In this document: piece after piece, positions 1-64,000 of the stretch | How positions within the stretch are numbered: the stretch's first letter is position 1 | How the letters are laid out: each line of letters opens with the position of its first letter | Origin: Escherichia coli | GTDB lineage: Bacteria; Pseudomonadota; Gammaproteobacteria; Enterobacterales; Enterobacteriaceae | Assembly (NCBI RefSeq): GCF_001677475.2 | Contig: NZ_CP015229.1 | Reading direction: 5' to 3' (one strand) | DNA length: 64,000 bases | The notes under the pieces: model-generated | What the model saw: the letters and a program-made list of their open reading frames with translations, nothing else | Database searches by the model: none | What the model was told of the DNA's origin: nothing | Made by a program: the position numbers and the translations under genes

Positions 1-127
1 CCTTCAGCCGGGGTAAAAAGACATCGGCATTCAACTCCTGTTCTGAAGGGTGAGCGACCACACAGGCTACTTCACAAGTACGGCAGCCAATACAGTCAGC
101 CGGATTAACGATAACTAACGATTTCAT
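1..127 (-). CDS. ygfS: 4Fe-4S ferredoxin-type oxidoreductase subunit, N-terminal part only (gene continues past the left edge)
   Basis: Minus-strand ATG at 127-125 overlaps the ygfT stop (ATGA); translation [22 protein letters not shown] has a CxxCxxC ferredoxin motif; sits downstream of ygfT as in K-12. Confidence 0.6.
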
Positions 128-2046
128 CACGATGCCTTCGTATCAAACAGAGTTAACATATCGCGCGCCGCCTGCCTTCCTGCGGCCATTGCAGTGACAA
201 CCAGATCCGCGCCATGAACTGCATCACCACCAGCAAAGACTTTTTTCAGATGCGTCTGGGTAGGTAAATACCCGACGTCACCGGTTTGAATCAGGCCCCA
301 TTTATCGAGTTTAATTCCGCTGCCCTGCAACCACGGCATGGCATGCGCCTGGAAACCAAAGGCCATAATGAGAACATCGGCGGGCAATTCAAACTCTGAA
401 CCCGCTACCGGACGAGGACGACGGCGACCATCCGGCCCCGGCTCACCCATGGCGGTACGAATCAGGCCCACCGCAGTTAAACGCCCATCTTCGTCACAAG
501 CGATATATTGCGGCTGAACATTGAACTGAAACTCGACACCTTCCTCGCGCGCATTGACCACCTCTTTGCGCGAGCCCGGCATACTGACTTCATCACGACG
601 ATACGCGCAGGTCACGCTGGCGGCATTGAGGCGGATGGAAGTCCGCAAACAATCCATGGTCGTATCGCCACCGCCCAATACCACGACTCGCTTACCTTCC
701 ACATCCGTCAGCGGATACTCTTCAGACTCCGGCAACCCCATGAGCTGGCGGGTATGGGCAGTCAGGAATGGTAGAGCCTGAATGACACCGGGCGCATCTT
801 CATGCGGCAGATCTGCTCGCATCATCCCGTAAGTCCCCACGCCGATGAAAACTGCATCATATTCAGAAGTTAAATCGCTAAAGGCAATATCGCGGCCAAT
901 TTCACAGTTAAGATGAAAGTCGATTCCCATTGCGGTGAATATCTCTCGCCGCTGGCTTAATACCGTTTTATCGAGTTTGAAAGGAGGTATGCCAAAAGTC
1001 AGCATACCGCCAATTTCTGGATGGCGATCAAAGACATCAACCTGAACTCCTGCGCGCGCCAAAATATCAGCACACCCTAACCCTGCAGGCCCTGCGCCAA
1101 TCACCGCCACTTTTTCGATACGGGGAACAACTTTGCTGACATCGGGACGCCAGCCCATCGCCAGCGCGGTATCGGTAATGTAGCGTTCCAGATTCCCGAT
1201 AGAGACTGCGCCAGAGTGATCTTTCAAAGTACATGCGCCTTCACAAAGACGGTCCTGTGGACATACCCTGCCGCAGATTTCTGGCAAGGAACTGGTCTGG
1301 TGGCAAAGTTCTGCCGCTTCAATAATCTTTCCTTCCTGCACCAGACGGATGTAATCCGGAATAGCGTTATGCAGCGGGCAATGCCAGTTGCAGTTAGCTT
1401 TTTCGGCGCAATAAACACAGCGGTCACTCTCATAAGTCGCTTGTTGTGGATCCAGCCCGTAATAGATTTCGCCAAAGTGGGTTTTCCGTTCACTCGCTGA
1501 AATTTTATCTGCGCCTTTACGCGAGTTAACGGGGAGCAACGCTGCACTGCGAGATGGCTGAGCGTCTGATGACGCTTTTCCTGCTGCCGTTTTGCGCTGG
1601 CGGACCACCTTTATCTGTTGCAACCCTTTATCGTCCATCAGCCGTAACGCCTGTGTTGGGCAGACTTCAATACAGGCTTGCGTGCCGGAACTACGCTGGT
1701 TACAAAGGTCGCATTTCTGCGCAATCGTATCGACCATCTCAACGACGCCAAAGGGGCAAGCGATTGCGCATCTTTTACAACCAATACATTTTTGCTCGTC
1801 CAGTTGTACGCTATCGGGCTGGAAAGTCAGAGCATTAACCGGACAAGCCGTAACGCAAGGGGCATTGTTGCAGTGATGGCAGGCCACCGGATTCGCAGCC
1901 TGGCCTTTCCCTACAACGTGGATACGCGGTCGAAAGTCACTGTGACTCAGCGGCCAGTTTTCTTGATTATGTGCCATCGCACAGGCAATTTCACAAGCAT
2001 GACAGCCTATACATTCCGCAGCTTCAGCAGCGATAAACTTATTCAT
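127..2046 (-). CDS. ygfT: fused Fe-S / FAD-NAD(P)-binding oxidoreductase (GltD-like), 639 aa
   Basis: ORF 127..2061; N-terminal Cys clusters and GxGxxG motif ([10 protein letters not shown]); start at MNKFIAAE gives the K-12 length. Confidence 0.85.
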
Positions 2047-2481
2047 TTGCATCCCTTTCATTTAATGAGTTATGTCTTCTCAAATTTCGCGATGCAATAA
2101 ATGGGCATATATTAGGTAGCATGGCCGATTTAATTATAATTTTGCGACTGAGTTCAAATTATTGCCCCTCAATCTGTGCCGCTTTCATTATTTCAACATT
2201 GCCGACCAAAAGAGAGCTAACCAGATAAAAACGATTAAATACGAGAGTGCGACATGCCAGAATGATTAATGAAATATCAATATGAGAAAATTACAGATAA
2301 TTCCATTGTCAGGTTCTCTTCTCATTTTCGTGGTTTAACCACGATTATGTGATTGCCTCCGCAATTCCTGTCTCTAACTCCCCTTCCTCGCAAAAACTGG
2401 CACTCCACGAGCATGTGTTTAGACAGTTTCATTAACGTAAACGGTTGCTTTTTACTCTGGCGAGCGAAAGGAGAAACACTG

Positions 2482-3930
2482 ATGAGCGCCATAGATTCCC
2501 AACTTCCCTCATCTTCAGGGCAAGATCGCCCAACTGATGAGGTTGACCGCATATTATCACCAGGAAAGCTGATCATACTCGGTCTGCAACACGTCCTTGT
2601 CATGTACGCAGGTGCAGTCGCTGTTCCTCTTATGATTGGTGACCGACTGGGCCTCTCAAAAGAAGCTATTGCGATGCTCATTAGCTCGGATCTCTTTTGC
2701 TGCGGGATCGTCACATTATTGCAATGTATCGGTATCGGCCGCTTTATGGGGATCCGCCTGCCGGTGATTATGTCGGTGACCTTCGCCGCTGTAACACCAA
2801 TGATAGCCATTGGGATGAACCCGGATATCGGCCTGCTGGGGATATTCGGTGCCACTATCGCCGCGGGTTTTATCACCACATTATTAGCGCCACTTATCGG
2901 TCGCTTGATGCCTTTATTCCCGCCACTGGTTACCGGTGTGGTTATTACTTCTATCGGACTTAGCATCATTCAGGTGGGTATTGACTGGGCCGCAGGAGGT
3001 AAAGGGAATCCGCAATATGGTAATCCTGTTTATTTAGGTATCTCCTTTGCTGTCTTAATTTTTATCTTGCTCATTACTCGCTATGCGAAAGGATTTATGT
3101 CCAACGTCGCCGTATTACTGGGGATTGTATTTGGCTTTTTACTTTCGTGGATGATGAATGAAGTCAATTTATCCGGGCTACATGATGCTTCATGGTTTGC
3201 GATTGTCACGCCGATGTCATTTGGTATGCCGATTTTCGATCCCGTTTCCATTCTGACCATGACTGCCGTGTTAATCATCGTGTTTATCGAGTCGATGGGG
3301 ATGTTCCTGGCACTGGGTGAAATAGTCGGTCGTAAACTCTCTTCACACGATATTATTCGCGGGTTGCGTGTCGATGGCGTAGGGACAATGATAGGCGGAA
3401 CGTTTAACAGCTTCCCCCACACGTCATTTTCTCAAAACGTTGGCCTGGTTAGCGTGACGCGCGTTCATAGCCGCTGGGTGTGTATTTCTTCGGGAATTAT
3501 ATTAATCCTGTTTGGCATGGTGCCAAAAATGGCGGTGCTGGTCGCCTCCATTCCGCAATTTGTGCTGGGCGGTGCTGGGCTGGTGATGTTCGGCATGGTA
3601 CTGGCGACAGGGATTCGAATTCTGTCGCGCTGTAACTACACCACCAACCGTTACAACCTCTATATTGTGGCGATCAGTCTCGGCGTTGGCATGACTCCGA
3701 CGCTCTCTCACGATTTCTTTTCTAAGTTACCGGCCGTACTGCAACCGTTGCTGCATAGCGGCATTATGCTCGCAACCCTTAGCGCCGTTGTGCTGAACGT
3801 CTTCTTTAATGGCTATCAGCATCATGCTGATCTGGTGAAGGAATCCGTCTCTGATAAAGATTTAAAAGTCAGGACAGTACGTATGTGGCTTCTGATGCGC
3901 AAGCTGAAGAAAAATGAGCATGGAGAATAA
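2482..3930 (+). CDS. uacT: NCS2-family uric acid/xanthine permease, 482 aa
   Basis: ORF 2353..3930; start chosen at ATG 2482 with AGGAG 9 nt upstream; polytopic membrane protein; position between ygfT and idi. Confidence 0.85.
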   Translation: MSAIDSQLPSSSGQDRPTDEVDRILSPGKLIILGLQHVLVMYAGAVAVPLMIGDRLGLSKEAIAMLISSDLFCCGIVTLLQCIGIGRFMGIRLPVIMSVTFAAVTPMIAIGMNPDIGLLGIFGATIAAGFITTLLAPLIGRLMPLFPPLVTGVVITSIGLSIIQVGIDWAAGGKGNPQYGNPVYLGISFAVLIFILLITRYAKGFMSNVAVLLGIVFGFLLSWMMNEVNLSGLHDASWFAIVTPMSFGMPIFDPVSILTMTAVLIIVFIESMGMFLALGEIVGRKLSSHDIIRGLRVDGVGTMIGGTFNSFPHTSFSQNVGLVSVTRVHSRWVCISSGIILILFGMVPKMAVLVASIPQFVLGGAGLVMFGMVLATGIRILSRCNYTTNRYNLYIVAISLGVGMTPTLSHDFFSKLPAVLQPLLHSGIMLATLSAVVLNVFFNGYQHHADLVKESVSDKDLKVRTVRMWLLMRKLKKNEHGE

Positions 3931-3931
3931 T

Positions 3932-4057
3932 ATGAATCTTTTAATGCGCGCTATATTCAGTCTGTTGTTGCTTTTTACTCTCTCTATTCCTGTCATTTCT
4001 GACTGTGTTGCAATGGCCATTGAAAGTCGCTTCAAATATATGATGCTGCTTTTTTAA
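3932..4057 (+). CDS. candidate small hydrophobic protein, 41 aa (MNLLMRAIFSLLLLFTLSIPVISDCVAMAIESRFKYMMLLF)
   Basis: ATG 2 nt after the uacT stop with GGAG 6 nt upstream; single predicted TM helix; too short for the ORF track; not validated. Confidence 0.25.
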   Translation: MNLLMRAIFSLLLLFTLSIPVISDCVAMAIESRFKYMMLLF

Positions 4058-4178
4058 ATGGTTTTACCTGTCGACATCCGCTCAAAACGGGCGGTTGTCG
4101 ATAAACGCTCACTTGGTTAATCATTTCACTCTTCAATTATCTATAATGATGAGTGATCAGAATTACATGTGAGAAATT

Positions 4179-4727
4179 ATGCAAACGGAACACGTCATTT
4201 TATTGAATGCACAGGGAGTTCCCACGGGTACGCTGGAAAAGTATGCCGCACACACGGCAGACACTCTCTTACATCTCGCGTTCTCCAGTTGGCTGTTTAA
4301 TGCCAAAGGACAATTATTAGTTACCCGCCGCGCTCTGAGCAAAAAAGCATGGCCTGGCGTGTGGACTAACTCGGTTTGTGGGCACCCACAACTGGGAGAA
4401 AGCAACGAAGACGCGGTGATCCGCCGTTGCCGTTATGAGCTTGGCGTGGAAATTACGCCTCCTGAATCTATCTATCCTGACTTTCGCTATCGCGCCACCG
4501 ATCCGAATGGCATTGTGGAAAATGAAGTGTGTCCGGTATTTGCCGCACGCACGACCAGTGCATTACAGATCAACGATGATGAAGTGATGGATTATCAATG
4601 GTGTGATTTAGCAGATGTATTACACGGTATTGATGCCACACCGTGGGCGTTCAGTCCGTGGATGGTGATGCAGGCAGCCAATAGTGAAGCAAGAAAATTG
4701 TTGTCTGCTTTCGCGCAGCACAATTAA
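4179..4727 (+). CDS. idi: isopentenyl-diphosphate delta-isomerase, 182 aa
   Basis: ORF 4179..4727; Nudix-type IPP isomerase sequence; convergent with lysS. Confidence 0.9.
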
Positions 4728-4752
4728 AAAACCCCGACATTTGCCGGGGTTG
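4726..4752. terminator. bidirectional intrinsic terminator between convergent idi and lysS
   Basis: Stem CCCCG/CGGGG (4732-4749) flanked by an A-run upstream, which is a T-run on the lysS strand. Confidence 0.6.
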
Positions 4753-4769
4753 TGAGCATAACGTAATGC

Positions 4770-6287
4770 TTATTTTACCGGACGCATCGCCGGGAACAGA
4801 ATAACGTCGCGGATGGTATGGCTGTTGGTGAACAGCATTACCATACGGTCGATACCAATTCCCAGACCTGCTGTCGGCGGTAAGCCGTGTTCCAGTGCGG
4901 TGACATAATCTTCGTCGTAGAACATCGCTTCGTCGTCACCTGCATCTTTCGCGGCAACCTGATCCAGGAAGCGCTGCGCCTGATCTTCCGCGTCATTCAG
5001 CTCGCTAAAGCCGTTACCGATTTCACGACCACCGATAAAGAACTCAAAGCGGTCTGTGATTTCCGGGTTAACGTCGTTACGACGCGCCAGCGGAGAAACT
5101 TCTGCCGGATATTCAGTAATGAAGGTCGGCTGGATCAGATGTGCTTCTGCCACTTCTTCGAAGATCTCGGTAACGATACGGCCCAGACCCCAGCTCTTCT
5201 CAACGTGGATGCCGATAGATTCAGCAATCGCTTTCGCAGAGTCGAAGTTGTCCAGATCTGCCATGTCGGTTTCCGGGCGATATTTCTTGATCGCTTCACG
5301 CATGGTCAGTTTTTCGAACGGTTTACCGAAGTCCAGCGTTACGTCGCCGTAGGTCACTTCCGTCTTACCGAGAATATCCTGTGCCAGAGTACGGAACAGC
5401 GATTCGGTCAGCTCGATCAGATCTTTGTAATCTGCGTAAGCCATATAGAGTTCCATCATGGTGAACTCTGGGTTATGACGTACGGAAATACCTTCGTTAC
5501 GGAAGTTACGGTTGATTTCGAATACACGCTCGAAGCCACCGACCACCAGACGCTTGAGGTACAGTTCCGGCGCGATACGCAGGTACATGTCGAGATCCAG
5601 CGCATTATGGTGGGTGATGAACGGACGCGCAGCCGCACCGCCTGGGATCACCTGCATCATCGGCGTTTCAACTTCCATAAAGCCGCGATTCACCATGAAC
5701 TGGCGAATGCCAGAGAGGATCTGCGAGCGCACTTTAAAGGTGTTGCGGGATTCATCGTTAGAGATGAGATCCAGATAACGCTGACGATAGCGCGCTTCCT
5801 GGTCCTGCAAGCCGTGGAATTTGTCCGGCAGCGGACGCAGTGCTTTGGTCAGCAGACGCAGCTCGGTGCAGTGGATAGACAGTTCGCCAGTTTTGGTTTT
5901 GAACAGTTTACCTTTCGCGCCGAGGATGTCGCCGAGGTCCCATTTTTTGAACTGCTCGTTGTAAACGCCTTCCGGCAGATCGTCACGGGCAACGTACAGC
6001 TGAATGCGGCCCCCCACGTCCTGCAGGGTAACGAAAGACGCTTTACCCATAATACGACGGGTCATCATGCGGCCGGCAACGGCGACTTCGATGTTCAGCG
6101 CTTCCAGTTCTTCGTTCTCTTTACCGTCGAATTCTGCGTGCAATTGGTCAGAGGTATGATCGCGACGGAAATCGTTCGGGAAGGCAATCCCCTGCTCGCG
6201 CAGGTTCGCCAGCTTCTCACGACGCGTTTTCAGTTCATTGTTAAGATCGACTACCGCGTCAGCGCCCTGTGCGTGTTGTTCAGACAT
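4770..6287 (-). CDS. lysS: lysyl-tRNA synthetase (constitutive), 505 aa
   Basis: ORF 4770..6287; class II aaRS; immediately downstream of prfB as in the prfB-lysS operon. Confidence 0.95.
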
Positions 6288-6296
6288 GTTGGTTCC

Positions 6297-7395
6297 TCAT
6301 AACCCTGCTTTCAAACTTGCTTCGATAAATTGATCCAGGCTGCCGTCCAGCACGGCCTGCGTGTTACGGGTTTCTACCCCGGTACGCAGATCTTTAATGC
6401 GGGAGTCATCAAGGACATAAGAACGAATCTGGCTGCCCCAGCCGATGTCGGATTTGTTATCTTCCATCGCCTGCTTCTCGGCATTTTTCTTCTGCATCTC
6501 CAGTTCATAAAGCTTCGCTTTCATCTGCTTCATGGCCTGGTCTTTGTTCTTGTGCTGGGAACGGTCGTTCTGGCACTGGGTCACGATCCCAGTTGGGATG
6601 TGAGTAATACGCACCGCAGATTCGGTACGGTTAACGTGCTGACCGCCCGCGCCGGACGCGCGATAAACGTCAATGCGCAGATCCGCCGGGTTGATTTCGA
6701 TATCAATATCATCATCAACTTCCGGGTAAACAAACGCAGAGCTGAACGACGTGTGGCGACGACCGCCGGAGTCAAACGGGCTCTTACGCACCAGGCGGTG
6801 AACGCCAGTTTCTGTACGCAGCCAGCCGTAAGCGTAATCGCCGGAGATTTTGATCGTCACGGATTTAATACCCGCCACTTCACCTTCCGACTCTTCGATG
6901 ATTTCAGTTTTGAAACCACGCGATTCTGCCCAGCGCAGATACATACGCTCAAGCATGCTCGCCCAGTCCTGTGCTTCCGTACCGCCAGACCCCGCCTGAA
7001 TATCGAGGTAGCAGTCGGCGCTGTCATATTCGCCAGAGAACATACGGCGGAACTCAAGCTGCGCCAGTTTTTCTTCCAGGGCGTCGAGTTCAGCAACGGC
7101 TTCGTTAAAGGTTTCTTCGTCGTCAGCTTCTACAGCCAGTTCCAGCAGACCAGAAACATCTTCCAGCCCCTGTTTCATTTGGTCGAGGGTGTCGACAACG
7201 GCTTCGAGGGAGGAACGCTCTTTACCCAGCGCCTGTGCGCGTTCGGGTTCGTTCCAGACATCCGGCTGTTCCAGCTCGGCGTTTACTTCTTCCAGACGCT
7301 CTTTCTTGGCGTCGTAGTCAAAGATACCCCCTAAGAACGTCGGAGCGTTCCGTGAGGTCCTGAATGCGATTATTTACCGGATTAATTTCAAACAT
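6297..7395 (-). CDS. prfB: peptide chain release factor 2, made by programmed +1 frameshift (365 aa)
   Basis: Frame 0 is ATG 7395..7393 through Leu25 (7324..7322) then in-frame TGA (7320..7318); the +1 frame continues 7319..6297 and matches ORF 6297..7178. Site reads CTT AGG GGG TAT CTT TGA C with the internal SD AGGGGG. Confidence 0.95.
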
Positions 7396-7485
7396 GGTCT
7401 GATTTCTTTTATTGAGCTAGTCAAAATGCGGTGATAAGAGCGGGATTGTACCCAATCCACGCTCTTTTTTATAGAGAAGATGACG

Positions 7486-9219
7486 CTAAATTGGCCAGAT
7501 ATTGTCGATGATAATTTGCAGGCTGCGGTTGCCGCGAAACTCGTTAATATCGAGCTTGTAAGCCAGTTGTACTTCGCGCACGCCGTTATCCGGCCAGAGG
7601 GCGGTATCGACATTAAAAGCAATACCATCCAGCAGCGGACCGCCGCCGACCGGTTCGACCATCACCTTCAAATGACGTTCGCCCACCAGCCGCTGTTGCA
7701 GCAGACGGAAATGACCGTCAAACAGCGGCTCCGGGAACATCTGCCCCCACGGGCCAGCATCGCGCAGCAGCTGAGCCACTTCCATGGTCATTTCGGCCGG
7801 GCTTAACGGACCGTCTGACACTACTTCGCCTTGCAATAGCGAAGGGTCCAGCCACTCAGAAACCAGTTCGCCAAACCGTTGTTGAAAGAGTTCGAATTTA
7901 TCCTCTTCCAGCGACAAACCCGCCGCCATCGCATGACCGCCAAACTTGAGCATCATGCCGGGGTAGAGTGTGTCTAATCGCTCCAGCGCATCACGCATAT
8001 GCAGCCCCTGAATCGAGCGACCGGAACCTTTCAGCGTACCGTCACCTGCTGGCGCAAAGGCGATAACCGGACGGTGAAAACGCTCTTTGATGCGCGAAGC
8101 CAGAATACCGACAACGCCCTGATGCCATTCGGGGTGATACATTGCCAGCCCGCCGGGTAGCGTGTCACGGCTGCGCTCCAGTTTCTCGCACAGGGTCAGG
8201 GCTTCAATCTGCATTCCTTGTTCGATCTCTTTTCGCGTCTGGTTTAGCGCATCGAGTTCATTTGCCAGCACGCGCGCTTCGCCGATGTTGTCGCAGAGCA
8301 ACAGCGCCACACCGACGGACATATCATCCAGTCGCCCGGCAGCATTGAGACGTGGCCCCAGCGCAAAACCTAAATCGCTGGCGGCGAGTTTTTGTGCATC
8401 ACGGTTTGCCACTTCAAGCAGAGCTTTAATCCCTGGACGGCACTTTCCGGCACGGATGCGACTCATCCCCTGCCAGGTCAGAATGCGATTATTAGCGTCC
8501 AGCGGCACGACGTCCGCTACTGTCCCCAGCGCGACCAGATCCAGCAGTTCTGCCAGGTTAGGAATTGCGATGCCATGCTCATCAAACCAGCCCTGATCAC
8601 GCAAAAAGGTGCGCAGCGCCAGCATCAGATAAAACGCCACACCCACGCCTGCCAGTGATTTCGACGGGAAATTACAGTCGCGCAAGTTAGGGTTAATGAT
8701 CGCTTCCGCTGCGGGTAATGTGTCGCCCGGCAAATGGTGATCGGTAACAATAACCGGAATGCCCAACGAGCGAGCGTGTTCAACCCCCGCATGGGAGGAA
8801 ATTCCGTTATCCACCGTGACAATTAACTGCGCGCCACGGGCATGGGCCTGATCGACCACTTCCGGGCTTAAGCCGTAACCGTCTTCGAAACGGTTTGGAA
8901 CCAGGTAGTCGATATTGCTGCAACCAAGCGAGCGCATCGCCAGCACGCTTAGAGCCGTACTGGTGGCACCGTCTGCGTCGAAATCACCGACCACAATAAT
9001 CCGCGTTCCTTCGCGAAAAGCGTTGTAAAGGATCTCAACGGCCTTTTCGACGCCGCTCAGTTGCTGCCAGGGCAGCATACCTTTAACACTGCGTTCCAGT
9101 TCTTGCGCACTGCGTACTCCCCGGCTGGCGTATAAACGGCGCAGCAAGGGAGGCAATTCAGCGGGCAAGTCTGCCGTTTCATCGACTTCACGGCGACGAA
9201 GTTGTATCTGTTGTTTCAC
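7486..9219 (-). CDS. recJ: single-strand-specific 5'-3' DNA exonuclease RecJ, 577 aa
   Basis: ORF 7486..9219; DHH phosphoesterase motifs (VVGDFDADG, DHH); xerD-dsbC-recJ order. Confidence 0.95.
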   Translation of the reverse strand: MKQQIQLRRREVDETADLPAELPPLLRRLYASRGVRSAQELERSVKGMLPWQQLSGVEKAVEILYNAFREGTRIIVVGDFDADGATSTALSVLAMRSLGCSNIDYLVPNRFEDGYGLSPEVVDQAHARGAQLIVTVDNGISSHAGVEHARSLGIPVIVTDHHLPGDTLPAAEAIINPNLRDCNFPSKSLAGVGVAFYLMLALRTFLRDQGWFDEHGIAIPNLAELLDLVALGTVADVVPLDANNRILTWQGMSRIRAGKCRPGIKALLEVANRDAQKLAASDLGFALGPRLNAAGRLDDMSVGVALLLCDNIGEARVLANELDALNQTRKEIEQGMQIEALTLCEKLERSRDTLPGGLAMYHPEWHQGVVGILASRIKERFHRPVIAFAPAGDGTLKGSGRSIQGLHMRDALERLDTLYPGMMLKFGGHAMAAGLSLEEDKFELFQQRFGELVSEWLDPSLLQGEVVSDGPLSPAEMTMEVAQLLRDAGPWGQMFPEPLFDGHFRLLQQRLVGERHLKVMVEPVGGGPLLDGIAFNVDTALWPDNGVREVQLAYKLDINEFRGNRSLQIIIDNIWPI

Positions 9220-9224
9220 GCGAA

Positions 9225-9935
9225 TTATTTACCGCTGGTCATTTTTTGGTGTTCGTCGAGGAATTCTTTCATGTCTTTCGGTGGCTGGTAACCCGGAACA
9301 AGTGTGCCATTGCTCAGCACAATTGCCGGTGTGCCGCTAACGCCAAGCTGGACGCCAAGTGCGTAATGATCGGCAATATCGATATCGCAACTTGCCGGAG
9401 TGGCAGCTTTACCTGCCATCACATCATCAAACGCTTTGTTTTTATCTTTCGCACACCAGATAGCTTTCATTTCTTTCTCTGCATCGCTGTCCAGCCCCTG
9501 GCGCGGGAAAGCAAGATAACGCACGGTGATCCCCAGCGCGTTGTAGTCTGCCATTTGCTCATGCAGTTTGTGGCAGTAACCACAGGTAATATCAGTAAAC
9601 ACGGTGATGACGTGTTTTTCCTGCGGCGCTTTATAAACGATCATCTCTTTTTCAAGCGCATTCAACTGCTTTAACAGCATCTTATTGGTGACATTGACCG
9701 GAGCCGTGCCACTAACGTCATACATTGGCCCCTGAATGATATGTTTACCATCATCGGTGATGTACAACACACCGCTGTTAGTCAGAACTGTCTTCATGCC
9801 AGCTACAGGCGCGGGCTGAATATCGCTGCTTTTGATGCCCATTTTGGCTAACGTTTGTTGAATTGCCGCGTCATCAGCCTGAGCAAAGCCTGAAAACGCC
9901 GCTAACAAAGTAAACAACATAAAACCTTTCTTCAT
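9225..9935 (-). CDS. dsbC: periplasmic disulfide isomerase DsbC, 236 aa
   Basis: ORF 9225..9935; signal peptide and CGYC active site. Confidence 0.95.
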   Translation of the reverse strand: MKKGFMLFTLLAAFSGFAQADDAAIQQTLAKMGIKSSDIQPAPVAGMKTVLTNSGVLYITDDGKHIIQGPMYDVSGTAPVNVTNKMLLKQLNALEKEMIVYKAPQEKHVITVFTDITCGYCHKLHEQMADYNALGITVRYLAFPRQGLDSDAEKEMKAIWCAKDKNKAFDDVMAGKAATPASCDIDIADHYALGVQLGVSGTPAIVLSNGTLVPGYQPPKDMKEFLDEHQKMTSGK

Positions 9936-9959
9936 AAATCTTCCCGTTCTTTTCAGACA

Positions 9960-10856
9960 TCACGCCCGCGGGTGATGCTGTTGATGAAGTTGCCGCAGAC
10001 GCTCGGTAGCGACATGCGTATAAATTTGCGTGGTGGAGAGATCGCTGTGGCCCAGTAGCATCTGCACCACGCGTAAATCCGCACCATGATTTAATAAATG
10101 AGTGGCAAAAGCGTGACGCAACACATGCGGTGACAGCTTTTCGCTGTCGATACCCGCCAGCACGGCATAATGTTTAATGCGGTGCCAGAAGGTTTGTCGC
10201 GTCATCTGCTGCGCACGCTGGCTGGGGAACAACACATCAATAGAGACACCGTTCAACAACCACGGTCGCCCATGCTCGAGATACGTTTCCAGCCAGTAAA
10301 CCGCCTCTTCACCTAACGGTACCAGGCGCTCTTTGTTGCCTTTACCAATGACCCGCACTACGCCCTGACGCAGGCTGATATCACTCATTGTCAGTCCGAC
10401 CAGTTCAGAGACACGCAGCCCGGTAGCATACAACACTTCAAGCATGGCTTTATCGCGTAGCTCCAGTGGCTGATCAATTAATGGTGCCTGTAATAAACGT
10501 TCAACCTGCGCTTCGCTTAAATCTTTTGGCAAACGCTGGGGCAATTTCGGTGAAGCGAGATGCGCACTGGGATCGTCTTCACGAAACTTTTCGCGATAAA
10601 GATACTGGAACAATCGGCGCACTGCACTCAGCAAACGCGCTGAGCTGGTGGCTTTATACCCGCCCTCCAGCCGTTCTGCCAGTAATGCCTGCAAATCGTC
10701 ACTTTGCGCAGTCGCCAGCGTCAACCCGCGGTGATGCAACCACTCCACCATCATTGACAGATCGCGACGGTATGCGTTCAACGTATTTTCAGCCAGATTT
10801 TTTTCCAGCCACAGAGCATCAAGAAACTGCTCGATGCGTGCCAGATCCTGTTTCAC
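9960..10856 (-). CDS. xerD: site-specific tyrosine recombinase XerD, 298 aa
   Basis: ORF 9960..10856; tyrosine recombinase C-terminal motifs (HxLRH...Y); core gene, not an integrase of a mobile element. Confidence 0.95.
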   Translation of the reverse strand: MKQDLARIEQFLDALWLEKNLAENTLNAYRRDLSMMVEWLHHRGLTLATAQSDDLQALLAERLEGGYKATSSARLLSAVRRLFQYLYREKFREDDPSAHLASPKLPQRLPKDLSEAQVERLLQAPLIDQPLELRDKAMLEVLYATGLRVSELVGLTMSDISLRQGVVRVIGKGNKERLVPLGEEAVYWLETYLEHGRPWLLNGVSIDVLFPSQRAQQMTRQTFWHRIKHYAVLAGIDSEKLSPHVLRHAFATHLLNHGADLRVVQMLLGHSDLSTTQIYTHVATERLRQLHQQHHPRA

Positions 10857-10967
10857 TTGCGCCCCTTATGGTCACTCATTTGATCCATTATGCCTTATTG
10901 TGCCGTGACTAAAGCGATTCTGATACACTAGCCGCAAAAGCCACAGCAGAATCGAGAAGCTTACGTT

Positions 10968-11489
10968 ATGAATATGGGTCTTTTTTACGGTTCCAGCACC
11001 TGTTACACCGAAATGGCGGCAGAAAAAATCCGCGATATTATCGGCCCAGAACTGGTGACCTTACATAACCTCAAGGACGACTCCCCGAAATTAATGGAGC
11101 AGTACGATGTGCTCATTCTGGGTATCCCGACCTGGGATTTTGGCGAAATCCAGGAAGACTGGGAAGCCATCTGGGATCAGCTCGACGACCTGAACCTCGA
11201 AGGTAAAATTGTTGCGCTGTATGGGCTTGGCGATCAACTGGGATACGGCGAGTGGTTCCTCGATGCGCTCGGTATGCTGCATGACAAGCTCTCGACCAAA
11301 GGCGTGAAGTTCGTCGGCTACTGGCCAACGGAAGGATATGAGTTTACCAGCCCGAAACCGGTGATTGCTGACGGGCAACTGTTCGTGGGCCTGGCGCTGG
11401 ACGAAACTAATCAGTATGACCTTAGCGACGAGCGTATTCAGAACTGGTGCGAGCAAATCCTCAACGAAATGGCAGAGCATTACGCCTGA
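10968..11489 (+). CDS. fldB: flavodoxin 2, 173 aa
   Basis: ORF 10968..11489; flavodoxin fold sequence; divergent from xerD. Confidence 0.9.
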
Positions 11490-11528
11490 TGTCACTGACG
11501 GCTTAGCGCATATGCTTTGCCGTCATCT

Positions 11529-12195
<667 letters not shown>

Positions 12196-12425
12196 TCACG
12201 AAAATCCAGTACCCGGCTATTGTAACGTGTTTTTCGACTTCTTTTACGGGAATATCAGTAAACACAATCGCGATCGCGAAATTAATTCACAACAATTCAA
12301 GAGCTTCATTTTTTTGGAAGTCGCCTCGCAGAAGGCACAGATCGCGTAGTGAAAGCACTTGCATTGCCTCATAGCTCTTTTACCATTAGTTATTAATACG
12401 CCGTTAAGCAACTCAGGACTCTATT

Positions 12426-13406
12426 ATGGCTTTTACACCTTTTCCTCCCCGTCAGCCTACGGCTTCTGCCCGTTTACCGCTGACGCTGATGACGCTTGAT
12501 GACTGGGCGCTTGCCACCATTACTGGCGCGGACAGCGAAAAATATATGCAGGGTCAGGTGACAGCAGATGTCAGCCAGATGACAGAAAATCAGCATCTGC
12601 TCGCCGCCCATTGCGACGCCAAAGGTAAAATGTGGAGCAATTTACGTCTGTTCCGCGACGGCGATGGCTTTGCATGGATTGAACGGCGCAGCGTGCGTGA
12701 ACCGCAGCTGACTGAACTGAAAAAATATGCGGTGTTCTCTAAAGTGACCATCGCGCCAGACGACGAGCGTGTGCTGCTTGGTGTTGCCGGTTTTCAGGCG
12801 CGCGCCGCGCTGGCCAATCTCTTTAGTGAACTGCCTTCGAAAGAAAAACAGGTAGTTAAAGAAGGCGCGACCACTTTGCTATGGTTTGAACACCCGGCAG
12901 AACGTTTCCTGATCGTAACCGATGAAGCTACTGCCAATATGCTGACCGATAAACTGCGCGGTGAAGCGGAACTGAACAATAGCCAACAGTGGCTGGCATT
13001 AAACATTGAAGCGGGTTTCCCGGTGATTGATGCCGCGAACAGCGGGCAGTTTATCCCACAGGCGACCAATCTCCAGGCGCTGGGCGGTATCAGCTTTAAG
13101 AAAGGCTGTTATACCGGACAAGAGATGGTGGCGCGAGCAAAATTCCGTGGTGCCAATAAACGTGCGCTCTGGTTGCTGGCAGGTAGTGCCAGCCGACTGC
13201 CGGAAGCTGGTGAAGATTTAGAGCTGAAAATGGGCGAGAACTGGCGTCGCACCGGTACGGTGCTGGCTGCGGTAAAACTGGAAGATGGTCAGGTCGTGGT
13301 ACAGGTCGTCATGAATAACGATATGGAACCGGACAGCATCTTCCGCGTGCGTGACGATGCGAATACATTGCATATCGAGCCGCTGCCGTATTCGCTCGAA
13401 GAGTAA
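12426..13406 (+). CDS. ygfZ: folate-binding Fe-S cluster repair/tRNA modification protein YgfZ, 326 aa
   Basis: ORF 12426..13406; GcvT-like fold sequence with KGCYTGQE motif. Confidence 0.9.
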
Positions 13407-13413
13407 ATCTCTG

Positions 13414-13448
13414 TGTCGCATCAGGCATTTATCGCCTGATGCGACACG
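13414..13448. terminator. long perfect hairpin between convergent ygfZ and yqfA
   Basis: GTGTCGCATCAGGC / GCCTGATGCGACAC, 14-bp perfect stem with a 7-nt loop; arms contain the REP-like GCCTGATGCG motif. Confidence 0.6.
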
Positions 13449-13482
13449 GGTGTGTCTTTTCAGGCCTACAAAGGCACACCCA

Positions 13483-14145
<663 letters not shown>

Positions 14146-14305
14146 TTACTCCGGAGAAACGTACACGCACATGTATACCTCTCCAGCGTAACTGAGAATA
14201 GTTCCAGTGAACACCTGTTAGCTAAAATAAATTCTGATTTGAGACTAATCTCCGAAAAATCAGGAAATTAAATGCGAAATTTCAACTAACAGGCGTGAGT
14301 TCAAT

Positions 14306-14617
14306 TTAAAGGCATTTAAATTCAATCACATAAAACTGTGTCTGGCCGGGATAGATATCGGCAATGACCTTTTTCAGATCAGTCAGGGGCATATTTTCCT
14401 GCTCTGCATGTTTTTCCGTCAGTGTATCCAGCGTTACGGTTGAGGTTGCGGTGACTTCAATCGTGCAAAAATAACCGTCATCTTCAAAACGTCCGACACG
14501 AAGCACATCACCCGTTTTGAAGTGCGATTCAGACTCGTCGCGGATGGTGATGGTTTTACGCCCAGCCAGAATGTCATCCTGGAAACGTTGAAAAAAAGTG
14601 ATGTCGTTTGGCTGCAT
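14306..14617 (-). CDS. yqfB: ASCH-domain protein YqfB, 103 aa
   Basis: ORF 14306..14617; matches the K-12 length and position, divergent from bglA. Confidence 0.85.
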
Positions 14618-14634
14618 GGTACTATTTCCTGTAA

Positions 14635-16095
<1,461 letters not shown>

Positions 16096-16106
16096 GTAGA
16101 TGAAGT

Positions 16107-16139
16107 ACCGGATGCAATGCTTGTTGCGTTGCATCCGGT
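16107..16139. terminator. hairpin between convergent bglA and ygfF
   Basis: ACCGGATGCAA ... TTGCATCCGGT, 11-bp stem. Confidence 0.55.
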
Positions 16140-16156
16140 CAGACAACTTTCCTGCT

Positions 16157-16900
16157 TTATTTCCCGCCCGCCAAATCGATAAAACTTCCCGTGACATAAG
16201 AGGCTTTATCACTAAGCAGCCAGACAATGGCCTGCGCGACCTCTTCCGCCTGTCCGCCGCGCTGCATGGGGATGTTCGACTTAACGCGATCGACGCGTCC
16301 GGGTTCACCACCGCTGGCATGCATTTCGGTATAAATAAACCCAGGCCGCACGCCGTTAACGCGAATGCCCTGCGCGGCGACTTCCAGCGATAATCCGGTG
16401 GTTAACGTATCAATCGCCCCTTTCGATGCCGCATAATCAACGTATTCTCCGGGTGATCCCAGCCTGGCTGCTACCGAAGAAACATTGACGATAGCGCCGC
16501 CACTGCCGCCGTTTTTCAGCGCCATGCGTTTTACCGCCTCGCGGCAGCAGAGAAAATAACCCGTCACGTTGGTGGAAAGTACTTGGTTGATTCGCTCTGC
16601 CGTGAGATTTTCCACTGTGCATTGGGTAAACAATATTCCTGCGTTATTGACCAGCGCGGCTAACGGTTCATCACGCTGATCGATTGCTGTAAACATTGCG
16701 ATAACCTGATTTTCGTCGCTGATATCCGCCTGGAGCACAAATGCCTTGCCACCGGCTTGCGTTATTAAGTTCACCACTTCCTGCGCCGCGTGGAGGTTTT
16801 GCTGATAATTAACCGCCACCGTATACCCTTCTTTTACCAGCAGCAGCGCAGTTGCCCGCCCAATGCCGCGACTACCACCGGTCACAAGTGCTATAGCCAT
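16157..16900 (-). CDS. ygfF: short-chain dehydrogenase/reductase, 247 aa
   Basis: ORF 16157..16900; TGGSRGIG Rossmann motif and YAASK catalytic motif. Confidence 0.9.
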   Translation of the reverse strand: MAIALVTGGSRGIGRATALLLVKEGYTVAVNYQQNLHAAQEVVNLITQAGGKAFVLQADISDENQVIAMFTAIDQRDEPLAALVNNAGILFTQCTVENLTAERINQVLSTNVTGYFLCCREAVKRMALKNGGSGGAIVNVSSVAARLGSPGEYVDYAASKGAIDTLTTGLSLEVAAQGIRVNGVRPGFIYTEMHASGGEPGRVDRVKSNIPMQRGGQAEEVAQAIVWLLSDKASYVTGSFIDLAGGK

Positions 16901-16916
16901 TTGTTTTCCCCAAAAA

Positions 16917-17106
16917 TAAAGGCGCCGAAGCGCCTTTCAAATTGATGACAAAGTGCGTTTTTATGCCGGATGCGGCGTGAACGCCTTATCCAGCCTACAA
17001 GATCGTGCAAATTCAATACATTGCAGAGACCATGTAGGCCTGATAAACGAAGTGCATCAGGCAATGTTGAGTTTGTCATCAGCCTCAAAGGCGCCGAAGC
17101 GCCTTT
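16917..17106. repeat. REP pair (BIME/RIP-like): two inverted REP units with a linker, bracketed by duplicated hairpin AAAGGCGCCGAAGCGCCTTT
   Basis: REP unit TGCCGGATGCGGCGTGAACGCCTTATCCAGCCTAC (about 16964-16998) and inverted unit TGCCTGATGCACTTCGTTTATCAGGCCTAC (about 17033-17064); identical 20-bp hairpins at 16918-16937 and 17087-17106. Confidence 0.8.
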
Positions 17107-17128
17107 AGAAGATAGTCGAATCAGTAAA

Positions 17129-20002
17129 TTACTGGTATTCGCTAATCGGTACGCAGGAGCAGAACAGGTTACGGTCGCCGTAAACATCATCCAGACGTTT
17201 CACTGTTGGCCAGTATTTGTCTGCCACGCCTGCCGGGAATACTGCAACGTCACGGCTGTACGGATGCGCCCACTCGGCGACCAGTTCGCTCTGAATGTGC
17301 GGCGCGTTCACCAGCGGGTTATCTTCCAGCGGCCAGACACCAGCTTTCACCTGTTCAATTTCTGCGCGGATAGCCAGCATAGCGTCGATAAAGCGATCCA
17401 GTTCCACTTTGCTTTCAGATTCAGTCGGTTCAACCATCAGCGTACCCGCCACCGGGAACGACATCGTCGGCGCGTGGAAACCGTAGTCGATCAGGCGCTT
17501 GGCAATATCCAGCTCGCTGATGCCGGTTTCTTCTTTCAGCGGGCGAATATCGAGAATACATTCGTGCGCCACGCGACCGTCGCGACCGGTATACAGCACC
17601 GGGAAGGCATCCTGCAGGCGGCTGGCAATATAGTTGGCGTTAAGAATTGCCACCTGGCTTGCTTTTTTCAGCCCTTCTGCGCCCATCATGCGGATGTACA
17701 TCCAGCTGATTGGCAGAATGGATGCGCTACCGAACGGTGCCGCAGAAACCGCGCCCTGACGGGTTAACATGCCTTCGATTTGCACCACGCTATGACCCGG
17801 TACAAACGGTGCCAGATGCGCTTTCACACCGATCGGTCCCATACCCGGACCACCACCGCCGTGCGGAATGCAGAAAGTTTTATGCAGGTTAAGGTGCGAA
17901 ACATCCGCGCCAATAAAGCCCGGCGAAGTGATACCAACCTGAGCGTTCATGTTCGCGCCATCAAGGTAAACCTGACCACCGAACTGATGCACGACTTCAC
18001 ACACCTCACGGATCGTTTCTTCATACACGCCGTGGGTGGAAGGATAGGTCACCATGATACAGGAGAGGTTATCGCCCGCCTGTTCCGCTTTCGCGCGCAG
18101 ATCAGTCAGATCGATGTTGCCGTTTTTATCACACGCCACAACCACCACCTGCATTCCTGCCATATGTGCAGAAGCGGGGTTAGTTCCGTGCGCAGAAGCC
18201 GGGATCAGGCAGATATCGCGATGCCCTTCGTTGCGGCTTTCATGATAATGACGAATCGCCAGCAGGCCCGCATATTCGCCCTGTGCGCCAGAGTTCGGCT
18301 GCATACAAACGGCGTCGTAACCGGTCAGTTTCACCAGCCAGTCAGCCAACTGCGCAATCATCTGCTGATAACCTTCGGCCTGTTCCGGCGGGCAGAACGG
18401 GTGCAGTTCGGCAAATTCCGGCCAGGTGATTGGGATCATCTCGGCGGCGGCGTTCAGTTTCATGGTGCAGGAACCCAGCGGGATCATCGCCTGATTCAGC
18501 GCCAGATCTTTACGCTCCAGCGAGTGCATATAGCGCATCATTTCGGTTTCGCTGTGGTAGCGATTAAACACCGGATGAGTGAGGATTTCGTCGTCGCGCA
18601 GCATCGCAGGCTGAATAGAGCGGCTGTCGTGAGCCACGTCTTTGTCCAGCGTGTCGATCTCCAGCCCGTGGTTATCGCCCAGCAGCACGCTGAAAAGCTG
18701 CATCACGTTTTCACGCGTGGTGGTTTCATCAAGGGTGATCCCAACCGCGTTCAGGATATCGCTACGCAGGTTGATTTCAGCCGCTTCGGCACGCGTCAGT
18801 ACGCCCGCTTTGTCGGCCACTTCCACACACAAGGTGTCGAAATAGTGCGCATGACGCAGTTTCAGACCTTTTTGTTGCAGGCCCGCCGCCAGGATATCGG
18901 TCAGACGGTGGATGCGGTTAGCGATACGTTTCAGGCCCACCGGGCCGTGATAAACGGCATACAGGCTGGCGATGTTTGCCAGCAGTACCTGGGAAGTACA
19001 AATGTTGGAGTTCGCTTTCTCACGGCGAATATGTTGCTCGCGAGTCTGCATCGCCATGCGCAGCGCGGTATTGCCAGCTGCATCTTTCGATACACCGATA
19101 ATACGGCCCGGCATTGAGCGTTTGTATTCATCTTTCGCCGCAAAGAATGCCGCGTGTGGGCCTCCGTAGCCCATCGGCACGCCGAAACGTTGCGCCGAAC
19201 CAAAGACAATATCCGCGCCCTGTTTACCCGGCGCAGTTAACAGCACCAGCGCCATAATATCGGCGGCAACGCTGACCACGATTTTGCGTGATTTCAGTTC
19301 GCTGATAAGCGCAGTATAGTCGTGGATTTCACCGGTAGTGCCGACCTGCTGTAACAGCACGCCGAAGACGTCCTGATGATCGAGCACTTTTTGCGCGTCA
19401 TCGACAATCACTTCAAAACCAAAGGTTTCGGCACGAGTACGGACCACATCCAGCGTTTGCGGATGCACATCGGAAGCCACGAAGAAGCGGTTGGCATTTT
19501 TCAGTTTGCTGACGCGTTTCGCCATCGCCATTGCTTCGGCGGCAGCAGTGGCTTCGTCAAGAAGAGAAGCCGATGCCATATCCAGCCCGGTTAAATCCAG
19601 CGTTACCTGCTGGAAGTTGAGCAGTGCTTCAAGGCGGCCCTGGGAGACTTCAGGTTGATACGGAGTATACGCGGTATACCAGCCCGGATTTTCCAGCATG
19701 TTACGCAGGATAACCGGCGGTAACTGCACGGCGGTGTACCCCATGCCGATGTAAGACGTGAAGCGTTTATTGCGACTGGCAATAGCCTTGAGTTCTGCCA
19801 GTGCGGCGTATTCGGTCGCCGGTGCGCCAACCTGCGGCGGAGTCGCAAGCTGAATATCTTTCGGCACAATCTGGCCGGTCAGCGCGTTTAACGATTGTGC
19901 GCCAACGGCATTCAGCATTTCTTGCTGTTGCGCGGCGTCCGGTCCGATATGGCGTTCAATAAAAGCGCCGCTGTTTTCAAGCTGGCTTAACGTCTGTGTC
20001 AT
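17129..20002 (-). CDS. gcvP: glycine dehydrogenase (decarboxylating), glycine cleavage P protein, 957 aa
   Basis: ORF 17129..20086; start at [11 protein letters not shown] (ATG 20002..20000) gives the K-12 length. Confidence 0.95.
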
Positions 20003-20120
20003 GAGCGATGGTTCCTGAAACGTGCAGTGAATTGTGAACCTCTCTCCTTGCGAAGAGAGTGAGGGTGAGGCGTAAAAGTTCCTCACCCTGATCCTCTCCC
20101 GCAGAAGAGGAATAAAGCCG

Positions 20121-20510
20121 TTACTCGTCTTCTAACAATGCTTCGTATGCGGTCGCATCCAGCAGTGATTCCAGTTCGCTTTCATCGCTGGCTTTGATTT
20201 TGAAAATCCAGCCGCCTGCATACGGTTCGCTGTTCACCAGTTCCGGGGAATCGCTCAGTGCGTCGTTTACCGCCACGATTTCACCGCTTACTGGCGCATA
20301 AATGTCTGACGCCGCTTTTACTGATTCGGCAACCGCGCAGTCATCGCCCGCGCTAACCGTTGCGCCCACTTCCGGCAGGTCAACAAACACCATATCGCCT
20401 AACAGCTCCTGGGCATGTTCGGTGATACCAACGGTGTAAGTGCCGTCGGCTTCTTTACGCAGCCATTCGTGTTCTTTGCTGTATTTCAGTTCTGCTGGTA
20501 CGTTGCTCAT
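20121..20510 (-). CDS. gcvH: glycine cleavage system H protein (lipoyl carrier), 129 aa
   Basis: ORF 20121..20513; lipoyl-lysine motif ESVKAAS. Confidence 0.95.
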
Positions 20511-20533
20511 CAATCAATCTCCAAAAAAGTAAA

Positions 20534-21628
20534 TCACGCGACGGCTTTACCGTTACGCACAAAAACAGGTTTCGTCACTTTAACCGGCATTTCACGGTTG
20601 CGAATTTGCACAATCGCTGTTTCACCAATACCTTCCGGCACGCGCGCCAGCGCAATGCTGTAACCCAGCGTCGGGGAGAAAGTACCGCTGGTGATAATGC
20701 CTTCATGCTGGTTGCCCTGCGCATCGGTAAAGCGTACCGGCAGTTCATTACGCAGCACGCCTTTTTCGGTCATCACCAGACCAACCAGTTTTTCTGTGCC
20801 ATGCTCACGCTGCACTTCCAGGGCTTCACGACCGATAAAGTCACGATCTGCCGGTTCCCAGGCGATAGTCCAGCCCATGTTGGCGGCTAACGGAGAAATG
20901 GTTTCGTCCATCTCCTGACCATAAAGATTCATACCCGCTTCCAGACGCAGCGTGTCACGCGCGCCCAGGCCGCATGGCTTAACGCCCGCTTCCACCAGCG
21001 CACGCCAGAAATCGGCCGCTTTTTCATTGGGCAGCGCAATTTCATAGCCCGCTTCACCGGTATAACCAGTGGTGGCAATAAACAGATCGCCCGCCTGCAC
21101 GCCAAAGAACGGTTTCATCCCTTCCACCGCCTGACGCTGGGCGTCATTAAACAGTGTGGCAGCTTTTGCCTGCGCATTCGGCCCTTGTACGGCAATCATG
21201 GAAAGGTCATCACGAACGGTAATTTCGATGCCGAAAGGTTCAGCGTGTTGGGTGATCCAGGAGAGGTCTTTTTCGCGGGTGGCGGAGTTAACAACGAGGC
21301 GGAAGAAATCTTCAGTAAAATAGTAGACGATGAGATCATCTATCACACCGCCAGAGGCATTCAACATCCCCGAGTAAAGGGCTTTGCCGCTTTTGGTGAG
21401 TTTCGCCACATCGTTCGCCAGCAGATAACGCAGAAACTCCCGGGTGCGGCTGCCGCGGAGATCGACGATGGTCATATGTGACACATCAAACATTCCGGCA
21501 TCGGTACGTACCGCATGATGTTCGTCGATTTGCGAACCGTAATGCAGCGGCATCATCCAGCCGTGGAAATCCACCATGCGAGCGCCGCAAAGCGTGTGTT
21601 GTTCGTACAAAGGAGTCTGTTGTGCCAT
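20534..21628 (-). CDS. gcvT: aminomethyltransferase, glycine cleavage T protein, 364 aa
   Basis: ORF 20534..21628; first gene of gcvTHP. Confidence 0.95.
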
Positions 21629-21990
21629 CTTGTCCTCATTGAATAAGCGGGGCTGACAACTTTTTCATGGCGAAATTATCACCACGAAACCCAGCATCGG
21701 GGCCACTCCCGGTCCCCAACGCAATCGTTCTCTTTTGTCTGAACTTACCACCGAAACAGACTGTTAACCATAAGGTAAAATTGATCATCACATTAGCTTA
21801 TGGTTAAAAAACGCCAAAATCGCAACAGAATAAAAAACCAAAAAACACACCAGTTTCTATACAAAGATGATGCTATTAGAAAGTTAATTTGAATAAGGCA
21901 ATATTAAGAACTGAAAAAATGTCAAAAAATACTAAATCAAAAAATCATGGCATTAGAAAATATAATGCGAAAACGGAGGTGAAATTAGTT
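21629..21990 (-). promoter_or_regulatory. gcvTHP promoter and upstream control region
   Basis: About 450 bp of AT-rich non-coding DNA upstream of gcvT; in K-12 this region holds the gcvT promoter and the GcvA/Lrp/PurR sites. Individual sites not mapped here. Confidence 0.5.
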
Positions 21991-22000
21991 TATTTCAAAT

Positions 22001-22032
22001 GAGGAAAATCTCCCGGCGAAAAAACCGGGAGA
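22001..22032 (-). terminator. intrinsic terminator downstream of ubiI (end of pepP-ubiH-ubiI unit)
   Basis: Perfect 8-bp stem TCTCCCGG/CCGGGAGA with 8-nt loop, followed on the minus strand by TTTTCCTC. Confidence 0.7.
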
Positions 22033-22075
22033 TGAAAGTGTGATGGGTATCAAATAAACAACAGAGGAAAAATTT

Positions 22076-23278
22076 TTAACGCAGCCATTCAGGCAAATCG
22101 TTTAATCCCATTGCCTGGCGGATAAGTTGCGGCTTAACGCCAGGAAGCGTGTCGGCCAGTTTCAAACCAATATCACGCAGCAGTTTTTTCGCCGGATTGG
22201 TACCGGAAAACAGATCGCGGAATCCCTGCATACCAGCCAGCATCAGCGCCGCACTGTGCTTGCGGCTACGCTCATAGCGACGCAGATAAATGTACTGCCC
22301 GATGTCTTTCCCCTGACGATGCAACCGTTTCAGTTCAGCAATCAGCTCTGCAGCATCCATAAAGCCGAGATTTACCCCCTGCCCCGCCAGCGGGTGAATG
22401 GTATGCGCGGCGTCGCCCACCAGCGCCAGACGATGCGCGGCAAACTGGCGCGCATAACGCCCCGTCAGTGGGAACACCTGACGCGCGCTCTCAACCTTGC
22501 ATAAGCCAAGGCGATTATCAAAAGCGATATTTAACGCGCGATTAAATTCGTCTTCACTTGCCTGCTGCATCCGCTGCGCTTCCTCTGGCGACAGTGACCA
22601 GACAATCGAGCAAAGATGCGGATCGCTAAGCGGTAAAAAGGCCAGAATGCCTTCGCCATGGAAAACCTGCCGCGCCACCGCATCATGCGGTTCTTCCGTG
22701 CGAATGGTCGCTACCAGCGCGTGATGCTGATAATCCCAGAAAGTCAGCGGAATATCGGCTTTGTTGCGCAACCAGGAATTAGCGCCGTCCGCGCCAATCA
22801 CCAGGCGCGCCGTTAACATGCTGCCATCTTTCAGCGTCAGGAAGGTTTCGTTTTCTCCCCAGGCGACCTGCTGTAATTCTGCGGGGGCCAACAGAGTGAT
22901 ATCTGACGACTGATGCGCTTTGTTCCACAGCGCGTAGTGAATCACTGAGTTTTCAACGATATGCCCAAGATGGCTATAGCCCATGCTTTGATCGTCAAAC
23001 GAAATGTGACCAAAACTGTCTTTGTCCCACACTTCCATGCCGTGATAGCAGCTGGCCCTACGAGCGAGAATGTCCTGCCAGACGCCAAGACGGGTGAGTA
23101 ATTTTTCGCTGGCGGCATTGATAGCCGAAACGCGCAGTTGTGGTGGTGCATCCGCCGCCAGAGGTTCCGGTACGCGCTGCTCCAGTACGGCAACGCGTAA
23201 GCCGCTACCCTGTAAGCCGCAGGCAACCGCCAGCCCCACCATGCCGCCGCCAACAATGGCTACATCAACACTTTGCAT
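22076..23278 (-). CDS. ubiI: FAD-dependent 2-octaprenylphenol hydroxylase UbiI (VisC), 400 aa
   Basis: ORF 22076..23278; N-terminal GGGMVG FAD-binding motif. Confidence 0.9.
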   Translation of the reverse strand: MQSVDVAIVGGGMVGLAVACGLQGSGLRVAVLEQRVPEPLAADAPPQLRVSAINAASEKLLTRLGVWQDILARRASCYHGMEVWDKDSFGHISFDDQSMGYSHLGHIVENSVIHYALWNKAHQSSDITLLAPAELQQVAWGENETFLTLKDGSMLTARLVIGADGANSWLRNKADIPLTFWDYQHHALVATIRTEEPHDAVARQVFHGEGILAFLPLSDPHLCSIVWSLSPEEAQRMQQASEDEFNRALNIAFDNRLGLCKVESARQVFPLTGRYARQFAAHRLALVGDAAHTIHPLAGQGVNLGFMDAAELIAELKRLHRQGKDIGQYIYLRRYERSRKHSAALMLAGMQGFRDLFSGTNPAKKLLRDIGLKLADTLPGVKPQLIRQAMGLNDLPEWLR

Positions 23279-23300
23279 TGTTTATTCCTTAAAACCGCCT

Positions 23301-24479
23301 TCAACGCGCCACCCAACCGAGGGTGCGCTGCGCCAGCACATCGCGTGCCGGGGTGAATAATTCCATCGTCATCAGCCCGATGTTGCGCCCGACAACCAGC
23401 GGCGTCCAACGGTTGGCAAAAAGATGTACAAGGCTGTCCGTGACGCCAATGGTTGCTTCGCGATCGCTCTGTCGACGCTGCTGATAACGACACAATACGC
23501 CGTAATCACCCATGTCTTCTCCGCGCTCCTGCGCCTGAGTCAGGGTTTCCGCAAGACTCATGACATCTCGCATACCGAGGTTGAATCCTTGCCCGGCAAT
23601 TGGGTGCAGAGTTTGCGCCGCATTGCCCACCAGCACGGTACGATGGGTAATAGGTCTGGCGGCGCGGGTTAACGCCAGCGGATAAGCACTGCGTTTACCT
23701 GCGTGGGTAATTTTCCCAAGTCGCCAACCAAAGGCCGACTGGAGTTCACGGCAAAACTTCTCATCACTCCACGACAGCACCTCTTCGCGCCGTTCCAGTG
23801 GATGACACCAGACCAGCGAACAGCGTCCGTCAGACATCGGCAACATCGCCAGCGGGCCATGTTGTGTAAAGCGTTCAAAAGCGCGCCCTTCATGCGCAAC
23901 GGAAGTCGCAACGTTGGCAATCACAGCCAGTTGTTCGTAAGGCTCCTGCTGCCAGTCAACGCCGCACGCGGTGGCTAACGCTGAATGGGTGCCATCAGCG
24001 GCTACCAGCACGCGGCCCGTCAGCGTCTCGCCACTCTCCAGCGTCACTTCAACGTGACTCTGAGTACGGGCAACGTTAGCCACGCGATCCGGGCAATGCA
24101 GCGTTACGCCAGGTGCTTTTCGCAGCAATGCAAACAGCCGTTGCCCGACATTATGCAATTCGACAACCTGCCCCAGCGCCGCCAGTTGGTAATCTTCTGC
24201 GGCGAGGGTGACGAATCCGGCATGACCACGATCGCTGACATGCACGGTAGTGATGGCGGTTGCGCAATCAGCCAAAGATTGCCAGACGCCGATGCGCGCC
24301 AGTTGCTGACAGGTACCCGCCGCCAGCGCAATAGCTCGTCCATCAAAGCCCGGATGAGCATGTGACTCTGGTGCGGTCGCCTCAATTAAATGAACCGGCA
24401 GCGCCCCGTGACTTAACCGGGAAATAGCCAGCGCCAGCGTCGCGCCCGCCATGCCGCCACCGACGATGATTACGCTCAT
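23301..24479 (-). CDS. ubiH: 2-octaprenyl-6-methoxyphenol hydroxylase UbiH, 392 aa
   Basis: ORF 23301..24479; GGGMAG FAD motif; 4-nt overlap with the pepP stop. Confidence 0.9.
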   Translation of the reverse strand: MSVIIVGGGMAGATLALAISRLSHGALPVHLIEATAPESHAHPGFDGRAIALAAGTCQQLARIGVWQSLADCATAITTVHVSDRGHAGFVTLAAEDYQLAALGQVVELHNVGQRLFALLRKAPGVTLHCPDRVANVARTQSHVEVTLESGETLTGRVLVAADGTHSALATACGVDWQQEPYEQLAVIANVATSVAHEGRAFERFTQHGPLAMLPMSDGRCSLVWCHPLERREEVLSWSDEKFCRELQSAFGWRLGKITHAGKRSAYPLALTRAARPITHRTVLVGNAAQTLHPIAGQGFNLGMRDVMSLAETLTQAQERGEDMGDYGVLCRYQQRRQSDREATIGVTDSLVHLFANRWTPLVVGRNIGLMTMELFTPARDVLAQRTLGWVAR

Positions 24480-25801
24480 TGCTTTCTCGCAGCTGCCATC
24501 AACGCTTCGATTTCTTCCGGCTTTTTCACCACGCTGGCGGTGAGGTTTTCGTTGCCGGTTTCGGTAATCACAATGTCGTCTTCAATACGAATGCCGATAC
24601 CGCGATATTGTTCTGGCACATCCGCATCCGGCGCGATATACAGACCAGGCTCTACGGTCAGTACCATCCCCGGTTCCAGAATGCGCGAGCGATCCTGACC
24701 ATAAACGCCAACGTCATGGACATCCAGTCCTAACCAGTGGCTAAGGCCATGCATAAAGAAAGGACGATGGGCGTTCTGAGCGATCAGTTCATCAACATCA
24801 CCTTTCAGAATGCCGAGTTTTACCAGGCCGCTAACCATGATACGCACCACTTCACCGGTGACTTCCTGAATGGAAGTTCCCGGACGATACAGGCGCAGGC
24901 TGGTTTCAAGAGACTCCAGCACAATGTCGTAGATTTCACGCTGGGCCTGAGTGAATTTGCCGTTGACCGGGAAGGTGCGGGTAATATCGCCAGCGTAACC
25001 TTTGTATTCGCAACCCGCATCAATCAACACCAGGTCACCGTCACGCAGTTCACACTCGTTTTCGGTGTAATGCAGAATGCAGCCGTTTTCACCGCTGCCG
25101 ACGATGGTGTTGTAGGACGGATAACGCGCACCGTGGCGGTTAAATTCGTGGTGAATTTCGCCTTCCAGATGGTACTCGAACATTCCCGGACGGCATTTTT
25201 CCATCGCCCGGGTATGCGCCAGGGCGGTGATTTCTCCCGCGCGGCGAAGTACGGCAATCTCTTCCGGCGATTTGAACAGGCGCATTTCATGGACCATGGG
25301 ACGCCAGTCGATCATCGTTGCCGGTGCGGTGAGATTTTGCCGCGAACCTTTACGCAGTTTTTCCAGCGCGCTGTTCACGATTTCATCAGCATATGCATAT
25401 TCGCCCTGGGCGTGGTAAACCACATCCAGACCATTAAGTAGTTGATAAAGTTGCTGATTAATTTCGCTGAATGCCAGTGCGCGGTCAACGCCCAGTTTCT
25501 CTGGCGCGGCATCCTGACCTAAACGACGGCCAAACCAGATCTCCGCCGTCAGGTCGCGAACGCGGTTAAACAGAACGCTGTGATTATGAGTGTCATCGCT
25601 TTTAATCAGCACCAGCACCGCTTCCGGTTCGTTAAAGCCGGTGAAGTACCAGAAGTCACTGTTCTGACGATAGGGGTATTCGCTGTCGGCGCTACGTGTT
25701 ACTTCTGGTGCAGCAAAAATCAGCGCGGCGCTGCCGGGTTGCATTTGCTCCACCAGGGCCTGACGGCGACGCTGAAACTCTTGCCGGGATATCTCACTCA
25801 T
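24476..25801 (-). CDS. pepP: Xaa-Pro aminopeptidase (aminopeptidase P II), 441 aa
   Basis: ORF 24476..26014; start at MSEISRQEF (ATG 25801..25799) gives the K-12 length; M24 metallopeptidase motifs. Confidence 0.9.
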   Translation of the reverse strand: MSEISRQEFQRRRQALVEQMQPGSAALIFAAPEVTRSADSEYPYRQNSDFWYFTGFNEPEAVLVLIKSDDTHNHSVLFNRVRDLTAEIWFGRRLGQDAAPEKLGVDRALAFSEINQQLYQLLNGLDVVYHAQGEYAYADEIVNSALEKLRKGSRQNLTAPATMIDWRPMVHEMRLFKSPEEIAVLRRAGEITALAHTRAMEKCRPGMFEYHLEGEIHHEFNRHGARYPSYNTIVGSGENGCILHYTENECELRDGDLVLIDAGCEYKGYAGDITRTFPVNGKFTQAQREIYDIVLESLETSLRLYRPGTSIQEVTGEVVRIMVSGLVKLGILKGDVDELIAQNAHRPFFMHGLSHWLGLDVHDVGVYGQDRSRILEPGMVLTVEPGLYIAPDADVPEQYRGIGIRIEDDIVITETGNENLTASVVKKPEEIEALMAAARKQ

Positions 25802-25826
25802 AACACTCTCCTTACGTTTTTTGTTT

Positions 25827-26405
25827 TTAGTGTAGAGTCGGTTTTTGTACTTCTGGCGCGGTCGGTTGCGGATGAGTAAAGGTGTCGTGGCATAACAGCG
25901 CGGCAACACGAACGTATTCGATGATCTCTTCAAGCGACATTTCAAGCTCTTCCTGATCTTCGTCTTCGTCGTAGCCCAGCTGCGCGATGTTACGCAGATC
26001 GTCGATAGCTTCACCGGTTTCTCCGGTCACTTTGTCCAGCTTCGGTTGCGTAACGCCAAGACCAAGCAGGAAGTGATTGACCCAACCTGCCAGCGCATCA
26101 GCCCGATCGAAAACGCTGACATCATCGCCATCAGGCAGATAAAGCTGAAAAAGGAAGCCGTCATCCTGCAGGGCATCGCTGGTGGCAGAGTGCATTTTGC
26201 GCAGTGCCTGTGCCAGCTCATGACCGAAAGCCATGCCTTCGTTCGTCAGGTCGTGAAGTAGCGGCAGCCATGAGCTGTCATCGTTACCGCCACATATCAT
26301 CCCGCTGATTAAACCATGCATCTCAGCAGGGGTCAGACCCGTCCCTTGTTGGTTCAGATACTGGTTCATTTCGTTGTAACCAGGCATTTCGTTCTGTATA
26401 GACAT
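25827..26405 (-). CDS. ygfB: UPF0149 family protein YgfB, 192 aa
   Basis: ORF 25827..26411; start at MSIQNEM chosen for the K-12 length. Confidence 0.8.
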
Positions 26406-26506
26406 AAGCATTCGTCGTCAAAGGGAGGAATATTCATGATATGCTACCACTTTGGGCCCTGGTGGACCAGAAAAGGGCTTGTCTCTTCTCATCAGGGTAG
26501 CTATAG

Positions 26507-26902
<396 letters not shown>

Positions 26903-26943
26903 CACTTTTCGGTTTACTGTGGTAGAGTAACCGTGAAGACAAA

Positions 26944-27127
26944 ATTTCTCTGAGATGTTCGCAAGCGGGCCAGTCCCCTGAGCCGATATTTCATACCACA
27001 AGAATGTGGCGCTCCGCGGTTGGTGAGCATGCTCGGTCCGTCCGAGAAGCCTTAAAACTGCGACGACACATTCACCTTGAACCAAGGGTTCAAGGGTTAC
27101 AGCCTGCGGCGGCATCTCGGAGATTCC
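26944..27127 (+). ncRNA. ssrS: 6S RNA
   Basis: Matches the E. coli 6S RNA as I remember it from ATTTCTCTGAGATGTTCGCAAGCGGGCCAGTCCCC to GGCATCTCGGAGATTCC; ends approximate to a few nt. Confidence 0.9.
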
Positions 27128-27201
27128 CTTCTTATCTGGCACCAGCCATGACGCAACTACCAGAACTCCCACTGACATTATCCCGACAAGAAATCCGCAA
27201 A

Positions 27202-27750
27202 ATGATTCGGCAACGTCGTCGTGCGTTAACGCCGGAACAACAGCAGGAAATGGGTCAACAAGCCGCTACCCGGATGATGACGTATCCCCCGGTGGTGATG
27301 GCACATACGGTCGCTGTATTCCTCTCTTTTGATGGCGAACTCGACACCCAGCCACTCATAGAACAACTCTGGCGCGCCGGTAAGCGCGTATATCTTCCAG
27401 TTTTGCATCCCTTTAGTGCCGGTAATTTGCTGTTCCTGAATTACCATCCGCAAAGCGAACTGGTGATGAACAGGTTGAAGATCCATGAGCCAAAACTGGA
27501 TGTGCGTGACGTGCTACCCCTTTCCCGATTAGACGTGTTGATCACACCGCTGGTCGCCTTTGATGAGTACGGTCAGCGCCTGGGAATGGGCGGTGGTTTT
27601 TATGATCGGACCTTACAAAACTGGCAGCGCTATCAAATGCAACCGGTGGGTTATGCGCATGATTGTCAGTTGGTGGAAAAACTCCCCGTTGAAGAGTGGG
27701 ATATCCCACTTCCTGCGGTGGTTACACCGTCGAAAGTCTGGGAGTGGTAA
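27202..27750 (+). CDS. fau: 5-formyltetrahydrofolate cyclo-ligase, 182 aa
   Basis: 3' part of ORF 27004..27750; start at MIRQRRRALT (ATG 27202) lies outside the 6S RNA and gives the K-12 length. Confidence 0.85.
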   Translation: MIRQRRRALTPEQQQEMGQQAATRMMTYPPVVMAHTVAVFLSFDGELDTQPLIEQLWRAGKRVYLPVLHPFSAGNLLFLNYHPQSELVMNRLKIHEPKLDVRDVLPLSRLDVLITPLVAFDEYGQRLGMGGGFYDRTLQNWQRYQMQPVGYAHDCQLVEKLPVEEWDIPLPAVVTPSKVWEW

Positions 27751-27810
27751 GGGCGACACACCTGCATCGCCCTGATTGACATCGTTGATTCTTTAACCTA
27801 ATTTAGTGAG

Positions 27811-27951
27811 TAAGGGTAAGGGAGGATTGCTCCTCCCCTGAGACTGACTGTTAATAAGCTGGGAAACTTATGAGTAACAGTACAATCAGTATGATGACAA
27901 GTCGCATCATAACCCTTCTCCTTTAAGCCCTCGCTTCGGTGAGGGCTTTTC
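27811..27951 (+). ncRNA. sibC: Sib-family antitoxin sRNA (SibC), antisense to ibsC
   Basis: Promoter TTGACA (27776-27781), 17-nt spacer, TAATTT (27799-27804); terminator hairpin AGCCCTCGCTTCGGTGAGGGCT plus T-run at 27926-27951; ends approximate. Confidence 0.65.
27851..27910 (-). CDS. ibsC: type I toxin peptide IbsC, 19 aa (MMRLVIILIVLLLISFPAY as translated here)
   Basis: Minus-strand ATG 27910..27908 to TAA 27853..27851; short hydrophobic peptide fully inside the antisense sRNA. Confidence 0.7.
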   Translation of the reverse strand: MMRLVIILIVLLLISFPAY

Positions 27952-28085
27952 CGTTACAGCCCCATGCTGCCCTGCCATCGTAAATCCCCATTAAATAAAC
28001 ACAACGCATTGATCTGACTTTGATTTATTTTCTGGAGCAGACTCGCAAAGTAGAATGCGCAACGCGGCAACGGTGTGGAGAAGGG

Positions 28086-28117
28086 ATAAAAAAACGGGCA
28101 AGTCAGTGACCTGCCCG
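28086..28117 (-). terminator. serA intrinsic terminator
   Basis: Stem CGGGCA/TGCCCG followed on the minus strand by a T-run (plus-strand ATAAAAAAA at 28086-28094). Confidence 0.65.
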
Positions 28118-28138
28118 TTGATTGTCAGAGAAGGGGAA

Positions 28139-29371
28139 TTAGTACAGCAGACGGGCGCGAATGGTACCCGGAATAGCTTTCATTGCCTGCAGCGCTTTTT
28201 CGGCAACGTCTTCGTCGGCTTCAATATCAATAACTACATAACCCATCTGGGCGGAAGTTTGCAGATATTGCGCGGCGATGTTGACCCCCTGCTCGGCAAA
28301 AATTTTGTTGAGCGCAGTTAGCACGCCCGGACGGTTTTCGTGGATGTGCATCAGACGACGCCCACCGTGCAGTGGCAGCGAGACTTCCGGGAAGTTCACC
28401 GCAGAGAGCGTTGAGCCATTGTCAGAGTACTTGATCAATTTACCCGCAACTTCCAGGCCGATATTCTCCTGCGCTTCCTGAGTCGAACCGCCAATGTGTG
28501 GCGTCAGAAGAACGTTGTCGAATTCACACAGCGGAGAGGTAAATGGATCGCTATTGGTCGCCGGTTCCGTCGGGAATACGTCGATTGCCGCCCCCGCCAG
28601 ATGTTTGCTCGCCAGCGCGTCACACAGCGCTGGAATATCCACCACAGTACCGCGCGAGGCATTAATTAGCAGCGAGCCGGGCTTCATTAGTGAAATTTCT
28701 TTCGCGCCCATCATATTTTTGGTGGACGGATTCTCTGGTACATGCAGACTCACCACATCGCTCATATTCAGCAGGTCAGAAAGATGCTGTATCTGAGTGG
28801 CGTTGCCTAGCGGCAGTTTGTTTTCAATATCATAAAAGTAAACATACATTCCCAGCGATTCAGCCAGAATGCCCAATTGCGTACCAATATGACCGTAGCC
28901 GATGATACCCAGCTTTTTGCCGCGCGCTTCAAAAGAACCCGCCGCCAGTTTGTTCCACACGCCACGGTGCGCTTTAGCATTGGCTTCCGGCACGCCGCGC
29001 AATAGCAGCAGCAGTTCGCCAATCACCAGCTCCGCAACAGAGCGAGTATTTGAGAACGGTGCGTTAAATACCGGGATACCGCGTTTTGCCGCCGCATCCA
29101 GATCAACCTGGTTTGTTCCGATACAGAAACAGCCAATAGCGACCAGTTTTTCTGCGGCGTTGATCACGTCTTCAGTCAGATGGGTACGGGATCGCAGGCC
29201 GATGAAGTGGGCATCGCGGATGGATTCTTTTAATTGTTCATCATCCAGCGCGCCTTTGTGAAATTCGATGTTGGTGTAACCAGCTGCACGAAGGCTTTCC
29301 AGCGCCTTTTGGTGCACGCCTTCTACCAGCAGAAACTTAATCTTGTCTTTCTCCAGCGATACCTTTGCCAT
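28139..29371 (-). CDS. serA: D-3-phosphoglycerate dehydrogenase, 410 aa
   Basis: ORF 28139..29371; 2-hydroxyacid dehydrogenase motifs and C-terminal ACT domain region. Confidence 0.95.
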   Translation of the reverse strand: MAKVSLEKDKIKFLLVEGVHQKALESLRAAGYTNIEFHKGALDDEQLKESIRDAHFIGLRSRTHLTEDVINAAEKLVAIGCFCIGTNQVDLDAAAKRGIPVFNAPFSNTRSVAELVIGELLLLLRGVPEANAKAHRGVWNKLAAGSFEARGKKLGIIGYGHIGTQLGILAESLGMYVYFYDIENKLPLGNATQIQHLSDLLNMSDVVSLHVPENPSTKNMMGAKEISLMKPGSLLINASRGTVVDIPALCDALASKHLAGAAIDVFPTEPATNSDPFTSPLCEFDNVLLTPHIGGSTQEAQENIGLEVAGKLIKYSDNGSTLSAVNFPEVSLPLHGGRRLMHIHENRPGVLTALNKIFAEQGVNIAAQYLQTSAQMGYVVIDIEADEDVAEKALQAMKAIPGTIRARLLY

Positions 29372-29626
29372 TTACCCAATCCTGTCTTTTGAAATGTTGT
29401 GTGCGGATTTGCGTCCGCCTTTCAACATATCAAAAAATAATATTGCGGCAATATGAACGTTTGCGTCGCGATGTTGAGGAAATATCACGCAAAGGTAATT
29501 ATTGGATGAATATGCTGGTTTAGAGGATTTATTTAGAGCAATCGACAATAGCCAGGTAAAAACGTGACACATGTCACCAAATTTAATGAAGAGAATTTTT
29601 TTAACGGGGGAGGTTCCCCCGTCAGA

Positions 29627-30286
29627 TCATTTCACAATGGTTTTGACACCGTCAGGTGTGCCAATCAGCGCAACGTCCGCGCCACGGTTAGCAAACAAGC
29701 CAACAGTCACCACGCCAGGAATCGCATTTATGGCGTTTTCCATCGCTATCGGGTCAAGGATTTCCATGCCGTGGACGTCGAGGATCACGTTGCCGTTATC
29801 GGTCACCACGCCCTGACGGTATTCCGGACGACCGCCCAGTTTCACCAGCTGGCGCGCCACTGCACTACGTGCCATCGGGATAACTTCTACTGGCAGCGGG
29901 AATTTGCCCAGAATATCAACCTGCTTGGAGGCGTCGGCAATACAGATAAATTTTTCCGCAACCGAAGCAATGATTTTTTCACGGGTCAGCGCCGCGCCGC
30001 CGCCTTTGATCATTTGCATGTGGCCGTTGATTTCATCTGCGCCATCAACGTAGATGCCAAGGCTGTCGACTTCGTTGAGATCAAAAACGTGAATGCCGAG
30101 GCTTTTCAGTTTTTCAGTGGAAGCATCTGAACTGGAAACGGCCCCTTCAATCTGGCCTTTCATTGTACCGAGCGCGTCAATAAAGTGTGCGGCGGTGGAA
30201 CCTGTACCTACACCAACAATGGTGCCGGGCTGAACATACTGAAGTGCCGCCCATCCTACTGCTTTTTTCAATTCATCCTGCGTCAT
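29627..30286 (-). CDS. rpiA: ribose-5-phosphate isomerase A, 219 aa
   Basis: ORF 29627..30322; start at [10 protein letters not shown] (ATG 30286..30284) gives the K-12 length. Confidence 0.9.
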
Positions 30287-30322
30287 GATCGTTTCGCCTG
30301 TGGTATGAAATTTCACACGCAT

Positions 30323-30520
30323 TATACTCTAAATAATTCGAGTTGCAGGAAGGCGACAAGAGAGTGACAAATTCGTCAGGAACGAATTTGCCCAGCCGCA
30401 GGCTGGCCTTCGGTGAGAGACATGGATGTCTCTCATTAATCCCCAGGAGCTTACAGAAGTAAGTGACTGGGGTGAGCGAACGCAGACGCAGCACATGCAA
30501 CTTGAAGTATGACGAGTATA
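30323..30520. repeat. ERIC/IRU element, long form with a ~70-bp internal insertion
   Basis: Contains the ERIC core AAGTAAGTGACTGGGGTGAGCG; collinear with the inverted copy at 42381..42507 except for extra DNA at about 30368-30437. Confidence 0.8.
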
Positions 30521-30566
30521 TACAAAAAAAGCGATTCAGACCCCGTTGGCAAGCCGCGTGGTTAAC

Positions 30567-30770
30567 TCATCCATAAAATATCGCGCAATGGCGGGCATCC
30601 CCTTTCGCCCGGCAAATAAAGCATACAACGGTCTGGGTATGCCGCTCCACGGTGCGAACAGAGGCAATAACGCCACGCCATTCAACATAACCAGGGCGCG
30701 AAGTCGCTAAGCGAAATGCAATAGCGCAAATCCCTGATCTTTTAAGCTGCGCGTTTAACCATTGATACAA
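30567..30770 (-). pseudogene. yqfE: short ORF in the rpiA-argP spacer, possibly the yqfE remnant
   Basis: Only the ORF track (67 aa) and its position; no recognisable domain. Confidence 0.2.
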
Positions 30771-30862
30771 ATGTTACCCACCGACGGCTTCGGTATATGC
30801 AACCTGACACAAAATTGTGTCATAGTGCAGGAAAAAGCATTTACCAGGAGCAGACAACAGCA

Positions 30863-31756
30863 ATGAAACGCCCGGACTACAGAACATTACAGGCACTGGA
30901 TGCGGTGATACGTGAACGAGGATTTGAGCGCGCGGCACAAAAGCTGTGCATTACACAATCAGCCGTCTCACAGCGCATTAAGCAACTGGAAAATATGTTC
31001 GGGCAGCCGCTGTTGGTGCGTACCGTACCGCCGCGCCCGACGGAACAAGGGCAAAAACTGCTGGCACTGCTGCGCCAGGTGGAGTTGCTGGAAGAAGAGT
31101 GGCTGGGCGATGAACAAACCGGTTCAACTCCGCTGCTGCTTTCACTGGCGGTCAACGCTGACAGTCTGGCGACGTGGTTGCTTCCGGCGCTGGCTCCTGT
31201 GTTAGCTGATTCGCCTATCCGCCTCAACTTGCAGGTAGAAGATGAAACCCGCACTCAGGAACGTCTGCGCCGTGGCGAAGTGGTCGGCGCGGTGAGTATT
31301 CAACATCAGGCGCTGCCGAGTTGTCTTGTCGATAAGCTCGGTGCGCTTGACTATCTGTTCGTCAGCTCAAAACCGTTTGCCGAAAAATATTTCCCTAACG
31401 GCGTAACGCGTTCGGCATTATTGAAAGCACCTGTGGTCGCCTTTGACCATCTTGACGATATGCACCAGGCCTTTTTGCAGCAAAACTTCGATCTGCCCCC
31501 AGGCAGCGTACCGTGCCATATCGTTAATTCTTCAGAAGCGTTCGTACAACTTGCTCGCCAGGGCACCACCTGCTGTATGATCCCGCACCTGCAAATCGAG
31601 AAAGAACTGGCCAGCGGTGAATTGATTGACTTAACGCCGGGGCTATTTCAACGCCGGATGCTCTACTGGCACCGCTTTGCTCCTGAAAGCCGCATGATGC
31701 GTAAAGTCACTGATGCGTTGCTCGATTATGGTCACAAAGTCCTTCGTCAGGATTAA
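30863..31756 (+). CDS. argP: LysR-type transcriptional regulator ArgP (IciA), 297 aa
   Basis: ORF 30797..31756; start at [10 protein letters not shown] (ATG 30863); N-terminal LysR HTH. Confidence 0.9.
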
Positions 31757-31959
31757 TCCATCAAATAATGCCTGATAGCACATATCAGGCGTTATCCTCA
31801 CTTCTTTTTGTATTCCTTGAAACACATCACAAAATAGACAAATCTCAGGCGGCAAAAAACGACGTCTGAATGCATTTTTTTTGCTGGAGACAAACCCACG
31901 TAAAAAGCTCACCGTAAGCGCAAATACCCTCATTTTGATTGCGTTTTACGGAGCAAATA

Positions 31960-34104
31960 ATGTCTAAGGTGCAGGAGTGGCAACAGCTTGCCAACAAGGA
32001 ATTGAGCCGTCGGGAGAAAACTGTCGACTCGCTGGTTCAGCAAACCGCGGAAGGGATCGCCATCAAGCCGCTGTATACCGAAGCCGATCTCGATAATCTG
32101 GAGGTGACAGGTACCCTTCCTGGTTTGCCCCCCTACGTTCGTGGCCCGCGTGCCACTATGTATACCGCCCAACCGTGGACCATCCGTCAGTATGCTGGTT
32201 TTTCAACAGCAAAAGAGTCCAACGCTTTTTATCGCCGTAACCTGGCCGCCGGGCAAAAAGGTCTTTCCGTTGCGTTTGACCTTGCCACCCACCGAGGCTA
32301 CGACTCCGATAACCCGCGCGTGGCGGGCGACGTCGGCAAAGCGGGCGTTGCTATCGACACCGTGGAAGATATGAAAGTCCTGTTCGACCAGATCCCGCTG
32401 GATAAAATGTCGGTTTCGATGACCATGAATGGCGCAGTACTACCAGTACTGGCGTTTTATATTGTCGCCGCAGAAGAGCAAGGTGTTACACCCGATAAAC
32501 TGACCGGCACCATTCAAAACGATATCCTCAAAGAGTATCTTTGCCGCAACACCTATATTTACCCGCCAAAACCGTCAATGCGTATTATCGCAGACATCAT
32601 CGCCTGGTGTTCCGGCAACATGCCGCGATTTAATACCATCAGTATCAGCGGTTACCATATGGGTGAAGCGGGTGCCAACTGCGTGCAGCAGGTAGCATTT
32701 ACGCTCGCTGATGGGATTGAGTACATCAAAGCAGCAATCTCCGCCGGGCTGAAAATTGATGACTTCGCTCCTCGCCTGTCGTTCTTCTTCGGCATTGGCA
32801 TGGATCTGTTTATGAACGTCGCCATGTTGCGTGCGGCACGTTATTTATGGAGCGAAGCGGTCAGTGGATTTGGCGCACAGGATCCGAAATCACTGGCGCT
32901 GCGTACCCACTGCCAGACCTCAGGCTGGAGCCTGACTGAACAGGATCCGTATAACAACGTTATCCGCACCACCATTGAAGCACTGGCTGCAACGCTGGGC
33001 GGTACTCAGTCACTGCATACCAACGCCTTTGATGAAGCGCTTGGTTTGCCTACCGATTTCTCAGCACGCATTGCCCGCAATACCCAGATCATCATTCAGG
33101 AAGAATCAGAACTCTGCCGCACCGTCGATCCACTGGCCGGATCCTATTACGTTGAGTCGCTGACCGATCAAATCGTCAAACAAGCCAGAGCTATTATCCA
33201 ACAGATCGACGAAGCCGGTGGCATGGCGAAAGCGATCGAAGCAGGTCTGCCAAAACGAATGATCGAAGAGGCCTCAGCGCGCGAACAGTCGCTGATCGAC
33301 CAGGGCAAGCGTGTCATCGTTGGTGTCAACAAGTACAAACTGGATCACGAAGACGAAACCGATGTACTTGAGATCGACAACGTGATGGTGCGTAACGAGC
33401 AAATTGCTTCGCTGGAACGCATTCGCGCCACCCGTGATGATGCCGCCGTAACCGCCGCGTTGAACGCCCTGACTCACGCCGCACAGCATAACGAAAACCT
33501 GCTGGCTGCCGCTGTTAATGCCGCTCGCGTTCGCGCCACCCTGGGTGAAATTTCCGATGCGCTGGAAGCCGCTTTCGACCGTTATCTGGTGCCAAGCCAG
33601 TGTGTTACCGGCGTGATTGCGCAAAGCTATCATCAGTCTGAGAAATCGGCCTCCGAGTTCGATGCCATTGTTGCGCAAACGGAGCTGTTCCTTGCCGACA
33701 ATGGTCGTCGCCCGCGCATTCTGATCGCTAAAATGGGCCAGGATGGGCACGATCGCGGCGCAAAAGTGATCGCCAGCGCCTATTCCGATCTCGGTTTCGA
33801 CGTAGATTTAAGCCCGATGTTCTCTACACCTGAAGAGATCGCCCGCCTGGCAGTAGAAAACGACGTTCACGTAGTGGGCGCATCCTCACTGGCTGCCGGT
33901 CATAAAACGCTGATCCCGGAACTGGTCGAAGCGCTGAAAAAATGGGGACGCGAAGATATCTGCGTAGTCGCCGGTGGCGTCATTCCGCCGCAGGATTACG
34001 CCTTCCTGCAAGAGCGCGGCGTGGCGGCGATTTATGGTCCAGGTACACCTATGCTCGACAGCGTGCGCGACGTACTGAATCTGATAAGCCAGCATCATGA
34101 TTAA
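31960..34104 (+). CDS. scpA: methylmalonyl-CoA mutase (sleeping beauty mutase), 714 aa
   Basis: ORF 31939..34104; start at MSKVQEWQQ (ATG 31960); C-terminal B12-binding DxHxxG motif ([10 protein letters not shown]). Confidence 0.9.
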
Positions 34105-35092
34105 TGAAGCCACGCTGGCAGAAAGTATTCGCCGCTTACGTCAGGGTGAGCGTGCCACGCTCGCCCAGGCCATGACGTTGGTGGAAAGCCGTCACCCGCG
34201 TCATCAGGCGCTAAGTACGCAGCTGCTTGATGCCATTATGCCGTTCTGTGGTAACGCCCTGCGACTGGGCGTTACCGGCACACCCGGCGCGGGGAAAAGT
34301 ACCTTTCTTGAAGCCTTTGGCATGTTGTTGATTCGTGATGGATTAAAGGTTGCGGTTATTGCGGTCGATCCCAGCAGCCCGGTCACTGGCGGTAGCATCC
34401 TCGGGGATAAAACCCGCATGAATGACCTTGCGCGTGCCGAGGCGGCGTTTATTCGCCCGGTACCCTCCTCCGGCCATCTGGGCGGTGCCAGTCAGCGAGC
34501 GCGGGAATTAATGCTGTTATGCGAAGCGGCGGGTTATGACGTAGTGATTGTCGAAACGGTTGGCGTCGGGCAGTCAGAAACGGAAGTCGCCCGCATGGTG
34601 GACTGTTTTATCTCGTTGCAAATTGCCGGTGGCGGCGATGATCTGCAGGGCATTAAAAAGGGGCTGATGGAAGTGGCAGATCTGATCGTTATCAACAAAG
34701 ACGATGGCGATAACCATACCAATGTCGCCATTGCCCGGCATATGTACGAGAGTGCCCTGCATATTCTGCGACGTAAATACGACGAATGGCAGCCACGGGT
34801 TCTGACTTGTAGCGCACTGGAAAAACGTGGAATCGATGAGATCTGGCACGCCATCATCGACTTCAAAACCGCGCTAACTGCCAGTGGTCGATTACAACAA
34901 GTGCGGCAACAACAATCGGTGGAATGGCTGCGTAAGCAGACCGAAGAAGAAGTACTGAATCGCCTGTTCGCGAATGAAGATTTCGATCGCTATTACCGCC
35001 AGACGCTTTTAGCGGTCAAAAACAATACGCTCTCACCGCGCACCGGCCTGCGGCAGCTCAGTGAATTTATCCAGACGCAATATTTTGATTAA
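34097..35092 (+). CDS. argK: G3E-family GTPase ArgK/MeaB-like, 331 aa
   Basis: ORF 34097..35092; P-loop GTPGAGKST; 8-nt overlap with scpA. Confidence 0.9.
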
Positions 35093-35102
35093 AGGAATTT
35101 TT

Positions 35103-35888
35103 ATGTCTTATCAGTATGTGAACGTTGCCACTATCAACAAAGTGGCGGTCATTGAGTTTAACTATGGCCGAAAACTTAATGCCTTAAGTAAAGTCTTTAT
35201 TGATGATCTTATGCAGGCATTAAGCGATCTCAACCGGCCGGAAATTCGCTGTATCATTTTGCGCGCGCCGAGTGGATCCAAAGTCTTCTCCGCAGGTCAC
35301 GATATTCACGAACTGCCGTCTGGCGGTCGCGATCCGCTCTCCTATGATGATCCGTTGCGTCAAATCACCCGCATGATCCAAAAATTCCAGAAACCGATCA
35401 TTTCGATGGTGGAAGGTAGTGTTTGGGGTGGCGCATTTGAAATGATCATGAGTTCCGATCTGATCATCGCCGCCAGTACCTCAACCTTCTCAATGACGCC
35501 TGTAAACCTCGGCGTCCCGTATAACCTGGTCGGCATTCACAACCTGACCCGCGACGCGGGCTTCCACATTGTCAAAGAGCTGATTTTTACCGCTTCGCCA
35601 ATCACCGCCCAGCGCGCGCTGGCTGTCGGCATCCTCAACCATGTTGTGGAAGTGGAAGAACTGGAAGATTTCACCTTACAAATGGCGCACCACATCTCTG
35701 AGAAAGCGCCGTTAGCCATTGCCGTTATCAAAGAAGAGCTGCGTGTACTGGGCGAAGCGCACACCATGAACTCCGATGAATTTGAACGTATTCAGGGGAT
35801 GCGCCGCGCGGTTTATGACAGCGAAGACTACCAGGAAGGGATGAACGCTTTCCTCGAAAAACGTAAACCTAATTTCGTTGGTCATTAA
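35103..35888 (+). CDS. scpB: methylmalonyl-CoA decarboxylase (crotonase fold), 261 aa
   Basis: ORF 35061..35888; start at MSYQYVNVAT (ATG 35103). Confidence 0.85.
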   Translation: MSYQYVNVATINKVAVIEFNYGRKLNALSKVFIDDLMQALSDLNRPEIRCIILRAPSGSKVFSAGHDIHELPSGGRDPLSYDDPLRQITRMIQKFQKPIISMVEGSVWGGAFEMIMSSDLIIAASTSTFSMTPVNLGVPYNLVGIHNLTRDAGFHIVKELIFTASPITAQRALAVGILNHVVEVEELEDFTLQMAHHISEKAPLAIAVIKEELRVLGEAHTMNSDEFERIQGMRRAVYDSEDYQEGMNAFLEKRKPNFVGH

Positions 35889-35911
35889 TCCCTGCGAACG
35901 AAGGAGTTAAA

Positions 35912-37390
35912 ATGGAAACTCAGTGGACAAGGATGACCGCCGATGAAGCGGCAGAAATTATCCAGCATAACGACATGGTGGCATTTAGCGGCTTTACCCC
36001 AGCGGGTTCGCCGAAAGCCTTACCCACCGCGATTGCCCGCAGAGCTAACGAACAGCATGAGGCCAAAAAGCCGTATCAAATTCGCCTGCTGACGGGGGCG
36101 TCAATCAGCGCCGCCGCTGACGATGTACTTTCTGACGCCGATGCTGTTTCCTGGCGTGCGCCATATCAAACATCGTCCGGTTTACGTAAAAAGATCAATC
36201 AGGGCGCGGTGAGTTTCGTTGACCTGCATTTGAGCGAAGTGGCGCAAATGGTCAATTACGGTTTCTTCGGCGACATTGATGTTGCCGTCATTGAAGCATC
36301 GGCACTGGCACCGGATGGTCGAGTCTGGTTAACCAGCGGGATCGGTAATGCGCCTACCTGGCTGCTGCGGGCGAAGAAAGTGATCATTGAACTCAATCAC
36401 TATCACGATCCGCGCGTTGCAGAACTGGCAGATATTGTGATTCCTGGCGCGCCACCGCGGCGCAATAGCGTGTCGATCTTCCATGCAATGGATCGCGTCG
36501 GTACCCGCTATGTGCAAATCGATCCGAAAAAGATTGTCGCCGTCGTGGAAACCAATTTGCCCGACGCCGGTAATATGCTGGATAAGCAAAATCCCATGTG
36601 CCAGCAGATTGCCGATAACGTGGTCACGTTCTTGTTGCAGGAAATGGCGCATGGGCGTATTCCGCCGGAATTTCTGCCGCTGCAAAGTGGCGTGGGCAAT
36701 ATAAATAATGCAGTCATGGCGCGACTAGGGGAAAACCCGGAAATTCCTCCGTTCATGATGTATTCGGAAGTGCTACAGGAATCAGTGGTGCATTTACTGG
36801 AAACGGGCAAAATCAGCGGGGCCAGCGCCTCCAGCCTGACTATCTCGGCCGATTCCCTGCGCAAGATTTACGACAATATGGATTACTTTGCCAGCCGCAT
36901 TGTGTTGCGTCCGCAGGAAATTTCCAATAACCCGGAAATCATCCGTCGTCTGGGCGTCATCGCTCTGAACGTCGGCCTGGAGTTTGATATTTACGGGCAT
37001 GCCAACTCAACACACGTAGCCGGGGTCGATCTGATGAACGGCATCGGCGGCAGCGGTGATTTTGAACGCAACGCGTATCTGTCGATCTTTATGGCCCCGT
37101 CGATTGCTAAAGAAGGCAAGATCTCAACCGTCGTGCCAATGTGCAGCCATGTTGATCACAGCGAACACAGCGTCAAAGTGATCATCACCGAACAAGGGAT
37201 CGCCGATCTGCGCGGTCTTTCCCCGCTTCAACGCGCCCGCACGATCATTGATAATTGTGCACATCCTATGTATCGGGATTATCTGCATCGCTATCTGGAA
37301 AATGCGCCTGGCGGACATATTCACCACGATCTTAGCCACGTCTTCGACTTACACCGTAATTTAATTGCAACCGGCTCGATGCTGGGTTAA
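35912..37390 (+). CDS. scpC: propionyl-CoA:succinate CoA transferase, 492 aa
   Basis: ORF 35912..37390; last gene of the scpA-argK-scpB-scpC operon. Confidence 0.9.
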   Translation: METQWTRMTADEAAEIIQHNDMVAFSGFTPAGSPKALPTAIARRANEQHEAKKPYQIRLLTGASISAAADDVLSDADAVSWRAPYQTSSGLRKKINQGAVSFVDLHLSEVAQMVNYGFFGDIDVAVIEASALAPDGRVWLTSGIGNAPTWLLRAKKVIIELNHYHDPRVAELADIVIPGAPPRRNSVSIFHAMDRVGTRYVQIDPKKIVAVVETNLPDAGNMLDKQNPMCQQIADNVVTFLLQEMAHGRIPPEFLPLQSGVGNINNAVMARLGENPEIPPFMMYSEVLQESVVHLLETGKISGASASSLTISADSLRKIYDNMDYFASRIVLRPQEISNNPEIIRRLGVIALNVGLEFDIYGHANSTHVAGVDLMNGIGGSGDFERNAYLSIFMAPSIAKEGKISTVVPMCSHVDHSEHSVKVIITEQGIADLRGLSPLQRARTIIDNCAHPMYRDYLHRYLENAPGGHIHHDLSHVFDLHRNLIATGSMLG

Positions 37391-38283
37391 TGACTCGTCC
37401 CGTCACGATCTTCAGCAATATGCTGAAGCATCGTGGCGGTATAACGATGATTTCTGATTGAATAAAGATATTCCTGCATATACATCGGCCTGTGCGGTGC
37501 ATCAAAATATTTCAGCGTTGCCGGATTCACCAGTCGCCAGGCAAAATGCGGGATCACCGTCAGAAAATGTCCGCGCTCCACGGCGCTGATTTTGGCCATA
37601 AAACTGTAGGGACGATAAATAATGGTTGGATTGATCCCACAAGGTCGCATATTCGCATCAATCATTGCTTCGAAGTTGGCCCGGTTCTGAAAGCGCATTT
37701 GCAGCCAGGGCAGCTCCTGAAGCAGCTCTTGCTCTTGACGCTCTTCATAACGGCGAGAAACGAGAAAGCCCAATCGCAGCGGCGGTAGTTCACTGATAGT
37801 CAGGTTTTCCAGTTCCTGAACTCGTGAAGATACATGCTGTGGGGAGATAATAAAATCTAACTGACGGTCAAAAAGATTATCGATAACGCCGTTTTCGCTG
37901 AACTCAACTGGCTGGGCGGTCACGCCTTCATACTTATCTCCGAGACTAATCAACTGATCGAAAATAATTGTCGGATAAGTATTATCTATGCCAATCACAA
38001 TTTCTCGTGAACGACGCCCTGAGTTATGGATTTCATTATCAATCGCAGAAAGTCGTTGATAAACCGGGAACAGTTTTTGATACAGTTCCTGTCCGGCTTT
38101 ATTGAGGCTGATATTATTATCTTTGCGGGTAAATAGCGTATAGCCAATTTGTTCTTCCAGCGCGGCAATGCTTTTACCAAATGGCGAAGCCGTCATATGG
38201 ATTTTTTCTGCCGCCCGGGCAATATTATTGGTTTGCGCTAATAAAATGAAATTGCGCATCTTTTTCGAAATAAAAATGTCCAT
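37387..38283 (-). CDS. ygfI: LysR-family transcriptional regulator, 298 aa
   Basis: ORF 37387..38283; N-terminal HTH; 3' end overlaps the scpC stop by 4 nt (convergent). Confidence 0.85.
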   Translation of the reverse strand: MDIFISKKMRNFILLAQTNNIARAAEKIHMTASPFGKSIAALEEQIGYTLFTRKDNNISLNKAGQELYQKLFPVYQRLSAIDNEIHNSGRRSREIVIGIDNTYPTIIFDQLISLGDKYEGVTAQPVEFSENGVIDNLFDRQLDFIISPQHVSSRVQELENLTISELPPLRLGFLVSRRYEERQEQELLQELPWLQMRFQNRANFEAMIDANMRPCGINPTIIYRPYSFMAKISAVERGHFLTVIPHFAWRLVNPATLKYFDAPHRPMYMQEYLYSIRNHRYTATMLQHIAEDRDGTSH

Positions 38284-38421
38284 ACCCCCTCCCCCGCATC
38301 CTTGTCCGCTTAACCGTTTCAGTCAGCCTATCCTTGATGAAACCGCGAGCAAAGATAGGTGATTACGTCATGGTTTTACAGAAAATTACAGAAAAAGGAG
38401 GCAATATCGGGTAAAGGCATT

Positions 38422-38443
38422 AGCCCGACGAATACGTCGGGCT
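38422..38443 (-). other. 9-bp-stem hairpin just downstream of yggE (possible terminator or 3' stabiliser)
   Basis: AGCCCGACG-AATA-CGTCGGGCT; no clean T-run follows on the minus strand. Confidence 0.35.
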
Positions 38444-38450
38444 ACAAATA

Positions 38451-39191
38451 TTATTGTGCTGCAGGTGTTTTAGCGGGTTGTTGATCCACAGGTTCTAACT
38501 GGAAGACCACATCGACCTGATCATCAAACTGAATAGCGGCCTGCTCGTAAGTTTCCTGGGCGGACACCGGCGCGGCATCGGCTTTCATCATCCGCACCAT
38601 TGGGCTGGGCTGATAGTTGGAAACATGGTAGCGCACGCTATATACCGGCCCCAGTTTACGATGAAAGCCGTTCGCCAGTTCCTGCGCCTGATGAATCGCG
38701 TTATCAATCGCTGCCTTACGCGCTTTGTCTTTATAGGCATCCGGCTGCGCCACGCCCAGCGACACAGAACGAATTTCGTTAAGACCCGCCTTCAGCGCGC
38801 CATCCAGCAAGGAATTCAGTTTGTCTAACTGACGGAGCGTGACTTCCACCGTTCTCACAGCACGGTAGCCTTTCAGGATACTTTTACCATCCTGATAATC
38901 ATAATCTGGCTGGGTGCGTAAGTTCGCTGAGCTGATATCTTTTTTCGCGATCTGATTGAGTTCAAGGAAGGAAATGTATTGTGCGACGCGCTCATCCGCC
39001 TGTTTCTTGGCAGTAGCGGCATCCTTCGCGGCCACGTTGACTTCAATCGCAAGAGTGGCAATGTCTGGCACCGCATCCACGCTTGCCGTACCGGAGGTGA
39101 CAATATGCGGTCCATCCGGCAATTCGTTAGCCTGCGCTGCCATCCCGCTAATACCCATTAATGCCGCCAGGGCGATAACTTTGAACTTCAC
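38451..39191 (-). CDS. yggE: periplasmic DUF541/SIMPL-like protein YggE, 246 aa
   Basis: ORF 38451..39191; N-terminal signal peptide. Confidence 0.85.
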   Translation of the reverse strand: MKFKVIALAALMGISGMAAQANELPDGPHIVTSGTASVDAVPDIATLAIEVNVAAKDAATAKKQADERVAQYISFLELNQIAKKDISSANLRTQPDYDYQDGKSILKGYRAVRTVEVTLRQLDKLNSLLDGALKAGLNEIRSVSLGVAQPDAYKDKARKAAIDNAIHQAQELANGFHRKLGPVYSVRYHVSNYQPSPMVRMMKADAAPVSAQETYEQAAIQFDDQVDVVFQLEPVDQQPAKTPAAQ

Positions 39192-39283
39192 GTTAGTCTC
39201 TCCGTGTTAATTGACTTGCCTAAAATTCAGGACCTCTGGAGGCAAGCTTAGCGCCTCTGTTTTATTTTTCCATCAGATAGCGC

Positions 39284-39919
39284 CTAACTGAACAAGGCTT
39301 GTGCATGAGCAATACCGTCTCTCGCCAGCTGCAAAGCAATAAACCACATAACACATCCCACTACCAGATTGATAATGCGCTGTGATTTTGCCGTGCGCAG
39401 GCGCGGTGCCAGCCAGGCTGCGAGAATAGCCAGACCAAAGAACCACAGGAAAGAGGCGCTAATTGTCCCGAGCGCAAACCAACGTTTTGGTTCCACATCA
39501 AGTTGCCCGCCAAGGCTGCCCAGCACAACAAAAGTATCCAGGTAAACATGCGGGTTCAGCCAGGTCACTGCCAACATGGTGGCGATAATTTTCCATCTGC
39601 CTTGCTTCAGGACTTCGGCACTGGCTAACTCAATGTTACTGCTCATTGCTGTTTTAAAAGCGCCAAAACCATACCACAGCAAGAAGGCTACGCCGCCCCA
39701 GGTGACCAGCGCCAGCAACCACGGCGACTGCATCAATAACGCGCTGCCACCAAAAATCCCCGCGCAAATCAGGACCAAATCGCTGATAGCACAAAGTAAG
39801 GCAATCATAATGTGGTACTGACGACGAATGCCCTGATTCATCACAAAAGCATTTTGTGGACCGAGCGGTAGGATCATAGCTGCGCCAAGCACAAGACCTT
39901 GAAAGTAATAAGAAAACAC
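39284..39919 (-). CDS. argO: arginine exporter ArgO (LysE family), 211 aa
   Basis: ORF 39284..39919; multi-TM LysE-type sequence. Confidence 0.9.
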
Positions 39920-40004
39920 GTTGTATATTCCGAATTAAGTATCTGATGCAGAGACTATATCGCGGGATTGTTATTAGCGGAAATTGATAATATTAATTGG
40001 CAAT

Positions 40005-40048
40005 CAGAAAAACTAATAAGAGAGAGGCCAGAGAGTATTATCTGGCCT
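40005..40048 (-). terminator. hairpin downstream of mscS
   Basis: Perfect 8-bp stem AGGCCAGA/TCTGGCCT; T-rich tract on the minus strand about 10 nt after the stem. Confidence 0.45.
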
Positions 40049-40057
40049 CAGCGTTGA

Positions 40058-40918
<861 letters not shown>

Positions 40919-41050
40919 TCAATATTCCTTTTCAACTGACTCAAAATGGAGAAATACACTCCGCCGCCTTATGACGGGCAGTCTGACAAGGGTAAACAAT
41001 AAAGCATAATTTTGCCAAATAGATCACAGATTTCTCATCTGTATCACCTT

Positions 41051-41250
41051 GCTTTTGGCGAAAAATCCCCGCAGAGCGGGGCTCAGACAGATATCAATGT
41101 GCGCTTTGTCATGCCGGATGCGGCGTGAACGCCTTATCCGGCCTACAAAAACCTGCAAATTCAATATATTGCAGGATACGTGTAGGCCTGATAAGCGTAG
41201 CGCATCAGGCAACTTTTCTTTTGGCGAAAAAAAGACCCGCAGAGCGGGCC
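41051..41250. repeat. REP pair (BIME/RIP-like) bracketed by a ~30-bp direct repeat containing a small hairpin
   Basis: REP unit TGCCGGATGCGGCGTGAACGCCTTATCCGGCCTAC and inverted unit TGCCTGATGCGCTACGCTTATCAGGCCTAC; flanks TTTTGGCGAAAAA..CCCGCAGAGCGGG at 41054-41083 and 41220-41250. Confidence 0.8.
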
Positions 41251-41274
41251 TTGAGATAAGCAGAAAGGAATATC

Positions 41275-42354
41275 TTACAGAACGTCGATCGCGTTCAGTT
41301 CCTGGAATGCTTTTTCCAGACGAGCGATCATCGAAGTCTGACCGGCACGCAGCCATACACGCGGATCGTAGTATTTCTTGTTCGGCTGATCTTCGCCTTT
41401 CGGGTTACCCAGCTGACCCTGCAGATAAGCTTCGTTTGCTTTGTAGTAGTTCAGAACGCCTTCCCAGGTTGCCCATTGGGTATCGGTATCGATGTTCATT
41501 TTAACTACGCCGTAGCTTACGGAGTCTTTGATTTCCTGAGCAGTAGAACCGGAACCACCGTGGAATACGAAGTTCAGGCTGTTGTGCGGCAGGTTGTGTT
41601 TCTTAGAAACATATTCCTGAGAATCACGCAGGATGGTCGGAGTCAGAACCACGTTACCCGGCTTGTAAACACCGTGTACGTTACCGAAGGACGCTGCGAT
41701 GGTGAAACGCGGGCTGATTTTGCTCAGCTCGGTATACGCATAATCAACGTCTTCCGGCTGGGTGTACAGTGCAGAAGCGTCCATGTGGCTGTTGTCCACG
41801 CCGTCTTCTTCACCACCGGTGCAACCCAGTTCGATTTCCAGAGTCATGCCGATTTTGGACATGCGCTCCAGGTATTTAGAGCAGATTTCGATGTTCTCTT
41901 GCAGAGATTCTTCAGACAGGTCGATCATGTGAGAAGAGAACAGCGGCTTGCCGGTAGCTGCGAAGTGTTTTTCACCCGCGTCCAGCAGACCGTCGATCCA
42001 CGGCAGCAGTTTCTTCGCGCAGTGGTCGGTGTGCAGGATAACCGGAACACCATAATGTTCAGCCATCTGGTGAACGTGATGCGCACCAGAGATCGCGCCC
42101 AGGATAGCAGCACCCTGCGGAACATCAGATTTCACGCCTTTACCAGCGATAAAGGAAGCACCACCGTTGGAGAACTGAACGATAACCGGCGCTTTAACTT
42201 TAGCAGCGGTTTCCAGTACGGCGTTGATGGAGTCAGTACCGACGCAGTTTACTGCTGGCAGTGCGAAGTTGTTTTCTTTTGCTACCTGGAAAACTTTCTG
42301 TACGTCATCACCAGTGATTACGCCAGGTTTTACGAAATCAAAAATCTTAGACAT
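41275..42354 (-). CDS. fbaA: fructose-bisphosphate aldolase class II, 359 aa
   Basis: ORF 41275..42438; start at MSKIFDFVKPG (ATG 42354..42352) gives the K-12 length. Confidence 0.95.
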   Translation of the reverse strand: MSKIFDFVKPGVITGDDVQKVFQVAKENNFALPAVNCVGTDSINAVLETAAKVKAPVIVQFSNGGASFIAGKGVKSDVPQGAAILGAISGAHHVHQMAEHYGVPVILHTDHCAKKLLPWIDGLLDAGEKHFAATGKPLFSSHMIDLSEESLQENIEICSKYLERMSKIGMTLEIELGCTGGEEDGVDNSHMDASALYTQPEDVDYAYTELSKISPRFTIAASFGNVHGVYKPGNVVLTPTILRDSQEYVSKKHNLPHNSLNFVFHGGSGSTAQEIKDSVSYGVVKMNIDTDTQWATWEGVLNYYKANEAYLQGQLGNPKGEDQPNKKYYDPRVWLRAGQTSMIARLEKAFQELNAIDVL

Positions 42355-42380
42355 GTCTCTTGTCCTGTATCGTCGGGCCT

Positions 42381-42507
42381 TATACTCGTCATACTTCAAG
42401 TTGCATGTGATGCGTCTGCGTTCGCTCACCCCAGTCACTTACTTATGTAAGCTCCTGGGGATTCACTCTCTTGTCGCCTTCCTGCAACTCGAATTATTTA
42501 GAGTATG
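42381..42507. repeat. ERIC/IRU element, short ~127-bp form, in the pgk-fbaA intercistronic region
   Basis: Contains both ERIC core strings (ATGTAAGCTCCTGGGGATTCAC and the reverse complement of AAGTAAGTGACTGGGGTGAGCG); inverted relative to the copy at 30323..30520. Confidence 0.85.
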
Positions 42508-42568
42508 AAAAAGTGCGTGCTTTAAAAGCGCGCTGCAACAAGGGCAGGTTTCCCTGCCCTGTGATTTT

Positions 42569-43732
42569 TTACTTCTTAGCGCGCTCTTCGAGCATCGCTA
42601 CTGCAGGCAGTACTTTACCTTCCACGAATTCGAGGAATGCGCCGCCGCCAGTGGAGATGTAGGAGATTTTGTCAGCAATGCCGAACAGGTCGATTGCTGC
42701 CAGAGTGTCGCCGCCGCCAGCGATGGAGAACGCTTCGCTGTCTGCGATAGCGTTAGCCACGATTTCAGTACCTTTGCGGAAGTTCGGGAATTCGAACACG
42801 CCAACCGGACCGTTCCACAGAATGGTTTTCGCATTCTTCAGGATTTCAGCCAGTTCCTGAGCGGAAGCATCACCGATATCCAGGATCTGCTCGTCAGCTT
42901 TCACATCGTTAACAGATTTCAGGGTAGCCGGTGCAGTTTCAGAGAACTCGGTTGCTACGCGAACATCAGACGGAACCGGGATGTTGCAGGTGGTCAGCAG
43001 ACGTTTAGCTTCGTCAACCAGGTCAGCTTCGTAAAGGGATTTACCCACATCGTGGCCTTGTGCCGCGATAAAGGTGTTAGCGATACCACCACCAACAATC
43101 AGCTGGTCAGCGATTTTAGACAAGGAGTCCAGAACGGTCAGTTTGGTAGATACTTTAGAACCACCAACGATAGCCACCATCGGGCGAGCAGGTTCTTTCA
43201 GTGCTTTACCCAGCGCGTCCAGTTCAGCTGCCAGCAGCGGGCCTGCGCACGCAACGTCAGCGAATTTACCGATACCGTGAGTAGAAGCCTGCGCGCGGTG
43301 AGCAGTACCGAATGCGTCCATTACGAACACGTCACACAGTGCAGCGTATTTTTTGGACAGGGTTTCGTCGTCTTTCTTCTCGCCTTTGTTGAAGCGAACG
43401 TTTTCCAGAACAACCAGTTCACCTTCAGCAACGTCAACGCCGTCGAGGTAATCTTTAACCAGACGAACCGGGTTAGACAGTTTGTCTTTCAGGTAGTTAA
43501 CAACCGGCAGCAGAGAGAATTCTTCGTTGTACTCGCCTTCGGTAGGACGACCCAGGTGGGAAGTTACCATCACTTTTGCGCCTTGTTTCAGGGCCAGTTC
43601 GATGGTCGGCAGAGAAGCACGGATACGCGCATCGCTGGTTACTTTCCCGTCTTTTACTGGTACGTTCAGATCCGCACGGATAAATACACGTTTCCCAGCA
43701 AGATCCAGATCGGTCATCTTAATTACAGACAT
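42569..43732 (-). CDS. pgk: phosphoglycerate kinase, 387 aa
   Basis: ORF 42569..43795; start at [11 protein letters not shown] (ATG 43732..43730). Confidence 0.95.
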
Positions 43733-43781
43733 GGTGAATCCTCTCGTTGATTCTAAAAGTTTTGCAGACGCTGCTTGCGTC

Positions 43782-44801
43782 TTACCTGAAAGCAACAGTA
43801 GCCATAGCTAACGTCGTGTCGAGCATTCGGTTAGCAAAGCCCCATTCGTTATCGCACCAGACCAACGTTTTGATCAGGTGTGCACCACTGACCCGGGTTT
43901 GGGTGCCATCGACAATGGCACTGTGCGGATCGTGGTTAAAATCTACAGAGACCAACGGCAATTCCGTATAGTCAACTATACCATGAAATGCACCTTGTGC
44001 TGCTTTTTGCAGCAACAGGTTGACTTCATTGGCTTTTACAGGTTTCTTCACCGTCACGCTTAAATCGATTGCCGTCACATTTATGGTTGGCACACGTACC
44101 GCAATCGCCTCAAAGCGATCGTTAAATTGCGGAAAAAATCGTGTGATACCGGCGGCCAGTTTAGTATCGACCGGAATGATCGACTGGCTGGCTGCCCGGG
44201 TGCGACGCAGGTCAGGATGGTATGCATCAATAACCTGTTGATCGTGCATGGCGGAGTGAATTGTGGTCACAGTGCCGGACTCAATACCGTACGCATCATC
44301 TAACAATTTGATGACGGGAATTATGCAATTCGTGGTACAGGAAGCGTTAGAAACGATGCGGTGTTCCGCACGAAGTTGATCCTGATTGACGCCGTAAACA
44401 ACGGTCGCGTCGAGATCGTTACTGCCAGGATGTGAAAAGAGCACTTTTTTAGCCCCGGCGGCAATGTGCGCTTCGCCATGCTCGCGGGAGCCATATACGC
44501 CGGTGCAGTCGAGGACTACATCAACGCCAAGTTCACGCCAGGGGAGCGATTGCAGTGAACGTTCATGCAATACGCGGATGGCGTCATCACCAACAAAAAG
44601 TTGATCGCGTTCCTGTCGTACTTCCCATGCAAAACGGCCATGGCTGGTGTCATATTTCAACAAATGCGCCATGCCCGCAGCATCCGCCAGTTCGTTGATT
44701 GCCACCACGGTAATTTCCGCCCGACGTCCGGATTCATACAAAGCACGAACCACATTACGCCCGATGCGACCGAAGCCATTTATCGCTACGCGTACGGTCA
44801 T
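43782..44801 (-). CDS. epd: D-erythrose-4-phosphate dehydrogenase, 339 aa
   Basis: ORF 43782..44885; start at [15 protein letters not shown] (ATG 44801..44799); GAPDH-family Rossmann motif. Confidence 0.9.
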
Positions 44802-45028
44802 AGATCTCCTGCAAGGTTTTCCCTGAGCAAATTTGCCAGACAGAGTAATCCAGCAAATCGTCCGGGGAAACCTTACCTGTCGCAAACTGCGACTGATTGG
44901 TTAATTGTCGAACATTTAATCGACTGAAACGCTTCAGCTAGGATAAGCGAAACGTGGAATAAAAGGAATGATTGTCCAGTCAAAGAAGACAATTATCTGA
45001 CTTACGTCACGTTTTCAGCCCCGCCCCT

Positions 45029-45044
45029 GTGGAATTTATTCCAC
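45029..45044. promoter_or_regulatory. candidate operator: inverted repeat GTGGAAT-TT-ATTCCAC, with an extra GTGGAAT half-site at 44954..44960
   Basis: Perfect 7-2-7 inverted repeat in the divergent epd / PPC-ECF operon spacer; no binding factor identified. Confidence 0.3.
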
Positions 45045-45172
45045 TTTGCAGAATCACGAATAAGCGTAGCAAAATCTTTTCGTTGTGCCGTCACAAACCC
45101 TGACTTATATCAGAATATGACTGATGCAGCGTCGATATTATCCGCAATACGTCCGAGTTTCGGAGTACTCCA

Positions 45173-45604
45173 ATGATGACATTGCCCTACCCATATTCTT
45201 CCTCCGCACGCTTTTACTCGCTGCGCCTGCTCCCCGGGCAGGAAGTTCTCTCCCAATTGCGCGCCTTCACGCAGCAACAACAACTCCACGCCGCGTGGAT
45301 TGCAGGTTGTACCGGCAGTCTGACTGACGTCGCCTTACGCTATGCCGGACAAGAAAACACGGCCCTACTAAGCGGTAAGTTCGAAGTCATCGCATTGAAC
45401 GGCACGCTGGAACAGAGTGGTGAACATCTTCATCTCTGCGTTTCCGATCCACACGGCACGATGCTTGGCGGTCATATGATGCCCGGCTGTACCGTGCGGA
45501 CCACGCTTGAACTGGTGATCGGCTGCCTTGAGGAACTGGCGTTTAGCCGCCAGTCTTGCGCGCTTTCTGGTTACGACGAGTTGCATATTTCCCCCGTTAA
45601 ATAA
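45173..45604 (+). CDS. PPC/DUF296-like domain protein, 143 aa (first gene of the island operon)
   Basis: ORF 45173..45604; GGAG 9 nt upstream; domain assigned from memory of the family (AAWIxGCxGSL, HLHLCVSDPHG, GGH..PGCTV). Confidence 0.7.
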   Translation: MMTLPYPYSSSARFYSLRLLPGQEVLSQLRAFTQQQQLHAAWIAGCTGSLTDVALRYAGQENTALLSGKFEVIALNGTLEQSGEHLHLCVSDPHGTMLGGHMMPGCTVRTTLELVIGCLEELAFSRQSCALSGYDELHISPVK

Positions 45605-45626
45605 CTACTTTCAGAGAGGTTTTCTT

Positions 45627-46205
45627 ATGGCGCGTCGCCACTTTTCCAGTCAGGCGTTGGTGTTGATCGTTATATCTATCGCCATCAATATGATCGGCGG
45701 GCAACTGGCCAGCATGGTCAAATTACCTATATTTCTCGACTCCATCGGCACACTTATTAGCGCGGTACTGCTTGGTCCGGTGATCGGGATGCTGACCGGC
45801 TTACTGACCAATTTACTCTGGGGATTGCTAACCGACCCGATCGCCGCCGCATTTGCGCCCGTCGCGATGGTCATCGGCCTGGTCGCCGGTTGGCTGGCGC
45901 GAGCGGGTTGGTTCCGCACCCTGCCAAAAGTTGTTGTCAGCGGCGTGATTATTACGCTTGTGGTAACGGTCGTCGCTGTACCGCTGCGTACTGCGCTGTT
46001 CGGCGGTGTCACCGGTAGCGGAGCCGATTTGTTCGTTGCCTGGATGCACTCAATGGGGCAAAACCTGGTGGAGTCGGTGGCGATTACGGTGATAGGCGCG
46101 AACCTGGTCGATAAAGTTCTCACAGCGGTGATTGTCTGGCTTTTACTGCGTCAGCTGCCGATTCGCACCACGCGCCATTTTCCGGCAATGGCAGCCGTGC
46201 GCTAA
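45627..46205 (+). CDS. ECF-transporter substrate-specific (S) component-like membrane protein, 192 aa
   Basis: 3' part of ORF 45528..46205; start at MARRHFSSQ (ATG 45627) with GAGAGG upstream; about 6 hydrophobic helices. Confidence 0.65.
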   Translation: MARRHFSSQALVLIVISIAINMIGGQLASMVKLPIFLDSIGTLISAVLLGPVIGMLTGLLTNLLWGLLTDPIAAAFAPVAMVIGLVAGWLARAGWFRTLPKVVVSGVIITLVVTVVAVPLRTALFGGVTGSGADLFVAWMHSMGQNLVESVAITVIGANLVDKVLTAVIVWLLLRQLPIRTTRHFPAMAAVR

Positions 46206-46913
46206 ATGCATCCGTTTACCTCATTAACGCTGTGGGCGCTGGCAGCCTGCACCACGCTAATCCTGCCCGCGCAGACCATTTTGCCGGTCTATAGCGCGGC
46301 GACCTTTCTCTGCCTTATTGCGTTAAAGTCCACGCGGCGGCGAGCAAAATATGTCGTCTGGCTGATGTTCTCGCTGGGGGCTGGACTGTGGCTGGTACAC
46401 GGTGGCTGGCTGACAGAATGGCTAAGCGGCACGCCACGCTCGCCAGAACGGTGGGCGCATGCTATTACGCTCTGGTTGCGGATTCTGGCGATTGTTTCAA
46501 CCTCGCAGTTGTGGATGCAATTCGTCCCCGTGCAACGTTTTATCCGCGCTTTGTTTGCTTCTCGCCTGCCGCCAGGCGTCGCTTATCTGTTTGCCGGGCC
46601 GTTATTGGTCGTTGAGCAGTTAAAACGGCAATTAGCGATTATTCATGAAGCGCAGCGTGCCCGCGGCGTGCCTCTGGATGAGGGCTGGTATCAACGTTTA
46701 CATGCGATGCCCGCGTTAATTATTCCGCTAACACACAATGCGCTAAACGATCTTGCTGTCCGTGGTGCGGCGCTGGATATGCGGGCATTTCGGATCCACA
46801 GCCGACGAACAACGTTGTGGGCACCAGCCGATAGCCCCCTACAACGCGTAGCGCGTTACACCATGATCTTGCTGATGCTGGCAGAATTCGGAGCGTGGAT
46901 ATGGTTACGTTAG
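46206..46913 (+). CDS. ECF-transporter transmembrane (T) component, CbiQ/EcfT family, 235 aa
   Basis: ORF 46206..46913; start abuts the previous stop (TAAATG); C-terminal coupling-helix motifs QRARG and AVRGAA. Confidence 0.75.
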   Translation: MHPFTSLTLWALAACTTLILPAQTILPVYSAATFLCLIALKSTRRRAKYVVWLMFSLGAGLWLVHGGWLTEWLSGTPRSPERWAHAITLWLRILAIVSTSQLWMQFVPVQRFIRALFASRLPPGVAYLFAGPLLVVEQLKRQLAIIHEAQRARGVPLDEGWYQRLHAMPALIIPLTHNALNDLAVRGAALDMRAFRIHSRRTTLWAPADSPLQRVARYTMILLMLAEFGAWIWLR

Positions 46914-47578
46914 AACAGTTTCGCTATTGCCCGACAAACTCAACGCATCCTCCGTTCTGTTATGACTTTCACTATGTCAAACCGGGGATAGTCGCCATCT
47001 TTGGTGACAACGGCAGTGGCAAAAGTACGCTGGCGCAACTGATGGCGGGCTGGTATCCAGACTTTCTACCAGGAGAGATAACCGGCACGGGGACACTTCT
47101 CGGTACGCCCATTGGGCATCTCCCGCTTAATGAACAATCCGCCACCATCCAGCTCGTCCAGCAATCGCCCTATTTGCAGCTCTCCGGCTGTACCTTTAGC
47201 GTGGAAGAAGAAGTTGCCTTTGGGCCAGAAAATCTGTGTCTTGCTGAAAAAGAGATTATGGCGAGGATTGATGCCGCCCTGACTCTGAGCGAGTGCCAGC
47301 CGTTGCGCCATCGACACCCGGCAACACTCTCCGGTGGAGAGACACAGCGCGTGGTCATCGCCTGCGCTATCGCGATGCAGCCAAAACTATTAATTCTTGA
47401 TGAAGCCTTTAGCCGCCTGACGCCGCAGGCCAGCGAAATGCTGTTGCAGCGCTTACAACACTGGGCGTTTGAACGTGGTTCGCTGATTATTCTTTTTGAA
47501 CGTCATCGCACACCTTTCCTGAACTACTGCCAGCAAGCGTGGCAACTGCAAAACGGAGCGCTCCAGCCACTATGTTAA
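46895..47578 (+). CDS. ABC ATPase (EcfA-like), 227 aa
   Basis: ORF 46895..47578; Walker A GDNGSGKST, signature LSGGETQR, Walker B LLILDEA; overlaps the T gene by 19 nt. Confidence 0.85.
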   Translation: MDMVTLEQFRYCPTNSTHPPFCYDFHYVKPGIVAIFGDNGSGKSTLAQLMAGWYPDFLPGEITGTGTLLGTPIGHLPLNEQSATIQLVQQSPYLQLSGCTFSVEEEVAFGPENLCLAEKEIMARIDAALTLSECQPLRHRHPATLSGGETQRVVIACAIAMQPKLLILDEAFSRLTPQASEMLLQRLQHWAFERGSLIILFERHRTPFLNYCQQAWQLQNGALQPLC

Positions 47579-48249
47579 CGTTAAATCAGGTAACTTATCG
47601 CTGGCCTGGCGCGGCAACGGATTGTCTTTGCGACATTTCTCTGCAACTCAAACAAGGCGAATGGCTGGCGCTGACCGGCGACAATGGCGCAGGGAAATCG
47701 ACGCTGTTACGAGTAATGGCAGGTCTTCTTACGCCCACAGCCGGTACAGTTATGCTGCAACAACAGACGATGAAAAACCTGAAAAACCGCCAGCGCGCGG
47801 CAAAGATTGGCGTACTGTTTCAGGAAGCGGAAAACCAGCTTTTTCACAGCACCGTCGCTGACGAGATCGCATTTGGTTTGAAACTGCAAAAATGCCCGGC
47901 GGATGAAATCACTCAACGTACCCATGCTGCCCTGCAATGCTGTCAGTTAGCAGACACTGCCAGCGCGCACCCGTTGGATCTGCATAGTGCGCAGCGACGG
48001 ATGGTCGCCGTCGCCTGCCTGGAAGCACTCTCTCCGCCACTATTGCTGCTGGACGAGCCGAGTCGGGATTTTGACGAAAATTGGTTGAGCGTGTTTGAAA
48101 GCTGGCTGGAGAAGTGCCGCCAGCGAGGCTCGAGCGTCGTAGCAATCAGTCATGACGCCGCATTTACCCGGCGTCATTTCTCTCGTGTGGTGCGACTGGA
48201 AGATGGTGTAATCAGGAACGTTAATCCACCAGACGATATTCACCCGTAG
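47572..48249 (+). CDS. ABC ATPase (EcfA'-like) with a degenerate signature motif, 225 aa
   Basis: 3' part of ORF 47539..48249; start at MLTLNQVTY (ATG 47572, ATGTTAA overlap with the upstream stop); Walker A GDNGAGKST, Walker B LLLLDEP, H-loop ISHD; signature position reads LHSAQR. Confidence 0.8.
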   Translation: MLTLNQVTYRWPGAATDCLCDISLQLKQGEWLALTGDNGAGKSTLLRVMAGLLTPTAGTVMLQQQTMKNLKNRQRAAKIGVLFQEAENQLFHSTVADEIAFGLKLQKCPADEITQRTHAALQCCQLADTASAHPLDLHSAQRRMVAVACLEALSPPLLLLDEPSRDFDENWLSVFESWLEKCRQRGSSVVAISHDAAFTRRHFSRVVRLEDGVIRNVNPPDDIHP

Positions 48250-48934
48250 CGGTCATCATTAAAGTCAAATTTGCAGGCAGACTCTCTTCCAGCACCCGGC
48301 GAACATTCGGCCCGTCGGTACGGTCATAAAAAGCTTCTGCGTCTGCCAGTGATAACCCTCCCGCCAGCTTGCGCCCCACCAGTCGTTCCCGCAACGCAGT
48401 AGCTGGCGCATTGATAAAGATCGAGAAATCACAAAATTGCGCAAGCTGGCACCACTTCTCGTCGTCCAGCAACAACCAGTTTCCTTCGACGATGACGAGT
48501 GGTGCGGTAACGTGCAACGCATCTTCAACAGGATCATGCTTTTGTCGATCATACTGCGGCCACGCACAATCCCCTTCCACTACCTGGCGCAGGTTTTCCG
48601 CCAGTTTCGCTACATCGAATGTCTCTGGTGCGCCTTTGAAGGGGCGCAATTGATGCGCATCCAGCCAGCTATTGTAATGGTGAAAACCATCCATCGGGAG
48701 TGTCTGAATAGCGGGTAGTTCCGGGTCTTGTTGCGCGAGATATTCCCAGAAGGTGGTTAGGGTAGATTTACCCGTCCCCGGCGGAGCGCAAAGAAAAACC
48801 ACCGTACGCCGCTGCGGATTTACCGTCTGTAAGGCCGCCAGCATACGCAGTAGCGTTTTATGAACATTCTCAATTTCATCATCAGAGTACTGCGCCTGTA
48901 CCTTTAGTCCATTCACCGTCAGTTCGATTTTCAC
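48221..48934 (-). CDS. yggC: P-loop nucleoside/pantothenate kinase-like protein YggC, 237 aa
   Basis: ORF 48221..48934; P-loop GTGKST; 3' end overlaps the convergent EcfA' gene by 29 nt. Confidence 0.85.
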   Translation of the reverse strand: MKIELTVNGLKVQAQYSDDEIENVHKTLLRMLAALQTVNPQRRTVVFLCAPPGTGKSTLTTFWEYLAQQDPELPAIQTLPMDGFHHYNSWLDAHQLRPFKGAPETFDVAKLAENLRQVVEGDCAWPQYDRQKHDPVEDALHVTAPLVIVEGNWLLLDDEKWCQLAQFCDFSIFINAPATALRERLVGRKLAGGLSLADAEAFYDRTDGPNVRRVLEESLPANLTLMMTATGEYRLVD

Positions 48935-49440
48935 GGCGTTAATTCCTTTAAGGTTGTCGTTACTGCCAGCGTCAGCGCCGTTTTGACCATCCCGCTAAAA
49001 CGCGCCTCTGACCAGACGGCGAAATCGGCGAACTTCATCGCTTTCAACGCGTCATAGAGCGTCGCATTGCGGATTATGCTATTGACGTTGCTGATAAAAT
49101 CCCAGGTCATGTCATCGGCAAATCCGGGCATTTCATCCTGTTCGTTCAGGTAATGCCAGAACTGGGAAAAATGCGTGATATCGGCGTACAGCCATTTATC
49201 CATTTTCCCCAGCGCATAAATCAAACGCAGTGCAACATCAATATCGTCAAGCGGGCCGCTTTGGGCGAGTAACGGCTTCACTGCATATTCGACGATCTCT
49301 TCATCATTATCGACAAACAGCGACGGCAGAAACTGGCGTATCCCCTGGAGCAAAATAGAATGCGCAGTTTTCATAAATGAAAATAAATTGTCCTGTGCCT
49401 CCAGTTGCTCAAGCACATCATCTTCTGTCAGCGTCGCCAT
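48931..49440 (-). CDS. yggD: MtlR-like putative transcriptional regulator YggD, 169 aa
   Basis: ORF 48931..49440; 4-nt overlap with yggC. Confidence 0.85.
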   Translation of the reverse strand: MATLTEDDVLEQLEAQDNLFSFMKTAHSILLQGIRQFLPSLFVDNDEEIVEYAVKPLLAQSGPLDDIDVALRLIYALGKMDKWLYADITHFSQFWHYLNEQDEMPGFADDMTWDFISNVNSIIRNATLYDALKAMKFADFAVWSEARFSGMVKTALTLAVTTTLKELTP

Positions 49441-49461
49441 TGGTCTTCCGATAGATCACCA

Positions 49462-50427
49462 TCAATGCAGGGAGTCTATTATATTACACGTTTGGTCCGC
49501 GCCGCCGATCAGTAATGTCTGCGTCCGCACCCCATTCGCCGTCTGTTGGATTCCGTTCACCAACTCGCCGCCCGTCACGCCCGTAGCGCTAAAGAGGATA
49601 TCGTTCCCCCTCACCAGTTCATCGAGCGAGTACACACGGTTAACGTCAACGCCCATTTCCTTGCAACGCTTGCGCTCCTGCTCTGCAATCTGCCGATTTT
49701 CCGTGTAATCCCCTTTAGCCTGACAAAAGTCAATCAGCTCGGCCTGCATATCCCCGCCTAATGCTTTAACGGCACAGGCAGAAATCACGCCTTCTGGCGC
49801 ACCGCCGATGGTGTACATCACATCGTAAGGATTATCCTGCCAGCAGGTCAGCACGCTGGCGGCGACATCGCCATCCGGCAGGGCAAAAACCTTCACGCCC
49901 AGCTGTGTTGCTTCCTCAATTGCGGCACTCAGGCGCGGTTTATCCAGCGTAACCATACGCAGCTTGTCCAGCGGTTTGCCTAACGCTTTCGCCACGTTGC
50001 GCAAGTTGTCCGCCAGAGGCATGGACAGATCAATCGCGCCCGCCGCCAGCCGATTAACAACCAGTTTTTTCATATACATATCGGGCGCGTGTAACAGGCT
50101 ATCTCGAGGGGCGAAAGCCATGACCGCCAGCGCATTGCTCTGCCCCATCGCCACCATCCGCGTGCCTTCAATGGGATCGACCGCGATATCGACTTCTGGC
50201 CCATCGCCTTTGCCCACCTCTTCGCCAATCCACAGCATCGGCGCATGGTCAATTTCTCCCTCGCCGATAACCACTCGCCCACGAAAAGCGACGTCGTTCA
50301 ACGCCTGGCGCATCGCGGTGACCGCCAGGCCGTCGATTTTGTTTTTATCGCCACATCCGGTTTGCGGCCAGGCAGCCAACGCTGCCTGTTCCGTAACGCG
50401 AAATAATGGCCACGCCAGGGACATCAT
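49462..50427 (-). CDS. yggF: class II (GlpX-type) fructose-1,6-bisphosphatase YggF, 321 aa
   Basis: ORF 49462..50427. Confidence 0.85.
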   Translation of the reverse strand: MMSLAWPLFRVTEQAALAAWPQTGCGDKNKIDGLAVTAMRQALNDVAFRGRVVIGEGEIDHAPMLWIGEEVGKGDGPEVDIAVDPIEGTRMVAMGQSNALAVMAFAPRDSLLHAPDMYMKKLVVNRLAAGAIDLSMPLADNLRNVAKALGKPLDKLRMVTLDKPRLSAAIEEATQLGVKVFALPDGDVAASVLTCWQDNPYDVMYTIGGAPEGVISACAVKALGGDMQAELIDFCQAKGDYTENRQIAEQERKRCKEMGVDVNRVYSLDELVRGNDILFSATGVTGGELVNGIQQTANGVRTQTLLIGGADQTCNIIDSLH

Positions 50428-51701
50428 TGCGTGGTCTCCCCAATATCAACGCCAAATTGTGCCAGCAGATATTTCTCGGCCTGTTCATTCCAGATGCCGT
50501 GCGTTTCCTCAACCAACCGCGCCAGCTCTTTAAACAGCGGATCGGTTTTGCCTTTTTCGGCAAAATCGGCAATGGCAGTGAGCGGCATGGTCACGCCGTT
50601 ATAAATGAGTTTTTTACCGCCAGGGATATCCGGCAGATTGAGCACGGTTTCTGGCACCGCATCCAGGCCACCAATATGGGTCACCATAAACGACGGCTGT
50701 AACTGTCCTGTGGCGCTAAGGGCAATCGCCTCTTTCATGTCGTCCGTTGAACCGCCAGATGTACCGACGACGTGCGTGCTGTTGTAATGGACGTTGTAGA
50801 AATTAAACGGCACTTTGAAGTTTTTATCCGTCGGACCGGCAAAGAAGTTCAGACAGCCATCTTCCGCCAGTAATTCGTCAGCCATCTCAACGACAGCAGG
50901 CACCGCCGCATAAACAAAAATGTCATCGAACCCGGCATCTCCTGTAAGCGCCCGCAGCATCTGGACTGGATCGCTCATCCCTTTGGTATTCACATACACC
51001 AGCTCAATGCCTTTACTAGCCGCCAGTTCCACCGGCAGCAGCTTCTGTACCTGCGCCAGGCGTTTGTCGTCGATATCGACCACCACCACCCGCGACGGTT
51101 GTATGCCACCGTTAATGGCGTAATCGATAGCGCCAATGCCCATTGGACCAGCACAGGCCAGCAGTGCAATATTGCCGCCAGGTTTGACGCCCATGCGATG
51201 CTCATAAACATATTGCGTGGTGTGATAATTGGCATGATAAGCGCCAATAATGCAGCACATAGGCTCTGCCAGCGACGCAGCAGCAAAATAAGAGCCGTGA
51301 TACGGTAATACGCAGCCCAAATTAATGGCTACCTCTGGAATAATCATATAGGTGGCGTTACCGCCAAAATATTCGTAGCTGTAGCCCGCTGAATATCCGC
51401 TTGGTAACCCCATTGCCGGTTGCAATACAAAACGCTGGCCTTTTTTATATTTGCCGGTGAGATTTTTACCCACTTCAACAATAACCCCGGCACATTCATG
51501 TCCGGTAATGACCGGATGATTTTCTAAATCGTCGGATACGCGTTTATGTTCACTACCGAGTAACGCCGCTTTCCAGGTGGATAAACAGACGCTGTCAGAA
51601 ATTACACTCACTAACAGTTCATTATCGGTAATTTCTGGCAGTTCAAATTCGCGCAGACGGACATCCCGCTTGCCATAAATAGCAGCAACTTTGGTTTTCA
51701 T
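50424..51701 (-). CDS. yggP: Zn-dependent polyol/sugar-phosphate dehydrogenase (MDR family) YggP, 425 aa
   Basis: ORF 50424..51701; 4-nt overlap with yggF. Confidence 0.85.
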   Translation of the reverse strand: MKTKVAAIYGKRDVRLREFELPEITDNELLVSVISDSVCLSTWKAALLGSEHKRVSDDLENHPVITGHECAGVIVEVGKNLTGKYKKGQRFVLQPAMGLPSGYSAGYSYEYFGGNATYMIIPEVAINLGCVLPYHGSYFAAASLAEPMCCIIGAYHANYHTTQYVYEHRMGVKPGGNIALLACAGPMGIGAIDYAINGGIQPSRVVVVDIDDKRLAQVQKLLPVELAASKGIELVYVNTKGMSDPVQMLRALTGDAGFDDIFVYAAVPAVVEMADELLAEDGCLNFFAGPTDKNFKVPFNFYNVHYNSTHVVGTSGGSTDDMKEAIALSATGQLQPSFMVTHIGGLDAVPETVLNLPDIPGGKKLIYNGVTMPLTAIADFAEKGKTDPLFKELARLVEETHGIWNEQAEKYLLAQFGVDIGETTQ

Positions 51702-51715
51702 TTTTACCTCTGTAA

Positions 51716-53104
51716 TCAGTGTTTATGTTCGGCGGTTAATTGATTAAATAAAGTGTCGAGTTTTGGATCGCCAATATAGTTACTAATCAATATCAGTGGT
51801 TTATCCGTCACACGTTTCACGCGCCCTTCCAGACTGGCATGAGTAACGACGATATCCGCATCCGCAGGCACGTTTTCTATCGCGTAATGTTTTACTTCAA
51901 TTGCCAGCCCCGCTTTTTCCAGGCGTTTACGGAAGGTGGTCGCGCCCATCGCACTGGAGCCCATCCCCGCATCGCAAACAAAGGCGATACGCTTAACCTT
52001 GCTTAACGAGAATGCACCTTCTTGTTTCATCGCCTTAACCGCATTGGCTGACTGAGCAAACTCATATTCGCTCTCCGTTTCCACCGTTTTTTCCATCTTC
52101 AGTATCAGCGAAGTGATAGCAAAGGACACCAGGGTACCTACCGTAACACCGGCAATTGTCGCCAGGAATGAGCCTTTCGGCGTCAGCGCCAGGTAAGCAA
52201 AGATAGACCCCGGACTTGGGCCAGCCACCAGACCACCGTCCAGTAAGTTAAACATCCAGGTGCCAGACATACCGCCCGCAATCATGGCAATAATGGTCAG
52301 CGGCTTCATCAGCACATATGGGAAATACAGTTCGTGGATCCCACCGAGGAAGTGAATAATCATCGCCCCGGGCGCAGAACGTTTACTCATCCCTTTACCA
52401 AACAAGGTAAACGCCAGCAGCAGCCCCAGGCCCGGACCTGGGTTAGAGGCCACCATAAAGAAGATGGATTTACCGTTAACCGAAGCCTGTTGCATTCCCA
52501 GCGGATAATAGACGCCCTGATCGATCGCGTTATTGAGGAAAAGCACTTTCGCCGGTTCATTGATGACTGACAGCAGAGGCAGATAACCCGCATGTACCAG
52601 CGCCTCAATACACTCTTTGACGAAAGTATTGGCAATTAACACCGCCGGGCCGATCACTTCAAAACCCAGCAGACAAAGGAGCATCCCCGCGATACCTAAT
52701 GAGAAGTTATTGATAACCATCTCAAAACCGGCAGGTATGCGTTTTTCCAGTGCCTTATCGACATATTTTATGACCAGACCACCGAGCGGCCCCATAATCA
52801 TCGAACCAAGGAACATCGGGATCTCTGCGCCGACGATCACACCAATAGTACCTATTCCGCCCATGACCGCCCCGCGTTTACCGCCGACCAGATGACCACC
52901 GGTAGAACCAATCATCACGGGCAATAAATAGGTAATCATCGGGCCGACAATTTTGGCGAAATGTTCATTCGGCAGCCAACCGGTGGGAATAAATAACGCA
53001 GTTATAAAACCCCAGGCAATAAAAGCACCGATATTGGGAATGACCATTGCAGTCAAAAAGCCCCCAAAAGCCTGGACCCTTGCACGAGCAGACTTGTTTT
53101 CCAT
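51716..53104 (-). CDS. cmtA: PTS mannitol-family EIICB component (cryptic), 462 aa
   Basis: ORF 51716..53104; polytopic N-terminal domain plus C-terminal EIIB with conserved Cys (AFVCDAGMGSS). Confidence 0.9.
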   Translation of the reverse strand: MENKSARARVQAFGGFLTAMVIPNIGAFIAWGFITALFIPTGWLPNEHFAKIVGPMITYLLPVMIGSTGGHLVGGKRGAVMGGIGTIGVIVGAEIPMFLGSMIMGPLGGLVIKYVDKALEKRIPAGFEMVINNFSLGIAGMLLCLLGFEVIGPAVLIANTFVKECIEALVHAGYLPLLSVINEPAKVLFLNNAIDQGVYYPLGMQQASVNGKSIFFMVASNPGPGLGLLLAFTLFGKGMSKRSAPGAMIIHFLGGIHELYFPYVLMKPLTIIAMIAGGMSGTWMFNLLDGGLVAGPSPGSIFAYLALTPKGSFLATIAGVTVGTLVSFAITSLILKMEKTVETESEYEFAQSANAVKAMKQEGAFSLSKVKRIAFVCDAGMGSSAMGATTFRKRLEKAGLAIEVKHYAIENVPADADIVVTHASLEGRVKRVTDKPLILISNYIGDPKLDTLFNQLTAEHKH

Positions 53105-53131
53105 AATATTATCCTGTAGAGGAGAGAGTCA

Positions 53132-53575
53132 TTATCCGCGGCTGATTATGTCCGCTAATTGTTTTTCTGATGATGCTGTTAAGAGTTGTTCGAGTATTTC
53201 TTCTTCGCTCAGTAATTCACTTAACGCCTGAATAGCGCCAATGTGCGAATCGGCATCGGCAGCAGAAAGCCCGATGAGTAATTTAATCGGTTCGTCATTC
53301 CCCGGGAAATAAACGCCTTGTTTAAGTAACGTTAAAGACATCCCGGTTTTAAGCGCCCCACATTCCGGTCGAGCATGAGGCATTGCCACGCCTGGTGCGA
53401 GAATATAATAAGGACCATTGCTGATGGTGGAGTCTTTAATAGACTGAATGTAATTCTCGCTGATATAGTTTTTATCCAGCAATGATGCCATCGAGAAATC
53501 GATAGCTTCCTGCCAATCTTTTGCTGAATGTATAACTGAGATTGATGATTCTGGAAAATAATCAATAAGCCGCAT
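53132..53575 (-). CDS. cmtB: PTS mannitol-family EIIA component (cryptic), 147 aa
   Basis: ORF 53132..53575; EIIA-Mtl active-site His region (VAMPHAR). Confidence 0.9.
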   Translation of the reverse strand: MRLIDYFPESSISVIHSAKDWQEAIDFSMASLLDKNYISENYIQSIKDSTISNGPYYILAPGVAMPHARPECGALKTGMSLTLLKQGVYFPGNDEPIKLLIGLSAADADSHIGAIQALSELLSEEEILEQLLTASSEKQLADIISRG

Positions 53576-53951
53576 AAATTATCCTTATTTTATTTTTAGG
53601 GTACCGTCCGGCGGTAAAAATAAAATACTCGTGCGGTTTAATGAAAGCAATTGGGTACGCGAGAAGAAAAACCCCATGAACAAAAATAATAAAACTTTAA
53701 ATAACAACAACATGAAATTGATATTTTTAAAGTCAACTTTGTATTTGTTATGTTTATCACAAAATCAACATTTTGATTGTTGTTGTATTTGTGATGCATA
53801 TCGCCATTTATTTATTGAATGTCCGAAAACATACTTTTTTAATGCAATGTTTTTTCGCTATACCCCTTTATAGATTCTGAATTCTCACCTGTCGGCTATT
53901 TTCTCCTCACCTCATGTGACATATTCCCCACTTTACTCAAGGAAGATTCAT

Positions 53952-54860
53952 ATGAAAGCACCTGTTTCATTAACCTCATTTCGCCCACAAAAATCTATTG
54001 CTATCGCCATTGGCGTGCTTGCCGTGGTTGTGCTGCCATTTCTCTCGTATTACACCGTTAATGAAGGTGAACGCGGCATTTTGCTGCGCTACGGAAAAAT
54101 CGTAAAAGTTGCCGAGCCGGGTCTGGGTTTTAAGATCCCTTTTATGGAAAGCGTGGAGAAAATTTCCACGCGTAATCAGGCTGTGGTTTATCAGGGATTA
54201 CAGGCCTACAGCCGCGACCAGCAACCGGCACAAATGACAGTATCAGTCAGCTTCCACATTAAACCTTCAGAAGCTGGCGCAGTTTATACAACCTACAACA
54301 CCATTGAATCTTTAAAAGAGCGTCTGATCGTCCGCCAGCTGCCAACCCAACTGGAGAACGTTTTCGGGCAATATACAGCCATCAGCGCGGTACAGGATCG
54401 TACAAAACTGGTTCAGGATCTGCAAAATGCCATGCGTAAAGCCGTTGTTGGCCCGGTGGTGATTGATGGTGTTCAGATTGAAAATATTGATTTTTCTGAC
54501 GCTTATGAAAAATCGATTGAAGATCGAATGAAAGCAGAAGTCGCCATTGCCACACGTAAGCAAAATCTGGAAACAGAGAAAATCCAGGCGCAAATAGCGG
54601 TAACTCAGGCCCAGGCAGAGGCAGACAGTAAACTGGCGGCAGCCAAAGCAGAAGCGGAAACTATTCGCGTAAGAGGCGCGGCAGAGGCTTAAACTATTCG
54701 TTTAAAAAGTGCGGCTGAAGCAGAAGCGATCCGCCTGCGCGGTGAAGCTCTGCGGGATAATCCCGGACTTGTTGCCCTCACCACTGCTGAGCGTTGGGAC
54801 GGTAAGCTACCCGATACCATGATCCCCGGCAGTACAGTTCCGTTTATCTCTACTAAGTAA
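53952..54860 (+). pseudogene. SPFH/band-7 (prohibitin-like) membrane protein gene interrupted by an in-frame TAA at 54690..54692
   Basis: ORF 53916..54692 (start probably ATG 53952 with AAGGAAG upstream); N-terminal TM helix, SPFH-like core, AEA-rich tail; the same frame continues 54693..54860 (55 codons); the stop sits where the upstream repeat copy has GAA. Confidence 0.65.
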
Positions 54861-54885
54861 AAAAAGGGCCGATTTCGCGGCCCTT
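54859..54885 (-). terminator. tktA intrinsic terminator
   Basis: Stem GGGCCG/CGGCCC (54866-54883) followed on the minus strand by a 7-nt T-run (plus-strand A-run 54859-54865). Confidence 0.7.
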
Positions 54886-54905
54886 CTCACAAAGCATCTT
54901 ACCGA

Positions 54906-56897
54906 TTACAGCAGCGCTTTGGCTTTCGCAACAACGTTGTCAACGGTGAAGCCGAACTCTTCAAACAGCAGTTCTGCCGGAGCAGATTCACCGAAGGTGG
55001 TCATGCCGACGATAGCACCGTTCAGGCCAACATACTTGTACCAGTAGTCAGCAATGCCAGCTTCCACCGCAACGCGTGCAGTAACCGCTTTCGGCAGTAC
55101 GGATTCACGGTAAGCCGCATCCTGCTTGTCGAATGCGTCGGTAGACGGCATGGAAACCACGCGCGCTTTCACGCCTTCGGCAGTCAGTTTTTCGTAGGCA
55201 GCAACCGCCAGTTCAACTTCAGAACCGGTAGCGATGAAGATCAGTTCCGGCTGACCGGCACAGTCTTTCAGCACATAACCACCGCGCGCGATGTTTGCCA
55301 GCTGCTCTTCAGTACGTTCCTGCTGCGCCAGGTTCTGACGGGAGAGGATAAGCGCAGTCGGGCCGTCCTGACGCTCAACGCCGTATTTCCACGCGACCGC
55401 GGATTCAACCTGGTCACACGGACGCCATGTGGACATGTTCGGGGTCACGCGCAGAGAAGCGACCTGCTCTACCGGCTGGTGAGTCGGGCCATCTTCGCCC
55501 AGACCGATGGAGTCGTGGGTGTAAACCATCACCTGACGCTGTTTCATCAGCGCAGCCATACGTACGGCGTTACGTGCGTATTCCACGAACATCAGGAAGG
55601 TGGAGGTGTACGGCAGGAAGCCACCGTGCAGGGAGATACCGTTAGCAATCGCGGTCATACCGAACTCGCGAACACCGTAGTGGATGTAGTTACCCGCAGC
55701 ATCTTCGTTGATTGCTTTAGAACCAGACCACAGGGTCAGGTTAGACGGTGCCAGGTCAGCAGAGCCGCCGAGGAATTCCGGCAACAGCGGACCGAACGCT
55801 TCAATCGCATTCTGAGACGCTTTACGGCTGGCGATTTTCGCCGGATTAGCCTGCAGTTTAGCGATGAATTCTTTCGCTTTGGCGTCGAAGTCAGACGGCA
55901 TTTCGCCTTTCATACGGCGGGTAAATTCAGCGGCTTCCTGCGGATAAGCTTTCGCGTAAGCCGCGAATTTCTCGTTCCATGCGGATTCTTTCGCCTGGCC
56001 TGCTTCTTTCGCATCCCACTGAGCATAGATTTCAGACGGGATTTCGAACGGTGCATATTTCCAGCCCAGCTGTTCGCGGGTCAGGGCGATTTCAGCGTCG
56101 CCCAGCGGCGCACCGTGGGAGTCGTGCGTACCGGCTTTGTTCGGGGAACCGAAACCGATGATGGTTTTGCACATCAGCAGGGACGGTTTGTCAGTCACTG
56201 CGCGCGCTTCTTCTACTGCGCGTTTGATGGATGCCGCGTCATGACCGTCGATGCCGCGAATAACGTGCCAGCCGTAAGCTTCGAAACGCATTGCGGTGTC
56301 GTCGGTGAACCAGCCTTCAACGTGGCCATCGATAGAGATACCGTTGTCATCGTAGAACGCAATCAGTTTACCCAGCTTCAGCGTACCCGCCAGAGAGCAA
56401 ACTTCGTGGGAGATACCTTCCATCATGCAGCCGTCGCCCATGAAGGCGTAGGTGTAGTGGTCGACGATGTCGTGGCCCGGACGGTTAAACTGCGCCGCCA
56501 GCGTTTTTTCTGCAATCGCCATACCGACTGCGTTGGCAATACCCTGACCCAGCGGACCAGTAGTGGTTTCCACACCAGCGGTGTAACCCACTTCCGGGTG
56601 ACCCGGAGTTTTAGAGTGCAGCTGACGGAAGTTTTTCAGTTCTTCCATCGGCAGATCGTAACCGGTGAGGTGCAGCAGGCTGTAGATCAGCATGGAGCCG
56701 TGGCCGTTGGACAGCACGAAGCGGTCACGGTCAGCCCAGGACGGATTCTGCGGGTTGTGTTTCAGGAAATCACGCCACAGGACTTCGGCAATGTCAGCCA
56801 TACCCATAGGGGCACCCGGGTGACCGGATTTGGCTTTCTGTACTGCGTCCATGCTCAGCGCACGAATAGCATTGGCAAGCTCTTTACGTGAGGACAT
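54906..56897 (-). CDS. tktA: transketolase 1, 663 aa
   Basis: ORF 54906..56927; start at [12 protein letters not shown] (ATG 56897..56895); TPP-binding motifs. Confidence 0.95.
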
Positions 56898-57174
56898 TTT
56901 GACTCCAGATCGGATGATGAAGGGCACGCCCTTAACGACTTGACGACAGCGCGTTTTGGGCTACGCCAGAAAATTTGCCAACAATTTACCGCAAGCCGCG
57001 CGTCATGTACATGGAACATCCTTTTGCCGCTTCAGAAATCTCTGGATCATGCTCGCATGTTGCGCAATCTGCTCGCCCGTCCGCTGCGCTTTTCCTTATA
57101 CTGAGACTGAGCGTCGATTCACCTGCAAACGGCGCATTTTTAGAATAATCCTGACCTTGTGCGGAAGAGAAAAC

Positions 57175-57933
57175 ATGAAAATTCGCGCCTTATTGGTAGC
57201 AATGAGCGTGGCAACGGTACTGACCGGTTGCCAGAATATGGACTCCAACGGACTGCTCTCATCAGGAGCGGAAGCTTTTCAGGCTTACAGTTTGAGTGAT
57301 GCGCAGGTGAAAACCCTGAGCGATCAGGCATGTCAGGAGATGGACAGCAAGGCGACGATTGCGCCAGCCAATAGCGAATACGCTAAACGTCTGACAACTA
57401 TTGCCAATGCGCTAGGCAACAATATCAACGGTCAGCCGGTGAATTACAAAGTGTATATGGCGAAGGATGTGAACGCCTTTGCAATGGCTAACGGCTGTAT
57501 CCGCGTCTATAGCGGGCTGATGGATATGATGACGGATAACGAAGTCGAAGCGGTGATCGGTCACGAGATGGGGCACGTGGCGTTAGGCCATGTGAAAAAA
57601 GGGATGCAGGTGGCGCTTGGTACAAATGCCGTGCGAGTAGCTGCGGCCTCTGCGGGCGGGATTGTCGGCAGTTTATCGCAATCACAACTTGGTGATCTGG
57701 GCGAGAAATTAGTCAATTCGCAATTCTCCCAGCGCCAGGAAGCAGAAGCCGATGATTACTCTTATGATCTTCTGCGCCAACGCGGCATCAGCCCGGCAGG
57801 TCTTGCCACCAGCTTTGAAAAACTGGCGAAACTGGAAGAAGGCCGCCAAAGCTCAATGTTTGACGACCACCCAGCATCCGCCGAACGCGCCCAGCATATT
57901 CGCGATCGTATGAGCGCGGATGGGGTTAAGTGA
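57175..57933 (+). CDS. loiP: outer-membrane M48-family metalloprotease LoiP, 252 aa
   Basis: 3' part of ORF 56956..57933; start at MKIRALLVAM (ATG 57175); lipobox LTGC; HEMGH zinc motif. Confidence 0.9.
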   Translation: MKIRALLVAMSVATVLTGCQNMDSNGLLSSGAEAFQAYSLSDAQVKTLSDQACQEMDSKATIAPANSEYAKRLTTIANALGNNINGQPVNYKVYMAKDVNAFAMANGCIRVYSGLMDMMTDNEVEAVIGHEMGHVALGHVKKGMQVALGTNAVRVAAASAGGIVGSLSQSQLGDLGEKLVNSQFSQRQEAEADDYSYDLLRQRGISPAGLATSFEKLAKLEEGRQSSMFDDHPASAERAQHIRDRMSADGVK

Positions 57934-57940
57934 TTTCATA

Positions 57941-57972
57941 TTTCTCCGACAGGAATGTCGGAGAAATTTTCA
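57941..57972 (+). terminator. loiP intrinsic terminator
   Basis: TTTCTCCGACA-GGAAT-GTCGGAGAAA followed by TTTTCATTC. Confidence 0.75.
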
Positions 57973-58018
57973 TTCAGGATCGGTCACAGTCATTAAACAA
58001 GCTCAATCATTGGGGGCA

Positions 58019-59581
58019 TCAATTCGCTTCGTAGATTGCTTTATCCGGTGTATCCGATTGCACCTCTACTACATCGGCAGTGCTTACGCCACAAGCCCAG
58101 GCAAAAGCCGTCTCTGTTCCTTCAGGTAATGGAGTATCCCAGGGTAAAGTACGCCACGGACTCCCCTGCTCTTTTAATAAAGATGTAATGGCTTTCTTAA
58201 AAAGAATATGGGTAATCAGGTGCCGTTTATCCGTTGCTTTCCAGTACCAACGGGCCAGCAAAAAATGTCCGGCCAATTCGCGCCAGCTTCTGTAATGTTG
58301 CTGTACGCGTCTGGCTGCCAGCATCGAAAAATCGACCATTTCACGCTGGGTAATGTATCCCACTTGCGCCCCGCTATTACATAGCATGACAAAGCGCACC
58401 ATATCCCAGGCACAAAAATCTATGTCGCATATTTTACGTCGATTTTTTCTGACCATCTGTAGCTGCCACAAACGCTCTTTCGCTTCGCTACTTAATTTCG
58501 CGTTCTGAGCTAATTGCTGAGCGAACGCGCTATATTCAGCATCCGGCATTTCGCTATCGTTTTTGATCTGTTCTTCATAAACTGAACGATGCCCTGCTAC
58601 AAACAAAGCTAAGAGTTGCTCAAGTAACGAATCCCGATCAAAGACGCCCCACATGTCAGCAAGGGACTCAACTTCACTTTTGCAATCATTCTCTGCTTCC
58701 ACGGAATCATCATTAACGACTCGTCGCGCCCAGTGATTGTTACCCGCAATGGCATAAGGCGCGCCGACTGCCATTGCCCAACGTTCGGCAGCAGGAATTT
58801 TTTGAATTGAGGGATCTTTACAGGATGCTTTGAAAAGGCGATGTCCGGCGAACACCAGGCCATAACCAATCCACAAAACAGCCACCAAGGCGAGAATAAG
58901 TATTATCGCTACCAGATAAAGGGCATATTTGCCTATTGTCAGTAAGACATCCAGCCAGGAAGAGTCTGGCTCCGTAACTGTTTGCTCCACCGATGTCAAA
59001 GGGGACTTACTGACCCGCTCTGGCGCGGTCCTCGTCAACAGAGGGAAATCCCTATGTTGCTTGAATGAGCGTTTTTTAAGCAAATCTATTTTTTTCTGCA
59101 CCTCATCAGTAACCCGACCGTTTTTTTCAAACTCATGTAACGATGCAAAATCAATCGCCGCAATCTTCCATTTACCATCCCCTTCACGGATTAATTCCAT
59201 TGGAATATCAATATAAGATTGGTGACCAAAAAAAGCACCAATCTGCGCCTTGTCGCCTTCGACGAAGGTCGCTAAAGGATCGCTATAACTGGGGAAACGT
59301 CGTTTACACGTTTTGGGTGACTCTTGCCAGTATTTCAGTACAGGCTCCATTAAAGCAGGCGTAAATACTTGCTGCATTTCCACAAGGCGATCGTGCGAAT
59401 CTGTGCTGGTGACAAACTCAGGGCCACATAATGCGCGATAACTCTTTTTGACGACAGAGGAAATAGCTTCTTTGTCTTGTTGCAGCTGTGCGGCAATTTT
59501 CTGTTTTTCTGCTCTATCGCAGCCAGTTGATAAAAGAAATAACAAACAAAGAAGAGGCTTCCAGGGAAGAGTGCGTTCCAT
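58019..59581 (-). CDS. hypothetical membrane protein, 520 aa: N-terminal signal/lipobox-like segment, one internal TM helix, large C-terminal domain (possibly DUF1266-like)
   Basis: ORF 58019..59581; N-terminus MERTLPWKPLLCLLFLLSTGC; internal hydrophobic segment YALYLVAIILILALVAVLWIGYGLVFAG; domain assignment is from memory and tentative. Confidence 0.7.
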   Translation of the reverse strand: MERTLPWKPLLCLLFLLSTGCDRAEKQKIAAQLQQDKEAISSVVKKSYRALCGPEFVTSTDSHDRLVEMQQVFTPALMEPVLKYWQESPKTCKRRFPSYSDPLATFVEGDKAQIGAFFGHQSYIDIPMELIREGDGKWKIAAIDFASLHEFEKNGRVTDEVQKKIDLLKKRSFKQHRDFPLLTRTAPERVSKSPLTSVEQTVTEPDSSWLDVLLTIGKYALYLVAIILILALVAVLWIGYGLVFAGHRLFKASCKDPSIQKIPAAERWAMAVGAPYAIAGNNHWARRVVNDDSVEAENDCKSEVESLADMWGVFDRDSLLEQLLALFVAGHRSVYEEQIKNDSEMPDAEYSAFAQQLAQNAKLSSEAKERLWQLQMVRKNRRKICDIDFCAWDMVRFVMLCNSGAQVGYITQREMVDFSMLAARRVQQHYRSWRELAGHFLLARWYWKATDKRHLITHILFKKAITSLLKEQGSPWRTLPWDTPLPEGTETAFAWACGVSTADVVEVQSDTPDKAIYEAN

Positions 59582-59664
59582 CTATTTATTCCATTAAAAA
59601 CACGGTAATAACAATCCATTAAAAAACAGCAGTCAGGGTAAAGATGACTTAATTAACAGGATAG

Positions 59665-59701
59665 GTTTTAAATGATAAGTCCCTTGTGCCAGACAAGGGA
59701 C
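59665..59701 (-). terminator. hairpin downstream of speB
   Basis: Perfect 8-bp stem GTCCCTTG/CAAGGGAC followed on the minus strand by a T-rich tract. Confidence 0.5.
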
Positions 59702-59730
59702 TGTGCAAAAAATTCGACCAGGCAGGTTAC

Positions 59731-60651
59731 TTACTCGCCCTTTTTCGCCGCCTGAATATACAGCATCTCCAGCGCCAGCGTTGCCGCTGCCAGAGCAGTG
59801 ATTTCCGACTGATCGTATGCCGGAGCCACTTCCACTACGTCCATCCCAACGATGTTGAGATCTTTCAGGCCGCGTACCAGTTTAATGGCGCGATCGGAGG
59901 TCAGGCCGCCAATTACCGGCGTACCGGTGCCTGGTGCAAAAGCAGGATCCAGGCAGTCGATATCAAAGGTCAGGTAAACCGGCATATCACCCACAATCTG
60001 TTTCACCTGGGCGATAACATCATCCACGCTGCGATCGTTCACCTGGCAGGCGTCCAGCACGGTAAAGCCGTTGTCTTTATCAAACTCGGTACGAATACCA
60101 ATCTGCACGGAATGATTCGGGTCAATCAGACCTTCTTTTGGCGCGGTATAGAACATCGTGCCGTGGTCAAATTCACAACCGTTCGCATAGGTATCGGTGT
60201 GAGCGTCAAAGTGTACCAGCGCCATTTTGCCGAAATGTTTTGCATGGGCGCGCAGCAGCGGCAGCGTAACAAAGTGGTCACCACCGAAGGAGAGCATACG
60301 CTTACCGGCAGCCAGCAGTTTCTCTGCGTGCGCCTGCAATTTCTCGCTCATCTCACGGGCATCGCCGAAGGCATATACCAGATCGCCGCAGTCCACGACG
60401 TTCAGGCGCTCGCGCATGTCGAAATTCCACGGGAAACGGTTGTGTTCCCAGGCCAGGTTAGTTGATACCTGACGGATAGCCGCCGGACCGTGACGACCAC
60501 CCGCACGACCAGAAGTGGCCATATCGAACGGTACGCCGGTAATCACCCAGTCAGCATCGCTGTCATACGGCTGGAAGTTCATCGGCAGGCGTAAAAAACC
60601 AAAGGCGTTGGAAACCAGTGAGTTATCGTATTGATGCCCTAAGGTGCTCAT
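59731..60651 (-). CDS. speB: agmatinase (agmatine ureohydrolase), 306 aa
   Basis: ORF 59731..60651; arginase-fold metal-binding motifs ([14 protein letters not shown]). Confidence 0.95.
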
Positions 60652-60678
60652 GGATGGACTCCTATTACAAAGTCGATA

Positions 60679-60721
60679 TAAAAAAACCCTTCCGCGTCGT
60701 TAGGCCCGACGAGGAAGGGTT
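60679..60721 (-). terminator. strong intrinsic terminator after the lipoprotein gene, about 30 nt upstream of the speB start codon
   Basis: Long stem AACCCTTCC...GGAAGGGTT with an inner CGTCG/CGACG pairing, followed on the minus strand by a 7-nt T-run. Confidence 0.7.
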
Positions 60722-60786
60722 GGATTTGCGAAACACAAGTTTGTGCTAATTATCGCCTTAAATGGGCGAGGCATCAAGCGAGGTTG

Positions 60787-61518
60787 CTATTTCCGACACG
60801 GTGGCGGCGCATAGCCATTGTTATCTGCTGGAAAAGCTTGTCCAGAGCACGGTGGCAGCGCGTTTTGCGCCGGGCCTTGTAATTCAAAGGCGGCAAAGCC
60901 GATTACCCCGGTATTACGCACATCGCCTTGCGCCGAATTGGCGGCGTAGGAATCAGCAACGTTGGCGAACTGAAAAGCCGCTTCGGTATGTTTATCTTTG
61001 CGGAATCCTTTAATCGCTAACGAATCTCCGGCATTCACAATATAACCGTTGTTATTCAGCGAACCTTGCTTGCCGTTCAGCACATCCAGGCCATCAACCG
61101 TAGCAACGATCTCGTAATTGGTGTTCCGGCTGTAGTTACGGACATATAATTGATAATTCATCCCCACTCTGGCATGAACAATATATCGCGGTTCATTATT
61201 TGATGAATCATAAACTCGCGTAATAGGTAGAGAATTAAAATTCGCATCACGAATAGCATATTCCAGTTCGTTAATACGAATGCTATAAACACGGTCGTAG
61301 CCGGAAGGAATATTTGTCGAATAATTAATAACGATCATCTCTGCCGGATCGCGCCAGGCGCGTTCAGCAGATACGCCCTGAACCGTTGAGTGCACATCTC
61401 CACCCCAGGCAGTGCCGACATTGCCCGATGCACTGCTATTATACTGCGCATTACTTGAGCAACCAGCCAACAACACGACTAATGCCACCAACGCGCTACG
61501 TACTTTCCATTTTTTCAT
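60787..61518 (-). CDS. hypothetical lipoprotein, 243 aa
   Basis: ORF 60787..61518; signal peptide with classic lipobox (VVLLAG-C, Cys20); N/S/Y-rich mature part; no domain recognised. Confidence 0.7.
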   Translation of the reverse strand: MKKWKVRSALVALVVLLAGCSSNAQYNSSASGNVGTAWGGDVHSTVQGVSAERAWRDPAEMIVINYSTNIPSGYDRVYSIRINELEYAIRDANFNSLPITRVYDSSNNEPRYIVHARVGMNYQLYVRNYSRNTNYEIVATVDGLDVLNGKQGSLNNNGYIVNAGDSLAIKGFRKDKHTEAAFQFANVADSYAANSAQGDVRNTGVIGFAAFELQGPAQNALPPCSGQAFPADNNGYAPPPCRK

Positions 61519-61600
61519 TACCGTTCCCTCTATTTAATTAATACAGCGATTGTAGGGGGGTTATTTAATAATAAAAGCAGCCAAATTATTTTTAAGAATA

Positions 61601-61644
61601 TATAAAAAGAAAGCGGGCCGATTTACGTAAATAAATCGACCCGC
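61601..61644 (-). terminator. speA intrinsic terminator
   Basis: GCGGGCCGATTTA ... TAAATCGACCCGC, 13-bp stem with one mismatch, followed on the minus strand by TTTCTTTTTATA. Confidence 0.7.
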
Positions 61645-61661
61645 CAGCGGAATAATCTTAA

Positions 61662-63638
61662 TTATTCATCTTCAAGATAGGTATATCCGTACAACCCTGC
61701 CTCGAACTCTTCAAGGAACTGTTGTTGCAATTCAGCATCAAGATCGGTTTTCTTCACTTGATCACGGAACTGAGTTAACAGCGTTTTCGGATCGAGCTGT
61801 ACATATTGCAGCATGTCCGCCACGGTATCGCCTTCGTCAGACAGTTCTACTTCTACGCTACCGTCAGGGAAGACGAACACGTCAACCGCTTCGGTATCAC
61901 CGAACAGGTTGTGCATATTGCCGAGGATCTCCTGATATGCGCCGACCATAAAGAAACCGAGCATCGGCGGATTCTCCGGATCGTACTCCGGCATTGGCAT
62001 TGTCGTGGCAATACCGTCACCATCAATATAGTGGTCGATAGCACCGTCAGAGTCACAGGTAATATCCAGCAACACAGCGCGGCGTTCCGGCACTTGATCC
62101 AGCCCTTCCAGCGGCAGAACCGGGAACAACTGGTCGATCCCCCATGCGTCCGGCATCGACTGGAACAGCGAGAAGTTGACGTACATTTTGTCCGCCATAC
62201 GTTCCTGCAGCTCGTCGATAATCGGGCGATGCGCACGGTTTTGCGGATCCAGTTGCTTCTGCACTTCATGGCACATGCTCAGATAGAGTTGTTCTGCCCA
62301 TGCACGTTCTTGCAGATTGTAAGTGCCCGAAGAGTATCCGATATGAATATCGTGCAGATCCATCTGGCTGTCATGCAGCCACTCACGCAGAGAACGGCGA
62401 GTCCCCGGTTCGTGCATTTCCTGCCAGGTTTCCCACATGCTTTGCAGGGCGCGCGGTGCGTCTTCTGCAGGTGCGGTCGGCACCGTGTATTCGTTACGTT
62501 CCACGCCGATGATATTTGACACCAGCACGGTGTGATGCGCAGTCACCGCACGACCCGACTCGGTGATTACCGTCGGATGCGGCAGACCATTTTCTTCACA
62601 CGCATCACCAATCGCCCAGATGATGTTGTTAGCGTATTCATTGAGGCCGTAGTTCACCGAACAGTCGGACTGCGAACGGGTGCCTTCATAATCCACGCCC
62701 AGGCCGCCGCCGACGTCGAAGCACTGAATATTGACGCCCAGCTTGTGCAGTTCCACATAGAAACGCGCGGATTCACGAACGCCTGTCGCGATATCGCGAA
62801 TATTCGCCATCTGCGAACCGAGGTGGAAGTGCAGCAGTTGCAGACTGTCGAGACGCCCGGCTTCACGCAGCGTTTCAACCAGTTGCAGTACCTGAGTCGC
62901 AGCCAGGCCGAACTTCGATTTTTCCCCGCCGGAGGACTGCCATTTACCGGAGCCCTGCGAAGCCAGACGTGCACGCACGCCCAGACGAGGAACGACATTC
63001 AGACGTTCTGCTTCATCCAGCACAATGGCAATTTCTGACATCTTCTCAATGACCAGATAGACCTTGTGGCCCATCTTCTCGCCAATTAATGCCAGGCGGA
63101 TATATTCGCGGTCCTTATAACCGTTGCAAACGATGACGCTACGGGTCATGCCAGCATGTGCCAGCACCGCCATCAACTCCGCTTTGGAACCGGCTTCCAG
63201 GCCCAGCGGTTCGCCCGAATGAATCAGGGACTCAATCACGCGGCGGTGCTGGTTAACTTTGATCGGATAAACGAGGAAGTAATCGCCGTTATAGCCGTAG
63301 GATTCCCGCGCACGTTTGAACGCGGCGTTAATAGAACGCAAACGGTGCTGCAGGATCTGTGGGAAACAGAACAGTGCAGGCAGACGCTGGCCCTGTGCTT
63401 CACGAGTTTTCACTAACTGCGCGAGATCGACGCGAGCTTCCGGGACGTCCGGGTCCGGGCACACGCTAATGTGGCCCAGCTCGTTAACGTCATAGTAGTT
63501 ATTGCCCCACCAGGCAATATTGTAAGTACGCAGCATCTTGCTGGCTTCCTGGGAGCTCATTGCAACCTCCTGCATGGAGCGTAGTACACCGTGTTCGCCC
63601 GCTGACGAAGGCAAACCCATAGACATGTCGTCAGACAT
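61662..63638 (-). CDS. speA: biosynthetic arginine decarboxylase, 658 aa
   Basis: ORF 61662..63650; start at [12 protein letters not shown] (ATG 63638..63636) gives the K-12 length. Confidence 0.95.
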
Positions 63639-63646
63639 AGCGAACC

Positions 63647-63778
63647 TCAAATTATTTTATTAAGTGTAAAACAGTTAACGACTATCGCAGCCTGGAACTG
63701 CGATAACAACCCATAAGCACATGGATTTTCCAGCAGTGAATGCTGACGCTCCAACTGCGCAACCGGTTTCTTTTTCAT
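63647..63778 (-). CDS. yqgB: small protein YqgB, 43 aa ([43 protein letters not shown])
   Basis: Minus-strand ATG 63778..63776 to TGA 63649..63647, ending 8 nt before the speA start; matches my recollection of K-12 YqgB; too short for the ORF track. Confidence 0.65.
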
Positions 63779-63913
63779 AACATTATTAAGCACATAACCG
63801 AACGTAAGTGTGACAGTTCGGCGAAACCACGAGAAAACTCTTGTTTTTACAAGAGCGCCCTTGTTCAGTCCTCAGTAACTGTAACCAGCTCTTGAATCCT
63901 GAGAAGCGCCGAG

Positions 63914-64000
63914 ATGGGTATAACATCGGCAGGTATGCAAAGCAGAGATGCAGAGTGCGGGGAACGAATCTTCACCAGAACGGTGAGACAGGTTAAGCAG
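63914..64000 (+). CDS. yqgC: possible 5' part of yqgC (runs off the right edge)
   Basis: ATG at 63914 opens a frame ([20 protein letters not shown]...) still open at the window end; position matches K-12 yqgC but the sequence was not verified. Confidence 0.25.

Follow-up and report, generated by a model that had tools for sequence, protein, structure and literature searches.

An ordinary ERIC element in the pgk–fbaA spacer of Escherichia coli: a probable passive RNA hairpin and not an inversion switch

What does a 127-nt palindromic repeat do between pgk and fbaA in Escherichia coli: does its transcript influence the stability or processing of the mRNA, does it recombine with an inverted partner copy, or is it the silent remains of a mobile element? 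We asked this of one 64,000-nt stretch of E. coli DNA (the window), which is 98.6% identical to K-12 over 14 kb and whose pgk–fbaA junction, used as an 814-nt query, has a best identity of 99.6% to any complete E. coli genome. For the pgk–fbaA element, here called copy 2, we establish the identity, position, fold, distribution and absence of inversions, and weigh its possible effects on the transcript (Table 1).

Table 1. Features at and around the two ERIC copies of the window, with the basis of each assignment.
Feature	Position	Strand	Basis and remarks
ERIC/IRU copy 2, 127 nt	42381–42507	− (pgk–fbaA mRNA-sense, better-folding strand)	Both ERIC-PCR primers (ERIC1R, ERIC2) match exactly
pgk coding sequence, 387 aa	42569–43732	−	Translation MSVIKMTDL...EERAKK (stop); RefSeq annotation of homologous E. 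coli hits
fbaA coding sequence, 359 aa	41275–42354	−	RefSeq annotation of homologous E. coli hits
Hairpin 1 after pgk stop, GGGCAGGG-AAAC-CCUGCCC	42541–42560	−	Fold and alignment A3; cross-genus, older than the ERIC
Hairpin 2, GCGCGCUUUUAAAGCACGC (42515–42533), with A/U-rich tail	42508–42533	−	Spacer fold; position conserved in alignment A3
fbaA leader, 26 nt, Shine–Dalgarno AGGA	42355–42380	−	Abuts the 3' end of the ERIC on the mRNA; no variable column among 10 E. coli strains
ERIC copy 1, 197 nt	30324–30520	+	Repeat finder and alignment; inverted relative to copy 2, strain-variable
71-nt palindromic insert inside ERIC copy 1	30368–30438	+	Alignment of the two copies

That a 127-bp ERIC copy lies between pgk and fbaA, as the initial annotation had proposed, is borne out by primer matches and by its position in the 214-nt spacer. 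The ERIC1R primer matches exactly at 42445–42466 (+) and the ERIC2 primer exactly at 42423–42444 (−). Read on the + strand (TATACTCGTCATACTTCAAG...TTATTTAGAGTATG across 42381–42507), copy 2 is an imperfect palindrome with the conserved core and the length of the ERIC/IRU family, and it ends, as those elements do, in 7-bp terminal inverted repeats (ATACTC...GAGTAT) with TA at the ends. Its boundaries coincide with the gap in ERIC-free relatives, but the site, unlike that of copy 1, the partner element, has diverged too far for the TA to be assigned. Copy 2 begins 61 nt past the pgk stop codon (42569–42571, −) and ends 26 nt ahead of the fbaA ATG (42352–42354, −), the intergenic position in a transcribed region that is typical of the family (operon transcription according to PMC2759082). 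ERICs are multicopy, with a median of 5–6 megablast places per E. coli genome, as befits a dispersed repeat, and further copies occur in the Citrobacter and Hafnia loci that we fetched around FbaA; within the window, the central 60-mer of copy 2 occurs once (0 expected from 100 shuffles). Copy 2 shares length, palindrome, primer core, terminal repeats, TA, intergenic site and multicopy state with the ERIC/IRU elements (reviewed in PMC2229807 and PMC3184786); it is an ordinary member of this family of small non-autonomous mobile elements, and nothing essential differs.

A search of Rfam at gathering thresholds returned no match at copy 2 and no ERIC family. At permissive thresholds, RF02818 V_AS5 (Vibrio RNA AS5) matched over its full length at 42389–42508 (−), with 41.3 bits and E = 6e-8. 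The architecture of V_AS5 is the same as that of copy 2 and the match is on the mRNA strand, but the score is far under the gathering score of 96, and we rejected copy 2 as a member. The likeness suggests that the V_AS5 family models the transcript of an ERIC-like repeat. The kind of element and, probably, this very copy are already known; a pgk–fda ERIC was presumably already among the original ERIC/IRU lists. On its own copy 2 matters little: the repeat is a textbook one, its position is conserved and the operon is well studied.

The predicted fold of copy 2 on the mRNA strand has an energy of −49.3 kcal/mol (z = −7.3), which none of 200 shuffles equalled, and is a hairpin of the kind that ERICs form; a 'stable stem-loop' postulated earlier at this site agrees with this prediction. 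The complementary strand reaches −39.9 kcal/mol. When the whole spacer is folded, the hairpin still forms as an independent module. The predicted structure includes long double-stranded stretches, one of them 11 bp of perfect pairing close to its base, and its 5' arm is rich in A and U.

Outside the ERIC, the spacer is organized around two hairpins and the fbaA leader. Hairpin 1 is followed by UUGUUGC in the window and, in aligned ERIC-free relatives, mostly by a short U-rich stretch such as AAUUUUC. The A/U-rich tail of hairpin 2, ACUUUUUC, spans 42507–42514, so that its last base overlaps the first base of the ERIC (42507), which starts directly after it. Together, hairpins 1 and 2 (42508–42568) look like a partial terminator or a 3'-end stabilizer of pgk transcripts that is older than the ERIC. 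A promoter scan of the spacer gave no promoter-like site, and its only terminator-like match was on the non-transcribed strand. Because 5'RACE placed no transcription start within the 214 nt of the spacer (PMC2759082), fbaA relies on upstream promoters.

Our preferred reading, to which we assign a probability of roughly 0.55, is that copy 2 is immobile and works as a passive RNA-structure module whose effect on mRNA stability is modest at most. We infer both the co-transcription of copy 2 with pgk–fbaA, from the literature, and any effect on stability; a role of the stem-loop in mRNA stability is plausible. Transcribed within the pgk–fbaA mRNA, copy 2 would fold alone into a long imperfect hairpin, and ribosomes finishing pgk should not unfold it because it lies 61 nt beyond the stop codon. 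The hairpin would then be a structural block that could slow 3'-to-5' exonucleases on the pgk segment, and after a cleavage the 5' end of the fbaA segment would be structured. Ribosome access to fbaA should be unaffected by copy 2, at 26 nt from the AUG. Opening the fbaA ribosome site (−15 to +13) is predicted to cost 4.87 kcal/mol when the ERIC is present and 4.93 kcal/mol when it is removed; with this cost unchanged, the ERIC should not directly control fbaA translation.

Two known systems offer precedents. As summarized in PMC2229807 and PMC3184786, Yersinia ERICs alter mRNA stability in an orientation-dependent manner, and a ribosome-dependent RNase E mechanism has been proposed for some of them. 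The Yersinia elements resemble copy 2 in being co-transcribed between two genes and forming a hairpin in the mRNA, and an orientation-dependent effect would be expected in both. The Yersinia ERICs of De Gregorio et al. in 2005 reportedly lie at or next to stop codons, whereas copy 2 is 61 nt away from the pgk stop and behind two hairpins. This separation makes the Yersinia-type RNase E mechanism unlikely for copy 2. The REP/BIME elements are described as intercistronic stabilizers (Higgins et al. 1982, as cited in PMC3184786). Like copy 2, they are repeated palindromes within operons and possible barriers to 3'-to-5' exonucleases; copy 2 differs in belonging to another repeat family and in being much longer, and the far end of fbaA has what looks like a true BIME (41103–41223).

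The history of the insertion can be read from relatives. Of 5426 complete E. coli genomes, 5414 matched a tight 227-nt query for copy 2 (the ERIC plus 50-nt flanks) at a coverage of at least 80%; the pgk–fbaA copy is essentially fixed in E. coli, whereas copy 1 is not. Among 80 FbaA loci, fetched from contigs that represent one genome per species, the ERIC is absent from most of the Enterobacteriaceae sampled. The ERIC-free spacers of this family measure 83–101 nt, and that of Kluyvera, at 87 nt, equals 214 − 127. Hairpin 1, hairpin 2 with its U-run and the 26-nt leader are common to the ERIC-free relatives (alignment A3), in which the leader sequence GGCCGA(A/C)GAUACAGGAC...AUG is kept across the Enterobacteriaceae, and the insertion point of the ERIC falls precisely between the second hairpin and the leader. 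Escherichia albertii carries the same element at the same site with its 72-nt core deleted, leaving a 55-nt remnant of both ends, the predicted hairpin of which is weak (−13.9 kcal/mol, z = −2.0). Because both ERIC ends are retained there, the insertion predates the split of E. coli and E. albertii. We picture the ERIC as having inserted into an older pgk–fbaA spacer, between the two pgk hairpins and the 26-nt fbaA leader, before that split, and as having since become essentially fixed in E. coli.

Citrobacter sp. FP75 (L004:1348-1474) carries a complete but diverged ERIC (75% identity) at the same pgk–fbaA site and in the same orientation. The site is empty in Citrobacter werkmanii and in the other Citrobacter, Enterobacter and Kluyvera species sampled. 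The FP75 copy may share ancestry with the E. coli insertion or may be a second insertion at the same site; correspondingly, the pgk–fbaA site is either a recurrent target or the place of an ancient insertion with repeated clean loss. In Hafnia paralvei (L018:2782-2907), an ERIC lies downstream of fbaA instead.

The main rival to the passive module is that copy 2 is a neutral relic, a dead mobile element that is rarely deleted and does not measurably alter the expression of pgk or fbaA. We consider this possible, but doubtful. We counted variable alignment columns among 10 E. coli strains, a comparison of low power: 4 of 300 at the pgk 3' end, 3 of 61 in the hairpin region, 7 of 127 in the ERIC, 0 of 26 in the fbaA leader and 10 of 300 at the fbaA 5' end. 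These 10 strains gave no signal of constraint on the ERIC, which varies like the rest of the spacer and roughly within the range of synonymous sites; by this sequence measure, the conserved functional piece of the spacer appears to be the fbaA leader and not the ERIC. A relic would vary in this way, would lose its core as in E. albertii, would be dispensable in genera that keep the same flanking signals without it, and would leave the predicted access to the ribosome site unchanged. However, a hairpin of −49 kcal/mol in an abundant mRNA is unlikely to be wholly invisible to RNases, the Citrobacter copy retains its pairing through G–U pairs on the mRNA strand only, and Yersinia ERICs are reported to affect mRNA levels (PMC2229807). 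The even variability of ERIC and spacer, the loss of the core in E. albertii, the flanking signals shared by ERIC-free relatives and the unchanged predicted access to the ribosome site do speak against a strong effect.

The asymmetry between strands bears on how far the element may have been shaped as RNA. The FP75 copy folds to −49.9 kcal/mol on the mRNA strand, with 8 G–U pairs, versus −26.5 kcal/mol on the other strand. Of the 14 pairs that differ between E. coli and FP75, 8 still pair on the mRNA strand (3 of these through changes on both sides), and only 4 would pair on the other strand. This hints at constraint at the RNA level; alternatively, the asymmetry may be a property of the whole family rather than the result of selection at pgk–fbaA. 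In copy 1, the rpiA-sense strand is the weaker-folding one. Two further readings, advanced together and only as speculation that we regard as unlikely, would give ERICs more importance: that this one was recruited as a selected RNA module, and that ERICs are still active or plastic in E. coli. Under the first, selection may have kept the pgk–fbaA ERIC paired solely on the mRNA strand, as hinted by the G–U asymmetry, which is strongest in the same-site copy of Citrobacter. If true, the ERIC could tune the ratio of pgk to fbaA mRNA.

A stronger form of the stem-loop idea in the initial annotation is that copy 2 is a dedicated processing site, a specific target of RNase E or RNase III at which the pgk–fbaA mRNA is actively split so that the two enzymes are made at different levels. 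The long double-stranded stretches, the 11-bp perfect basal helix and the AU-rich 5' arm would suit such a target, and RNase E processing is documented at the neighbouring epd–pgk boundary (PMC4191395). Our literature search, however, found no report of cleavage in the pgk–fbaA spacer, and the supplements of the RNase E mapping paper list neither pgk nor fbaA; nothing specific was found that links an ERIC to pgk or fbaA, or RNase III to fbaA. Close relatives with the same operon also lack the element or carry it in shortened form, and it shows no sequence constraint among the 10 E. coli strains. We judge this reading improbable.

The initial annotation also described an inverted partner ~12 kb away, and copy 1 matches that description: it lies in inverted orientation with 11,860 nt between the copies, 37 nt upstream of the true rpiA ATG (30284–30286, −; MTQDEL), facing argP. 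The two had been called near-identical, which holds for their arms. The repeat finder pairs 30438–30520 with 42381–42463 (83 nt, 98% complementary, 2 mismatches) and 30324–30367 with 42463–42506 (44 nt, 100% complementary). It does not hold for the elements as wholes: copy 1 is 197 nt long, not 127 nt, because the 71-nt insert splits the same ERIC, and the tracts of perfect homology between the copies are 29, 34, 17 and 44 nt.

Could RecA recombination between these copies flip the 11.9-kb argP-to-fbaA block and yield genome isomers? The inverted orientation and the matching arms, 83 nt (98%) and 44 nt (100%), make this formally possible, and a built-in potential for inversion had been claimed on that ground. 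We built the two predicted inversion junctions (rpiA side–ERIC–fbaA start, and argP side–ERIC–pgk end) and searched them against the 5426 complete E. coli genomes. Neither junction was present at a coverage of at least 80% in any of them, and the best places matched the native half alone (53–60%). The native pgk–ERIC–fbaA junction, as the 814-nt query at the same coverage, is intact in 5422 of 5426 genomes; because a query of the same design recovers the native junction so widely, the search detects contiguous junctions. Both copies occur together in only 66 genomes, all 66 in the native arrangement with native flanks at copy 1. The sequenced genomes thus show no inverted isomers, the outcome that the initial annotation had itself named as counting against the idea.

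Perfect tracts of this length (44 nt at most) are close to the minimum usually quoted for RecA recombination, and exchange across tracts of 29, 34, 17 and 44 nt is possible but should be inefficient. From the gene order, the inverted product would set fbaA and the 5' end of rpiA side by side, with fbaA reading away from rpiA, and would bring the region upstream of rpiA up to pgk; fbaA would lose its promoters, and rpiA probably would too. The pgk–fbaA operon is described as growth-essential (bioRxiv 10.1101/2024.06.16.599206), and with fbaA deprived of its promoters the inversion is therefore expected to be strongly counter-selected. These results leave the inversion reading very improbable. 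Copies 1 and 2 are not a recombination switch.

Chromosomal inversions do occur between inverted rrn operons, IS elements and prophages. In these cases, as in the ERIC pair, two inverted homologous sequences flank a segment, but they provide kilobases of homology, whereas the ERIC pair provides 127 nt in tracts of 44 nt or less, with isomers in 0 of 5426 genomes. The clean negative has a general use, in that short inverted ERIC pairs should not be taken as built-in inversion switches.

Least credible of all is that copy 2, for all that it lies just 26 nt upstream of the fbaA AUG, acts as a promoter for fbaA within the operon or masks the Shine–Dalgarno sequence and so controls translation, given that the scan found no promoter-like site and 5'RACE no transcription start in the spacer (PMC2759082), and that occlusion was rejected in silico (4.87 versus 4.93 kcal/mol).

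Copy 1 has a different history from that of its partner. K-12 lacks it and has a clean empty site, CGCATTATATACAAAA, the comparison of which with the filled site fits a TA target-site duplication. When native flanks and a coverage of at least 80% are required, 66 of the 5426 complete E. coli genomes (about 1%) have an ERIC at rpiA–argP. Its length varies: strain MEW has a 127-nt form, the window the 197-nt form and E2348/69 a form of about 275 nt, in which a second insert of 78 nt sits at the mirror position. The 197-nt form was found in none of the 5426 complete genomes. The 127-nt form differs by 1 internal base from the pgk–fbaA copy of K-12. This variation suggests recent gain or precise loss in E. 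coli; the inverted partner is a rare, strain-specific and probably recent insertion.

The 71-nt insert recurs at the same internal ERIC position in the panC–rpnC ERIC of O157:H7 EDL933 (L084:1201-1275); 611 of 5426 genomes contain it, at one place in the median genome. Such palindromic inserts, 71 and 78 nt long, come and go inside ERICs. The second of the two speculative readings, that ERICs may still be active or plastic in E. coli, draws on the presence and absence of the element at rpiA–argP, its three sizes, the nested 71- and 78-nt inserts, the recurrence of the 71-nt insert at another ERIC locus and the near-identity of the short form to the pgk–fbaA copy of K-12. The rpiA–argP variation and the nested inserts, together with the G–U asymmetry of the pgk–fbaA copy, may interest researchers of small mobile elements.

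The other side of fbaA carries a repeat of its own. Two 121-nt direct repeats (41103–41223 and 16955–17075), 83% identical and 24 kb apart, each contain a match to Rfam ES036 (CssrF), at 41147–41189 and 16999–17041, and their sequence resembles a REP/BIME cluster (GCCGGATGCGGCG...GCCTGATAAGCG). The copy in the mscS–fbaA spacer lies between two similar hairpins, CCCCGCAGAGCGGGGC at ~41068–41083 and GACCCGCAGAGCGGGCC at ~41236–41252. The fbaA gene therefore lies between two repeats, with the ERIC 5' of it and this BIME-like repeat 3' of it. Elsewhere in the window, 6S RNA (ssrS) and a Sib antitoxin RNA lie at 26944–27127 and 27776–27926; both are known genes expected here, and the Sib RNA is the ibsC locus of K-12.

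Follow-up and report, generated by a model that had tools for sequence, protein, structure and literature searches.

The window analysed here, the whole 64-kb stretch of DNA to which the lines above belong, is from Escherichia coli, and the region of interest is the spacer between two divergent transcription units. To the left, on the minus strand, lies epd-pgk-fbaA, whose first start codon, the epd ATG, is at 44802; to the right of the spacer a plus-strand gene for a PPC/DUF296 protein is followed by four ECF transporter genes in the same orientation (S, T, A and A') and then by yggC, again on the minus strand. The genes of the right-hand operon are:

45173..45604, plus strand: gene for a PPC (PF03479/DUF296) protein, first of the operon (Pfam E-value 2.5e-26)
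45627-46205, plus strand: ECF S component, part of the ECF block 45627..48249
46206-46913, plus strand: ECF T component, part of the same block
46895-47578 and 47539-48249, plus strand: two ECF ATPases, part of the same block

The initial annotation took this operon for an inserted island, a label that does not survive comparison with other genomes. The divergent epd/PPC-ECF order is also found in Salmonella enterica, S. bongori, Citrobacter koseri, C. freundii, Klebsiella oxytoca, Atlantibacter, an Enterobacter, Leclercia, E. albertii and E. whittamii, and the arrangement is syntenic in 7 genera. Inspection of the window annotation and a repeat search revealed no integrase or recombinase, tRNA or direct repeats flanking the operon, and no matching repeat at its right end. 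The transporter operon has long stood next to epd in conserved synteny, an arrangement common across genera, and is not an insertion. Within E. coli the arrangement is polymorphic, the operon lying beside epd in 3329 of 5425 complete genomes and being absent from K-12. K-12 is homologous to the window as far as 45010 and then again from 48290, inside yggC, where identity is only 91.6%; the two E. coli arrangements are therefore old alternative haplotypes. To the right of the epd CRP site three architectures can be distinguished, which we call PPC-type, yggC-type (as in K-12) and tkt-type.

The spacer contains a short perfect palindrome, with which the following features are associated:

45029..45044, unstranded: 7-2-7 palindrome GTGGAAT-TT-ATTCCAC, read directly from the sequence, centre 45036.5
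45029..45035, plus strand: left arm GTGGAAT, in a fast-evolving segment and not conserved
45036..45043, plus strand: TTATTCCA, to which conservation of the palindrome is confined; it spans the spacer and the larger part of the right arm
45036..45063, unstranded: 28-bp heptad/dyad array TTATTC-N3-ATTC-N2-GAAT-N3-GAATAA, centre 45049.5
45012..45035, unstranded: G+C-rich stretch that separates TTATTCCA from the epd CRP site, hypervariable in sequence and fixed in length in the alignments

The palindrome itself, cccctGTGGAATttATTCCACtttgc, consists of GTGGAAT (45029-45035), TT (45036-45037) and ATTCCAC (45038-45044), so that all 7 of 7 arm positions are complementary in the window. It precedes the PPC start codon by 129-144 bp and that of epd by 227-242 bp, and its centre falls at about -103.5 relative to the epd P0 transcription start site (TSS) and, on the PPC side, at about -111 relative to the predicted one. 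A further, distal copy of GTGGAAT at 44954-44960 is 213-219 bp upstream of PPC and 152-158 bp upstream of epd. The initial annotation had proposed that the palindrome is a dimeric operator controlling one or both transcription units, with the distal copy as an extra half-site; both elements are present as it described, and its distances to the start codons (PPC ATG 45173, epd ATG 44802) hold.

As patterns, neither the palindrome nor the 7-mer is above chance. GTGGAAT occurs 9 times in the window, against an expectation of 8.28 +/- 3.16, and perfect inverted repeats with 7-nt arms and spacers of 0-10 nt number 101, including 9 with a 2-nt spacer; at least one such repeat is found in 20% of simulated 370-bp spacers. 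If the palindrome were an operator, further promoter copies of the site pattern TGGAATNNATTCCA would mark its regulon. When the 64-kb window was searched for the 16-mer pattern with up to 2 mismatches this copy only was recovered, and GGAATNNATTCC, allowing up to 1 mismatch, is likewise present at this locus alone; in the literature neither the 14-mer nor TTTATTCCAT turned up under the name of a site, the search giving unrelated matches only. The 9-mer TGGAATAAA occurs in inverted orientation at 44955-44963 and 45035-45043, but sharing a 9-mer over 370 bp is nothing unusual, about 0.5 being expected by our own arithmetic.

The left-hand side of the spacer is occupied by a promoter described in K-12. 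The published epd promoter string ACATTCCTTTTATTCCACGTTTCGCTTATCCTAGCTGAA, with a TSS 132 nt before the ATG (PMC2759082), maps onto the window with the P0 TSS at about 44933-44934; Cra covers the -10 box and TSS of this promoter, and CRP activates epd from a class I position (PMC5888115). The corresponding features in the window are:

44940..44945, minus strand: epd P0 -10 hexamer TATCCT, from the promoter of PMC2759082 mapped onto the window
44923..44938, unstranded: Cra (FruR) operator ACTGAAACGCTTCAGC, invariant in all loci and overlying the -10 hexamer and TSS
44996..45011, unstranded: CRP site TCTGActtacgTCACG, class I, for epd P0, centre 45003.5 at about -70.5, the exact assignment being a probable one
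44954..44960, unstranded: distal GTGGAAT, in the -35/-10 spacer of epd P0, reading ATTCCAC at about -27 to -21 on the minus strand
44956..44969, minus strand: GGAATAAAAGGAAT, the conserved block of epd P0 that covers -35 and spacer, unchanged in 65 of the 79 unique epd promoters and falling in invariant columns of the locus alignments

ACTGAAACGCTTCAGC matches the Cra consensus. [quoted passage not shown] 2005, as cited in PMC2759082; PMC5888115), and the window matches it exactly or almost exactly in TSS, -10 hexamer, Cra operator and CRP site. The palindrome, by contrast, lies beyond the described P0 elements, at about -103.5, on an allele without a counterpart in K-12, which reads GTGGGAAGCTTTATTCCAG instead. 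The distal GTGGAAT is part of the P0 core promoter and not a half-site shared with the palindrome: it falls within the conserved GGAATAAAAGGAAT, and the two bases that extend GGAATAAAAGGAAT to GTGGAAT vary freely (among the 79 unique promoters, GT 20, GG 15, GA 12, AA 10, GC 7 and AT 6). A promoter and terminator scan of 44750-45250 found nothing. TGGAATAAA was also considered as the extended -10 element of an upstream promoter and rejected, most lineages having no -7 T and only one epd TSS having been mapped.

The right-hand side of the spacer carries signals of a different kind, the first two of which are predictions from comparative analysis:

45100..45113, unstranded: CRP-like site CTGACTTATATCAG, predicted class II, of the PPC-ECF promoter, centre 45106.5 at about -41.5
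45136..45141, plus strand: predicted PPC-ECF -10 hexamer TATTAT, with the predicted TSS at about 45147-45149
45149..45166, plus strand: leader inverted repeat ACGTCCGAG-TT-TCGGAGT, overlapping the PPC Shine-Dalgarno sequence GGAG

From these sequences we predict that the PPC operon is driven by a class II CRP-dependent promoter. The CTGACTTATATCAG site is retained in every PPC-type locus and also precedes PPC in Buttiauxella and Serratia, TAnnAT is kept across genera (TATTAT, TATGAT, TAGAAT, TATCAT) at a fixed distance from it, and both CRP-like sites of the spacer, including that of epd, in which it is conserved in all loci, keep TGA-N6-TCA. The arms of the leader repeat are invariant in all PPC-type loci, and also in Buttiauxella and Serratia, where the operon sits elsewhere; 43.5 bp separate the start of the repeat from the CRP-like centre in 42 of 44 sequences, and its fold, a 5-bp hairpin of -6.5 kcal/mol, is not exceptional. 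The likely controls of PPC-ECF are this CRP-like site and the Shine-Dalgarno leader repeat, 60-130 bp further right than the palindrome, which corrects the assumption that the palindrome is the operon-specific signal.

Orthologous spacers were gathered by three routes: a genome scan with the single PPC protein (7 loci), exact-protein look-ups in ten genera, and a search of metagenomes for the invariant Cra-operator/-10 pattern, from which came 120 epd upstream regions. In 23 representative lineages TTATTCCA attains 1.7-2.0 bits per column, an information content computed after anchoring on the motif; it is also the conservation peak of a 29-lineage alignment chosen without reference to the motif, although with lower values, and a 12-species MAFFT alignment agrees, the TTATTCCA columns T247-A254 being invariant or near-invariant. 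The left arm behaves quite differently, its GTGGA positions holding 0.28-0.51 bits per column, which is the level of the surrounding hypervariable segment, and being replaced by GCGGAAT, TTGGAAT, GCCATTT, GCCCGAT, GCTAAAT and others. Across 27 sequence variants the complementarity of left to right arm spans 1-7 of 7, with 1 match in Leclercia, 2 in C. koseri, 3 in C. freundii, 4 in K. oxytoca, 5 in S. enterica and 6 in E. whittamii, and is perfect only in E. coli and in one further lineage, L044. The dyad is imperfect even within Escherichia: E. albertii has the right arm ATTTCAC, E. whittamii and E1V33 have the left arm TTGGAAT, and 150 complete E. coli genomes, ABU 83972 among them, have GCGGAAT. 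Because the left arm is at background, pairing ranges from 1 to 7 of 7 and the symmetry breaks inside Escherichia, the palindrome is not conserved as a dyad in orthologous loci, the outcome that the initial annotation had named in advance as counting against an operator. Outside Escherichia, 5-7 of 7 positions are complementary in L044 (ATGGAAT..ATTCCAT), the Klebsiella pasteurii-like L040 and L105, L139 and Salmonella enterica, and these lineages exceed the random expectation for at least 5 arm matches, which is about 1.3% per independent lineage. What stands of the regulatory proposal is that the spacer is a divergent control region and that the right arm falls within the conserved TTATTCCA; the two-sided dimeric operator is largely unsupported, the left arm not being conserved.

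The symmetry that is shared between lineages is centred elsewhere. Dyad symmetry was scanned at every centre of the spacer, with 14 pairs per centre, as a mean over 20 PPC-type lineages. The strongest centre, 45049.5, lies 13.5 bp rightward of the initial T of TTATTCCA and scores 7.75 pairs, compared with 3.57 +/- 0.90 over all centres; the CRP-like site ranks second at 6.45, and the palindrome centre scores 5.25. The array around the strongest centre reads TTATTC-cat-ATTC-ca-GAAT-nnc-GAATAA, with 10 of 14 pairs in ten lineages and 8 of 14 in E. coli, in which the inner-left unit has degenerated to TTTG; in Salmonella the right half has decayed. In L139 exactly one TATTCCA unit has been lost, underlining the heptad nature of the array. 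Its units are kept as sequence and not as complementary pairs, and the E. coli copy could pair at no more than its outer 6 of 14 positions, leaving no inner stem, from which we infer recognition by a protein rather than formation of an RNA or DNA hairpin.

Spacing indicates to which promoter TTATTCCA belongs. Its centre lies 36 bp from the epd CRP centre in 36 unique PPC-type sequences, 37 bp in 7 and 35 bp in 1, that is, at 36-37 bp in 43 of 44, even though the roughly 22 nt between the two elements cannot be aligned between genera. The same distance is found in yggC-type loci without PPC (K-12, L034, L039, L077 and L060). In L139 a 7-bp deletion shortens the distance to the PPC CRP-like site from 67 to 60 bp and leaves the distance to the epd CRP site unchanged. 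Conversely, TTATTCCA is absent upstream of PPC where the operon sits elsewhere, in Buttiauxella (beside cmtB), Serratia and Proteus, and the Buttiauxella and Serratia operons retain the CRP-like site, -10 hexamer and leader repeat; the motif does not travel with PPC-ECF to other contexts, which counts against the proposal that it controls the transporter operon. Finally, L076 and L115, from which PPC-ECF has been deleted, still possess the block, now beside tkt. Taken together, the fixed epd spacing, the L139 deletion, the absence of TTATTCCA from operons elsewhere and its retention after operon loss place it on the epd side rather than with the transporter operon. A counter-point is that 36-37 bp is about 3.5 helical turns and would set TTATTCCA on the face opposite CRP, which is not classical co-activator geometry. 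As a separate observation, the retention of TTATTCCA in K-12-type genomes and in L076 and L115 could partly reflect deletion end points rather than function.

The spacer is thus an ordinary regulatory spacer with one conserved, uncharacterised element, and the palindrome is probably a coincidental symmetry beside this upstream element of the CRP-controlled epd promoter. In particular, and with slightly better than even confidence, we read the sequence comparisons as indicating a chance symmetry built on TTATTCCA, the candidate functional unit being the TTATTCCA-led block upstream of the epd CRP site. The palindrome would have arisen in Escherichia, where the invariant TTATTCCA abuts a fast-evolving spacer that happens to end in GTGGAAT. 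The functional element would be the block beginning with TTATTCCA, represented in PPC-type genomes by the 28-bp ATTC/GAAT heptad array and placed at about -106, 36-37 bp beyond the class I CRP centre of epd P0 on its upstream side, with the same spacing whether PPC-ECF or yggC is the right-hand neighbour. Its most likely mechanism would be that of a putative protein-binding site, whose factor may join CRP in regulating the epd-pgk-fbaA promoter and perhaps the divergent PPC promoter as well. CRP-dependent promoters with a phased co-regulator site further upstream are familiar from tandem CRP, CytR-CRP, MelR-CRP and AraC-CRP systems. The block resembles such sites in that it is conserved and keeps a constant distance to the CRP site downstream of it, within a divergent region where each promoter has a CRP or CRP-like site; it differs in that 36-37 bp puts it off-face from CRP and that its sequence is not a CRP site.

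The foremost alternative, which we regard as unlikely but deserving of weight, is that a homodimeric transcription factor does use the palindrome as its operator, recognising a core of GGAAT-N2-ATTCC. Such an operator could date back to the ancestor of the PPC-type spacer, with decay in some genera, or be a recent gain in Escherichia, and from about -103.5 it would modulate the CRP-dependent epd P0, the PPC promoter or both. The 7-2-7 symmetry is perfect in most E. coli, 2458 of 3330 genomes being identical over 44 nt; TGGAAT is kept in E. whittamii and E1V33 despite 12 differing nucleotides upstream; L044 has a perfect ATGGAAT-TT-ATTCCAT in which the outer pair has changed on both sides (G..C in E. 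coli, A..T in L044); L105 has GGGAAT-TT-ATTCCC; and the palindrome centre lies exactly 33 bp, or three helical turns, from the CRP centre. Against this, the left-arm columns are at background conservation, only 1-3 of 7 positions match in Leclercia, Citrobacter koseri, C. freundii, Atlantibacter and Enterobacter, the dyad is broken inside Escherichia, and the averaged dyad score at the palindrome centre is unremarkable. There is no second site in the 64 kb, and no regulator gene adjoins the palindrome, its neighbours being epd, the PPC gene, whose product has a PCC domain only, and the ECF genes. Quasi-palindromes can be perfected by template-switch mutation, and changes that look compensatory can stem from such correction without selection; the palindrome resembles these sequences in being a short A+T-rich repeat whose outer positions change on both sides between lineages and whose arms are not conserved. 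A two-sided dimeric operator for the neighbouring transporter operon is, accordingly, mostly unsupported.

Comparison with known site types leads in the same direction. IclR/AllR-type boxes have the form TGGAA-N4/5-TTCCA, with N4 for AllR, and the E. coli TGGAA-TTTA-TTCCA shares both half-sites and N4 spacing, as the operator reading would have it; its left half, however, is not conserved in other genera, and the locus has no link to glyoxylate or allantoin genes. Operators of the LacI/GalR family are 16 bp long, for example gal OE GTGTAAACGATTCCAC, and the palindrome matches them in length and, in its outer six bases GTGGAA / TTCCAC, resembles the symmetrised right half of OE. It does not fit that family, however, its centre being T-T in place of the typical central CpG, its left half not being conserved and no LacI-family gene lying nearby. 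As a CRP site (TGTGA-N6-TCACA) its halves GTGGA / TCCAC match at only 2 of 5 positions each about centre 45036.5. Consensus sequences for ArgR, RcsB, NarL 7-2-7, MetR, the DnaA box, the AraC half-site, IHF, Fis, sigma-54 and FlhDC, compared by eye, gave none in register.

It is less probable again, though still conceivable, that there is no binding site at all, the palindrome being due to chance and TTATTCCA being kept for a non-regulatory reason, for instance as the relic boundary of exchanged or deleted cassettes (PPC-ECF, yggC, tkt). The chance-level frequency of the palindrome is consistent with this, as are the position of TTATTCCA at the point where the three architectures diverge, the old haplotypes indicated by the K-12 homology gap (45010-48290) and the 91.6% identity beyond it, independent deletions that end just right of the block, and the TTTATTCCAG-N28-CTGGAATAAA inverted repeats of K-12-type loci. 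The 8-mer is, however, invariant in at least 20 lineages beside 22 nt of complete turnover at fixed length, which is hard to explain without selection, and a cassette boundary sits poorly with an operon that has neither recombinase, tRNA nor direct repeats around it, nor a matching repeat at its right end.

Two further readings bring in the PPC protein as a possible regulator. In the broader one, which strikes us as a long shot, the TTATTCCA-led array at 45036-45063, kept at a constant distance from the epd CRP site throughout Enterobacteriaceae, would be the operator of an undescribed regulator, conceivably the DUF296/PPC protein with a new DNA-binding mode, that couples epd-pgk-fbaA to the ECF transporter, and the extra GTGGAAT arm in Escherichia would be a further binding unit. 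In the narrower one, which we consider very improbable, the PPC protein would bind GGAAT/ATTCC repeats, autoregulate the ECF operon and couple it to epd. In favour of the latter, databases name the protein 'PPC domain-containing DNA-binding protein' and 'Putative regulator of transporter operon', and the right half of the 28-bp array is found in PPC-type loci only. The protein is an orthologue of PDB 2HX0/2NMU (6e-69), the Salmonella orthologue, a structural-genomics target named 'putative DNA-binding protein'. The 'DNA-binding' name is nonetheless inherited from plant AT-hook proteins, in which the hook and not the PPC domain contacts DNA, and the translation here comprises the PCC domain alone, with no AT-hook (RGRP) and no helix-turn-helix; it has no NCBIfam assignment. 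Moreover, Buttiauxella, Serratia and Proteus lack the repeats ahead of PPC, and TTATTCCA persists in genomes that have no PPC, which makes the PPC protein, suggested as a possible binder in the initial annotation, an unlikely one. On the side of the narrower reading, a thesis cited in PMC11481890 treats STM3071 as a potential regulator. Our search of the STM3071-3075 literature returned only that thesis citation and an intragenic sigma-54 site in STM3072, and a search for papers linking DUF296 with an ECF transporter found none.

That the palindrome is instead an RNA hairpin, a weak terminator or stabiliser on a transcript crossing the spacer, is scarcely credible: a 6-bp stem with a tetraloop can form on either strand (-8.2 and -8.4 kcal/mol, z about -2.7) and its outer pair co-varies between E. 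coli and L044, but the palindrome is upstream of both the mapped epd TSS and the predicted PPC TSS, the stem is A+T-rich, lacks a U tract and is missing in most genera, 44750-45250 has no terminator-like site, and 44600-45400 has no Rfam match at E-values up to 1.

The importance of the locus is modest. If the TTATTCCA block does bind a factor, it would provide a third input, beside Cra and CRP, on a central glycolytic operon. This would be relevant to the approximately 61% of sequenced E. coli that have the PPC-ECF allele, which is absent from regulatory databases because K-12 does not carry it. For the K-12 spacer, gSELEX with FlhDC lists the epd/yggC interval, the predicted site being inside yggC, and Shimada 2014 predicts H-NS binding together with a constitutive promoter, TTCCCA-16-TGTGAT; that promoter was left aside for the present allele, the window not keeping its -10 hexamer.

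The PPC gene, which opens the PPC-ECF operon and diverges from epd, is preceded by two conserved elements:

45100-45141: CRP-like site CTGACTTATATCAG followed by the -10 hexamer TATTAT, conserved across at least ten genera
45149-45166: leader inverted repeat ACGTCCGAG-n(1-3)-TCGGAGT, overlapping the PPC gene's Shine-Dalgarno sequence, GGAG

The first of these predicts that the PPC-ECF operon has a CRP-dependent promoter of class II; in Serratia the CRP-like site, TGAcccatgTCACA, is a better match to CRP. The second begins 43.5 bp from the centre of the CRP-like site and has invariant arms (TCCGA/TCGGA) around a loop of variable length. It also lies upstream of PPC in Buttiauxella and Serratia, two genera in which the operon is sited elsewhere. 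We regard this leader repeat as the best candidate for control specific to the PPC-ECF operon, either as a 5' hairpin that would mask the site of ribosome binding or, at about +9, as an operator.

The operon itself is polymorphic in E. coli, being carried by 3329 of 5425 complete genomes. Comparison of positions 45010-48290 with 6311-6456 of the K-12 allele (L002) showed that the flanking yggC of the window differs in its last ~70 nt and shares only 91.6% identity with that of K-12; presence and absence of the operon look like old alternative haplotypes and not a recent insertion. The top NCBIfam match of the ECF S component (45627-46205) was 'CD3073 family putative ECF transporter S component', which scored 138 bits where the cut-off is 180. 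In the literature the system is named as transporting cobalt (cbiQ-O2 in E. coli W, PMC3032704), a name given by annotation only.

Where yggC lies beside epd (6337-6384 in the K-12 allele, and L034, L039 and L077), TTTATTCCAG pairs with CTGGAATAAA 28 nt away in a long hairpin just past the yggC stop codon (-12.6 kcal/mol). The hairpin is not followed by a U tract, and its loop, CGTAATAAT, is conserved between genera. The K-12 epd/yggC spacer (L002 6103-6386) contains an RpoD-holoenzyme gSELEX peak with H-NS, and a constitutive promoter has been predicted there by the same authors, TTCCCA-16-TGTGAT (Shimada et al. 2014, PMC3946193). The -35 element of this predicted promoter is the K-12 counterpart of the left arm of the palindrome at 45029-45044. 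The spacer is also among the FlhDC gSELEX entries (PMC9962212).

On the epd side, the G+C-rich segment at 45012-45035 keeps a length constant within 1 bp even though sequences from different genera do not align there, which points to a constraint on the spacing between the epd CRP site and the conserved 8-mer TTATTCCA. Among loci L023-L142 (e.g. L023, L048 and L058), 27 unique epd promoters with tkt as right-hand neighbour share a conserved GGAATAAT, 19-20 bp from the CRP centre and opposite in orientation to TTATTCCA, often followed by TTACAG-N5-GTTACATG and AGGAATAG.

Two lineages (L076 and L115) have independently lost PPC-ECF, such that the tkt terminator now directly adjoins the control region on the epd side, with TTATTCCATATT(G/C)CAGAAT..GAATAA still in it. 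In another locus, L139, an exact 7-bp deletion ~110-135 nt beyond the Cra-site pattern has removed one TATTCCA unit and left TTATTCCAGAAT, as slippage between tandem heptads could produce.

Follow-up and report, generated by a model that had tools for sequence, protein, structure and literature searches.

Four extra gene blocks distinguish a 64,000-nt stretch of the Escherichia coli chromosome (NZ_CP015229.1; the whole stretch analysed is called the window) from K-12 MG1655. We consider it very probable that they are states of old presence/absence or multi-state polymorphisms in E. coli and its relatives, none being a private insertion. The modules, which possess no mobility machinery, would move between lineages as alleles through homologous recombination in the highly conserved flanks epd, yggC, tktA, loiP, speB, and speA, as suggested by the divergence gradients in yggC and over cmtB with its adjoining spacer. 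The breakpoints, frequencies, outgroup distribution, and domain content of the blocks were observed directly, as was the flank divergence linked to their alleles. Taken together, the four blocks represent a known, ordinary kind of Escherichia genome variation.

The window was compared by blastn with K-12 MG1655 (3,072,000-3,088,500), and five stretches were found to align collinearly, with four replacements between them (Table 1). The K-12 annotation places epd, yggC, fumE, yggF, yggP, cmtA, cmtB, tktA, loiP, speB, and speA contiguously, as the original prediction had stated, and the extra blocks were located at the four junctions it had named, with none of their genes present at these K-12 positions. 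The first 45 kb of the window is also collinear with K-12, differing only by repeats of less than 200 bp, and the four blocks are thus locally clustered. Four random points on 64 kb would all fall within some 16.9-kb span with a probability of approximately 0.06 (from nw^(n-1) - (n-1)w^n, w = 0.264), and the clustering is suggestive, not compelling. GC content was 54.5% in B1, 44.5% in B2, 45.3% in B3, and 45.7% in B4, compared to 51.9% in the flanks.

Table 1. Positions of the collinear stretches, blocks, and block features in the window, with K-12 MG1655 as the reference.
Feature	Position	Strand	Basis or remark
Collinear stretch 1	43110-45022		99.1% identity to K-12 (blastn)
Block B1 (epd/yggC), absent from K-12	45023-48289	+	blastn breakpoints; 3,267 bp vs 132 bp in K-12
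PPC (DUF296) domain protein, 143 aa	45173-45604	+	Pfam PF03479, E 3e-26
ECF transporter S (substrate-capture) component, 192 aa	45627-46205	+	Pfam PF12822, E 1.8e-8
Putative T component (transmembrane coupling) of the ECF transporter, 235 aa	46206-46913	+	RefSeq name
ABC ATPase A1, 225 aa	46901-47578	+	NCBIfam ECF_ATPase_1 / ECF_ATPase_2
ABC ATPase A2, 225 aa	47572-48249	+	NCBIfam ECF_ATPase_2 / ECF_ATPase_1
yggC 3' ~260 bp, allele-specific, linked to B1 presence/absence	48221-48484	-	identity comparison
Collinear stretch 2	48290-53653		96.0% identity to K-12 (blastn)
Block B2 (cmtB/tktA), not alignable to K-12	53654-54904	+	blastn; 1,251 bp vs 234 bp in K-12
SPFH/Band-7 ('prohibitin family') gene, TAA at codon 247 (54690-54692)	53952-54860	+	translation
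Collinear stretch 3	54905-57931		97.8% identity to K-12 (blastn)
Block B3 (loiP/speB), replaces K-12 REP repeats	57932-59729	-	blastn; 1,798 bp vs 206 bp of REP-type repeats in K-12
Terminator-like hairpin directly past loiP stop, within B3	57940-57967	+	12-bp stem, then T run
Predicted membrane protein, 520 aa, with lipobox, NTF2-like domain, a single transmembrane helix, and DUF1266 at the C terminus	58019-59581	-	
Hairpin past speB stop, upstream of DUF1266 gene, within B3	59678-59702	-	10-bp stem, weak T tail
Collinear stretch 4	59730-60728		96.2% identity to K-12 (blastn)
Block B4 (speB/speA), absent from K-12	60729-61661	-	blastn; 933 bp vs 60 bp in K-12
speB-proximal promoter-like element, kept with or without B4	60749-60777	-	TTGATG-17-GATAAT
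Predicted outer-membrane lipoprotein, 243 aa, orphan, family not in Pfam	60787-61518	-	
Promoter-like site upstream of lipoprotein gene	61568-61595	-	TTAAAA-16-TATTAT, consensus match only
Strong terminator-like hairpin directly past speA stop, within B4	61612-61645	-	15-bp stem, tail TTCTTTTTAT
Collinear stretch 5	61662-64000		97.2% identity to K-12 (blastn)

Counts among 5,426 complete E. coli genomes placed B1 in 3,330 (61%), B2 in 1,830 (34%), and B4 in 3,557 (66%), with B3 the rare one among the four (211 genomes; 3.9%). At least one annotated genome, that of strain KK19-02, carries all four blocks in the order found in the window. The blocks had been described as strain-specific, which these counts contradict, while the accompanying claim that the gene content of the region varies between lineages was borne out. 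Haplotypes were assessed in 59 chromosomes sampled at even ranking steps, with states decoded from percent coverage. All four blocks occurred together in two chromosomes (about 3%), B1+B2+B4 in about 16, B1+B4 in about 18, B2+B4 in three, B1 alone in one, and none (the K-12-like empty state) in 19 (about 32%), which indicates a few haplotypes undergoing reshuffling. The empty-state genomes in the sample came from humans, opossum, cattle, chicken, and sediment. It was noted that epd/yggC, cmtB/tktA, and speB/speA each show two states within E. coli.

One alternative starts from an ancestor with all four blocks, each of which was then removed by a simple in-situ deletion in the K-12 lineage or in the laboratory strain. 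We regard this as unlikely, and the empty state, common in the sample, is not peculiar to K-12. The origin of B1 does agree with it. Through an outgroup survey of 80 species representatives, one genome per species, B1 was found to adjoin epd in Citrobacter, Klebsiella, and Atlantibacter at 70-97% amino-acid identity, which indicates that the block is ancient. In Salmonella diarizonae, the T, A1, and A2 genes were encountered at the conserved yggC junction, with the locus ending before epd, and in E. whittamii and E. albertii the last B1 gene lies at the yggC junction. By this distribution, B1 is ancestral to Escherichia and much of the Enterobacteriaceae, and the K-12 state is derived. In-situ deletion also occurs at this site, for Escherichia sp. 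E1V33 keeps a remnant in which an internal deletion has joined the beginning of the PPC gene to the last part of A2, an independent loss of B1.

The B1-less allele, however, does not have the structure that a simple deletion would leave. The K-12 epd/yggC junction contains a putative terminator hairpin (ttattccag...ctggaataa) that is also found in B1-less Citrobacter and Raoultella and is absent from B1-positive alleles. Over nucleotides 451-714 of yggC, the window and K-12 share 57-67% identity, compared to 93% over nucleotides 1-450, and sliding-window identity along the gene gave the same gradient; E. albertii, which carries B1, matches the window at 93-96% over this 3' stretch. Neither the hairpin nor the divergent stretch is derivable from a B1-positive allele by deletion, and the alternative allele without B1, carried by K-12 and about 39% of E. 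coli, would therefore have arisen through allelic replacement. Strain RS571, which is B1-negative but B2- and B4-positive, possesses the K-12 junction at 98-100% identity, which points to a single origin of the B1-less allele with subsequent reshuffling. None of the 80 representatives offered a donor for the divergent yggC 3' end of K-12, matches outside Escherichia reaching at most 68%, and this end may be either a foreign import or a very old allele kept in Escherichia.

In B1, two ABC ATPase genes lie beside the S and putative T genes on one strand, overlapping or abutting, and the PPC gene stands in front. This ancestral operon would encode a dedicated ECF-type ABC importer, a function predicted, like those of the other blocks, at the family level. 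The best NCBIfam matches of A1 were ECF_ATPase_1 (E 1.9e-34) and ECF_ATPase_2 (E 1.4e-30), both under the equivalog cut-offs, and those of A2 were ECF_ATPase_2 (E 6e-44) and ECF_ATPase_1 (E 1e-42). The 3' end of A2 overlaps that of the convergent yggC by 29 bp in the window, and a tail-to-tail overlap of 17-23 bp is conserved in Escherichia, Salmonella, and Citrobacter. A search of 43000-64000, the epd-PPC spacer included, gave no Rfam match of any kind, and so none to a riboswitch.

The deletion reading fares best at B4. Each of the five Escherichia representatives other than E. coli carries this block between speB and speA, as do some Citrobacter, Klebsiella, Enterobacter, and Intestinirhabdus, always at the same junction. 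The direction of change at both B2 and B4 was taken from parsimony with one genome per species, by which B4 appears ancestral to Escherichia and its absence from K-12-type haplotypes derived. Its boundaries are clean, and an in-situ deletion is possible for B4 alone. The block lies exactly between the speA stop codon and the speB-proximal promoter-like element (ATTATCGCC...TTCAAG), which is conserved in every genus compared, B4 present or not. The original prediction that all blocks sit at operon boundaries is nevertheless overstated, as speA and speB are co-transcribed in K-12 and B4 lies between them. B4 may act as a self-contained transcription unit of terminator, promoter, and lipoprotein gene, and the hairpin past speA is conserved in B4-positive Citrobacter and Klebsiella. 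Lipidation is predicted from the lipobox LLAGC (Cys20, Ser at +2), with Cys20 invariant in 30 homologues.

B2 argues against four deletions. It was confined to Escherichia among the 80 representatives, and every other genus lacks it and shows the cmtB-tktA spacing of K-12, which indicates that its absence is the older state. Its SPFH/Band-7 gene, for a predicted membrane scaffold, would have been acquired at the base of the genus. K-12 and E1V33 are 98-100% identical over cmtB and the B2-less spacer, compared to a background of 92-96%, a pattern that appears to reflect allele sharing between species. The intact orthologue matches Pfam PF01145 (E 5.6e-32, residues 35-210), and an N-terminal hydrophobic segment at residues 10-37 is consistent with a membrane anchor. 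In the window, the reading frame is interrupted at codon 247 of 302, which is GAA in two E. coli orthologues (strains KK19-02 and 98232); the truncation removes the C-terminal 56 residues but spares the Band_7 domain, and the gene is probably decaying.

B3 is a further difficulty for the deletion account: it was absent from all 80 species representatives and is, at its frequency in E. coli, too rare to be ancestral. Remnants of block sequence at all four K-12 junctions are also lacking, and with the non-derivable B1-less junction this leaves deletion improbable as a general account. B3 is the only block that looks like a rare acquisition, a single-gene cargo whose product would be a lipoprotein of the inner membrane, with its NTF2-like domain in the periplasm and its DUF1266 domain in the cytoplasm. 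The DUF1266 domain matches PF06889 over the full model length (E 3.5e-29, residues 306-481); its homologues number more than 1,200 representatives, and nearly all of the best 150 match the C-terminal part only. The lipobox LSTGC (Cys21, Asp at +2) predicts a lipoprotein.

The loiP/speB site is the only one of the four junctions with several alternative cargoes. These include the dga operon, found in 563 E. coli genomes (10%; 561 at >=99% identity), an IS3 element in one strain, REP repeats alone in K-12, and porin, ankyrin, or PTS/GH38 genes in other genera. The proposal of a local hotspot is consequently upheld at loiP/speB, but not at the remaining junctions with their two states in E. coli.

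It could also be proposed that such a hotspot in a K-12-like backbone received the four blocks recently and independently, as insertions specific to this strain, a reading we find very hard to sustain. All four are extra sequence relative to K-12, B2, B3, and B4 have a GC content of about 45%, compared to 52% in the flanks, as acquired DNA typically does, and B3 is rare. Prevalence and outgroup synteny nevertheless refute it for B1, B2, and B4, as B1 and B4 occur in most E. coli genomes and B2 in a third, synteny extends to other genera for B1 and to other Escherichia species for B4, and all four recur together in the same order in KK19-02 and about 3% of the sample. The word insertion suits B3 only, B1 being ancestral, B4 apparently so, and B2 an old, genus-limited gain.

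Equally implausible is a reading of the blocks as what is left of integrative mobile elements (islands, prophages, or transposons) with decayed mobility genes. The low GC of B2-B4, the IS3 element at loiP/speB, and the resemblance of the SPFH protein to phage family phrog_200 (E 4e-63) and to proteins of Enterobacterales jumbo phages (51-53% identical) would fit such an origin, but no integrase or transposase families or phage structural genes were found in the blocks, no tRNA within 40-64 kb of the window, no flanking direct repeats above 7 bp (the junctions show only chance 7-mers), and no plasmid copies of B3. Each block holds one to five genes under ordinary promoters and terminators of its own, and B1 has native-like GC and deep synteny. 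The absence of mobility genes had been anticipated by the original prediction. Using PADLOC, the B2, B3, and B4 proteins were without a match and the two ABC ATPases matched generic P-loop models only, so that no block protein was classed as a known defence protein.

The blocks have several counterparts among known systems. The comparison of O157:H7 with K-12 by Perna and colleagues in 2001 reportedly led to the O-islands and K-islands. O157:H7 genomes carry B1 and B4, which K-12 lacks, and the two blocks are therefore ordinary small O-island-type differences. B1 resembles dedicated (group I) ECF-type ABC importers in having S and two ATPase genes with family matches, together with a putative T gene, in one operon. 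It differs from CD3073-family S component equivalogs, its best NCBIfam match, in that its S component (E 2.3e-40) scored 138 bits against a cut-off of 180, and from a typical ECF set in that its T component, so named by RefSeq, matches CbiQ weakly (PF02361, E 3.6e-4; no NCBIfam match) and a PPC/DUF296 gene precedes the operon. The PPC protein is related over its whole length to the Salmonella proteins 2HX0/2NMU (E 6e-69, residues 2-140), and the gene also lies beside epd in Citrobacter and Klebsiella, for example. RefSeq names it 'PPC domain-containing DNA-binding protein', and 2HX0/2NMU are structural-genomics crystal structures, for which 'DNA-binding' is an annotation label only. The D-glucosaminate (dga/dag) PTS operon, known from Salmonella and some E. 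coli, shares with B3 the position between loiP and speB, where it was also encountered in Escherichia sp. MOD1-EC7003. This 7.6-kb catabolic operon includes a sigma-54 activator, shows no sequence relationship to the DUF1266 gene, and represents an alternative allele of the site, not a homologue.

Touchon et al. 2009 (PMC2617782) described indels that recur between given pairs of core genes, usually lack integrases and tRNAs, and spread by recombination in their flanks; the term hotspot was applied there to sites with an average above five non-core genes per genome. The four junctions resemble these sites in lacking tRNA and integrase genes, in recurring between the same core genes, and in the raised divergence of their flanks. 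They differ from the hotspots of that study in that three of the four hold little (1-5 genes) and are two-state within E. coli, and loiP/speB alone behaves as a multi-cargo hotspot in that sense.

Between 43110 and 64000 the window was found to be collinear with K-12 MG1655 from pgk/epd to yqgG, with four exceptions in the ORF listing and the blastn alignment (table). Because the K-12 annotation likewise runs epd-yggC-fumE-yggF-yggP-cmtA-cmtB-tktA-loiP-speB-speA without interruption, the four extra gene blocks of the original prediction, and the junctions named for them, were confirmed. It was noted that the first 45 kb match K-12 gene for gene, with small repeats as the only differences. Among these, an ERIC/IRU-type imperfect palindrome between rpiA and yqfE, with no palindrome at that site in K-12, resembles the K-12 fbaA-pgk copy but carries an internal insert of about 70 bp. 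By our own arithmetic, four random points on 64 kb would fall within so short a span with a probability of about 0.06, and the clustering of the blocks is suggestive at most. The best match to the studied region among 5,426 complete E. coli genomes was 97.0% (98.4% for a 12-kb core stretch), and representatives of other Escherichia species were more distant, at 88-97%. The window thus derives from a lineage of the E. coli complex that has no member in this genome set. As all genes checked in the window are intact except the SPFH gene of B2, this divergence looks natural. Within speA, identity to K-12 falls to only 87% in one local patch, from 95-100% on either side, which may mark a short recombination tract.

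Window features and their K-12 equivalents, with block counts among 5,426 complete E. coli genomes
Feature	Window coordinates	Length	Strand	K-12 at the same site	Genomes with block
B1, epd/yggC: PPC gene and ECF transporter operon (five genes)	45023-48289	3,267 bp	+	132 bp	3,330 (61%)
B2, cmtB/tktA: SPFH/Band-7	53654-54904	1,251 bp		234 bp	1,830 (34%)
SPFH/Band-7 gene of B2 (PF01145)	53952-54860
TAA at codon 247 of 302, SPFH gene	54690-54692
B3, loiP/speB: DUF1266 gene (520 aa; lipobox with Asp at +2)	57932-59729	1,798 bp	-	206 bp, REP-type repeats	211 (3.9%)
Hairpin upstream of speB	60652-60728		-	Locus L004, 11799-11875
B4, speB/speA: lipoprotein gene (243 aa; classical lipobox LLAGC, Ser at +2)	60729-61661	933 bp	-	60 bp	3,557 (66%)
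Terminator-like hairpin of B4	61645-61612	15-bp stem
Patch within speA	62262-62411
ERIC/IRU-type palindrome, rpiA/yqfE	30324-30520			No palindrome
Internal insert of the palindrome	30368-30437	~70 bp

The blocks had been regarded as strain-specific, which the genome counts contradict: each was found in other complete E. coli genomes at the frequencies tabulated, and strain KK19-02 carries all four in the same order in its RefSeq annotation. The gene content of this region does vary. Haplotypes were decoded from percent coverage and feature names in 59 chromosomes, sampled at regular intervals along the match ranking of the full 18.5-kb region. All four blocks were present in 2 of the 59, B1+B2+B4 in about 16, B1+B4 in about 18, B2+B4 in 3 and B1 only in 1, while 19 had none, and the marginal frequencies agree with the direct counts in the 5,426 genomes. 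Roughly one genome in three, across many hosts, shows the empty K-12 state, which is therefore not a laboratory artefact.

We assessed the direction of change through a LoiP scan of species-representative genomes, which gave 80 loci with flanks of ±10 kb onto which the core and block proteins were mapped. B1 directly adjoins epd in several Citrobacter, K. oxytoca, K. grimontii and Atlantibacter; the T component and both ATPase genes lie at the yggC junction in S. enterica diarizonae and C. koseri, where the locus ends before epd, and the last B1 gene lies there in E. whittamii and E. albertii. Across Enterobacteriaceae the epd-tktA interval occurs in four combinations (neither insert, the ECF operon alone, yggC-cmt alone, or the two together). 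All five non-coli Escherichia representatives carry B4 between speB and speA, as do Intestinirhabdus, two Citrobacter, one Enterobacter and K. spallanzanii, and the junction sequences are orthologous. B2 is limited to Escherichia among the 80 representatives (4 of 5 other Escherichia species), and the cmtB-tktA spacing of the other genera resembles that of K-12. B3 is absent from all 80, and a large database gave only 11 homologue clusters for its full-length protein. This distribution argues that B1 and B4 are ancestral and K-12 derived at those junctions, that B2 would be an old, genus-limited gain, and that B3 is the sole plausible recent acquisition among the four. The description of the blocks as insertions is therefore mostly not sustained.

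None of the eight block products matched a mobility protein, in agreement with the prediction that the blocks lack mobility genes. Several other signatures were sought and rejected. No repeat longer than 7 bp was found at the junctions, which discounts target-site duplications or inverted repeats; no tRNA was found around the blocks, so that tRNA anchors were dropped; PADLOC models of defense systems gave nothing specific against the eight products, and a defense-island reading was set aside; and no Rfam match at E ≤ 1 was obtained in 43-64 kb, leaving no riboswitch or sRNA candidate in the new intergenic regions.

The first gene of B1 encodes a PPC/DUF296 protein of 143 aa (PF03479) that is clearly related to the Salmonella structures 2HX0/2NMU (E 6e-69). 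In the ECF operon, the S component belongs to PF12822, with the CD3073 family as its best NCBIfam match, below cut-off; the T component is weakly CbiQ-like, and the two ABC ATPases have ECF ATPase models as their best matches. A literature search on this operon (STM3071-3074, HtsT) returned nothing informative. The B1-less junction of K-12 differs from the one expected after a deletion of B1, for it holds a hairpin (ttattccag...ctggaataa) that is common to B1-less Citrobacter and Raoultella and occurs in none of the B1-positive alleles compared. The difference extends into yggC, where K-12 and the window share 57-67% identity over the last ~260 bp, compared with 93% over the first 450 bp. Over this 3' stretch the B1-positive E. 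albertii matches the window at 93-96% identity, and the K-12 version has its sole close relative in the B1-less Escherichia representative SCPM-O-B-8794 (89-90%). The last ~87 codons of K-12 yggC, together with the ECF-less junction, would represent an allele that either pre-dates the genus or was imported from outside it; the chimeric nature of K-12 yggC and of the ECF-less allele is a minor point worth recording. Because strain RS571, which is B1-negative and positive for B2 and B4, carries the K-12 junction at 98-100% identity, the B1-less allele would have a single origin and have since recombined with other states. A separate case was noted in Escherichia sp. E1V33 (locus L007, about 1425-2217), where an in-situ deletion has fused the first ~30 PPC codons with the end of the second ATPase gene, so that the ECF operon was lost independently of the K-12 allele and by a different route.

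The stop codon within the SPFH gene of B2 is GAA in KK19-02 and 98232, where the gene is intact. In the window the product would be 56 residues shorter at its C-terminal end, and the gene is probably a lineage-specific pseudogene or truncation. The SPFH protein also aligns across ~90% of its length, at 51-53% identity, with proteins encoded by jumbo phages (~355 kb) of Cronobacter, Yersinia, Erwinia and Serratia (GAP32, fHe-Yen9-04, pEa_SNUABM_19 and others), and it matches phrog_200 with E 4e-63. At the same junction, cmtB and the B2-less cmtB-tktA spacer are 98-100% identical between K-12 (locus L004, 6858-7658) and E1V33, against 92-96% for the surrounding genes, which may reflect interspecies allele transfer or strong constraint.

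The loiP/speB site was found in several states. These include REP repeats only (47-206 bp), the DUF1266 gene of B3, an IS3 element and, in 563 of the 5,426 E. coli genomes, a 7.6-kb D-glucosaminate PTS operon, with porin, ankyrin or PTS/GH38 genes in other genera. The PTS operon consists of dagR, PTS IIA-IID, dgaE and dagF (locus L093, 12930-20540, in E. coli IAL7255; locus L006, 10757-18392), and was also encountered at this site in Escherichia sp. MOD1-EC7003. Because 561 of the 563 copies are at least 99% identical to the IAL7255 query copy, a recent spread within E. coli is suggested. The B3 protein carries its DUF1266 domain at the C-terminal end and one hydrophobic helix at residues 209-247; an NTF2-like fold is confidently predicted, yet the match is non-specific. 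As its homologues are solitary in varied contexts, a function read from the N-terminal fold or from the neighborhood was rejected, and nothing informative on DUF1266 was found in the literature. No plasmid copies of B3 were found. The "complete" chromosome of IH5 ends (locus L085, NZ_CP168949.1 5128797-5141443) in a string of ~600-bp fragments of unrelated genes that includes a DUF1266 piece, and since this is evidently an assembly artefact, the partial B3 copy by an integrase/IS66 there was discarded.

The B4 lipoprotein has no Pfam family, no sequence relative in the PDB and no structural neighbor. We found 289 sequence homologues and 368 AFDB50 clusters across Proteobacteria, annotated as lipoproteins and nothing further. 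Inferring function from neighborhood was rejected because the context varies (his operon, Rhs/sucAB and others). One homologue lies between hisD and hisC of a his operon on a Comamonadaceae-like metagenome contig (locus L086, 5001-5813), followed by a 115-aa ORF; it is a second case in the family of embedding in a core biosynthetic operon, and other homologues have unrelated neighbors. That a lipoprotein family outside Pfam sits within speA-speB of most E. coli is likewise a minor point worth recording.

At its upstream end B4 has a terminator-like hairpin that begins about 20 bp past the speA stop codon, with a promoter-like site next after it. Its downstream end adjoins TTGATG-17-GATAAT, which is conserved in every genus whether B4 is present or not. 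A strong hairpin followed by T7 (AACCCTTCCTCGTCGGGCCTAACGACGCGGAAGGGTTTTTTT) was also noted ~27 nt ahead of the speB start codon. Its conservation extends across genera regardless of B4, and it resembles a terminator or attenuator located in the leader of speB. From these elements we infer that B4-positive strains may insulate speB from speA read-through. Should the B4 terminator be functional, speB would be uncoupled from the promoter of speA in two thirds of E. coli, and the agmatine-to-putrescine step would be regulated otherwise than in the K-12 model; the lipoprotein could also have a polyamine- or cell-envelope-connected role. Taken jointly with the chimeric K-12 yggC, this reading strikes us as improbable.

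Two further parts of the original prediction held only in part. A local hotspot fits loiP/speB with its several cargoes, but the other three junctions have two states each within E. coli. In other genera, speB/speA holds either a HipA-like gene with an adjacent small ORF, as we interpret the translations, or a transposase/integrase-like ORF (two genera for both cargoes together), and an unrelated 249-aa gene lies between epd and tktA in Kosakonia. The placement at operon boundaries is correct for B1, B2 and B3, which lie between transcription units and each have their own hairpins, but is overstated for B4, between speA and speB.

These findings indicate that K-12 is the minority or derived state at two of the four junctions, and that being extra relative to K-12 tells nothing about insertion. 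Models of the speAB operon and of yggC that were built on K-12 do not fit most E. coli, and an ECF importer and an outer-membrane lipoprotein family, both uncharacterised, are near-core in the species and invisible in its model strain. As for mechanism, allele exchange by homologous recombination in the conserved flanks would change the block states, and it fits the B1-less junction, the sharing between K-12 and E1V33 and the missing mobility signature. Homologous recombination in conserved flanks has been proposed for E. coli indel hotspots (Touchon et al. 2009, PMC2617782). Annotated public genomes and published work on E. coli genome dynamics already cover the phenomenon and all four gene sets; the practical consequences are modest, and the current view of genome dynamics is unchallenged.

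Follow-up and report, generated by a model that had tools for sequence, protein, structure and literature searches.

Several described transport systems are useful for comparison with the locus studied here, a five-gene block between epd and yggC in a 64,000-nt stretch of Escherichia coli DNA (contig NZ_CP015229.1; hereafter, the window). QrtTUVW (TCDB family 3.A.1.28) was reportedly predicted by Rodionov et al. in 2009 to be an ECF transporter of a queuosine precursor. The SEED/mcSEED QrtTUVW roles are named after four consecutive genes of S. Typhi, STY3230-3233, which are probably orthologues of the ECF genes of the E. coli block; the cluster names of the Salmonella proteins contain neither STY nor Qrt labels, and the available portion of the SEED role descriptions does not include the leading PPC gene. 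QrtTUVW and the E. coli operon share the S-T-A-A' gene order, a dedicated energizing module and an S component that belongs to PF12822, and the orthologous Salmonella operon occupies the same epd locus. However, neither here nor in the related loci scanned is there a preQ1 riboswitch, a que gene or a tgt gene.

The C. difficile gene qrtT belongs to a queK-qrtT-queL operon, and its product imports preQ1, queuine and queuosine (PMC11477304, PMC11130926); transport of these compounds has been shown only for the C. difficile QrtT proteins (PMC11130926). That operon, which pairs a PF12822 S component with soluble proteins acting on the compound after import, can be likened to the E. coli operon. 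A distinction is that C. difficile QrtT uses a shared ECF core and is associated with a preQ1 riboswitch, whereas the E. coli module is dedicated and has no riboswitch; furthermore, QrtT is accompanied by a hydrolase and a radical-SAM lyase in C. difficile, whereas the sole partner in E. coli is the PPC protein. In the CD3073/CD3072 pair (NF045596, a putative S component, and NF045597, a TudS-related putative desulfidase), an S gene is likewise paired with one small soluble protein. Among curated S families, the E. coli S component scores best against NF045596, yet the score (138.1 bits) is under the cut-off of 180 bits, and the partner here is PPC, with no CD3072-type TudS-related gene adjacent. 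A further precedent is YkoF, encoded in ykoFEDC of B. subtilis, a small soluble ligand-binding protein that accompanies a dedicated ECF importer; its fold and substrate (thiamine/HMP) are unrelated to those of the PPC operon, and it serves as an analogy only.

The operon itself is already known: it is a conserved, annotated and old accessory operon of enterobacteria, unremarkable as a genomic feature. The block is not unrecognized: PGAP (RefSeq) names all five genes, and the Salmonella crystal structures 2HX0/2NMU of the PPC orthologue, the SEED QrtTUVW roles, a Salmonella thesis, and a Salmonella paper mentioning an anaerobically activated "putative five-gene operon" (PMC11481890) precede this analysis.

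Our overall reading, to which we assign a probability of roughly 0.6, is that of an ancestral five-gene operon under FNR-type control, encoding an importer of a nucleoside-like compound with the PPC protein as a metal-dependent cytosolic partner. The S component would capture a scarce extracellular nucleoside-like compound, i.e., a modified nucleoside or nucleobase, possibly queuosine-related, and the T-A1-A2 module would power its import with ATP. In the cytoplasm, the PPC protein, trimeric and beta-rich, with a three-histidine site like that of zinc-dependent acetolactate decarboxylase (ALDC), would bind or chemically process the imported compound. Transcription would begin some 25 nt in front of the PPC gene, and the CRP/FNR-type box, centered at about -41.5, would provide anaerobic induction.

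Gene content and importer components

The block consists of five tightly packed plus-strand genes (Table 1); the list of open reading frames agrees with the RefSeq annotation of the orthologous O157:H7 locus, so that the five-gene composition (PPC plus ECF) proposed in a preliminary description of the window is correct. Read directly from the sequence, the junctions are a 22-nt gap that contains GAGAGG (PPC to S), TAAATG (S to T), a 13-nt overlap counted from the ATG start used by PGAP (T to A1), and ATGTTAA (A1 to A2), and the 3' end of A2 overlaps the 3' end of the convergent yggC by 29 nt. These junctions uphold the single-operon architecture suggested earlier, although the 19-nt overlap then given for T and A1 holds for the upstream GTG start only. 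The five genes form one operon, which encodes a predicted ATP-driven ECF-type uptake system together with a soluble PPC protein of small size. In comparison to four other genera, each of the five genes has a dN/dS within 0.03-0.15, which shows purifying selection.

Table 1. Features of the PPC-ECF operon and its upstream region (positions in the window)
Feature	Position	Strand	Length	Remarks
CRP/FNR-family-like box, CTGACTTATATCAG	45100..45113	+		centered near -41.5 relative to the predicted transcription start
Putative -10 hexamer of the operon promoter, TATTAT	45136..45141	+		conserved ATATTAT/ATATGAT block, alignment A3
Conserved palindrome / short 5'-UTR hairpin, ACGTCCGAGTTTCGGAGT	45149..45166	+		UCCGA/UCGGA stem, 3-nt loop; includes the Shine-Dalgarno GGAG
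PPC/PCC-domain gene, soluble partner	45173..45604	+	143 aa	open reading frames and O157:H7 RefSeq annotation
ECF substrate-capture (S) component, QrtT/CD3073-like, distant FolT relative	45627..46205	+	192 aa	
ECF T (transmembrane coupling) component	46206..46913	+	235 aa	
ABC ATPase A1	46901..47578	+	225 aa from ATG	start as in O157 PGAP; alternative GTG at 46895
ABC ATPase A2	47572..48249	+	225 aa	

The gene families assigned in the preliminary description were borne out by profile searches (Pfam, NCBIfam) and by comparison to the PDB. The S component matches ECF_trnsprt (PF12822, 1.8e-8), its family profile matches the FolT structures 5D0Y (7.6e-9) and 5D3M, and its amino-acid identity is 88-91% across Enterobacteriaceae. 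The T component matches CbiQ (PF02361, 3.6e-4), in agreement with the PGAP name of the orthologue, and has the two X-Arg-Gly coupling motifs of CbiQ/EcfT proteins; of the two ARG motifs claimed for it, one is ARG (152-154), whereas the second is VRG (186-188). Both ATPases score best to ECF ATPase models, below the equivalog cut-offs, and both are without about 50 C-terminal residues that are found in relatives. A1 contains a canonical Walker A, an LSGGE signature and a Walker B; in A2, Walker A and B are intact, and the signature is the degenerate LHSAQ, which is degenerate family-wide. An S-family protein, a T-family protein and two ATPases are encoded in one operon, as in group I ECF systems. 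Judged by these sequence features, the operon specifies an ECF-type ABC importer of group I (dedicated module), with a predicted heterodimeric ATPase that combines one consensus and one degenerate ATP site.

The PPC protein and the predicted upstream control region

The PPC protein contains a single Pfam domain, PCC (PF03479, 3e-26), and both the domain match and the fold place it among PPC/PCC proteins. It is approximately 78% identical to the proteins of structures 2HX0/2NMU, and its AF2 model has a pLDDT of 94.8. The residues H85-x-H87...H101 are invariant, together with Arg, Glu, Asp and Thr residues; in the AF2 model, H85 and H87 are located on strand 83-91 and H101 is located on the neighboring strand 97-102. 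The H-x-H...G[GA]H pattern is retained in 18 of 18 metagenome PPC proteins. The nearest non-PPC folds are enzymes, and the fold resembles that of zinc-dependent ALDC (4BT2, 6INB), the zinc site of which may be comparable to the PPC His triad, going by fold similarity. However, ALDC is about 100 residues longer and has no detectable sequence similarity to PPC, and a profile search of the PDB returned only PPC proteins. The PPC/DUF296 proteins solved by structural genomics (2HX0/2NMU of Salmonella, 2P6Y of V. cholerae, VCA0587, and 2DT4 of P. horikoshii) have no assigned biochemical function, and literature searches (DUF296 with ECF, PF03479, "CD3073", STY tags) returned nothing on the function of bacterial PPC proteins.

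The linkage between the PPC gene and the importer is conserved across phyla and is new in this analysis. The S-T-A-A genes are located directly downstream of the PPC gene in 72 of 80 PPC-anchored genome loci, including those of Morganellaceae, Aeromonas and Rhizobiales. Of the 25 metagenome relatives with enough flanking sequence on each side, 12 contain a PPC gene, either upstream or convergent downstream, three contain a TudS-related desulfidase gene instead, and 10 contain neither; no locus was seen with both. The linkage thus extends well beyond Escherichia, in accordance with the earlier proposal that PPC is a specific partner of the module. There is no sixth co-travelling gene: clustering of the flanking open reading frames of 28 non-epd loci showed genus-level synteny only. 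PPC genes without an ECF module (Bacteroidota and others) have neighbors without an informative pattern. It should be noted that three Rhizobiales-like loci have sulfur-metabolism neighbors, too few for use.

Upstream of the operon, the CRP/FNR-like box is nearly invariant in 10 genera (alignment A3), with the consensus CTGATTTATATCAG in other genera (compare TTGAT-N4-ATCAA), and it is kept where the operon sits away from epd (loci L054 and L047). The box fits the anaerobic activation reported for the Salmonella operon (PMC11481890) and suggests that the operon may be under FNR-type control through this predicted site. The putative -10 hexamer is absent from the output of a simple promoter scan, and the promoter/terminator scan was uninformative. 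The arms of the palindrome are invariant in Enterobacteriaceae, with the exact TCCGAGNCTCGGA present in 24 loci; it is also retained in non-epd contexts, with a variable center of 2-3 nt, and together with its flank it folds at -8.9 kcal/mol. NarL 7-2-7, PurR and CRP operators were considered for the upstream motifs, judged by eye to give no fit, and dropped. As the preliminary description stated, there is no riboswitch-like leader: no Rfam match was found at E<=1 in 44700-48400, and a search of 25 related loci at the gathering score found only one tRNA and no riboswitch.

The annotation of PPC as a "DNA-binding protein" raises the alternative that it is a transcription factor, which senses the transported compound and auto-regulates the operon, e.g., via the palindrome. 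PPC is the sole non-transporter gene that always travels with the module; the palindrome, which is highly conserved, is situated between promoter and start codon and accompanies the operon where it occurs in other contexts; and, with no riboswitch in the window region or in the 25 related loci, control must be protein-based. In addition, the Salmonella thesis reportedly explored STM3071 as a regulator, and many environmental loci have a separate convergent PPC gene, as is often the case with regulators. Nevertheless, we consider this alternative unlikely. PPC is a single beta-rich domain of 130 aa, and neither an AT-hook (R-G-R-P) nor an HTH or other known DNA-binding module was found in the 143-aa protein by sequence inspection and Pfam. 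In plant AHL proteins, which combine the PPC domain with AT-hooks, DNA is bound by the AT-hook and not by the PPC domain; assignment of the operon's PPC, which has no AT-hooks, to AHL-type DNA-binding proteins was rejected. The enzymatic nature of the nearest folds and the invariant His triad with Arg, Glu, Asp and Thr also argue against a regulator. The palindrome is missing upstream of the operon in Morganellaceae and Rhizobiales, where PPC is equally conserved, and the variation of its center between 2 and 3 nt would be more expected of an RNA hairpin than of an operator bound by a dimer. Finally, where this S family has another partner in place of PPC, that partner is an enzyme-like relative of TudS. 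In our reading, PPC probably acts in the cytosol as a metal-dependent partner and does not bind DNA.

Neighbors of related modules and the substrate class

An IU-type nucleoside hydrolase gene is located directly upstream of the S gene in approximately 57 of 80 loci of relatives of the E. coli S component, where the queK-qrtT adjacency of C. difficile thus recurs as hydrolase-S. Of the same 80 loci, at least 16 have ribokinase, four have uridine-phosphorylase-like genes and four have a QPTR/YhhQ queuosine-precursor transporter. In a neighbor-joining tree, the E. coli S component belongs to a PPC-linked clade, which is sister to a hydrolase/ribokinase-linked clade; it is beside the more distant modules that a nucleoside hydrolase, a ribokinase or a TudS-related desulfidase is found. 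A nucleoside hydrolase, ribokinase, tgt or que gene is found beside the operon neither in the window nor at any of the 72 genome loci anchored on PPC, and no TudS-related match was obtained in the window or in loci L016-L095. By analogy with these neighbors, the substrate may be a nucleoside-like micronutrient, possibly queuosine-related.

The preliminary description called the substrate unknown, which is correct as far as experiments are concerned, whereas a published prediction of a queuosine precursor exists for the family. A genomic link to queuosine was not found at the operon: there is no Rfam riboswitch match in the window region or the 25 related loci, there is no adjacent que or tgt gene, and QPTR occurs near only four distant relatives. 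Because no riboswitch was found, the link draws on relatives whose identity is no higher than 40-50% and on the name of a role in a database.

A different substrate is assumed if the operon is an ECF importer of cobalt or another metal, with the His-rich PPC as a cytosolic metal acceptor or sensor; this we regard as very unlikely. The T component and the ATPases match CbiQ and CbiO models, and there are legacy "cobalt transport" annotations; however, such matches are generic to every ECF energizing module. The transporter has been "suggested to import Co2+" (PMC11481890), the Salmonella thesis reportedly proposed cobalt transport with STM3071 as the regulator, the PPC His triad could bind metal, and anaerobic induction parallels nik and cbi biology. 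Conversely, the S component is a PF12822 protein whose nearest solved relative is FolT, and it has no match to the CbiM/NikM class. CbiM and NikM have a metal-binding Met-His N-terminus, unlike the N-terminus of the S component (MARRHF), and the operon contains neither a CbiN/NikN partner nor any small extra membrane gene. Relatives of the S component adjoin nucleoside hydrolase, ribokinase, QPTR and TudS-like genes, not metal enzymes.

Distribution at the epd locus and significance

Among complete E. coli genomes, 3319 of 5426 (61%) have the block at this locus. As noted in the preliminary description, it is not present in K-12, which has a 284-nt epd-yggC spacer in its place. Every block-less E. 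coli genome inspected has this one fixed spacer, and the short haplotype of K-12 also carries a divergent 3' third of yggC. The block adjoins epd in approximately 35 species (Escherichia, Citrobacter, Klebsiella, Kluyvera, Atlantibacter and others), in several of which yggC is downstream, and it occupies the same locus in E. albertii and E. whittamii; the order in Salmonella is fbaA-pgk-epd, PPC-S-T-A-A, tktA. The block is ancestral at the epd locus, whereas K-12 and about 39% of the complete E. coli genomes have a derived short haplotype from which the operon was lost. Because it occurs in one fixed structure and its yggC diverges in the 3' third, this haplotype looks like a replacement.

The block had been described as inserted and as free of mobility marks, and the second statement alone agrees with the data: there is no tRNA in 38000-56000, no integrase and no border repeat, and, together with the occupancy of the same locus in many genera, this led us to reject a genomic island or a recent insertion. 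Horizontal acquisition of a five-gene islet by an originally short epd-yggC spacer is scarcely credible, since the absence from K-12 and other genomes, the G+C content of the block (0.53-0.59, slightly above the flanks), and the location of the Buttiauxella block away from epd (with epd and yggC adjacent in one species) are set against the shared locus, the lack of mobility marks and the apparently replaced state of the short haplotype.

K-12 has been reported to have no ECF core components (PMC5372724); in E. coli strains other than the K-12-like ones, this operon is the sole complete ECF importer. Selection on it in most enteric pathogens is strongly purifying, and its induction under anaerobic conditions has been reported. 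New in this analysis are the conserved PPC-ECF linkage, the nucleoside hydrolase, ribokinase and TudS-like genes near relatives, and the ALDC-like fold of PPC with its invariant His triad; with these three additions, "unknown substrate, DNA-binding protein" can be replaced by a hypothesis open to test, namely that a modified nucleoside is salvaged with the help of an enzymatic partner. A more specific proposal, which we consider quite doubtful, is that the bacterial PPC domain might act as a metal-dependent enzyme on a modified nucleoside obtained by salvage, or on the base of that nucleoside. In its boldest version, PPC would be a functional counterpart, independent of radical-SAM chemistry, of the queuine lyase QueL or of TudS-type desulfidases, and in the anaerobic gut, QrtTUVW and PPC would serve non-K-12 E. 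coli, Salmonella and numerous other Proteobacteria in the salvage of queuosine, queuine or some other nucleoside derived from tRNA. If true, this would be the first biochemical function for PPC/DUF296, including the ancestor of the PPC domain of plant AHL proteins.

Gene order, protein families and ATPases

The operon encodes a small soluble PPC protein, the ECF membrane components S and T, and the paired ABC ATPases A1 and A2. In the window ORFs, the five plus-strand genes are preceded by minus-strand fbaA, pgk and epd and followed by minus-strand yggC-fumE-glpX-yggP-cmtA, and the RefSeq annotation of the orthologous O157:H7 locus has the same five genes with the same starts; the tight coupling given in the preliminary description is confirmed by ORFs, junctions and this annotation. 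Read from the sequence, the PPC and S genes are separated by a 22-nt gap with a ribosome-binding site (GAGAGG) ahead of S. The S/T (TAAATG) and A1/A2 (ATGTTAA) junctions are as first described, whereas the 19-nt overlap of T and A1 is obtained only with an upstream GTG start and is otherwise 13 nt. The 3' ends of A2 and the convergent yggC share 29 nt.

Operon genes and upstream elements (window positions)
Feature	Position	Strand	Remark
PPC gene	45173-45604	+	RefSeq orthologue: PPC domain-containing DNA-binding protein
S gene	45627-46205	+	RefSeq orthologue: ECF transporter S component
T gene	46206-46913	+	RefSeq orthologue: energy-coupling factor transporter transmembrane component T
A1 gene	46901-47578	+	RefSeq orthologue: ABC transporter ATP-binding protein
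A2 gene	47572-48249	+	RefSeq orthologue: ABC transporter ATP-binding protein
Cra (FruR)-type palindrome CTGAAACGCTTCAGC	44924-44938		upstream of epd; invariant in ten genera
Conserved block GGAATAAAAGGAAT	44956-44969		after Cra-type palindrome
Inverted repeat GTGGAAT-TT-ATTCCAC	45029-45044		partly conserved
CRP/FNR-like box CTGATTTATATCAG	45100-45113	+	one change in window sequence; conserved across alignment
Putative -10 hexamer TATTAT	45136-45141	+	conserved upstream of PPC
Palindrome ACGTCCGAG-N-YTCGGAGT	45149-45166	+	invariant; includes Shine-Dalgarno sequence

Profile searches agreed with the initial family assignments: the PPC protein matched Pfam PCC (3e-26), S matched ECF_trnsprt (1.8e-8), T matched CbiQ (3.6e-4), and the top models for A1 and A2 were ECF-ATPase models, with scores below the equivalog cut-offs. 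Both coupling motifs expected in T are present; one is ARG and the other VRG, not two ARG. The dN/dS values of all five genes were 0.03-0.15 in comparisons with Salmonella, Citrobacter, Klebsiella and Atlantibacter, and purifying selection acts on each of them.

In A1 the Walker A, LSGGE and Walker B motifs are all canonical, and LSGG[QE] is kept in the first ATPase of the relatives. A2 has Walker A and B and a degenerate ABC signature, LHSAQ, in place of which relatives (compared loci L008, L011 and L099-L175) carry DLSPTWRK, NLPLSVRK and similar sequences; of the two ATP sites predicted for this ECF subfamily, one would thus be consensus and the other degenerate. Each ATPase is about 225 aa long in Escherichia, Salmonella, Citrobacter and Buttiauxella, compared to about 270-285 aa in Morganellaceae, Budvicia, Rhizobiales and environmental relatives (window 46901-48249, L014 and L015 versus L049, L052, L058, L083 and L008). 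The Enterobacteriaceae proteins are some 50 C-terminal residues shorter, yet under purifying selection.

Locus history and linkage of the PPC gene to the ECF module

Presence and absence at the epd-yggC junction were compared across 5426 complete E. coli genomes. The whole block is single-copy there in 3319, and all block-less genomes inspected have an identical 284-nt spacer; these include K-12, which lacks the block, in agreement with the preliminary description. In Salmonella the order is fbaA-pgk-epd, PPC-S-T-A-A, tktA. A PPC alignment, searched against one genome per species, yielded 80 loci, and in about 35 the block directly adjoins epd (E. albertii, E. whittamii, Citrobacter, Klebsiella, Kluyvera, Atlantibacter, Silvania, Superficieibacter, Pseudescherichia and Phytobacter, among others), with yggC downstream as well in several species of Citrobacter, Silvania, Superficieibacter and Phytobacter. 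The block had been described as inserted between epd and yggC; its presence at the same locus in E. coli, Salmonella and other genera contradicts this and makes a recent insertion very improbable, as does the search for a tRNA within 18 kb, border repeats or an integrase, which found none and so bears out the original account of the borders.

In the comparison of O157, which carries the block, with K-12, left-flank identity is 99.4% as far as the counterpart of window 45010; on the right side, the final ~330 nt of yggC are 45-74% identical, after which identity returns to 96-100%. Because of this 3' divergence, the fixed spacer and the shared locus across genera, the short haplotype is the derived state, and the block is an ancestral operon with K-12 as the exception. 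The short haplotype originated by deletion or by recombinational replacement, the yggC 3' end being changed as well; some outgroup-like residues at the C-terminus of K-12 YggC suggest replacement rather than a clean deletion. It should be noted that E. coli has two forms of yggC, which differ in the 3' third (window 48221-48550; 6422-6750 of locus L001 versus 3787-4115 of locus L002). Over window 44000-49500, identity to complete RefSeq E. coli genomes peaks at ~97%; the E. albertii type strain reaches 96.1% and E. whittamii 92%. The source is an Escherichia lineage to which none of the complete genomes in the collection is close.

S, T, A1 and A2 directly follow the PPC gene in 72 of the 80 PPC-anchored loci (S 54-99% identical), and the order holds in Enterobacteriaceae, Budviciaceae, Morganellaceae (Proteus, Providencia, Morganella), Aeromonas and the Rhizobiales Aminobacter, Brucella, Mesorhizobium and Rhizobium. 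PPC proteins are most distant (36-46% identity) at the eight ECF-less loci. Clustering of flanking ORFs over 28 loci in other genomic contexts revealed no additional co-travelling gene. Metagenomes were scanned with S proteins 40-50% identical to that of the window, and every locus with enough room has a dedicated S-T-A-A module. At 25 loci the sequence extends 450 nt or more to either side of the module; 12 of these have a PPC gene, three a TudS-related gene and ten neither. Across all metagenome loci, the PPC gene is upstream and co-directional, as in E. coli, in seven and downstream and convergent in 11, and all 18 PPC proteins have H-x-H...G[GA]H. The partnership of the PPC gene with the ECF module is genuine and conserved, as first supposed. 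In three alphaproteobacterial loci (L006/L087 from Rhizobium smilacinae, L086 and L090), a sample too small to interpret, sulfur-related genes are found at most a few kb from the block, including a Cys/Met-metabolism PLP enzyme, an SsuA-like binding protein with an ABC transporter, and an Rrf2 regulator.

Upstream region

The epd-PPC intergenic region was aligned for ten genera. The CRP/FNR-like box resembles the FNR consensus TTGAT-N4-ATCAA and is centred ~41.5 nt upstream of the inferred start, a spacing that would be class II activator geometry and agrees with the anaerobic activation reported for the Salmonella operon (PMC11481890). Box and palindrome are kept where the operon lies away from epd (Enterobacter sp. 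ENT03, Buttiauxella) and are absent upstream of the operon in Morganellaceae and Rhizobiales. The palindrome, with a variable centre of 2-3 nt, would suit a small RNA hairpin; an operator at this site would be the less likely alternative.

Substrate class and role of the PPC protein

The nearest solved relatives in the S family profile are the folate S components FolT (5D0Y, 5D3M), and among curated families S scores highest with the "CD3073 family putative ECF transporter S component" (138 bits versus a cut-off of 180). The gene for a "CD3072 family TudS-related putative desulfidase" is the neighbour of true CD3073-family genes and of an S-T-A-A module with 45% identity. In about 57 of 80 metagenome loci, S is directly preceded by an IU-type nucleoside hydrolase gene, frequently as a tandem pair, with a ribokinase gene ahead of it in at least 16 (TIGR02152, 362 bits, above cut-off); uridine-phosphorylase-like and QPTR/YhhQ queuosine-precursor transporter genes occur in four loci each. 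Neither a hydrolase nor a ribokinase gene was found nearby at any PPC-anchored genome locus. In a rough NJ tree, enterobacterial and rhizobial S proteins fall in a clade in which all members have an upstream PPC gene; its sister is the hydrolase/ribokinase clade, many members of which also have PPC, and the TudS-linked S proteins are further out. Judging from these relatives, a nucleoside-like compound would be the best-supported substrate class.

The hydrolase-S adjacency mirrors queK-qrtT of C. difficile, where preQ1, queuine and queuosine are substrates taken up by QrtT (PMC11477304, PMC11130926). A direct queuosine link is disfavoured here because no preQ1 riboswitch and no que/tgt gene was found in the window or 25 related loci, in line with the riboswitch-free leader noted at the outset. 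A cobalt importer is unlikely, since S has no resemblance to the CbiM/NikM metal class in family profiles.

YggC (window 48221-48934, minus strand), convergent to the operon, is a nucleoside/nucleotide kinase family protein (NF006742, 516 bits); the arrangement is common to Citrobacter, Silvania, Superficieibacter and Phytobacter. In view of the nucleoside genes around related ECF modules, YggC and the transporter might be functionally linked, but yggC persists in K-12, where the transporter is missing. S-like domains also occur in S-T fusions of ~460-490 aa and N-terminally on PAS/histidine-kinase sensors (both in a set of S relatives, P0222, P0228, P0250, P0151 and P0169); the sensor fusions suggest that a ligand-binding membrane domain may have been reused for signalling.

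The "DNA-binding" name of PPC comes from plant AHL proteins, in which DNA contact is made by the AT-hook. Neither an AT-hook nor a helix-turn-helix was found in the PPC protein, and we regard a transcriptional regulator as a less probable rival reading. H85, H87 and H101, which lie on two neighbouring strands, are invariant in the subfamily, as are R18, R56, E71, D92, T110, T111, E113 and R126; the alternative partner in the same transporter family is an enzyme-like TudS relative. On these grounds, we favour PPC as a putative metal-dependent enzyme or ligand binder for the compound taken up.

PGAP names exist for all five genes, and structural-genomics structures are available for the ~78%-identical Salmonella PPC orthologue (2HX0/2NMU) and a Vibrio relative (2P6Y). 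SEED role entries in the supplement of PMC6593275 list QrtT, QrtU, QrtV and QrtW as components "STY3230", "STY3231", "STY3232" and "STY3233" of a "queuosine-regulated ECF transporter". A run of four neighbouring S. Typhi genes ordered S, T, A, A would match the window operon, whose ECF part is probably the prototype behind the predicted QrtTUVW transporter. The absence of ECF core components from K-12 has been reported (PMC5372724). The operon is ancestral, annotated and partly published, and the object itself is already known; the comparative evidence leads to a concrete, testable hypothesis for its substrate and for the role of PPC.

Follow-up and report, generated by a model that had tools for sequence, protein, structure and literature searches.

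The two ATPases (A1 and A2) encoded in a five-gene cluster of Escherichia coli, located in a 64,000-nucleotide stretch of DNA (the window), probably form an obligate heterodimer on a transmembrane T component, in which one composite ATP site (site II) would hydrolyse ATP, while the other (site I) would serve as an ATP hinge with little or no hydrolysis, a reading to which we assign a probability of roughly 75 %. The underlying feature is real: A2 carries a degenerate ABC signature, as an earlier note made from the DNA letters had pointed out for 47572-48249, and this degeneracy is, beyond what that note could see, also conserved throughout the clade. It represents a familiar ABC-transporter design in the less familiar setting of a vitamin-type (ECF) importer.

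The region 45173-48249 encodes, in this order, a PPC protein, an S component, a T component, A1 and A2 (Table 1), and is best explained as a dedicated (group-I-like) ECF-type ABC importer operon. The membrane-embedded S component, the CbiQ-like T component and the two ATPases encoded together with T place it among the ECF-type (type III) ABC importers, and because the S gene shares an operon with the A and T genes that serve it, the transporter falls into group I (dedicated). Genes for a soluble binding protein are absent from the cluster. The T and A1 genes share 13 nt, and those of A1 and A2 share 7 nt (ATGTTAA). The order S-T-A1-A2 is kept in 75 of 76 related loci, and a PPC gene directly precedes the S gene in 74 of the 76. 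Structures have been solved for Salmonella orthologues of the PPC protein (2HX0 and 2NMU, E 6e-69). The S component, which shares 51-99 % identity across 72 species, matches the NCBIfam model NF045596 (CD3073 family putative ECF S component) with 138.1 bits (E 2e-40) against a curated cutoff of 180, and is thus related to the CD3073 family but lies outside the equivalog; a comparison with solved structures gave zero matches at E <= 1. The T component is a weak match to Pfam CbiQ (E 3.6e-4), and its orthologue in EDL933 is named 'ECF transporter transmembrane component T' by PGAP. Searches with the PPC and T proteins retrieved zero NCBIfam families, and PADLOC defence-system models gave zero matches to PPC, S and T. 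An Rfam scan of 44800-48400 and the upstream region for a riboswitch or other RNA element likewise returned zero matches at E <= 1, so that RNA elements offer no clue to the substrate.

Table 1. Genes and sequence motifs of the PPC-S-T-A1-A2 cluster, with positions in the window.
Feature	Position	Strand	Basis or remark
PPC/PCC (PF03479, DUF296) domain protein, 143 aa, first gene of the module	45173..45604	+	PGAP name in EDL933
ECF S component, substrate-binding membrane subunit, 192 aa	45627..46205	+	NF045596 match; orthologues with Pfam PF12822
ECF T component (EcfT/CbiQ-like), 235 aa	46206..46913	+	Pfam CbiQ and PGAP name
T coupling-helix motif ARG, residue 152	46659-46667	+	motif located in sequence
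T coupling-helix motif VRG, residue 185	46758-46766	+	motif located in sequence
ATPase A1, 225 aa; canonical Walker A, Q-loop, LSGGE and Walker B D-E; without H-loop His and D-loop Asp	46901..47578	+	
A1 Walker A GDNGSGKST	47003..47029	+	coordinates verified
A1 signature LSGGE, canonical	47327..47341	+	coordinates verified
A1 Walker B and D-loop, LLILDEAFSRLT	47387..47422	+	coordinates verified
A1 H-loop position F-E-R, switch His replaced	47495..47503	+	spacing from conserved Gly; alignments
ATPase A2, 225 aa	47572..48249	+	ATG start at 47572; same boundaries as PGAP in E. coli EDL933
A2 Walker A GDNGAGKST	47677..47703	+	coordinates verified
A2 Q-loop LFQE	47815-47826	+	coordinates verified
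A2 degenerate signature L-H-S-A-Q, replacing LSGGQ	47980..47994	+	alignment to solved ABC ATPases and 298 domains
A2 Walker B LLLLDE, with catalytic Glu	48040..48057	+	coordinates verified
A2 D-loop SRDFD	48061-48075	+	coordinates verified
A2 H-loop AISHD, with switch His	48142..48156	+	coordinates verified

The earlier note had described A2 as having a canonical Walker A, Walker B and ISHD H-loop but LHSAQR in the place of the signature, and both the motif coordinates and the alignments agree with this description. HMMER aligned the A2 stretch 'ldLHSAQrrmvavA' to 'aqLSGGQkqriaiA' of ABCB4 and ABCB1, and the same stretch aligns without gaps, anchored by Walker B and H-loop, to 'klSGGQkqrlaiA' of the ArtP-type ATPases 4YMS, 3C41 and 2OLJ. 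Among 298 related NBD domains, including canonical ECF-type ATPases, the columns under L-H-S-A-Q are occupied by L (277/295), S (246/294), G (172/294), G (263/294) and Q or E (261/294). The register of the signature rests on these ABCB/ArtP and 298-domain alignments, all of which put LHSAQ at the signature position. A canonical LSGGQ elsewhere in A2, which together with a misaligned stretch had been named as speaking against the claim, can be dismissed since neither 'SGG' nor 'LSG' occurs anywhere in the full A2 sequence.

A1 deviates at other positions. All of the motifs previously listed for it (Walker A, LSGGE, Walker B and an atypical H-loop, FERHR) could be located, and the FER of the latter proved to be conserved. 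The Q-loop reads VQQS, and the Walker B/D-loop segment retains D-E but has Ala for the usual Pro and Thr for the D-loop Asp, at columns that hold P in 276/290 and D in 258/270 of the relatives. In the H-loop region (LIILFERHR, 47483-47509), the switch-His column is occupied by R when counted by spacing from a conserved Gly and by E in one HMMER alignment that is shifted by one residue, which leaves the register ambiguous by one residue between alignments. The His adjacent to F-E-R is itself variable, as 120 enterobacterial orthologues read LFER[N/H/R/T...].

In the head-to-tail dimer of ABC ATPases, each ATP site is composed of the Walker A, Walker B and H-loop of one subunit and the signature of the other. 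Because of this geometry, the missing switch His of A1 and the degenerate signature of A2 fall in the same site, which bears out and even strengthens the earlier prediction of one consensus and one degenerate site in a heterodimer. Site I, with the A1 Walker A as its P-loop and the A2 signature, is accordingly degenerate, and site II, in which the A1 LSGGE complements the P-loop provided by the A2 Walker A, is a consensus site, comprising the A2 Walker A, Q-loop, D-E, SHD and D-loop Asp in addition to A1 LSGGE. The A1 D-loop (SRLT, without Asp) faces site II, so that even the consensus site is not entirely textbook. A 1:1 pairing of A1 and A2 as heterodimer is supported by the overlap of their genes and by the existence of natural fusions, both of A1 with A2 (P0123, L003) and of T with A1 and A2 (P0152, L005, L063, L068, L070).

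The deviating residues are widely conserved. In a comparison with one genome per species, 72 of 72 complete A2 genes (from Gammaproteobacteria, Betaproteobacteria, Desulfobacterota, Synergistota, Chloroflexota and Moorella) encode a non-canonical signature, which takes forms such as LHxAQ, LHxGQ, LNxxE, LDAGQ, LGYSE, LSLSD and LPYSL. The signature is LH[T/S/A]AQ in 116/120 close orthologues and LH[TSAVI][AG]Q in Enterobacterales, and more distant orthologues retain the second Gly (LHAGQ), which is a milder change. The A2 Walker B D-E is present in 72/72 and the [ST]HD H-loop, as read by script, in 70/72 orthologues, the remaining two being domain mis-assignments of the script. For A1, close orthologues have LSGGE (119/119) and a conserved Walker A (G-x-N-G-[SC]-G-K-S-T), while all 75 loci show LSGG[EQ] as well as the Gly-Lys of Walker A. 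Across the same 75 loci, the H-loop reads xFER in the large majority and E-R/K/Q in most, with a His retained in two Chloroflexota loci only, and DEAFSRLT is found in 52. Aeromonas A1 has, in addition, a Walker B D-Q, which would disable the same site further and never the other one.

These distributions also bear on the idea that the degenerate motif merely reflects a decaying operon on an accessory island under loss. The cluster is indeed missing from K-12 and from 39 % of the 5426 complete E. coli genomes compared (the other 3319, or 61 %, carry it intact), and A2 is split in the Trabulsiella representative (L015). However, dN/dS values of 0.10-0.31 against O157:H7 EDL933, which carries the cluster, demonstrate that all five genes are under purifying selection, the reading frames are intact in the 3319 E. 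coli genomes and in about 70 other species, and the 'degenerate' residues are conserved themselves. Chance can be excluded given the LH[T/S/A]AQ and non-canonical signature counts for A2, and decay or pseudogene formation was therefore rejected as scarcely credible on the strength of dN/dS and conservation. The A2 signature rather belongs to a design that many bacteria have conserved.

The same asymmetry extends to fused ECF-type ATPases that are the nearest relatives of A2. Out of 142 such proteins, 96 (about two thirds) combine a canonical signature in the N domain with a non-canonical one in the C domain, and all C domains retain D-E and His. Of the 29 N domains without the His, 28 occur together with a non-canonical signature in the C domain, and 14 N domains are devoid of the Walker B Glu (DQ, DD, DA, DK or DN). 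LSxGQ-type and fully degenerate signatures also occur in this wider clade, P0236 has a permuted domain order with a matching swap of motifs, and CbiQ-type T genes adjoin three sampled fused ATPases. Since about two thirds of the fused ATPases nearest A2 share it, the ATP-site asymmetry is a clade trait instead of a peculiarity of the E. coli locus.

Mechanistically, it is established for HlyB, MalK, CFTR, TAP and TM287/288 that hydrolysis ceases or drops strongly upon loss of the signature Ser, the second signature Gly and the H-loop His, which are the residues in contact with the gamma-phosphate of ATP. In the proposed cycle, site II (A2 Walker A, D-E and H-loop His with A1 LSGGE) would be the hydrolysing site. 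Site I, which lacks the signature Ser, both Gly and the switch His and holds a conserved Glu-Arg in place of the latter, most likely still binds ATP because the P-loop Lys, the Walker B Asp and the A-loop Tyr of A1 are conserved. Hydrolysis at site I would be absent or very slow, with its ATP acting as a long-lived 'hinge' that keeps the dimer engaged, and a single ATP spent at site II in each cycle would power closing and opening, move the coupling helices of T and thereby topple the S component. The sequences show where the motifs lie, how they are conserved and distributed over the family, that A1 and A2 pair and that the genes are under purifying selection, whereas ATP binding without hydrolysis at site I, the use of one ATP and the function as a hinge are inferred. 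Some residual hydrolysis at site I is plausible because A1 keeps its catalytic Glu, a residue lost in many classical degenerate sites. Degenerate ABC sites have been summarised previously (PMC3971661), and the two sites behave asymmetrically even in the canonical transporter ECF-FolT2, in which ATP is retained in EcfA and ADP in EcfA' under turnover (PMC10368641).

Another scenario is that both sites are active and two ATP are spent per cycle, with the His/Asn of the signature and the Glu-Arg of the H-loop providing an alternative catalysis. In its favour, the Lys of Walker A, the Asp-Glu of Walker B and the Gln of the Q-loop are all kept in A1, the residues that stand in for the usual ones are not random but conserved and either polar or basic, and slow hydrolysis at the degenerate site is generally known for some heterodimeric exporters. 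However, established ABC enzymology has found the loss of signature Ser/Gly and of the switch His to be strongly deleterious wherever tested, and site I gains more disabling changes, for example, the Glu to Gln of Aeromonas, signatures of FGYSE or LPYSL type and the altered Walker B of N domains in the wider clade. Such further changes are the pattern expected of a site that has been freed from catalytic constraint, which renders two active sites rather unlikely. Even less probable is that site I binds no nucleotide at all and that A1 is a structural pseudo-ATPase that docks A2 onto T. The degenerate signature, missing His and altered D-loop could jointly weaken closure around ATP, and A1 scores below A2 against every ABC model, but practically every orthologue, over several phyla, keeps its Walker A (G-x-N-G-S-G-K-S/T), Walker B Asp and an aromatic residue in the A-loop, a constancy that would be difficult to account for if nucleotide binding were not selected. 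A heterodimer with one hydrolysing and one ATP-holding site thus remains the preferred reading.

The best NCBIfam matches of both A1 and A2 are ECF ATPase models. The group II EcfA1/EcfA2 equivalogs (TIGR04520 and TIGR04521, with cutoffs of 315 and 330) were nevertheless rejected, as A1 (119 and 106 bits) and A2 (146 and 150 bits) stay far below these cutoffs. The closest solved single-NBD relatives are group II ECF chains (110 and 88 bits to 4huq_B), and with the same closest chain and near-tied NCBIfam scores, A1 and A2 are not assignable as EcfA versus EcfA'. The likeness to the group II EcfA-EcfA'-EcfT modules (4HUQ/4RFS from L. brevis, 5D3M/5JSZ from L. delbrueckii, 4HLU from T. maritima) is one of architecture, that is, two ABC ATPases, a CbiQ-like T component with two x-R-G motifs and an integral-membrane S component. 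In contrast to A1 and A2, group II EcfA and EcfA' have consensus motifs in both proteins and a C-terminal domain of roughly 50 aa, which is missing from the Escherichia pair. The S gene lies inside the Escherichia operon (dedicated), whereas group II S genes are scattered over the genome, and the attached gene for a PPC protein has no counterpart in group II.

Heterodimeric ABC proteins with one degenerate site include TM287/288, TmrAB, BmrCD, TAP1/2, CFTR and MRP1/SUR as well as the importers RbsA and NupO, and general descriptions are available (PMC3971661, PMC11466899). They share with the present module the non-identical NBDs and the convergence of catalytic-loop (here H-loop) and partner-signature defects on one site, and the LSxGQ-type and fully degenerate signatures of ABCC proteins are also encountered in the wider clade of A2. 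However, these proteins belong to the type IV exporters or the type I/II importers, whereas the A1/A2 module is an ECF (type III) importer, in which the NBDs work on one T subunit and on an S component that topples. A1 furthermore retains the Walker B Glu (except in Aeromonas) that many classical degenerate sites have lost.

Within group I, the YkoEDC type with its fused double ATPase likewise features a dedicated operon and two different NBDs that are often fused, and fused orthologues of the PPC-S-T-A1-A2 module itself exist (P0123, P0152). The polarity of a canonical N domain and a degenerate C domain beside a CbiQ-type T is seen in the fused relatives of A2; the YkoE paper (PMC5037267) does not discuss the ATPase motifs of YkoD. 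The S component of the Escherichia module is CD3073-like (PF12822) in contrast to YkoE, and neither a THI-box nor another riboswitch was found upstream, unlike in the YkoEDC type. CbiMNQO/NikMNQO and BioMNY, also of group I, have in common with the module the dedicated ECF operon and the CbiQ-like T component, and A1 and A2 match the CbiO model (TIGR01166), though with 105.8 and 126.9 bits against a cutoff of 211.8, and were thus not placed in that subfamily. These transporters rely on a homodimeric ATPase with two identical consensus sites, whereas the Escherichia module has two distinct ATPases.

The searchable literature yielded no description of a degenerate ATP site in ECF transporters and nothing specific on this E. 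coli/Salmonella operon or on bacterial PPC proteins. The view of the earlier note, that the pattern is known in some ABC systems and that its meaning in ECF modules is worth testing, is accurate. The gain is incremental rather than conceptual because the degenerate-site principle is textbook knowledge. A bolder and decidedly tentative proposition, on balance doubtful, is that PPC-S-T-A1-A2 constitutes a distinct and widespread class of ECF importers (in at least six phyla) with a single catalytic ATP site, a permanent-hinge ATP and its own PPC (DUF296) partner in the cytoplasm that could accept the substrate, act as a processing enzyme or have a regulatory function. If true, this class would be the first natural test case for toppling of an S component by a single ATP per cycle, and bacterial PPC proteins would gain their first functional context.

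ECF transporters have been studied almost entirely by means of group II modules with two consensus sites. A family with one disabled site, which spans Escherichia to Chloroflexota and is encoded by separate genes, as A1-A2 fusions or as T-A1-A2 fusions, would be ready-made for counting the ATPs spent per toppling cycle. Moreover, given its accessory status in E. coli, its presence in EDL933 and absence from K-12, and its linkage to a PPC gene, a deletion and complementation phenotype could easily be sought.

The second ATPase of the cluster (A2, 225 aa) reads LHSAQ (47980-47994) where the ABC signature LSGGQ is expected, as the earlier note had claimed. In a HMMER alignment, 'LDLHSAQRRMVAVA' of A2 pairs with 'LSGGQKQRIAIA' of ABCB4 and ABCB1, and the stretch from signature through Walker B to H-loop runs gapless against the ArtP-type ATPases 4YMS, 3C41, and 2OLJ. 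Among 298 nucleotide-binding domains (NBDs) from the 150 closest 50%-identity cluster representatives, the columns occupied by L-H-S-A-Q hold L (277/295), S (246/294), G (172/294), G (263/294), and Q/E (261/294). Since LHSAQ does align to the signature position and a scan of the whole A2 protein found no SGG or LSG elsewhere, neither a displaced canonical signature nor a misaligned stretch accounts for the reading, and the observation is confirmed. Walker A (GDNGAGKST), Walker B (LLLLDE), and H-loop (AISHD; column His in 257/288 of the reference NBDs) are canonical at verified coordinates, alongside the Q-loop LFQE and the D-loop SRDFD.

The partner ATPase A1 (225 aa) carries GDNGSGKST, VQQS, LSGGE, and LLILDE, that is, intact Walker A, signature and Walker B, together with an H-loop region reading LIILFERHR. 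Counted from the conserved Gly, its switch-His column holds Arg, and in one HMMER alignment, with the register shifted by one residue, Glu; in neither register does A1 have a conserved His. The F-E-R triplet is invariant in 120 enterobacterial orthologues and is followed by N, H, R, T, or other residues. The atypical FERHR motif described previously also holds. In addition, A1 shows two family-conserved peculiarities at 47405-47422, namely a D-loop reading SRLT instead of S-x-L-D (the column is D in 258 of 270 relatives) and Ala for the near-universal Pro after Walker B. Because this D-loop is expected to point toward the consensus site, the latter may be tuned as well.

Head-to-tail ABC dimers sandwich each ATP: one NBD contributes Walker A, Walker B, and H-loop, its partner the signature. 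This geometry places the defective H-loop of A1 and the defective signature of A2 in the same composite site, and the intact catalytic motifs of A2 opposite the intact LSGGE of A1 in the other. That A1 and A2 pair 1:1 as a heterodimer finds support in orthologues that are naturally fused, either as A1-A2 (cluster representative P0123, locus L003) or as T-A1-A2 (P0152/L005, L063, L068, and L070). The proposal of one consensus and one degenerate site is thus supported by converging defects and natural fusions, at the level of sequence. Both P-loops would bind ATP; at the A1-P-loop/A2-LHSAQ site it would be retained with little or no turnover, keeping the dimer engaged, while hydrolysis at the A2-P-loop/A1-LSGGE site would drive the T coupling helices through their open-closed cycle and thereby topple the S component, at a cost of one ATP each time. 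Stabilization of the bound ATP may come from the conserved residues, basic or polar, that replace the consensus ones (signature His/Asn, H-loop Glu-Arg). Non-hydrolysis at the degenerate site is itself a prediction, and slow turnover is possible there because A1 keeps the catalytic Glu in most species.

Close A2 orthologues from Escherichia, Salmonella, Citrobacter, Klebsiella, Atlantibacter, and Leclercia read LH[T/S/A]AQRR in 116 of 120 cases and combine AISHD with an intact P-loop. A wider scan (one genome per species, queried with an alignment of S components) yielded 72 loci from Enterobacteriaceae, Morganellaceae (Proteus, Providencia), Budviciaceae, Aeromonas, Crenobacter, Synergistaceae, Desulfobulbales, Chloroflexota (Anaerolineales, Herpetosiphon), and Moorella. 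The signature is non-canonical in all complete A2, reading LHxAQ or LHxGQ in Enterobacterales, LNAGQ or LDAGQ in Aeromonas, LNxxE in Crenobacter and Synergistaceae, L/FG[YF]SE in Desulfobulbales, LSLSD or LGYSG in Chloroflexota, and LPYSL in Moorella, and every one keeps the Walker B D-E and the H-loop His. Conversely, all 75 A1 carry LSGG[EQ], and most have E-R, E-K, or E-Q at the H-loop. In Aeromonas (L059, L060), the A1 Walker B reads LLILDQA, replacing the catalytic Glu by Gln opposite an LDAGQ partner, which disables this site further still. Such further erosion always affects the degenerate and never the consensus site and leaves the A1 P-loop intact, which argues for a site freed of catalytic constraint and retained for another role. 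Both ATPases are about 50 aa longer in Proteus/Providencia (L042-L046) and in L004 (5172-6822; 281 and 273 aa), with C-terminal extensions like those of EcfA/EcfA' that the Escherichia proteins lack. The only apparently disrupted copy among species representatives is A2 of Trabulsiella odontotermitis (L015), split into two reading frames by a frameshift or assembly error.

Fused double ATPases make up 142 of the 150 closest representatives. A canonical N-domain signature is combined with a non-canonical C-domain one (LSxGQ-like or fully degenerate) in 96 of these, and both halves are canonical in 32; no C domain among the 142 has lost D-E or the switch His. The Walker B Glu is missing from 14 N domains and the His from 29, and in 28 of these 29 the C signature is non-canonical. 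In one protein, P0236, the domain order is reversed and the defects are swapped to match. Three sampled asymmetric members adjoin CbiQ-family T genes and are therefore ECF-type. An asymmetry like that in the window is thus ordinary for its clade.

Features of the cluster and its flanks
Feature	Coordinates	Strand	Remark
epd	43782-44885	minus	one flank of the five-gene cluster
PPC/DUF296 protein gene	45173-45604		co-oriented with S, T, A1, A2
ECF S component gene	45627-46205		co-oriented with PPC, T, A1, A2
T component gene	46206-46913		co-oriented with PPC, S, A1, A2
ATPase A1 gene	46901-47578		co-oriented with PPC, S, T, A2
ATPase A2 gene	47572-48249		co-oriented with PPC, S, T, A1
yggC-like kinase gene	48221-48934	minus	other flank of the cluster

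The RefSeq annotation of E. coli O157:H7 EDL933 holds the same five genes. Overlaps of 13 nt (T/A1) and 7 nt (A1/A2, 'ATGTTAA') suggest coupled translation; no Rfam elements were found upstream of the cluster. A2 and the yggC-like nucleoside/nucleotide kinase gene are convergent and share 29 nt at their 3' ends (48221-48249). Of 5426 complete E. coli genomes, 3319 carry the cluster at 95-97% identity, EDL933 among them. It is absent from K-12 MG1655 (L079), where epd directly adjoins yggC; it is an accessory insertion between these genes (44886-48249). All five genes show dN/dS of 0.10-0.31 against EDL933, and the A1/A2 asymmetry is conserved rather than decayed. Across the 3 kb of the cluster (45173-48249), synonymous divergence from EDL933 (L001) differs by a factor of about ten (dS 0.38 for PPC, 0.15 for T, 0.09 for S and A1, and 0.04 for A2), which suggests a recombinant, mosaic allele history. 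In one E. coli strain (genome NZ_CP180597.1), the match is confined to the initial 92 nt of the query (45100-45191) and falls over cmtA, a hint that this strain's epd-cmtA interval has undergone a deletion or rearrangement.

The attached PPC/PCC protein (PF03479, DUF296) is among the less expected parts of the locus. In 74 of 76 loci (L002-L078), the gene immediately preceding the S gene encodes a PPC protein; in one of the two exceptions the sequence ends upstream of the S gene. This adjacency over at least six phyla defines a conserved PPC-S-T-A1-A2 module. Structures of the Salmonella orthologue (2HX0/2NMU) are named 'putative DNA-binding protein'. In two unrelated metagenomic contexts (L004, 7782-10796; L005, 1889-4735), TAXI-type TRAP transporter genes (NMT1_3 binding protein and fused DctM) adjoin the module, which may reflect a functional link or coincidence.

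A1 and A2 score far below the cutoffs of the curated EcfA1, EcfA2, and CbiO families and hence fall outside them; the S component scores just below the CD3073-family cutoff. A full-text literature search found no description of degenerate sites in ECF transporters, and the solved ECF structures have, to our knowledge, two consensus sites. The YkoE paper contains no discussion of YkoD motifs (PMC5037267). For ECF-FolT2 under turnover, ATP in EcfA and ADP in EcfA' suggested non-synchronous hydrolysis (PMC10368641). Degenerate sites are, as the earlier note had remarked, known from some ABC systems, being textbook knowledge for heterodimeric exporters and noted for some importers (PMC3971661; PMC11466899). 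Judged by its motifs, the A1/A2 pair appears to be a new, ECF-type member of this consensus-plus-degenerate design, with a wide phylogenetic range.
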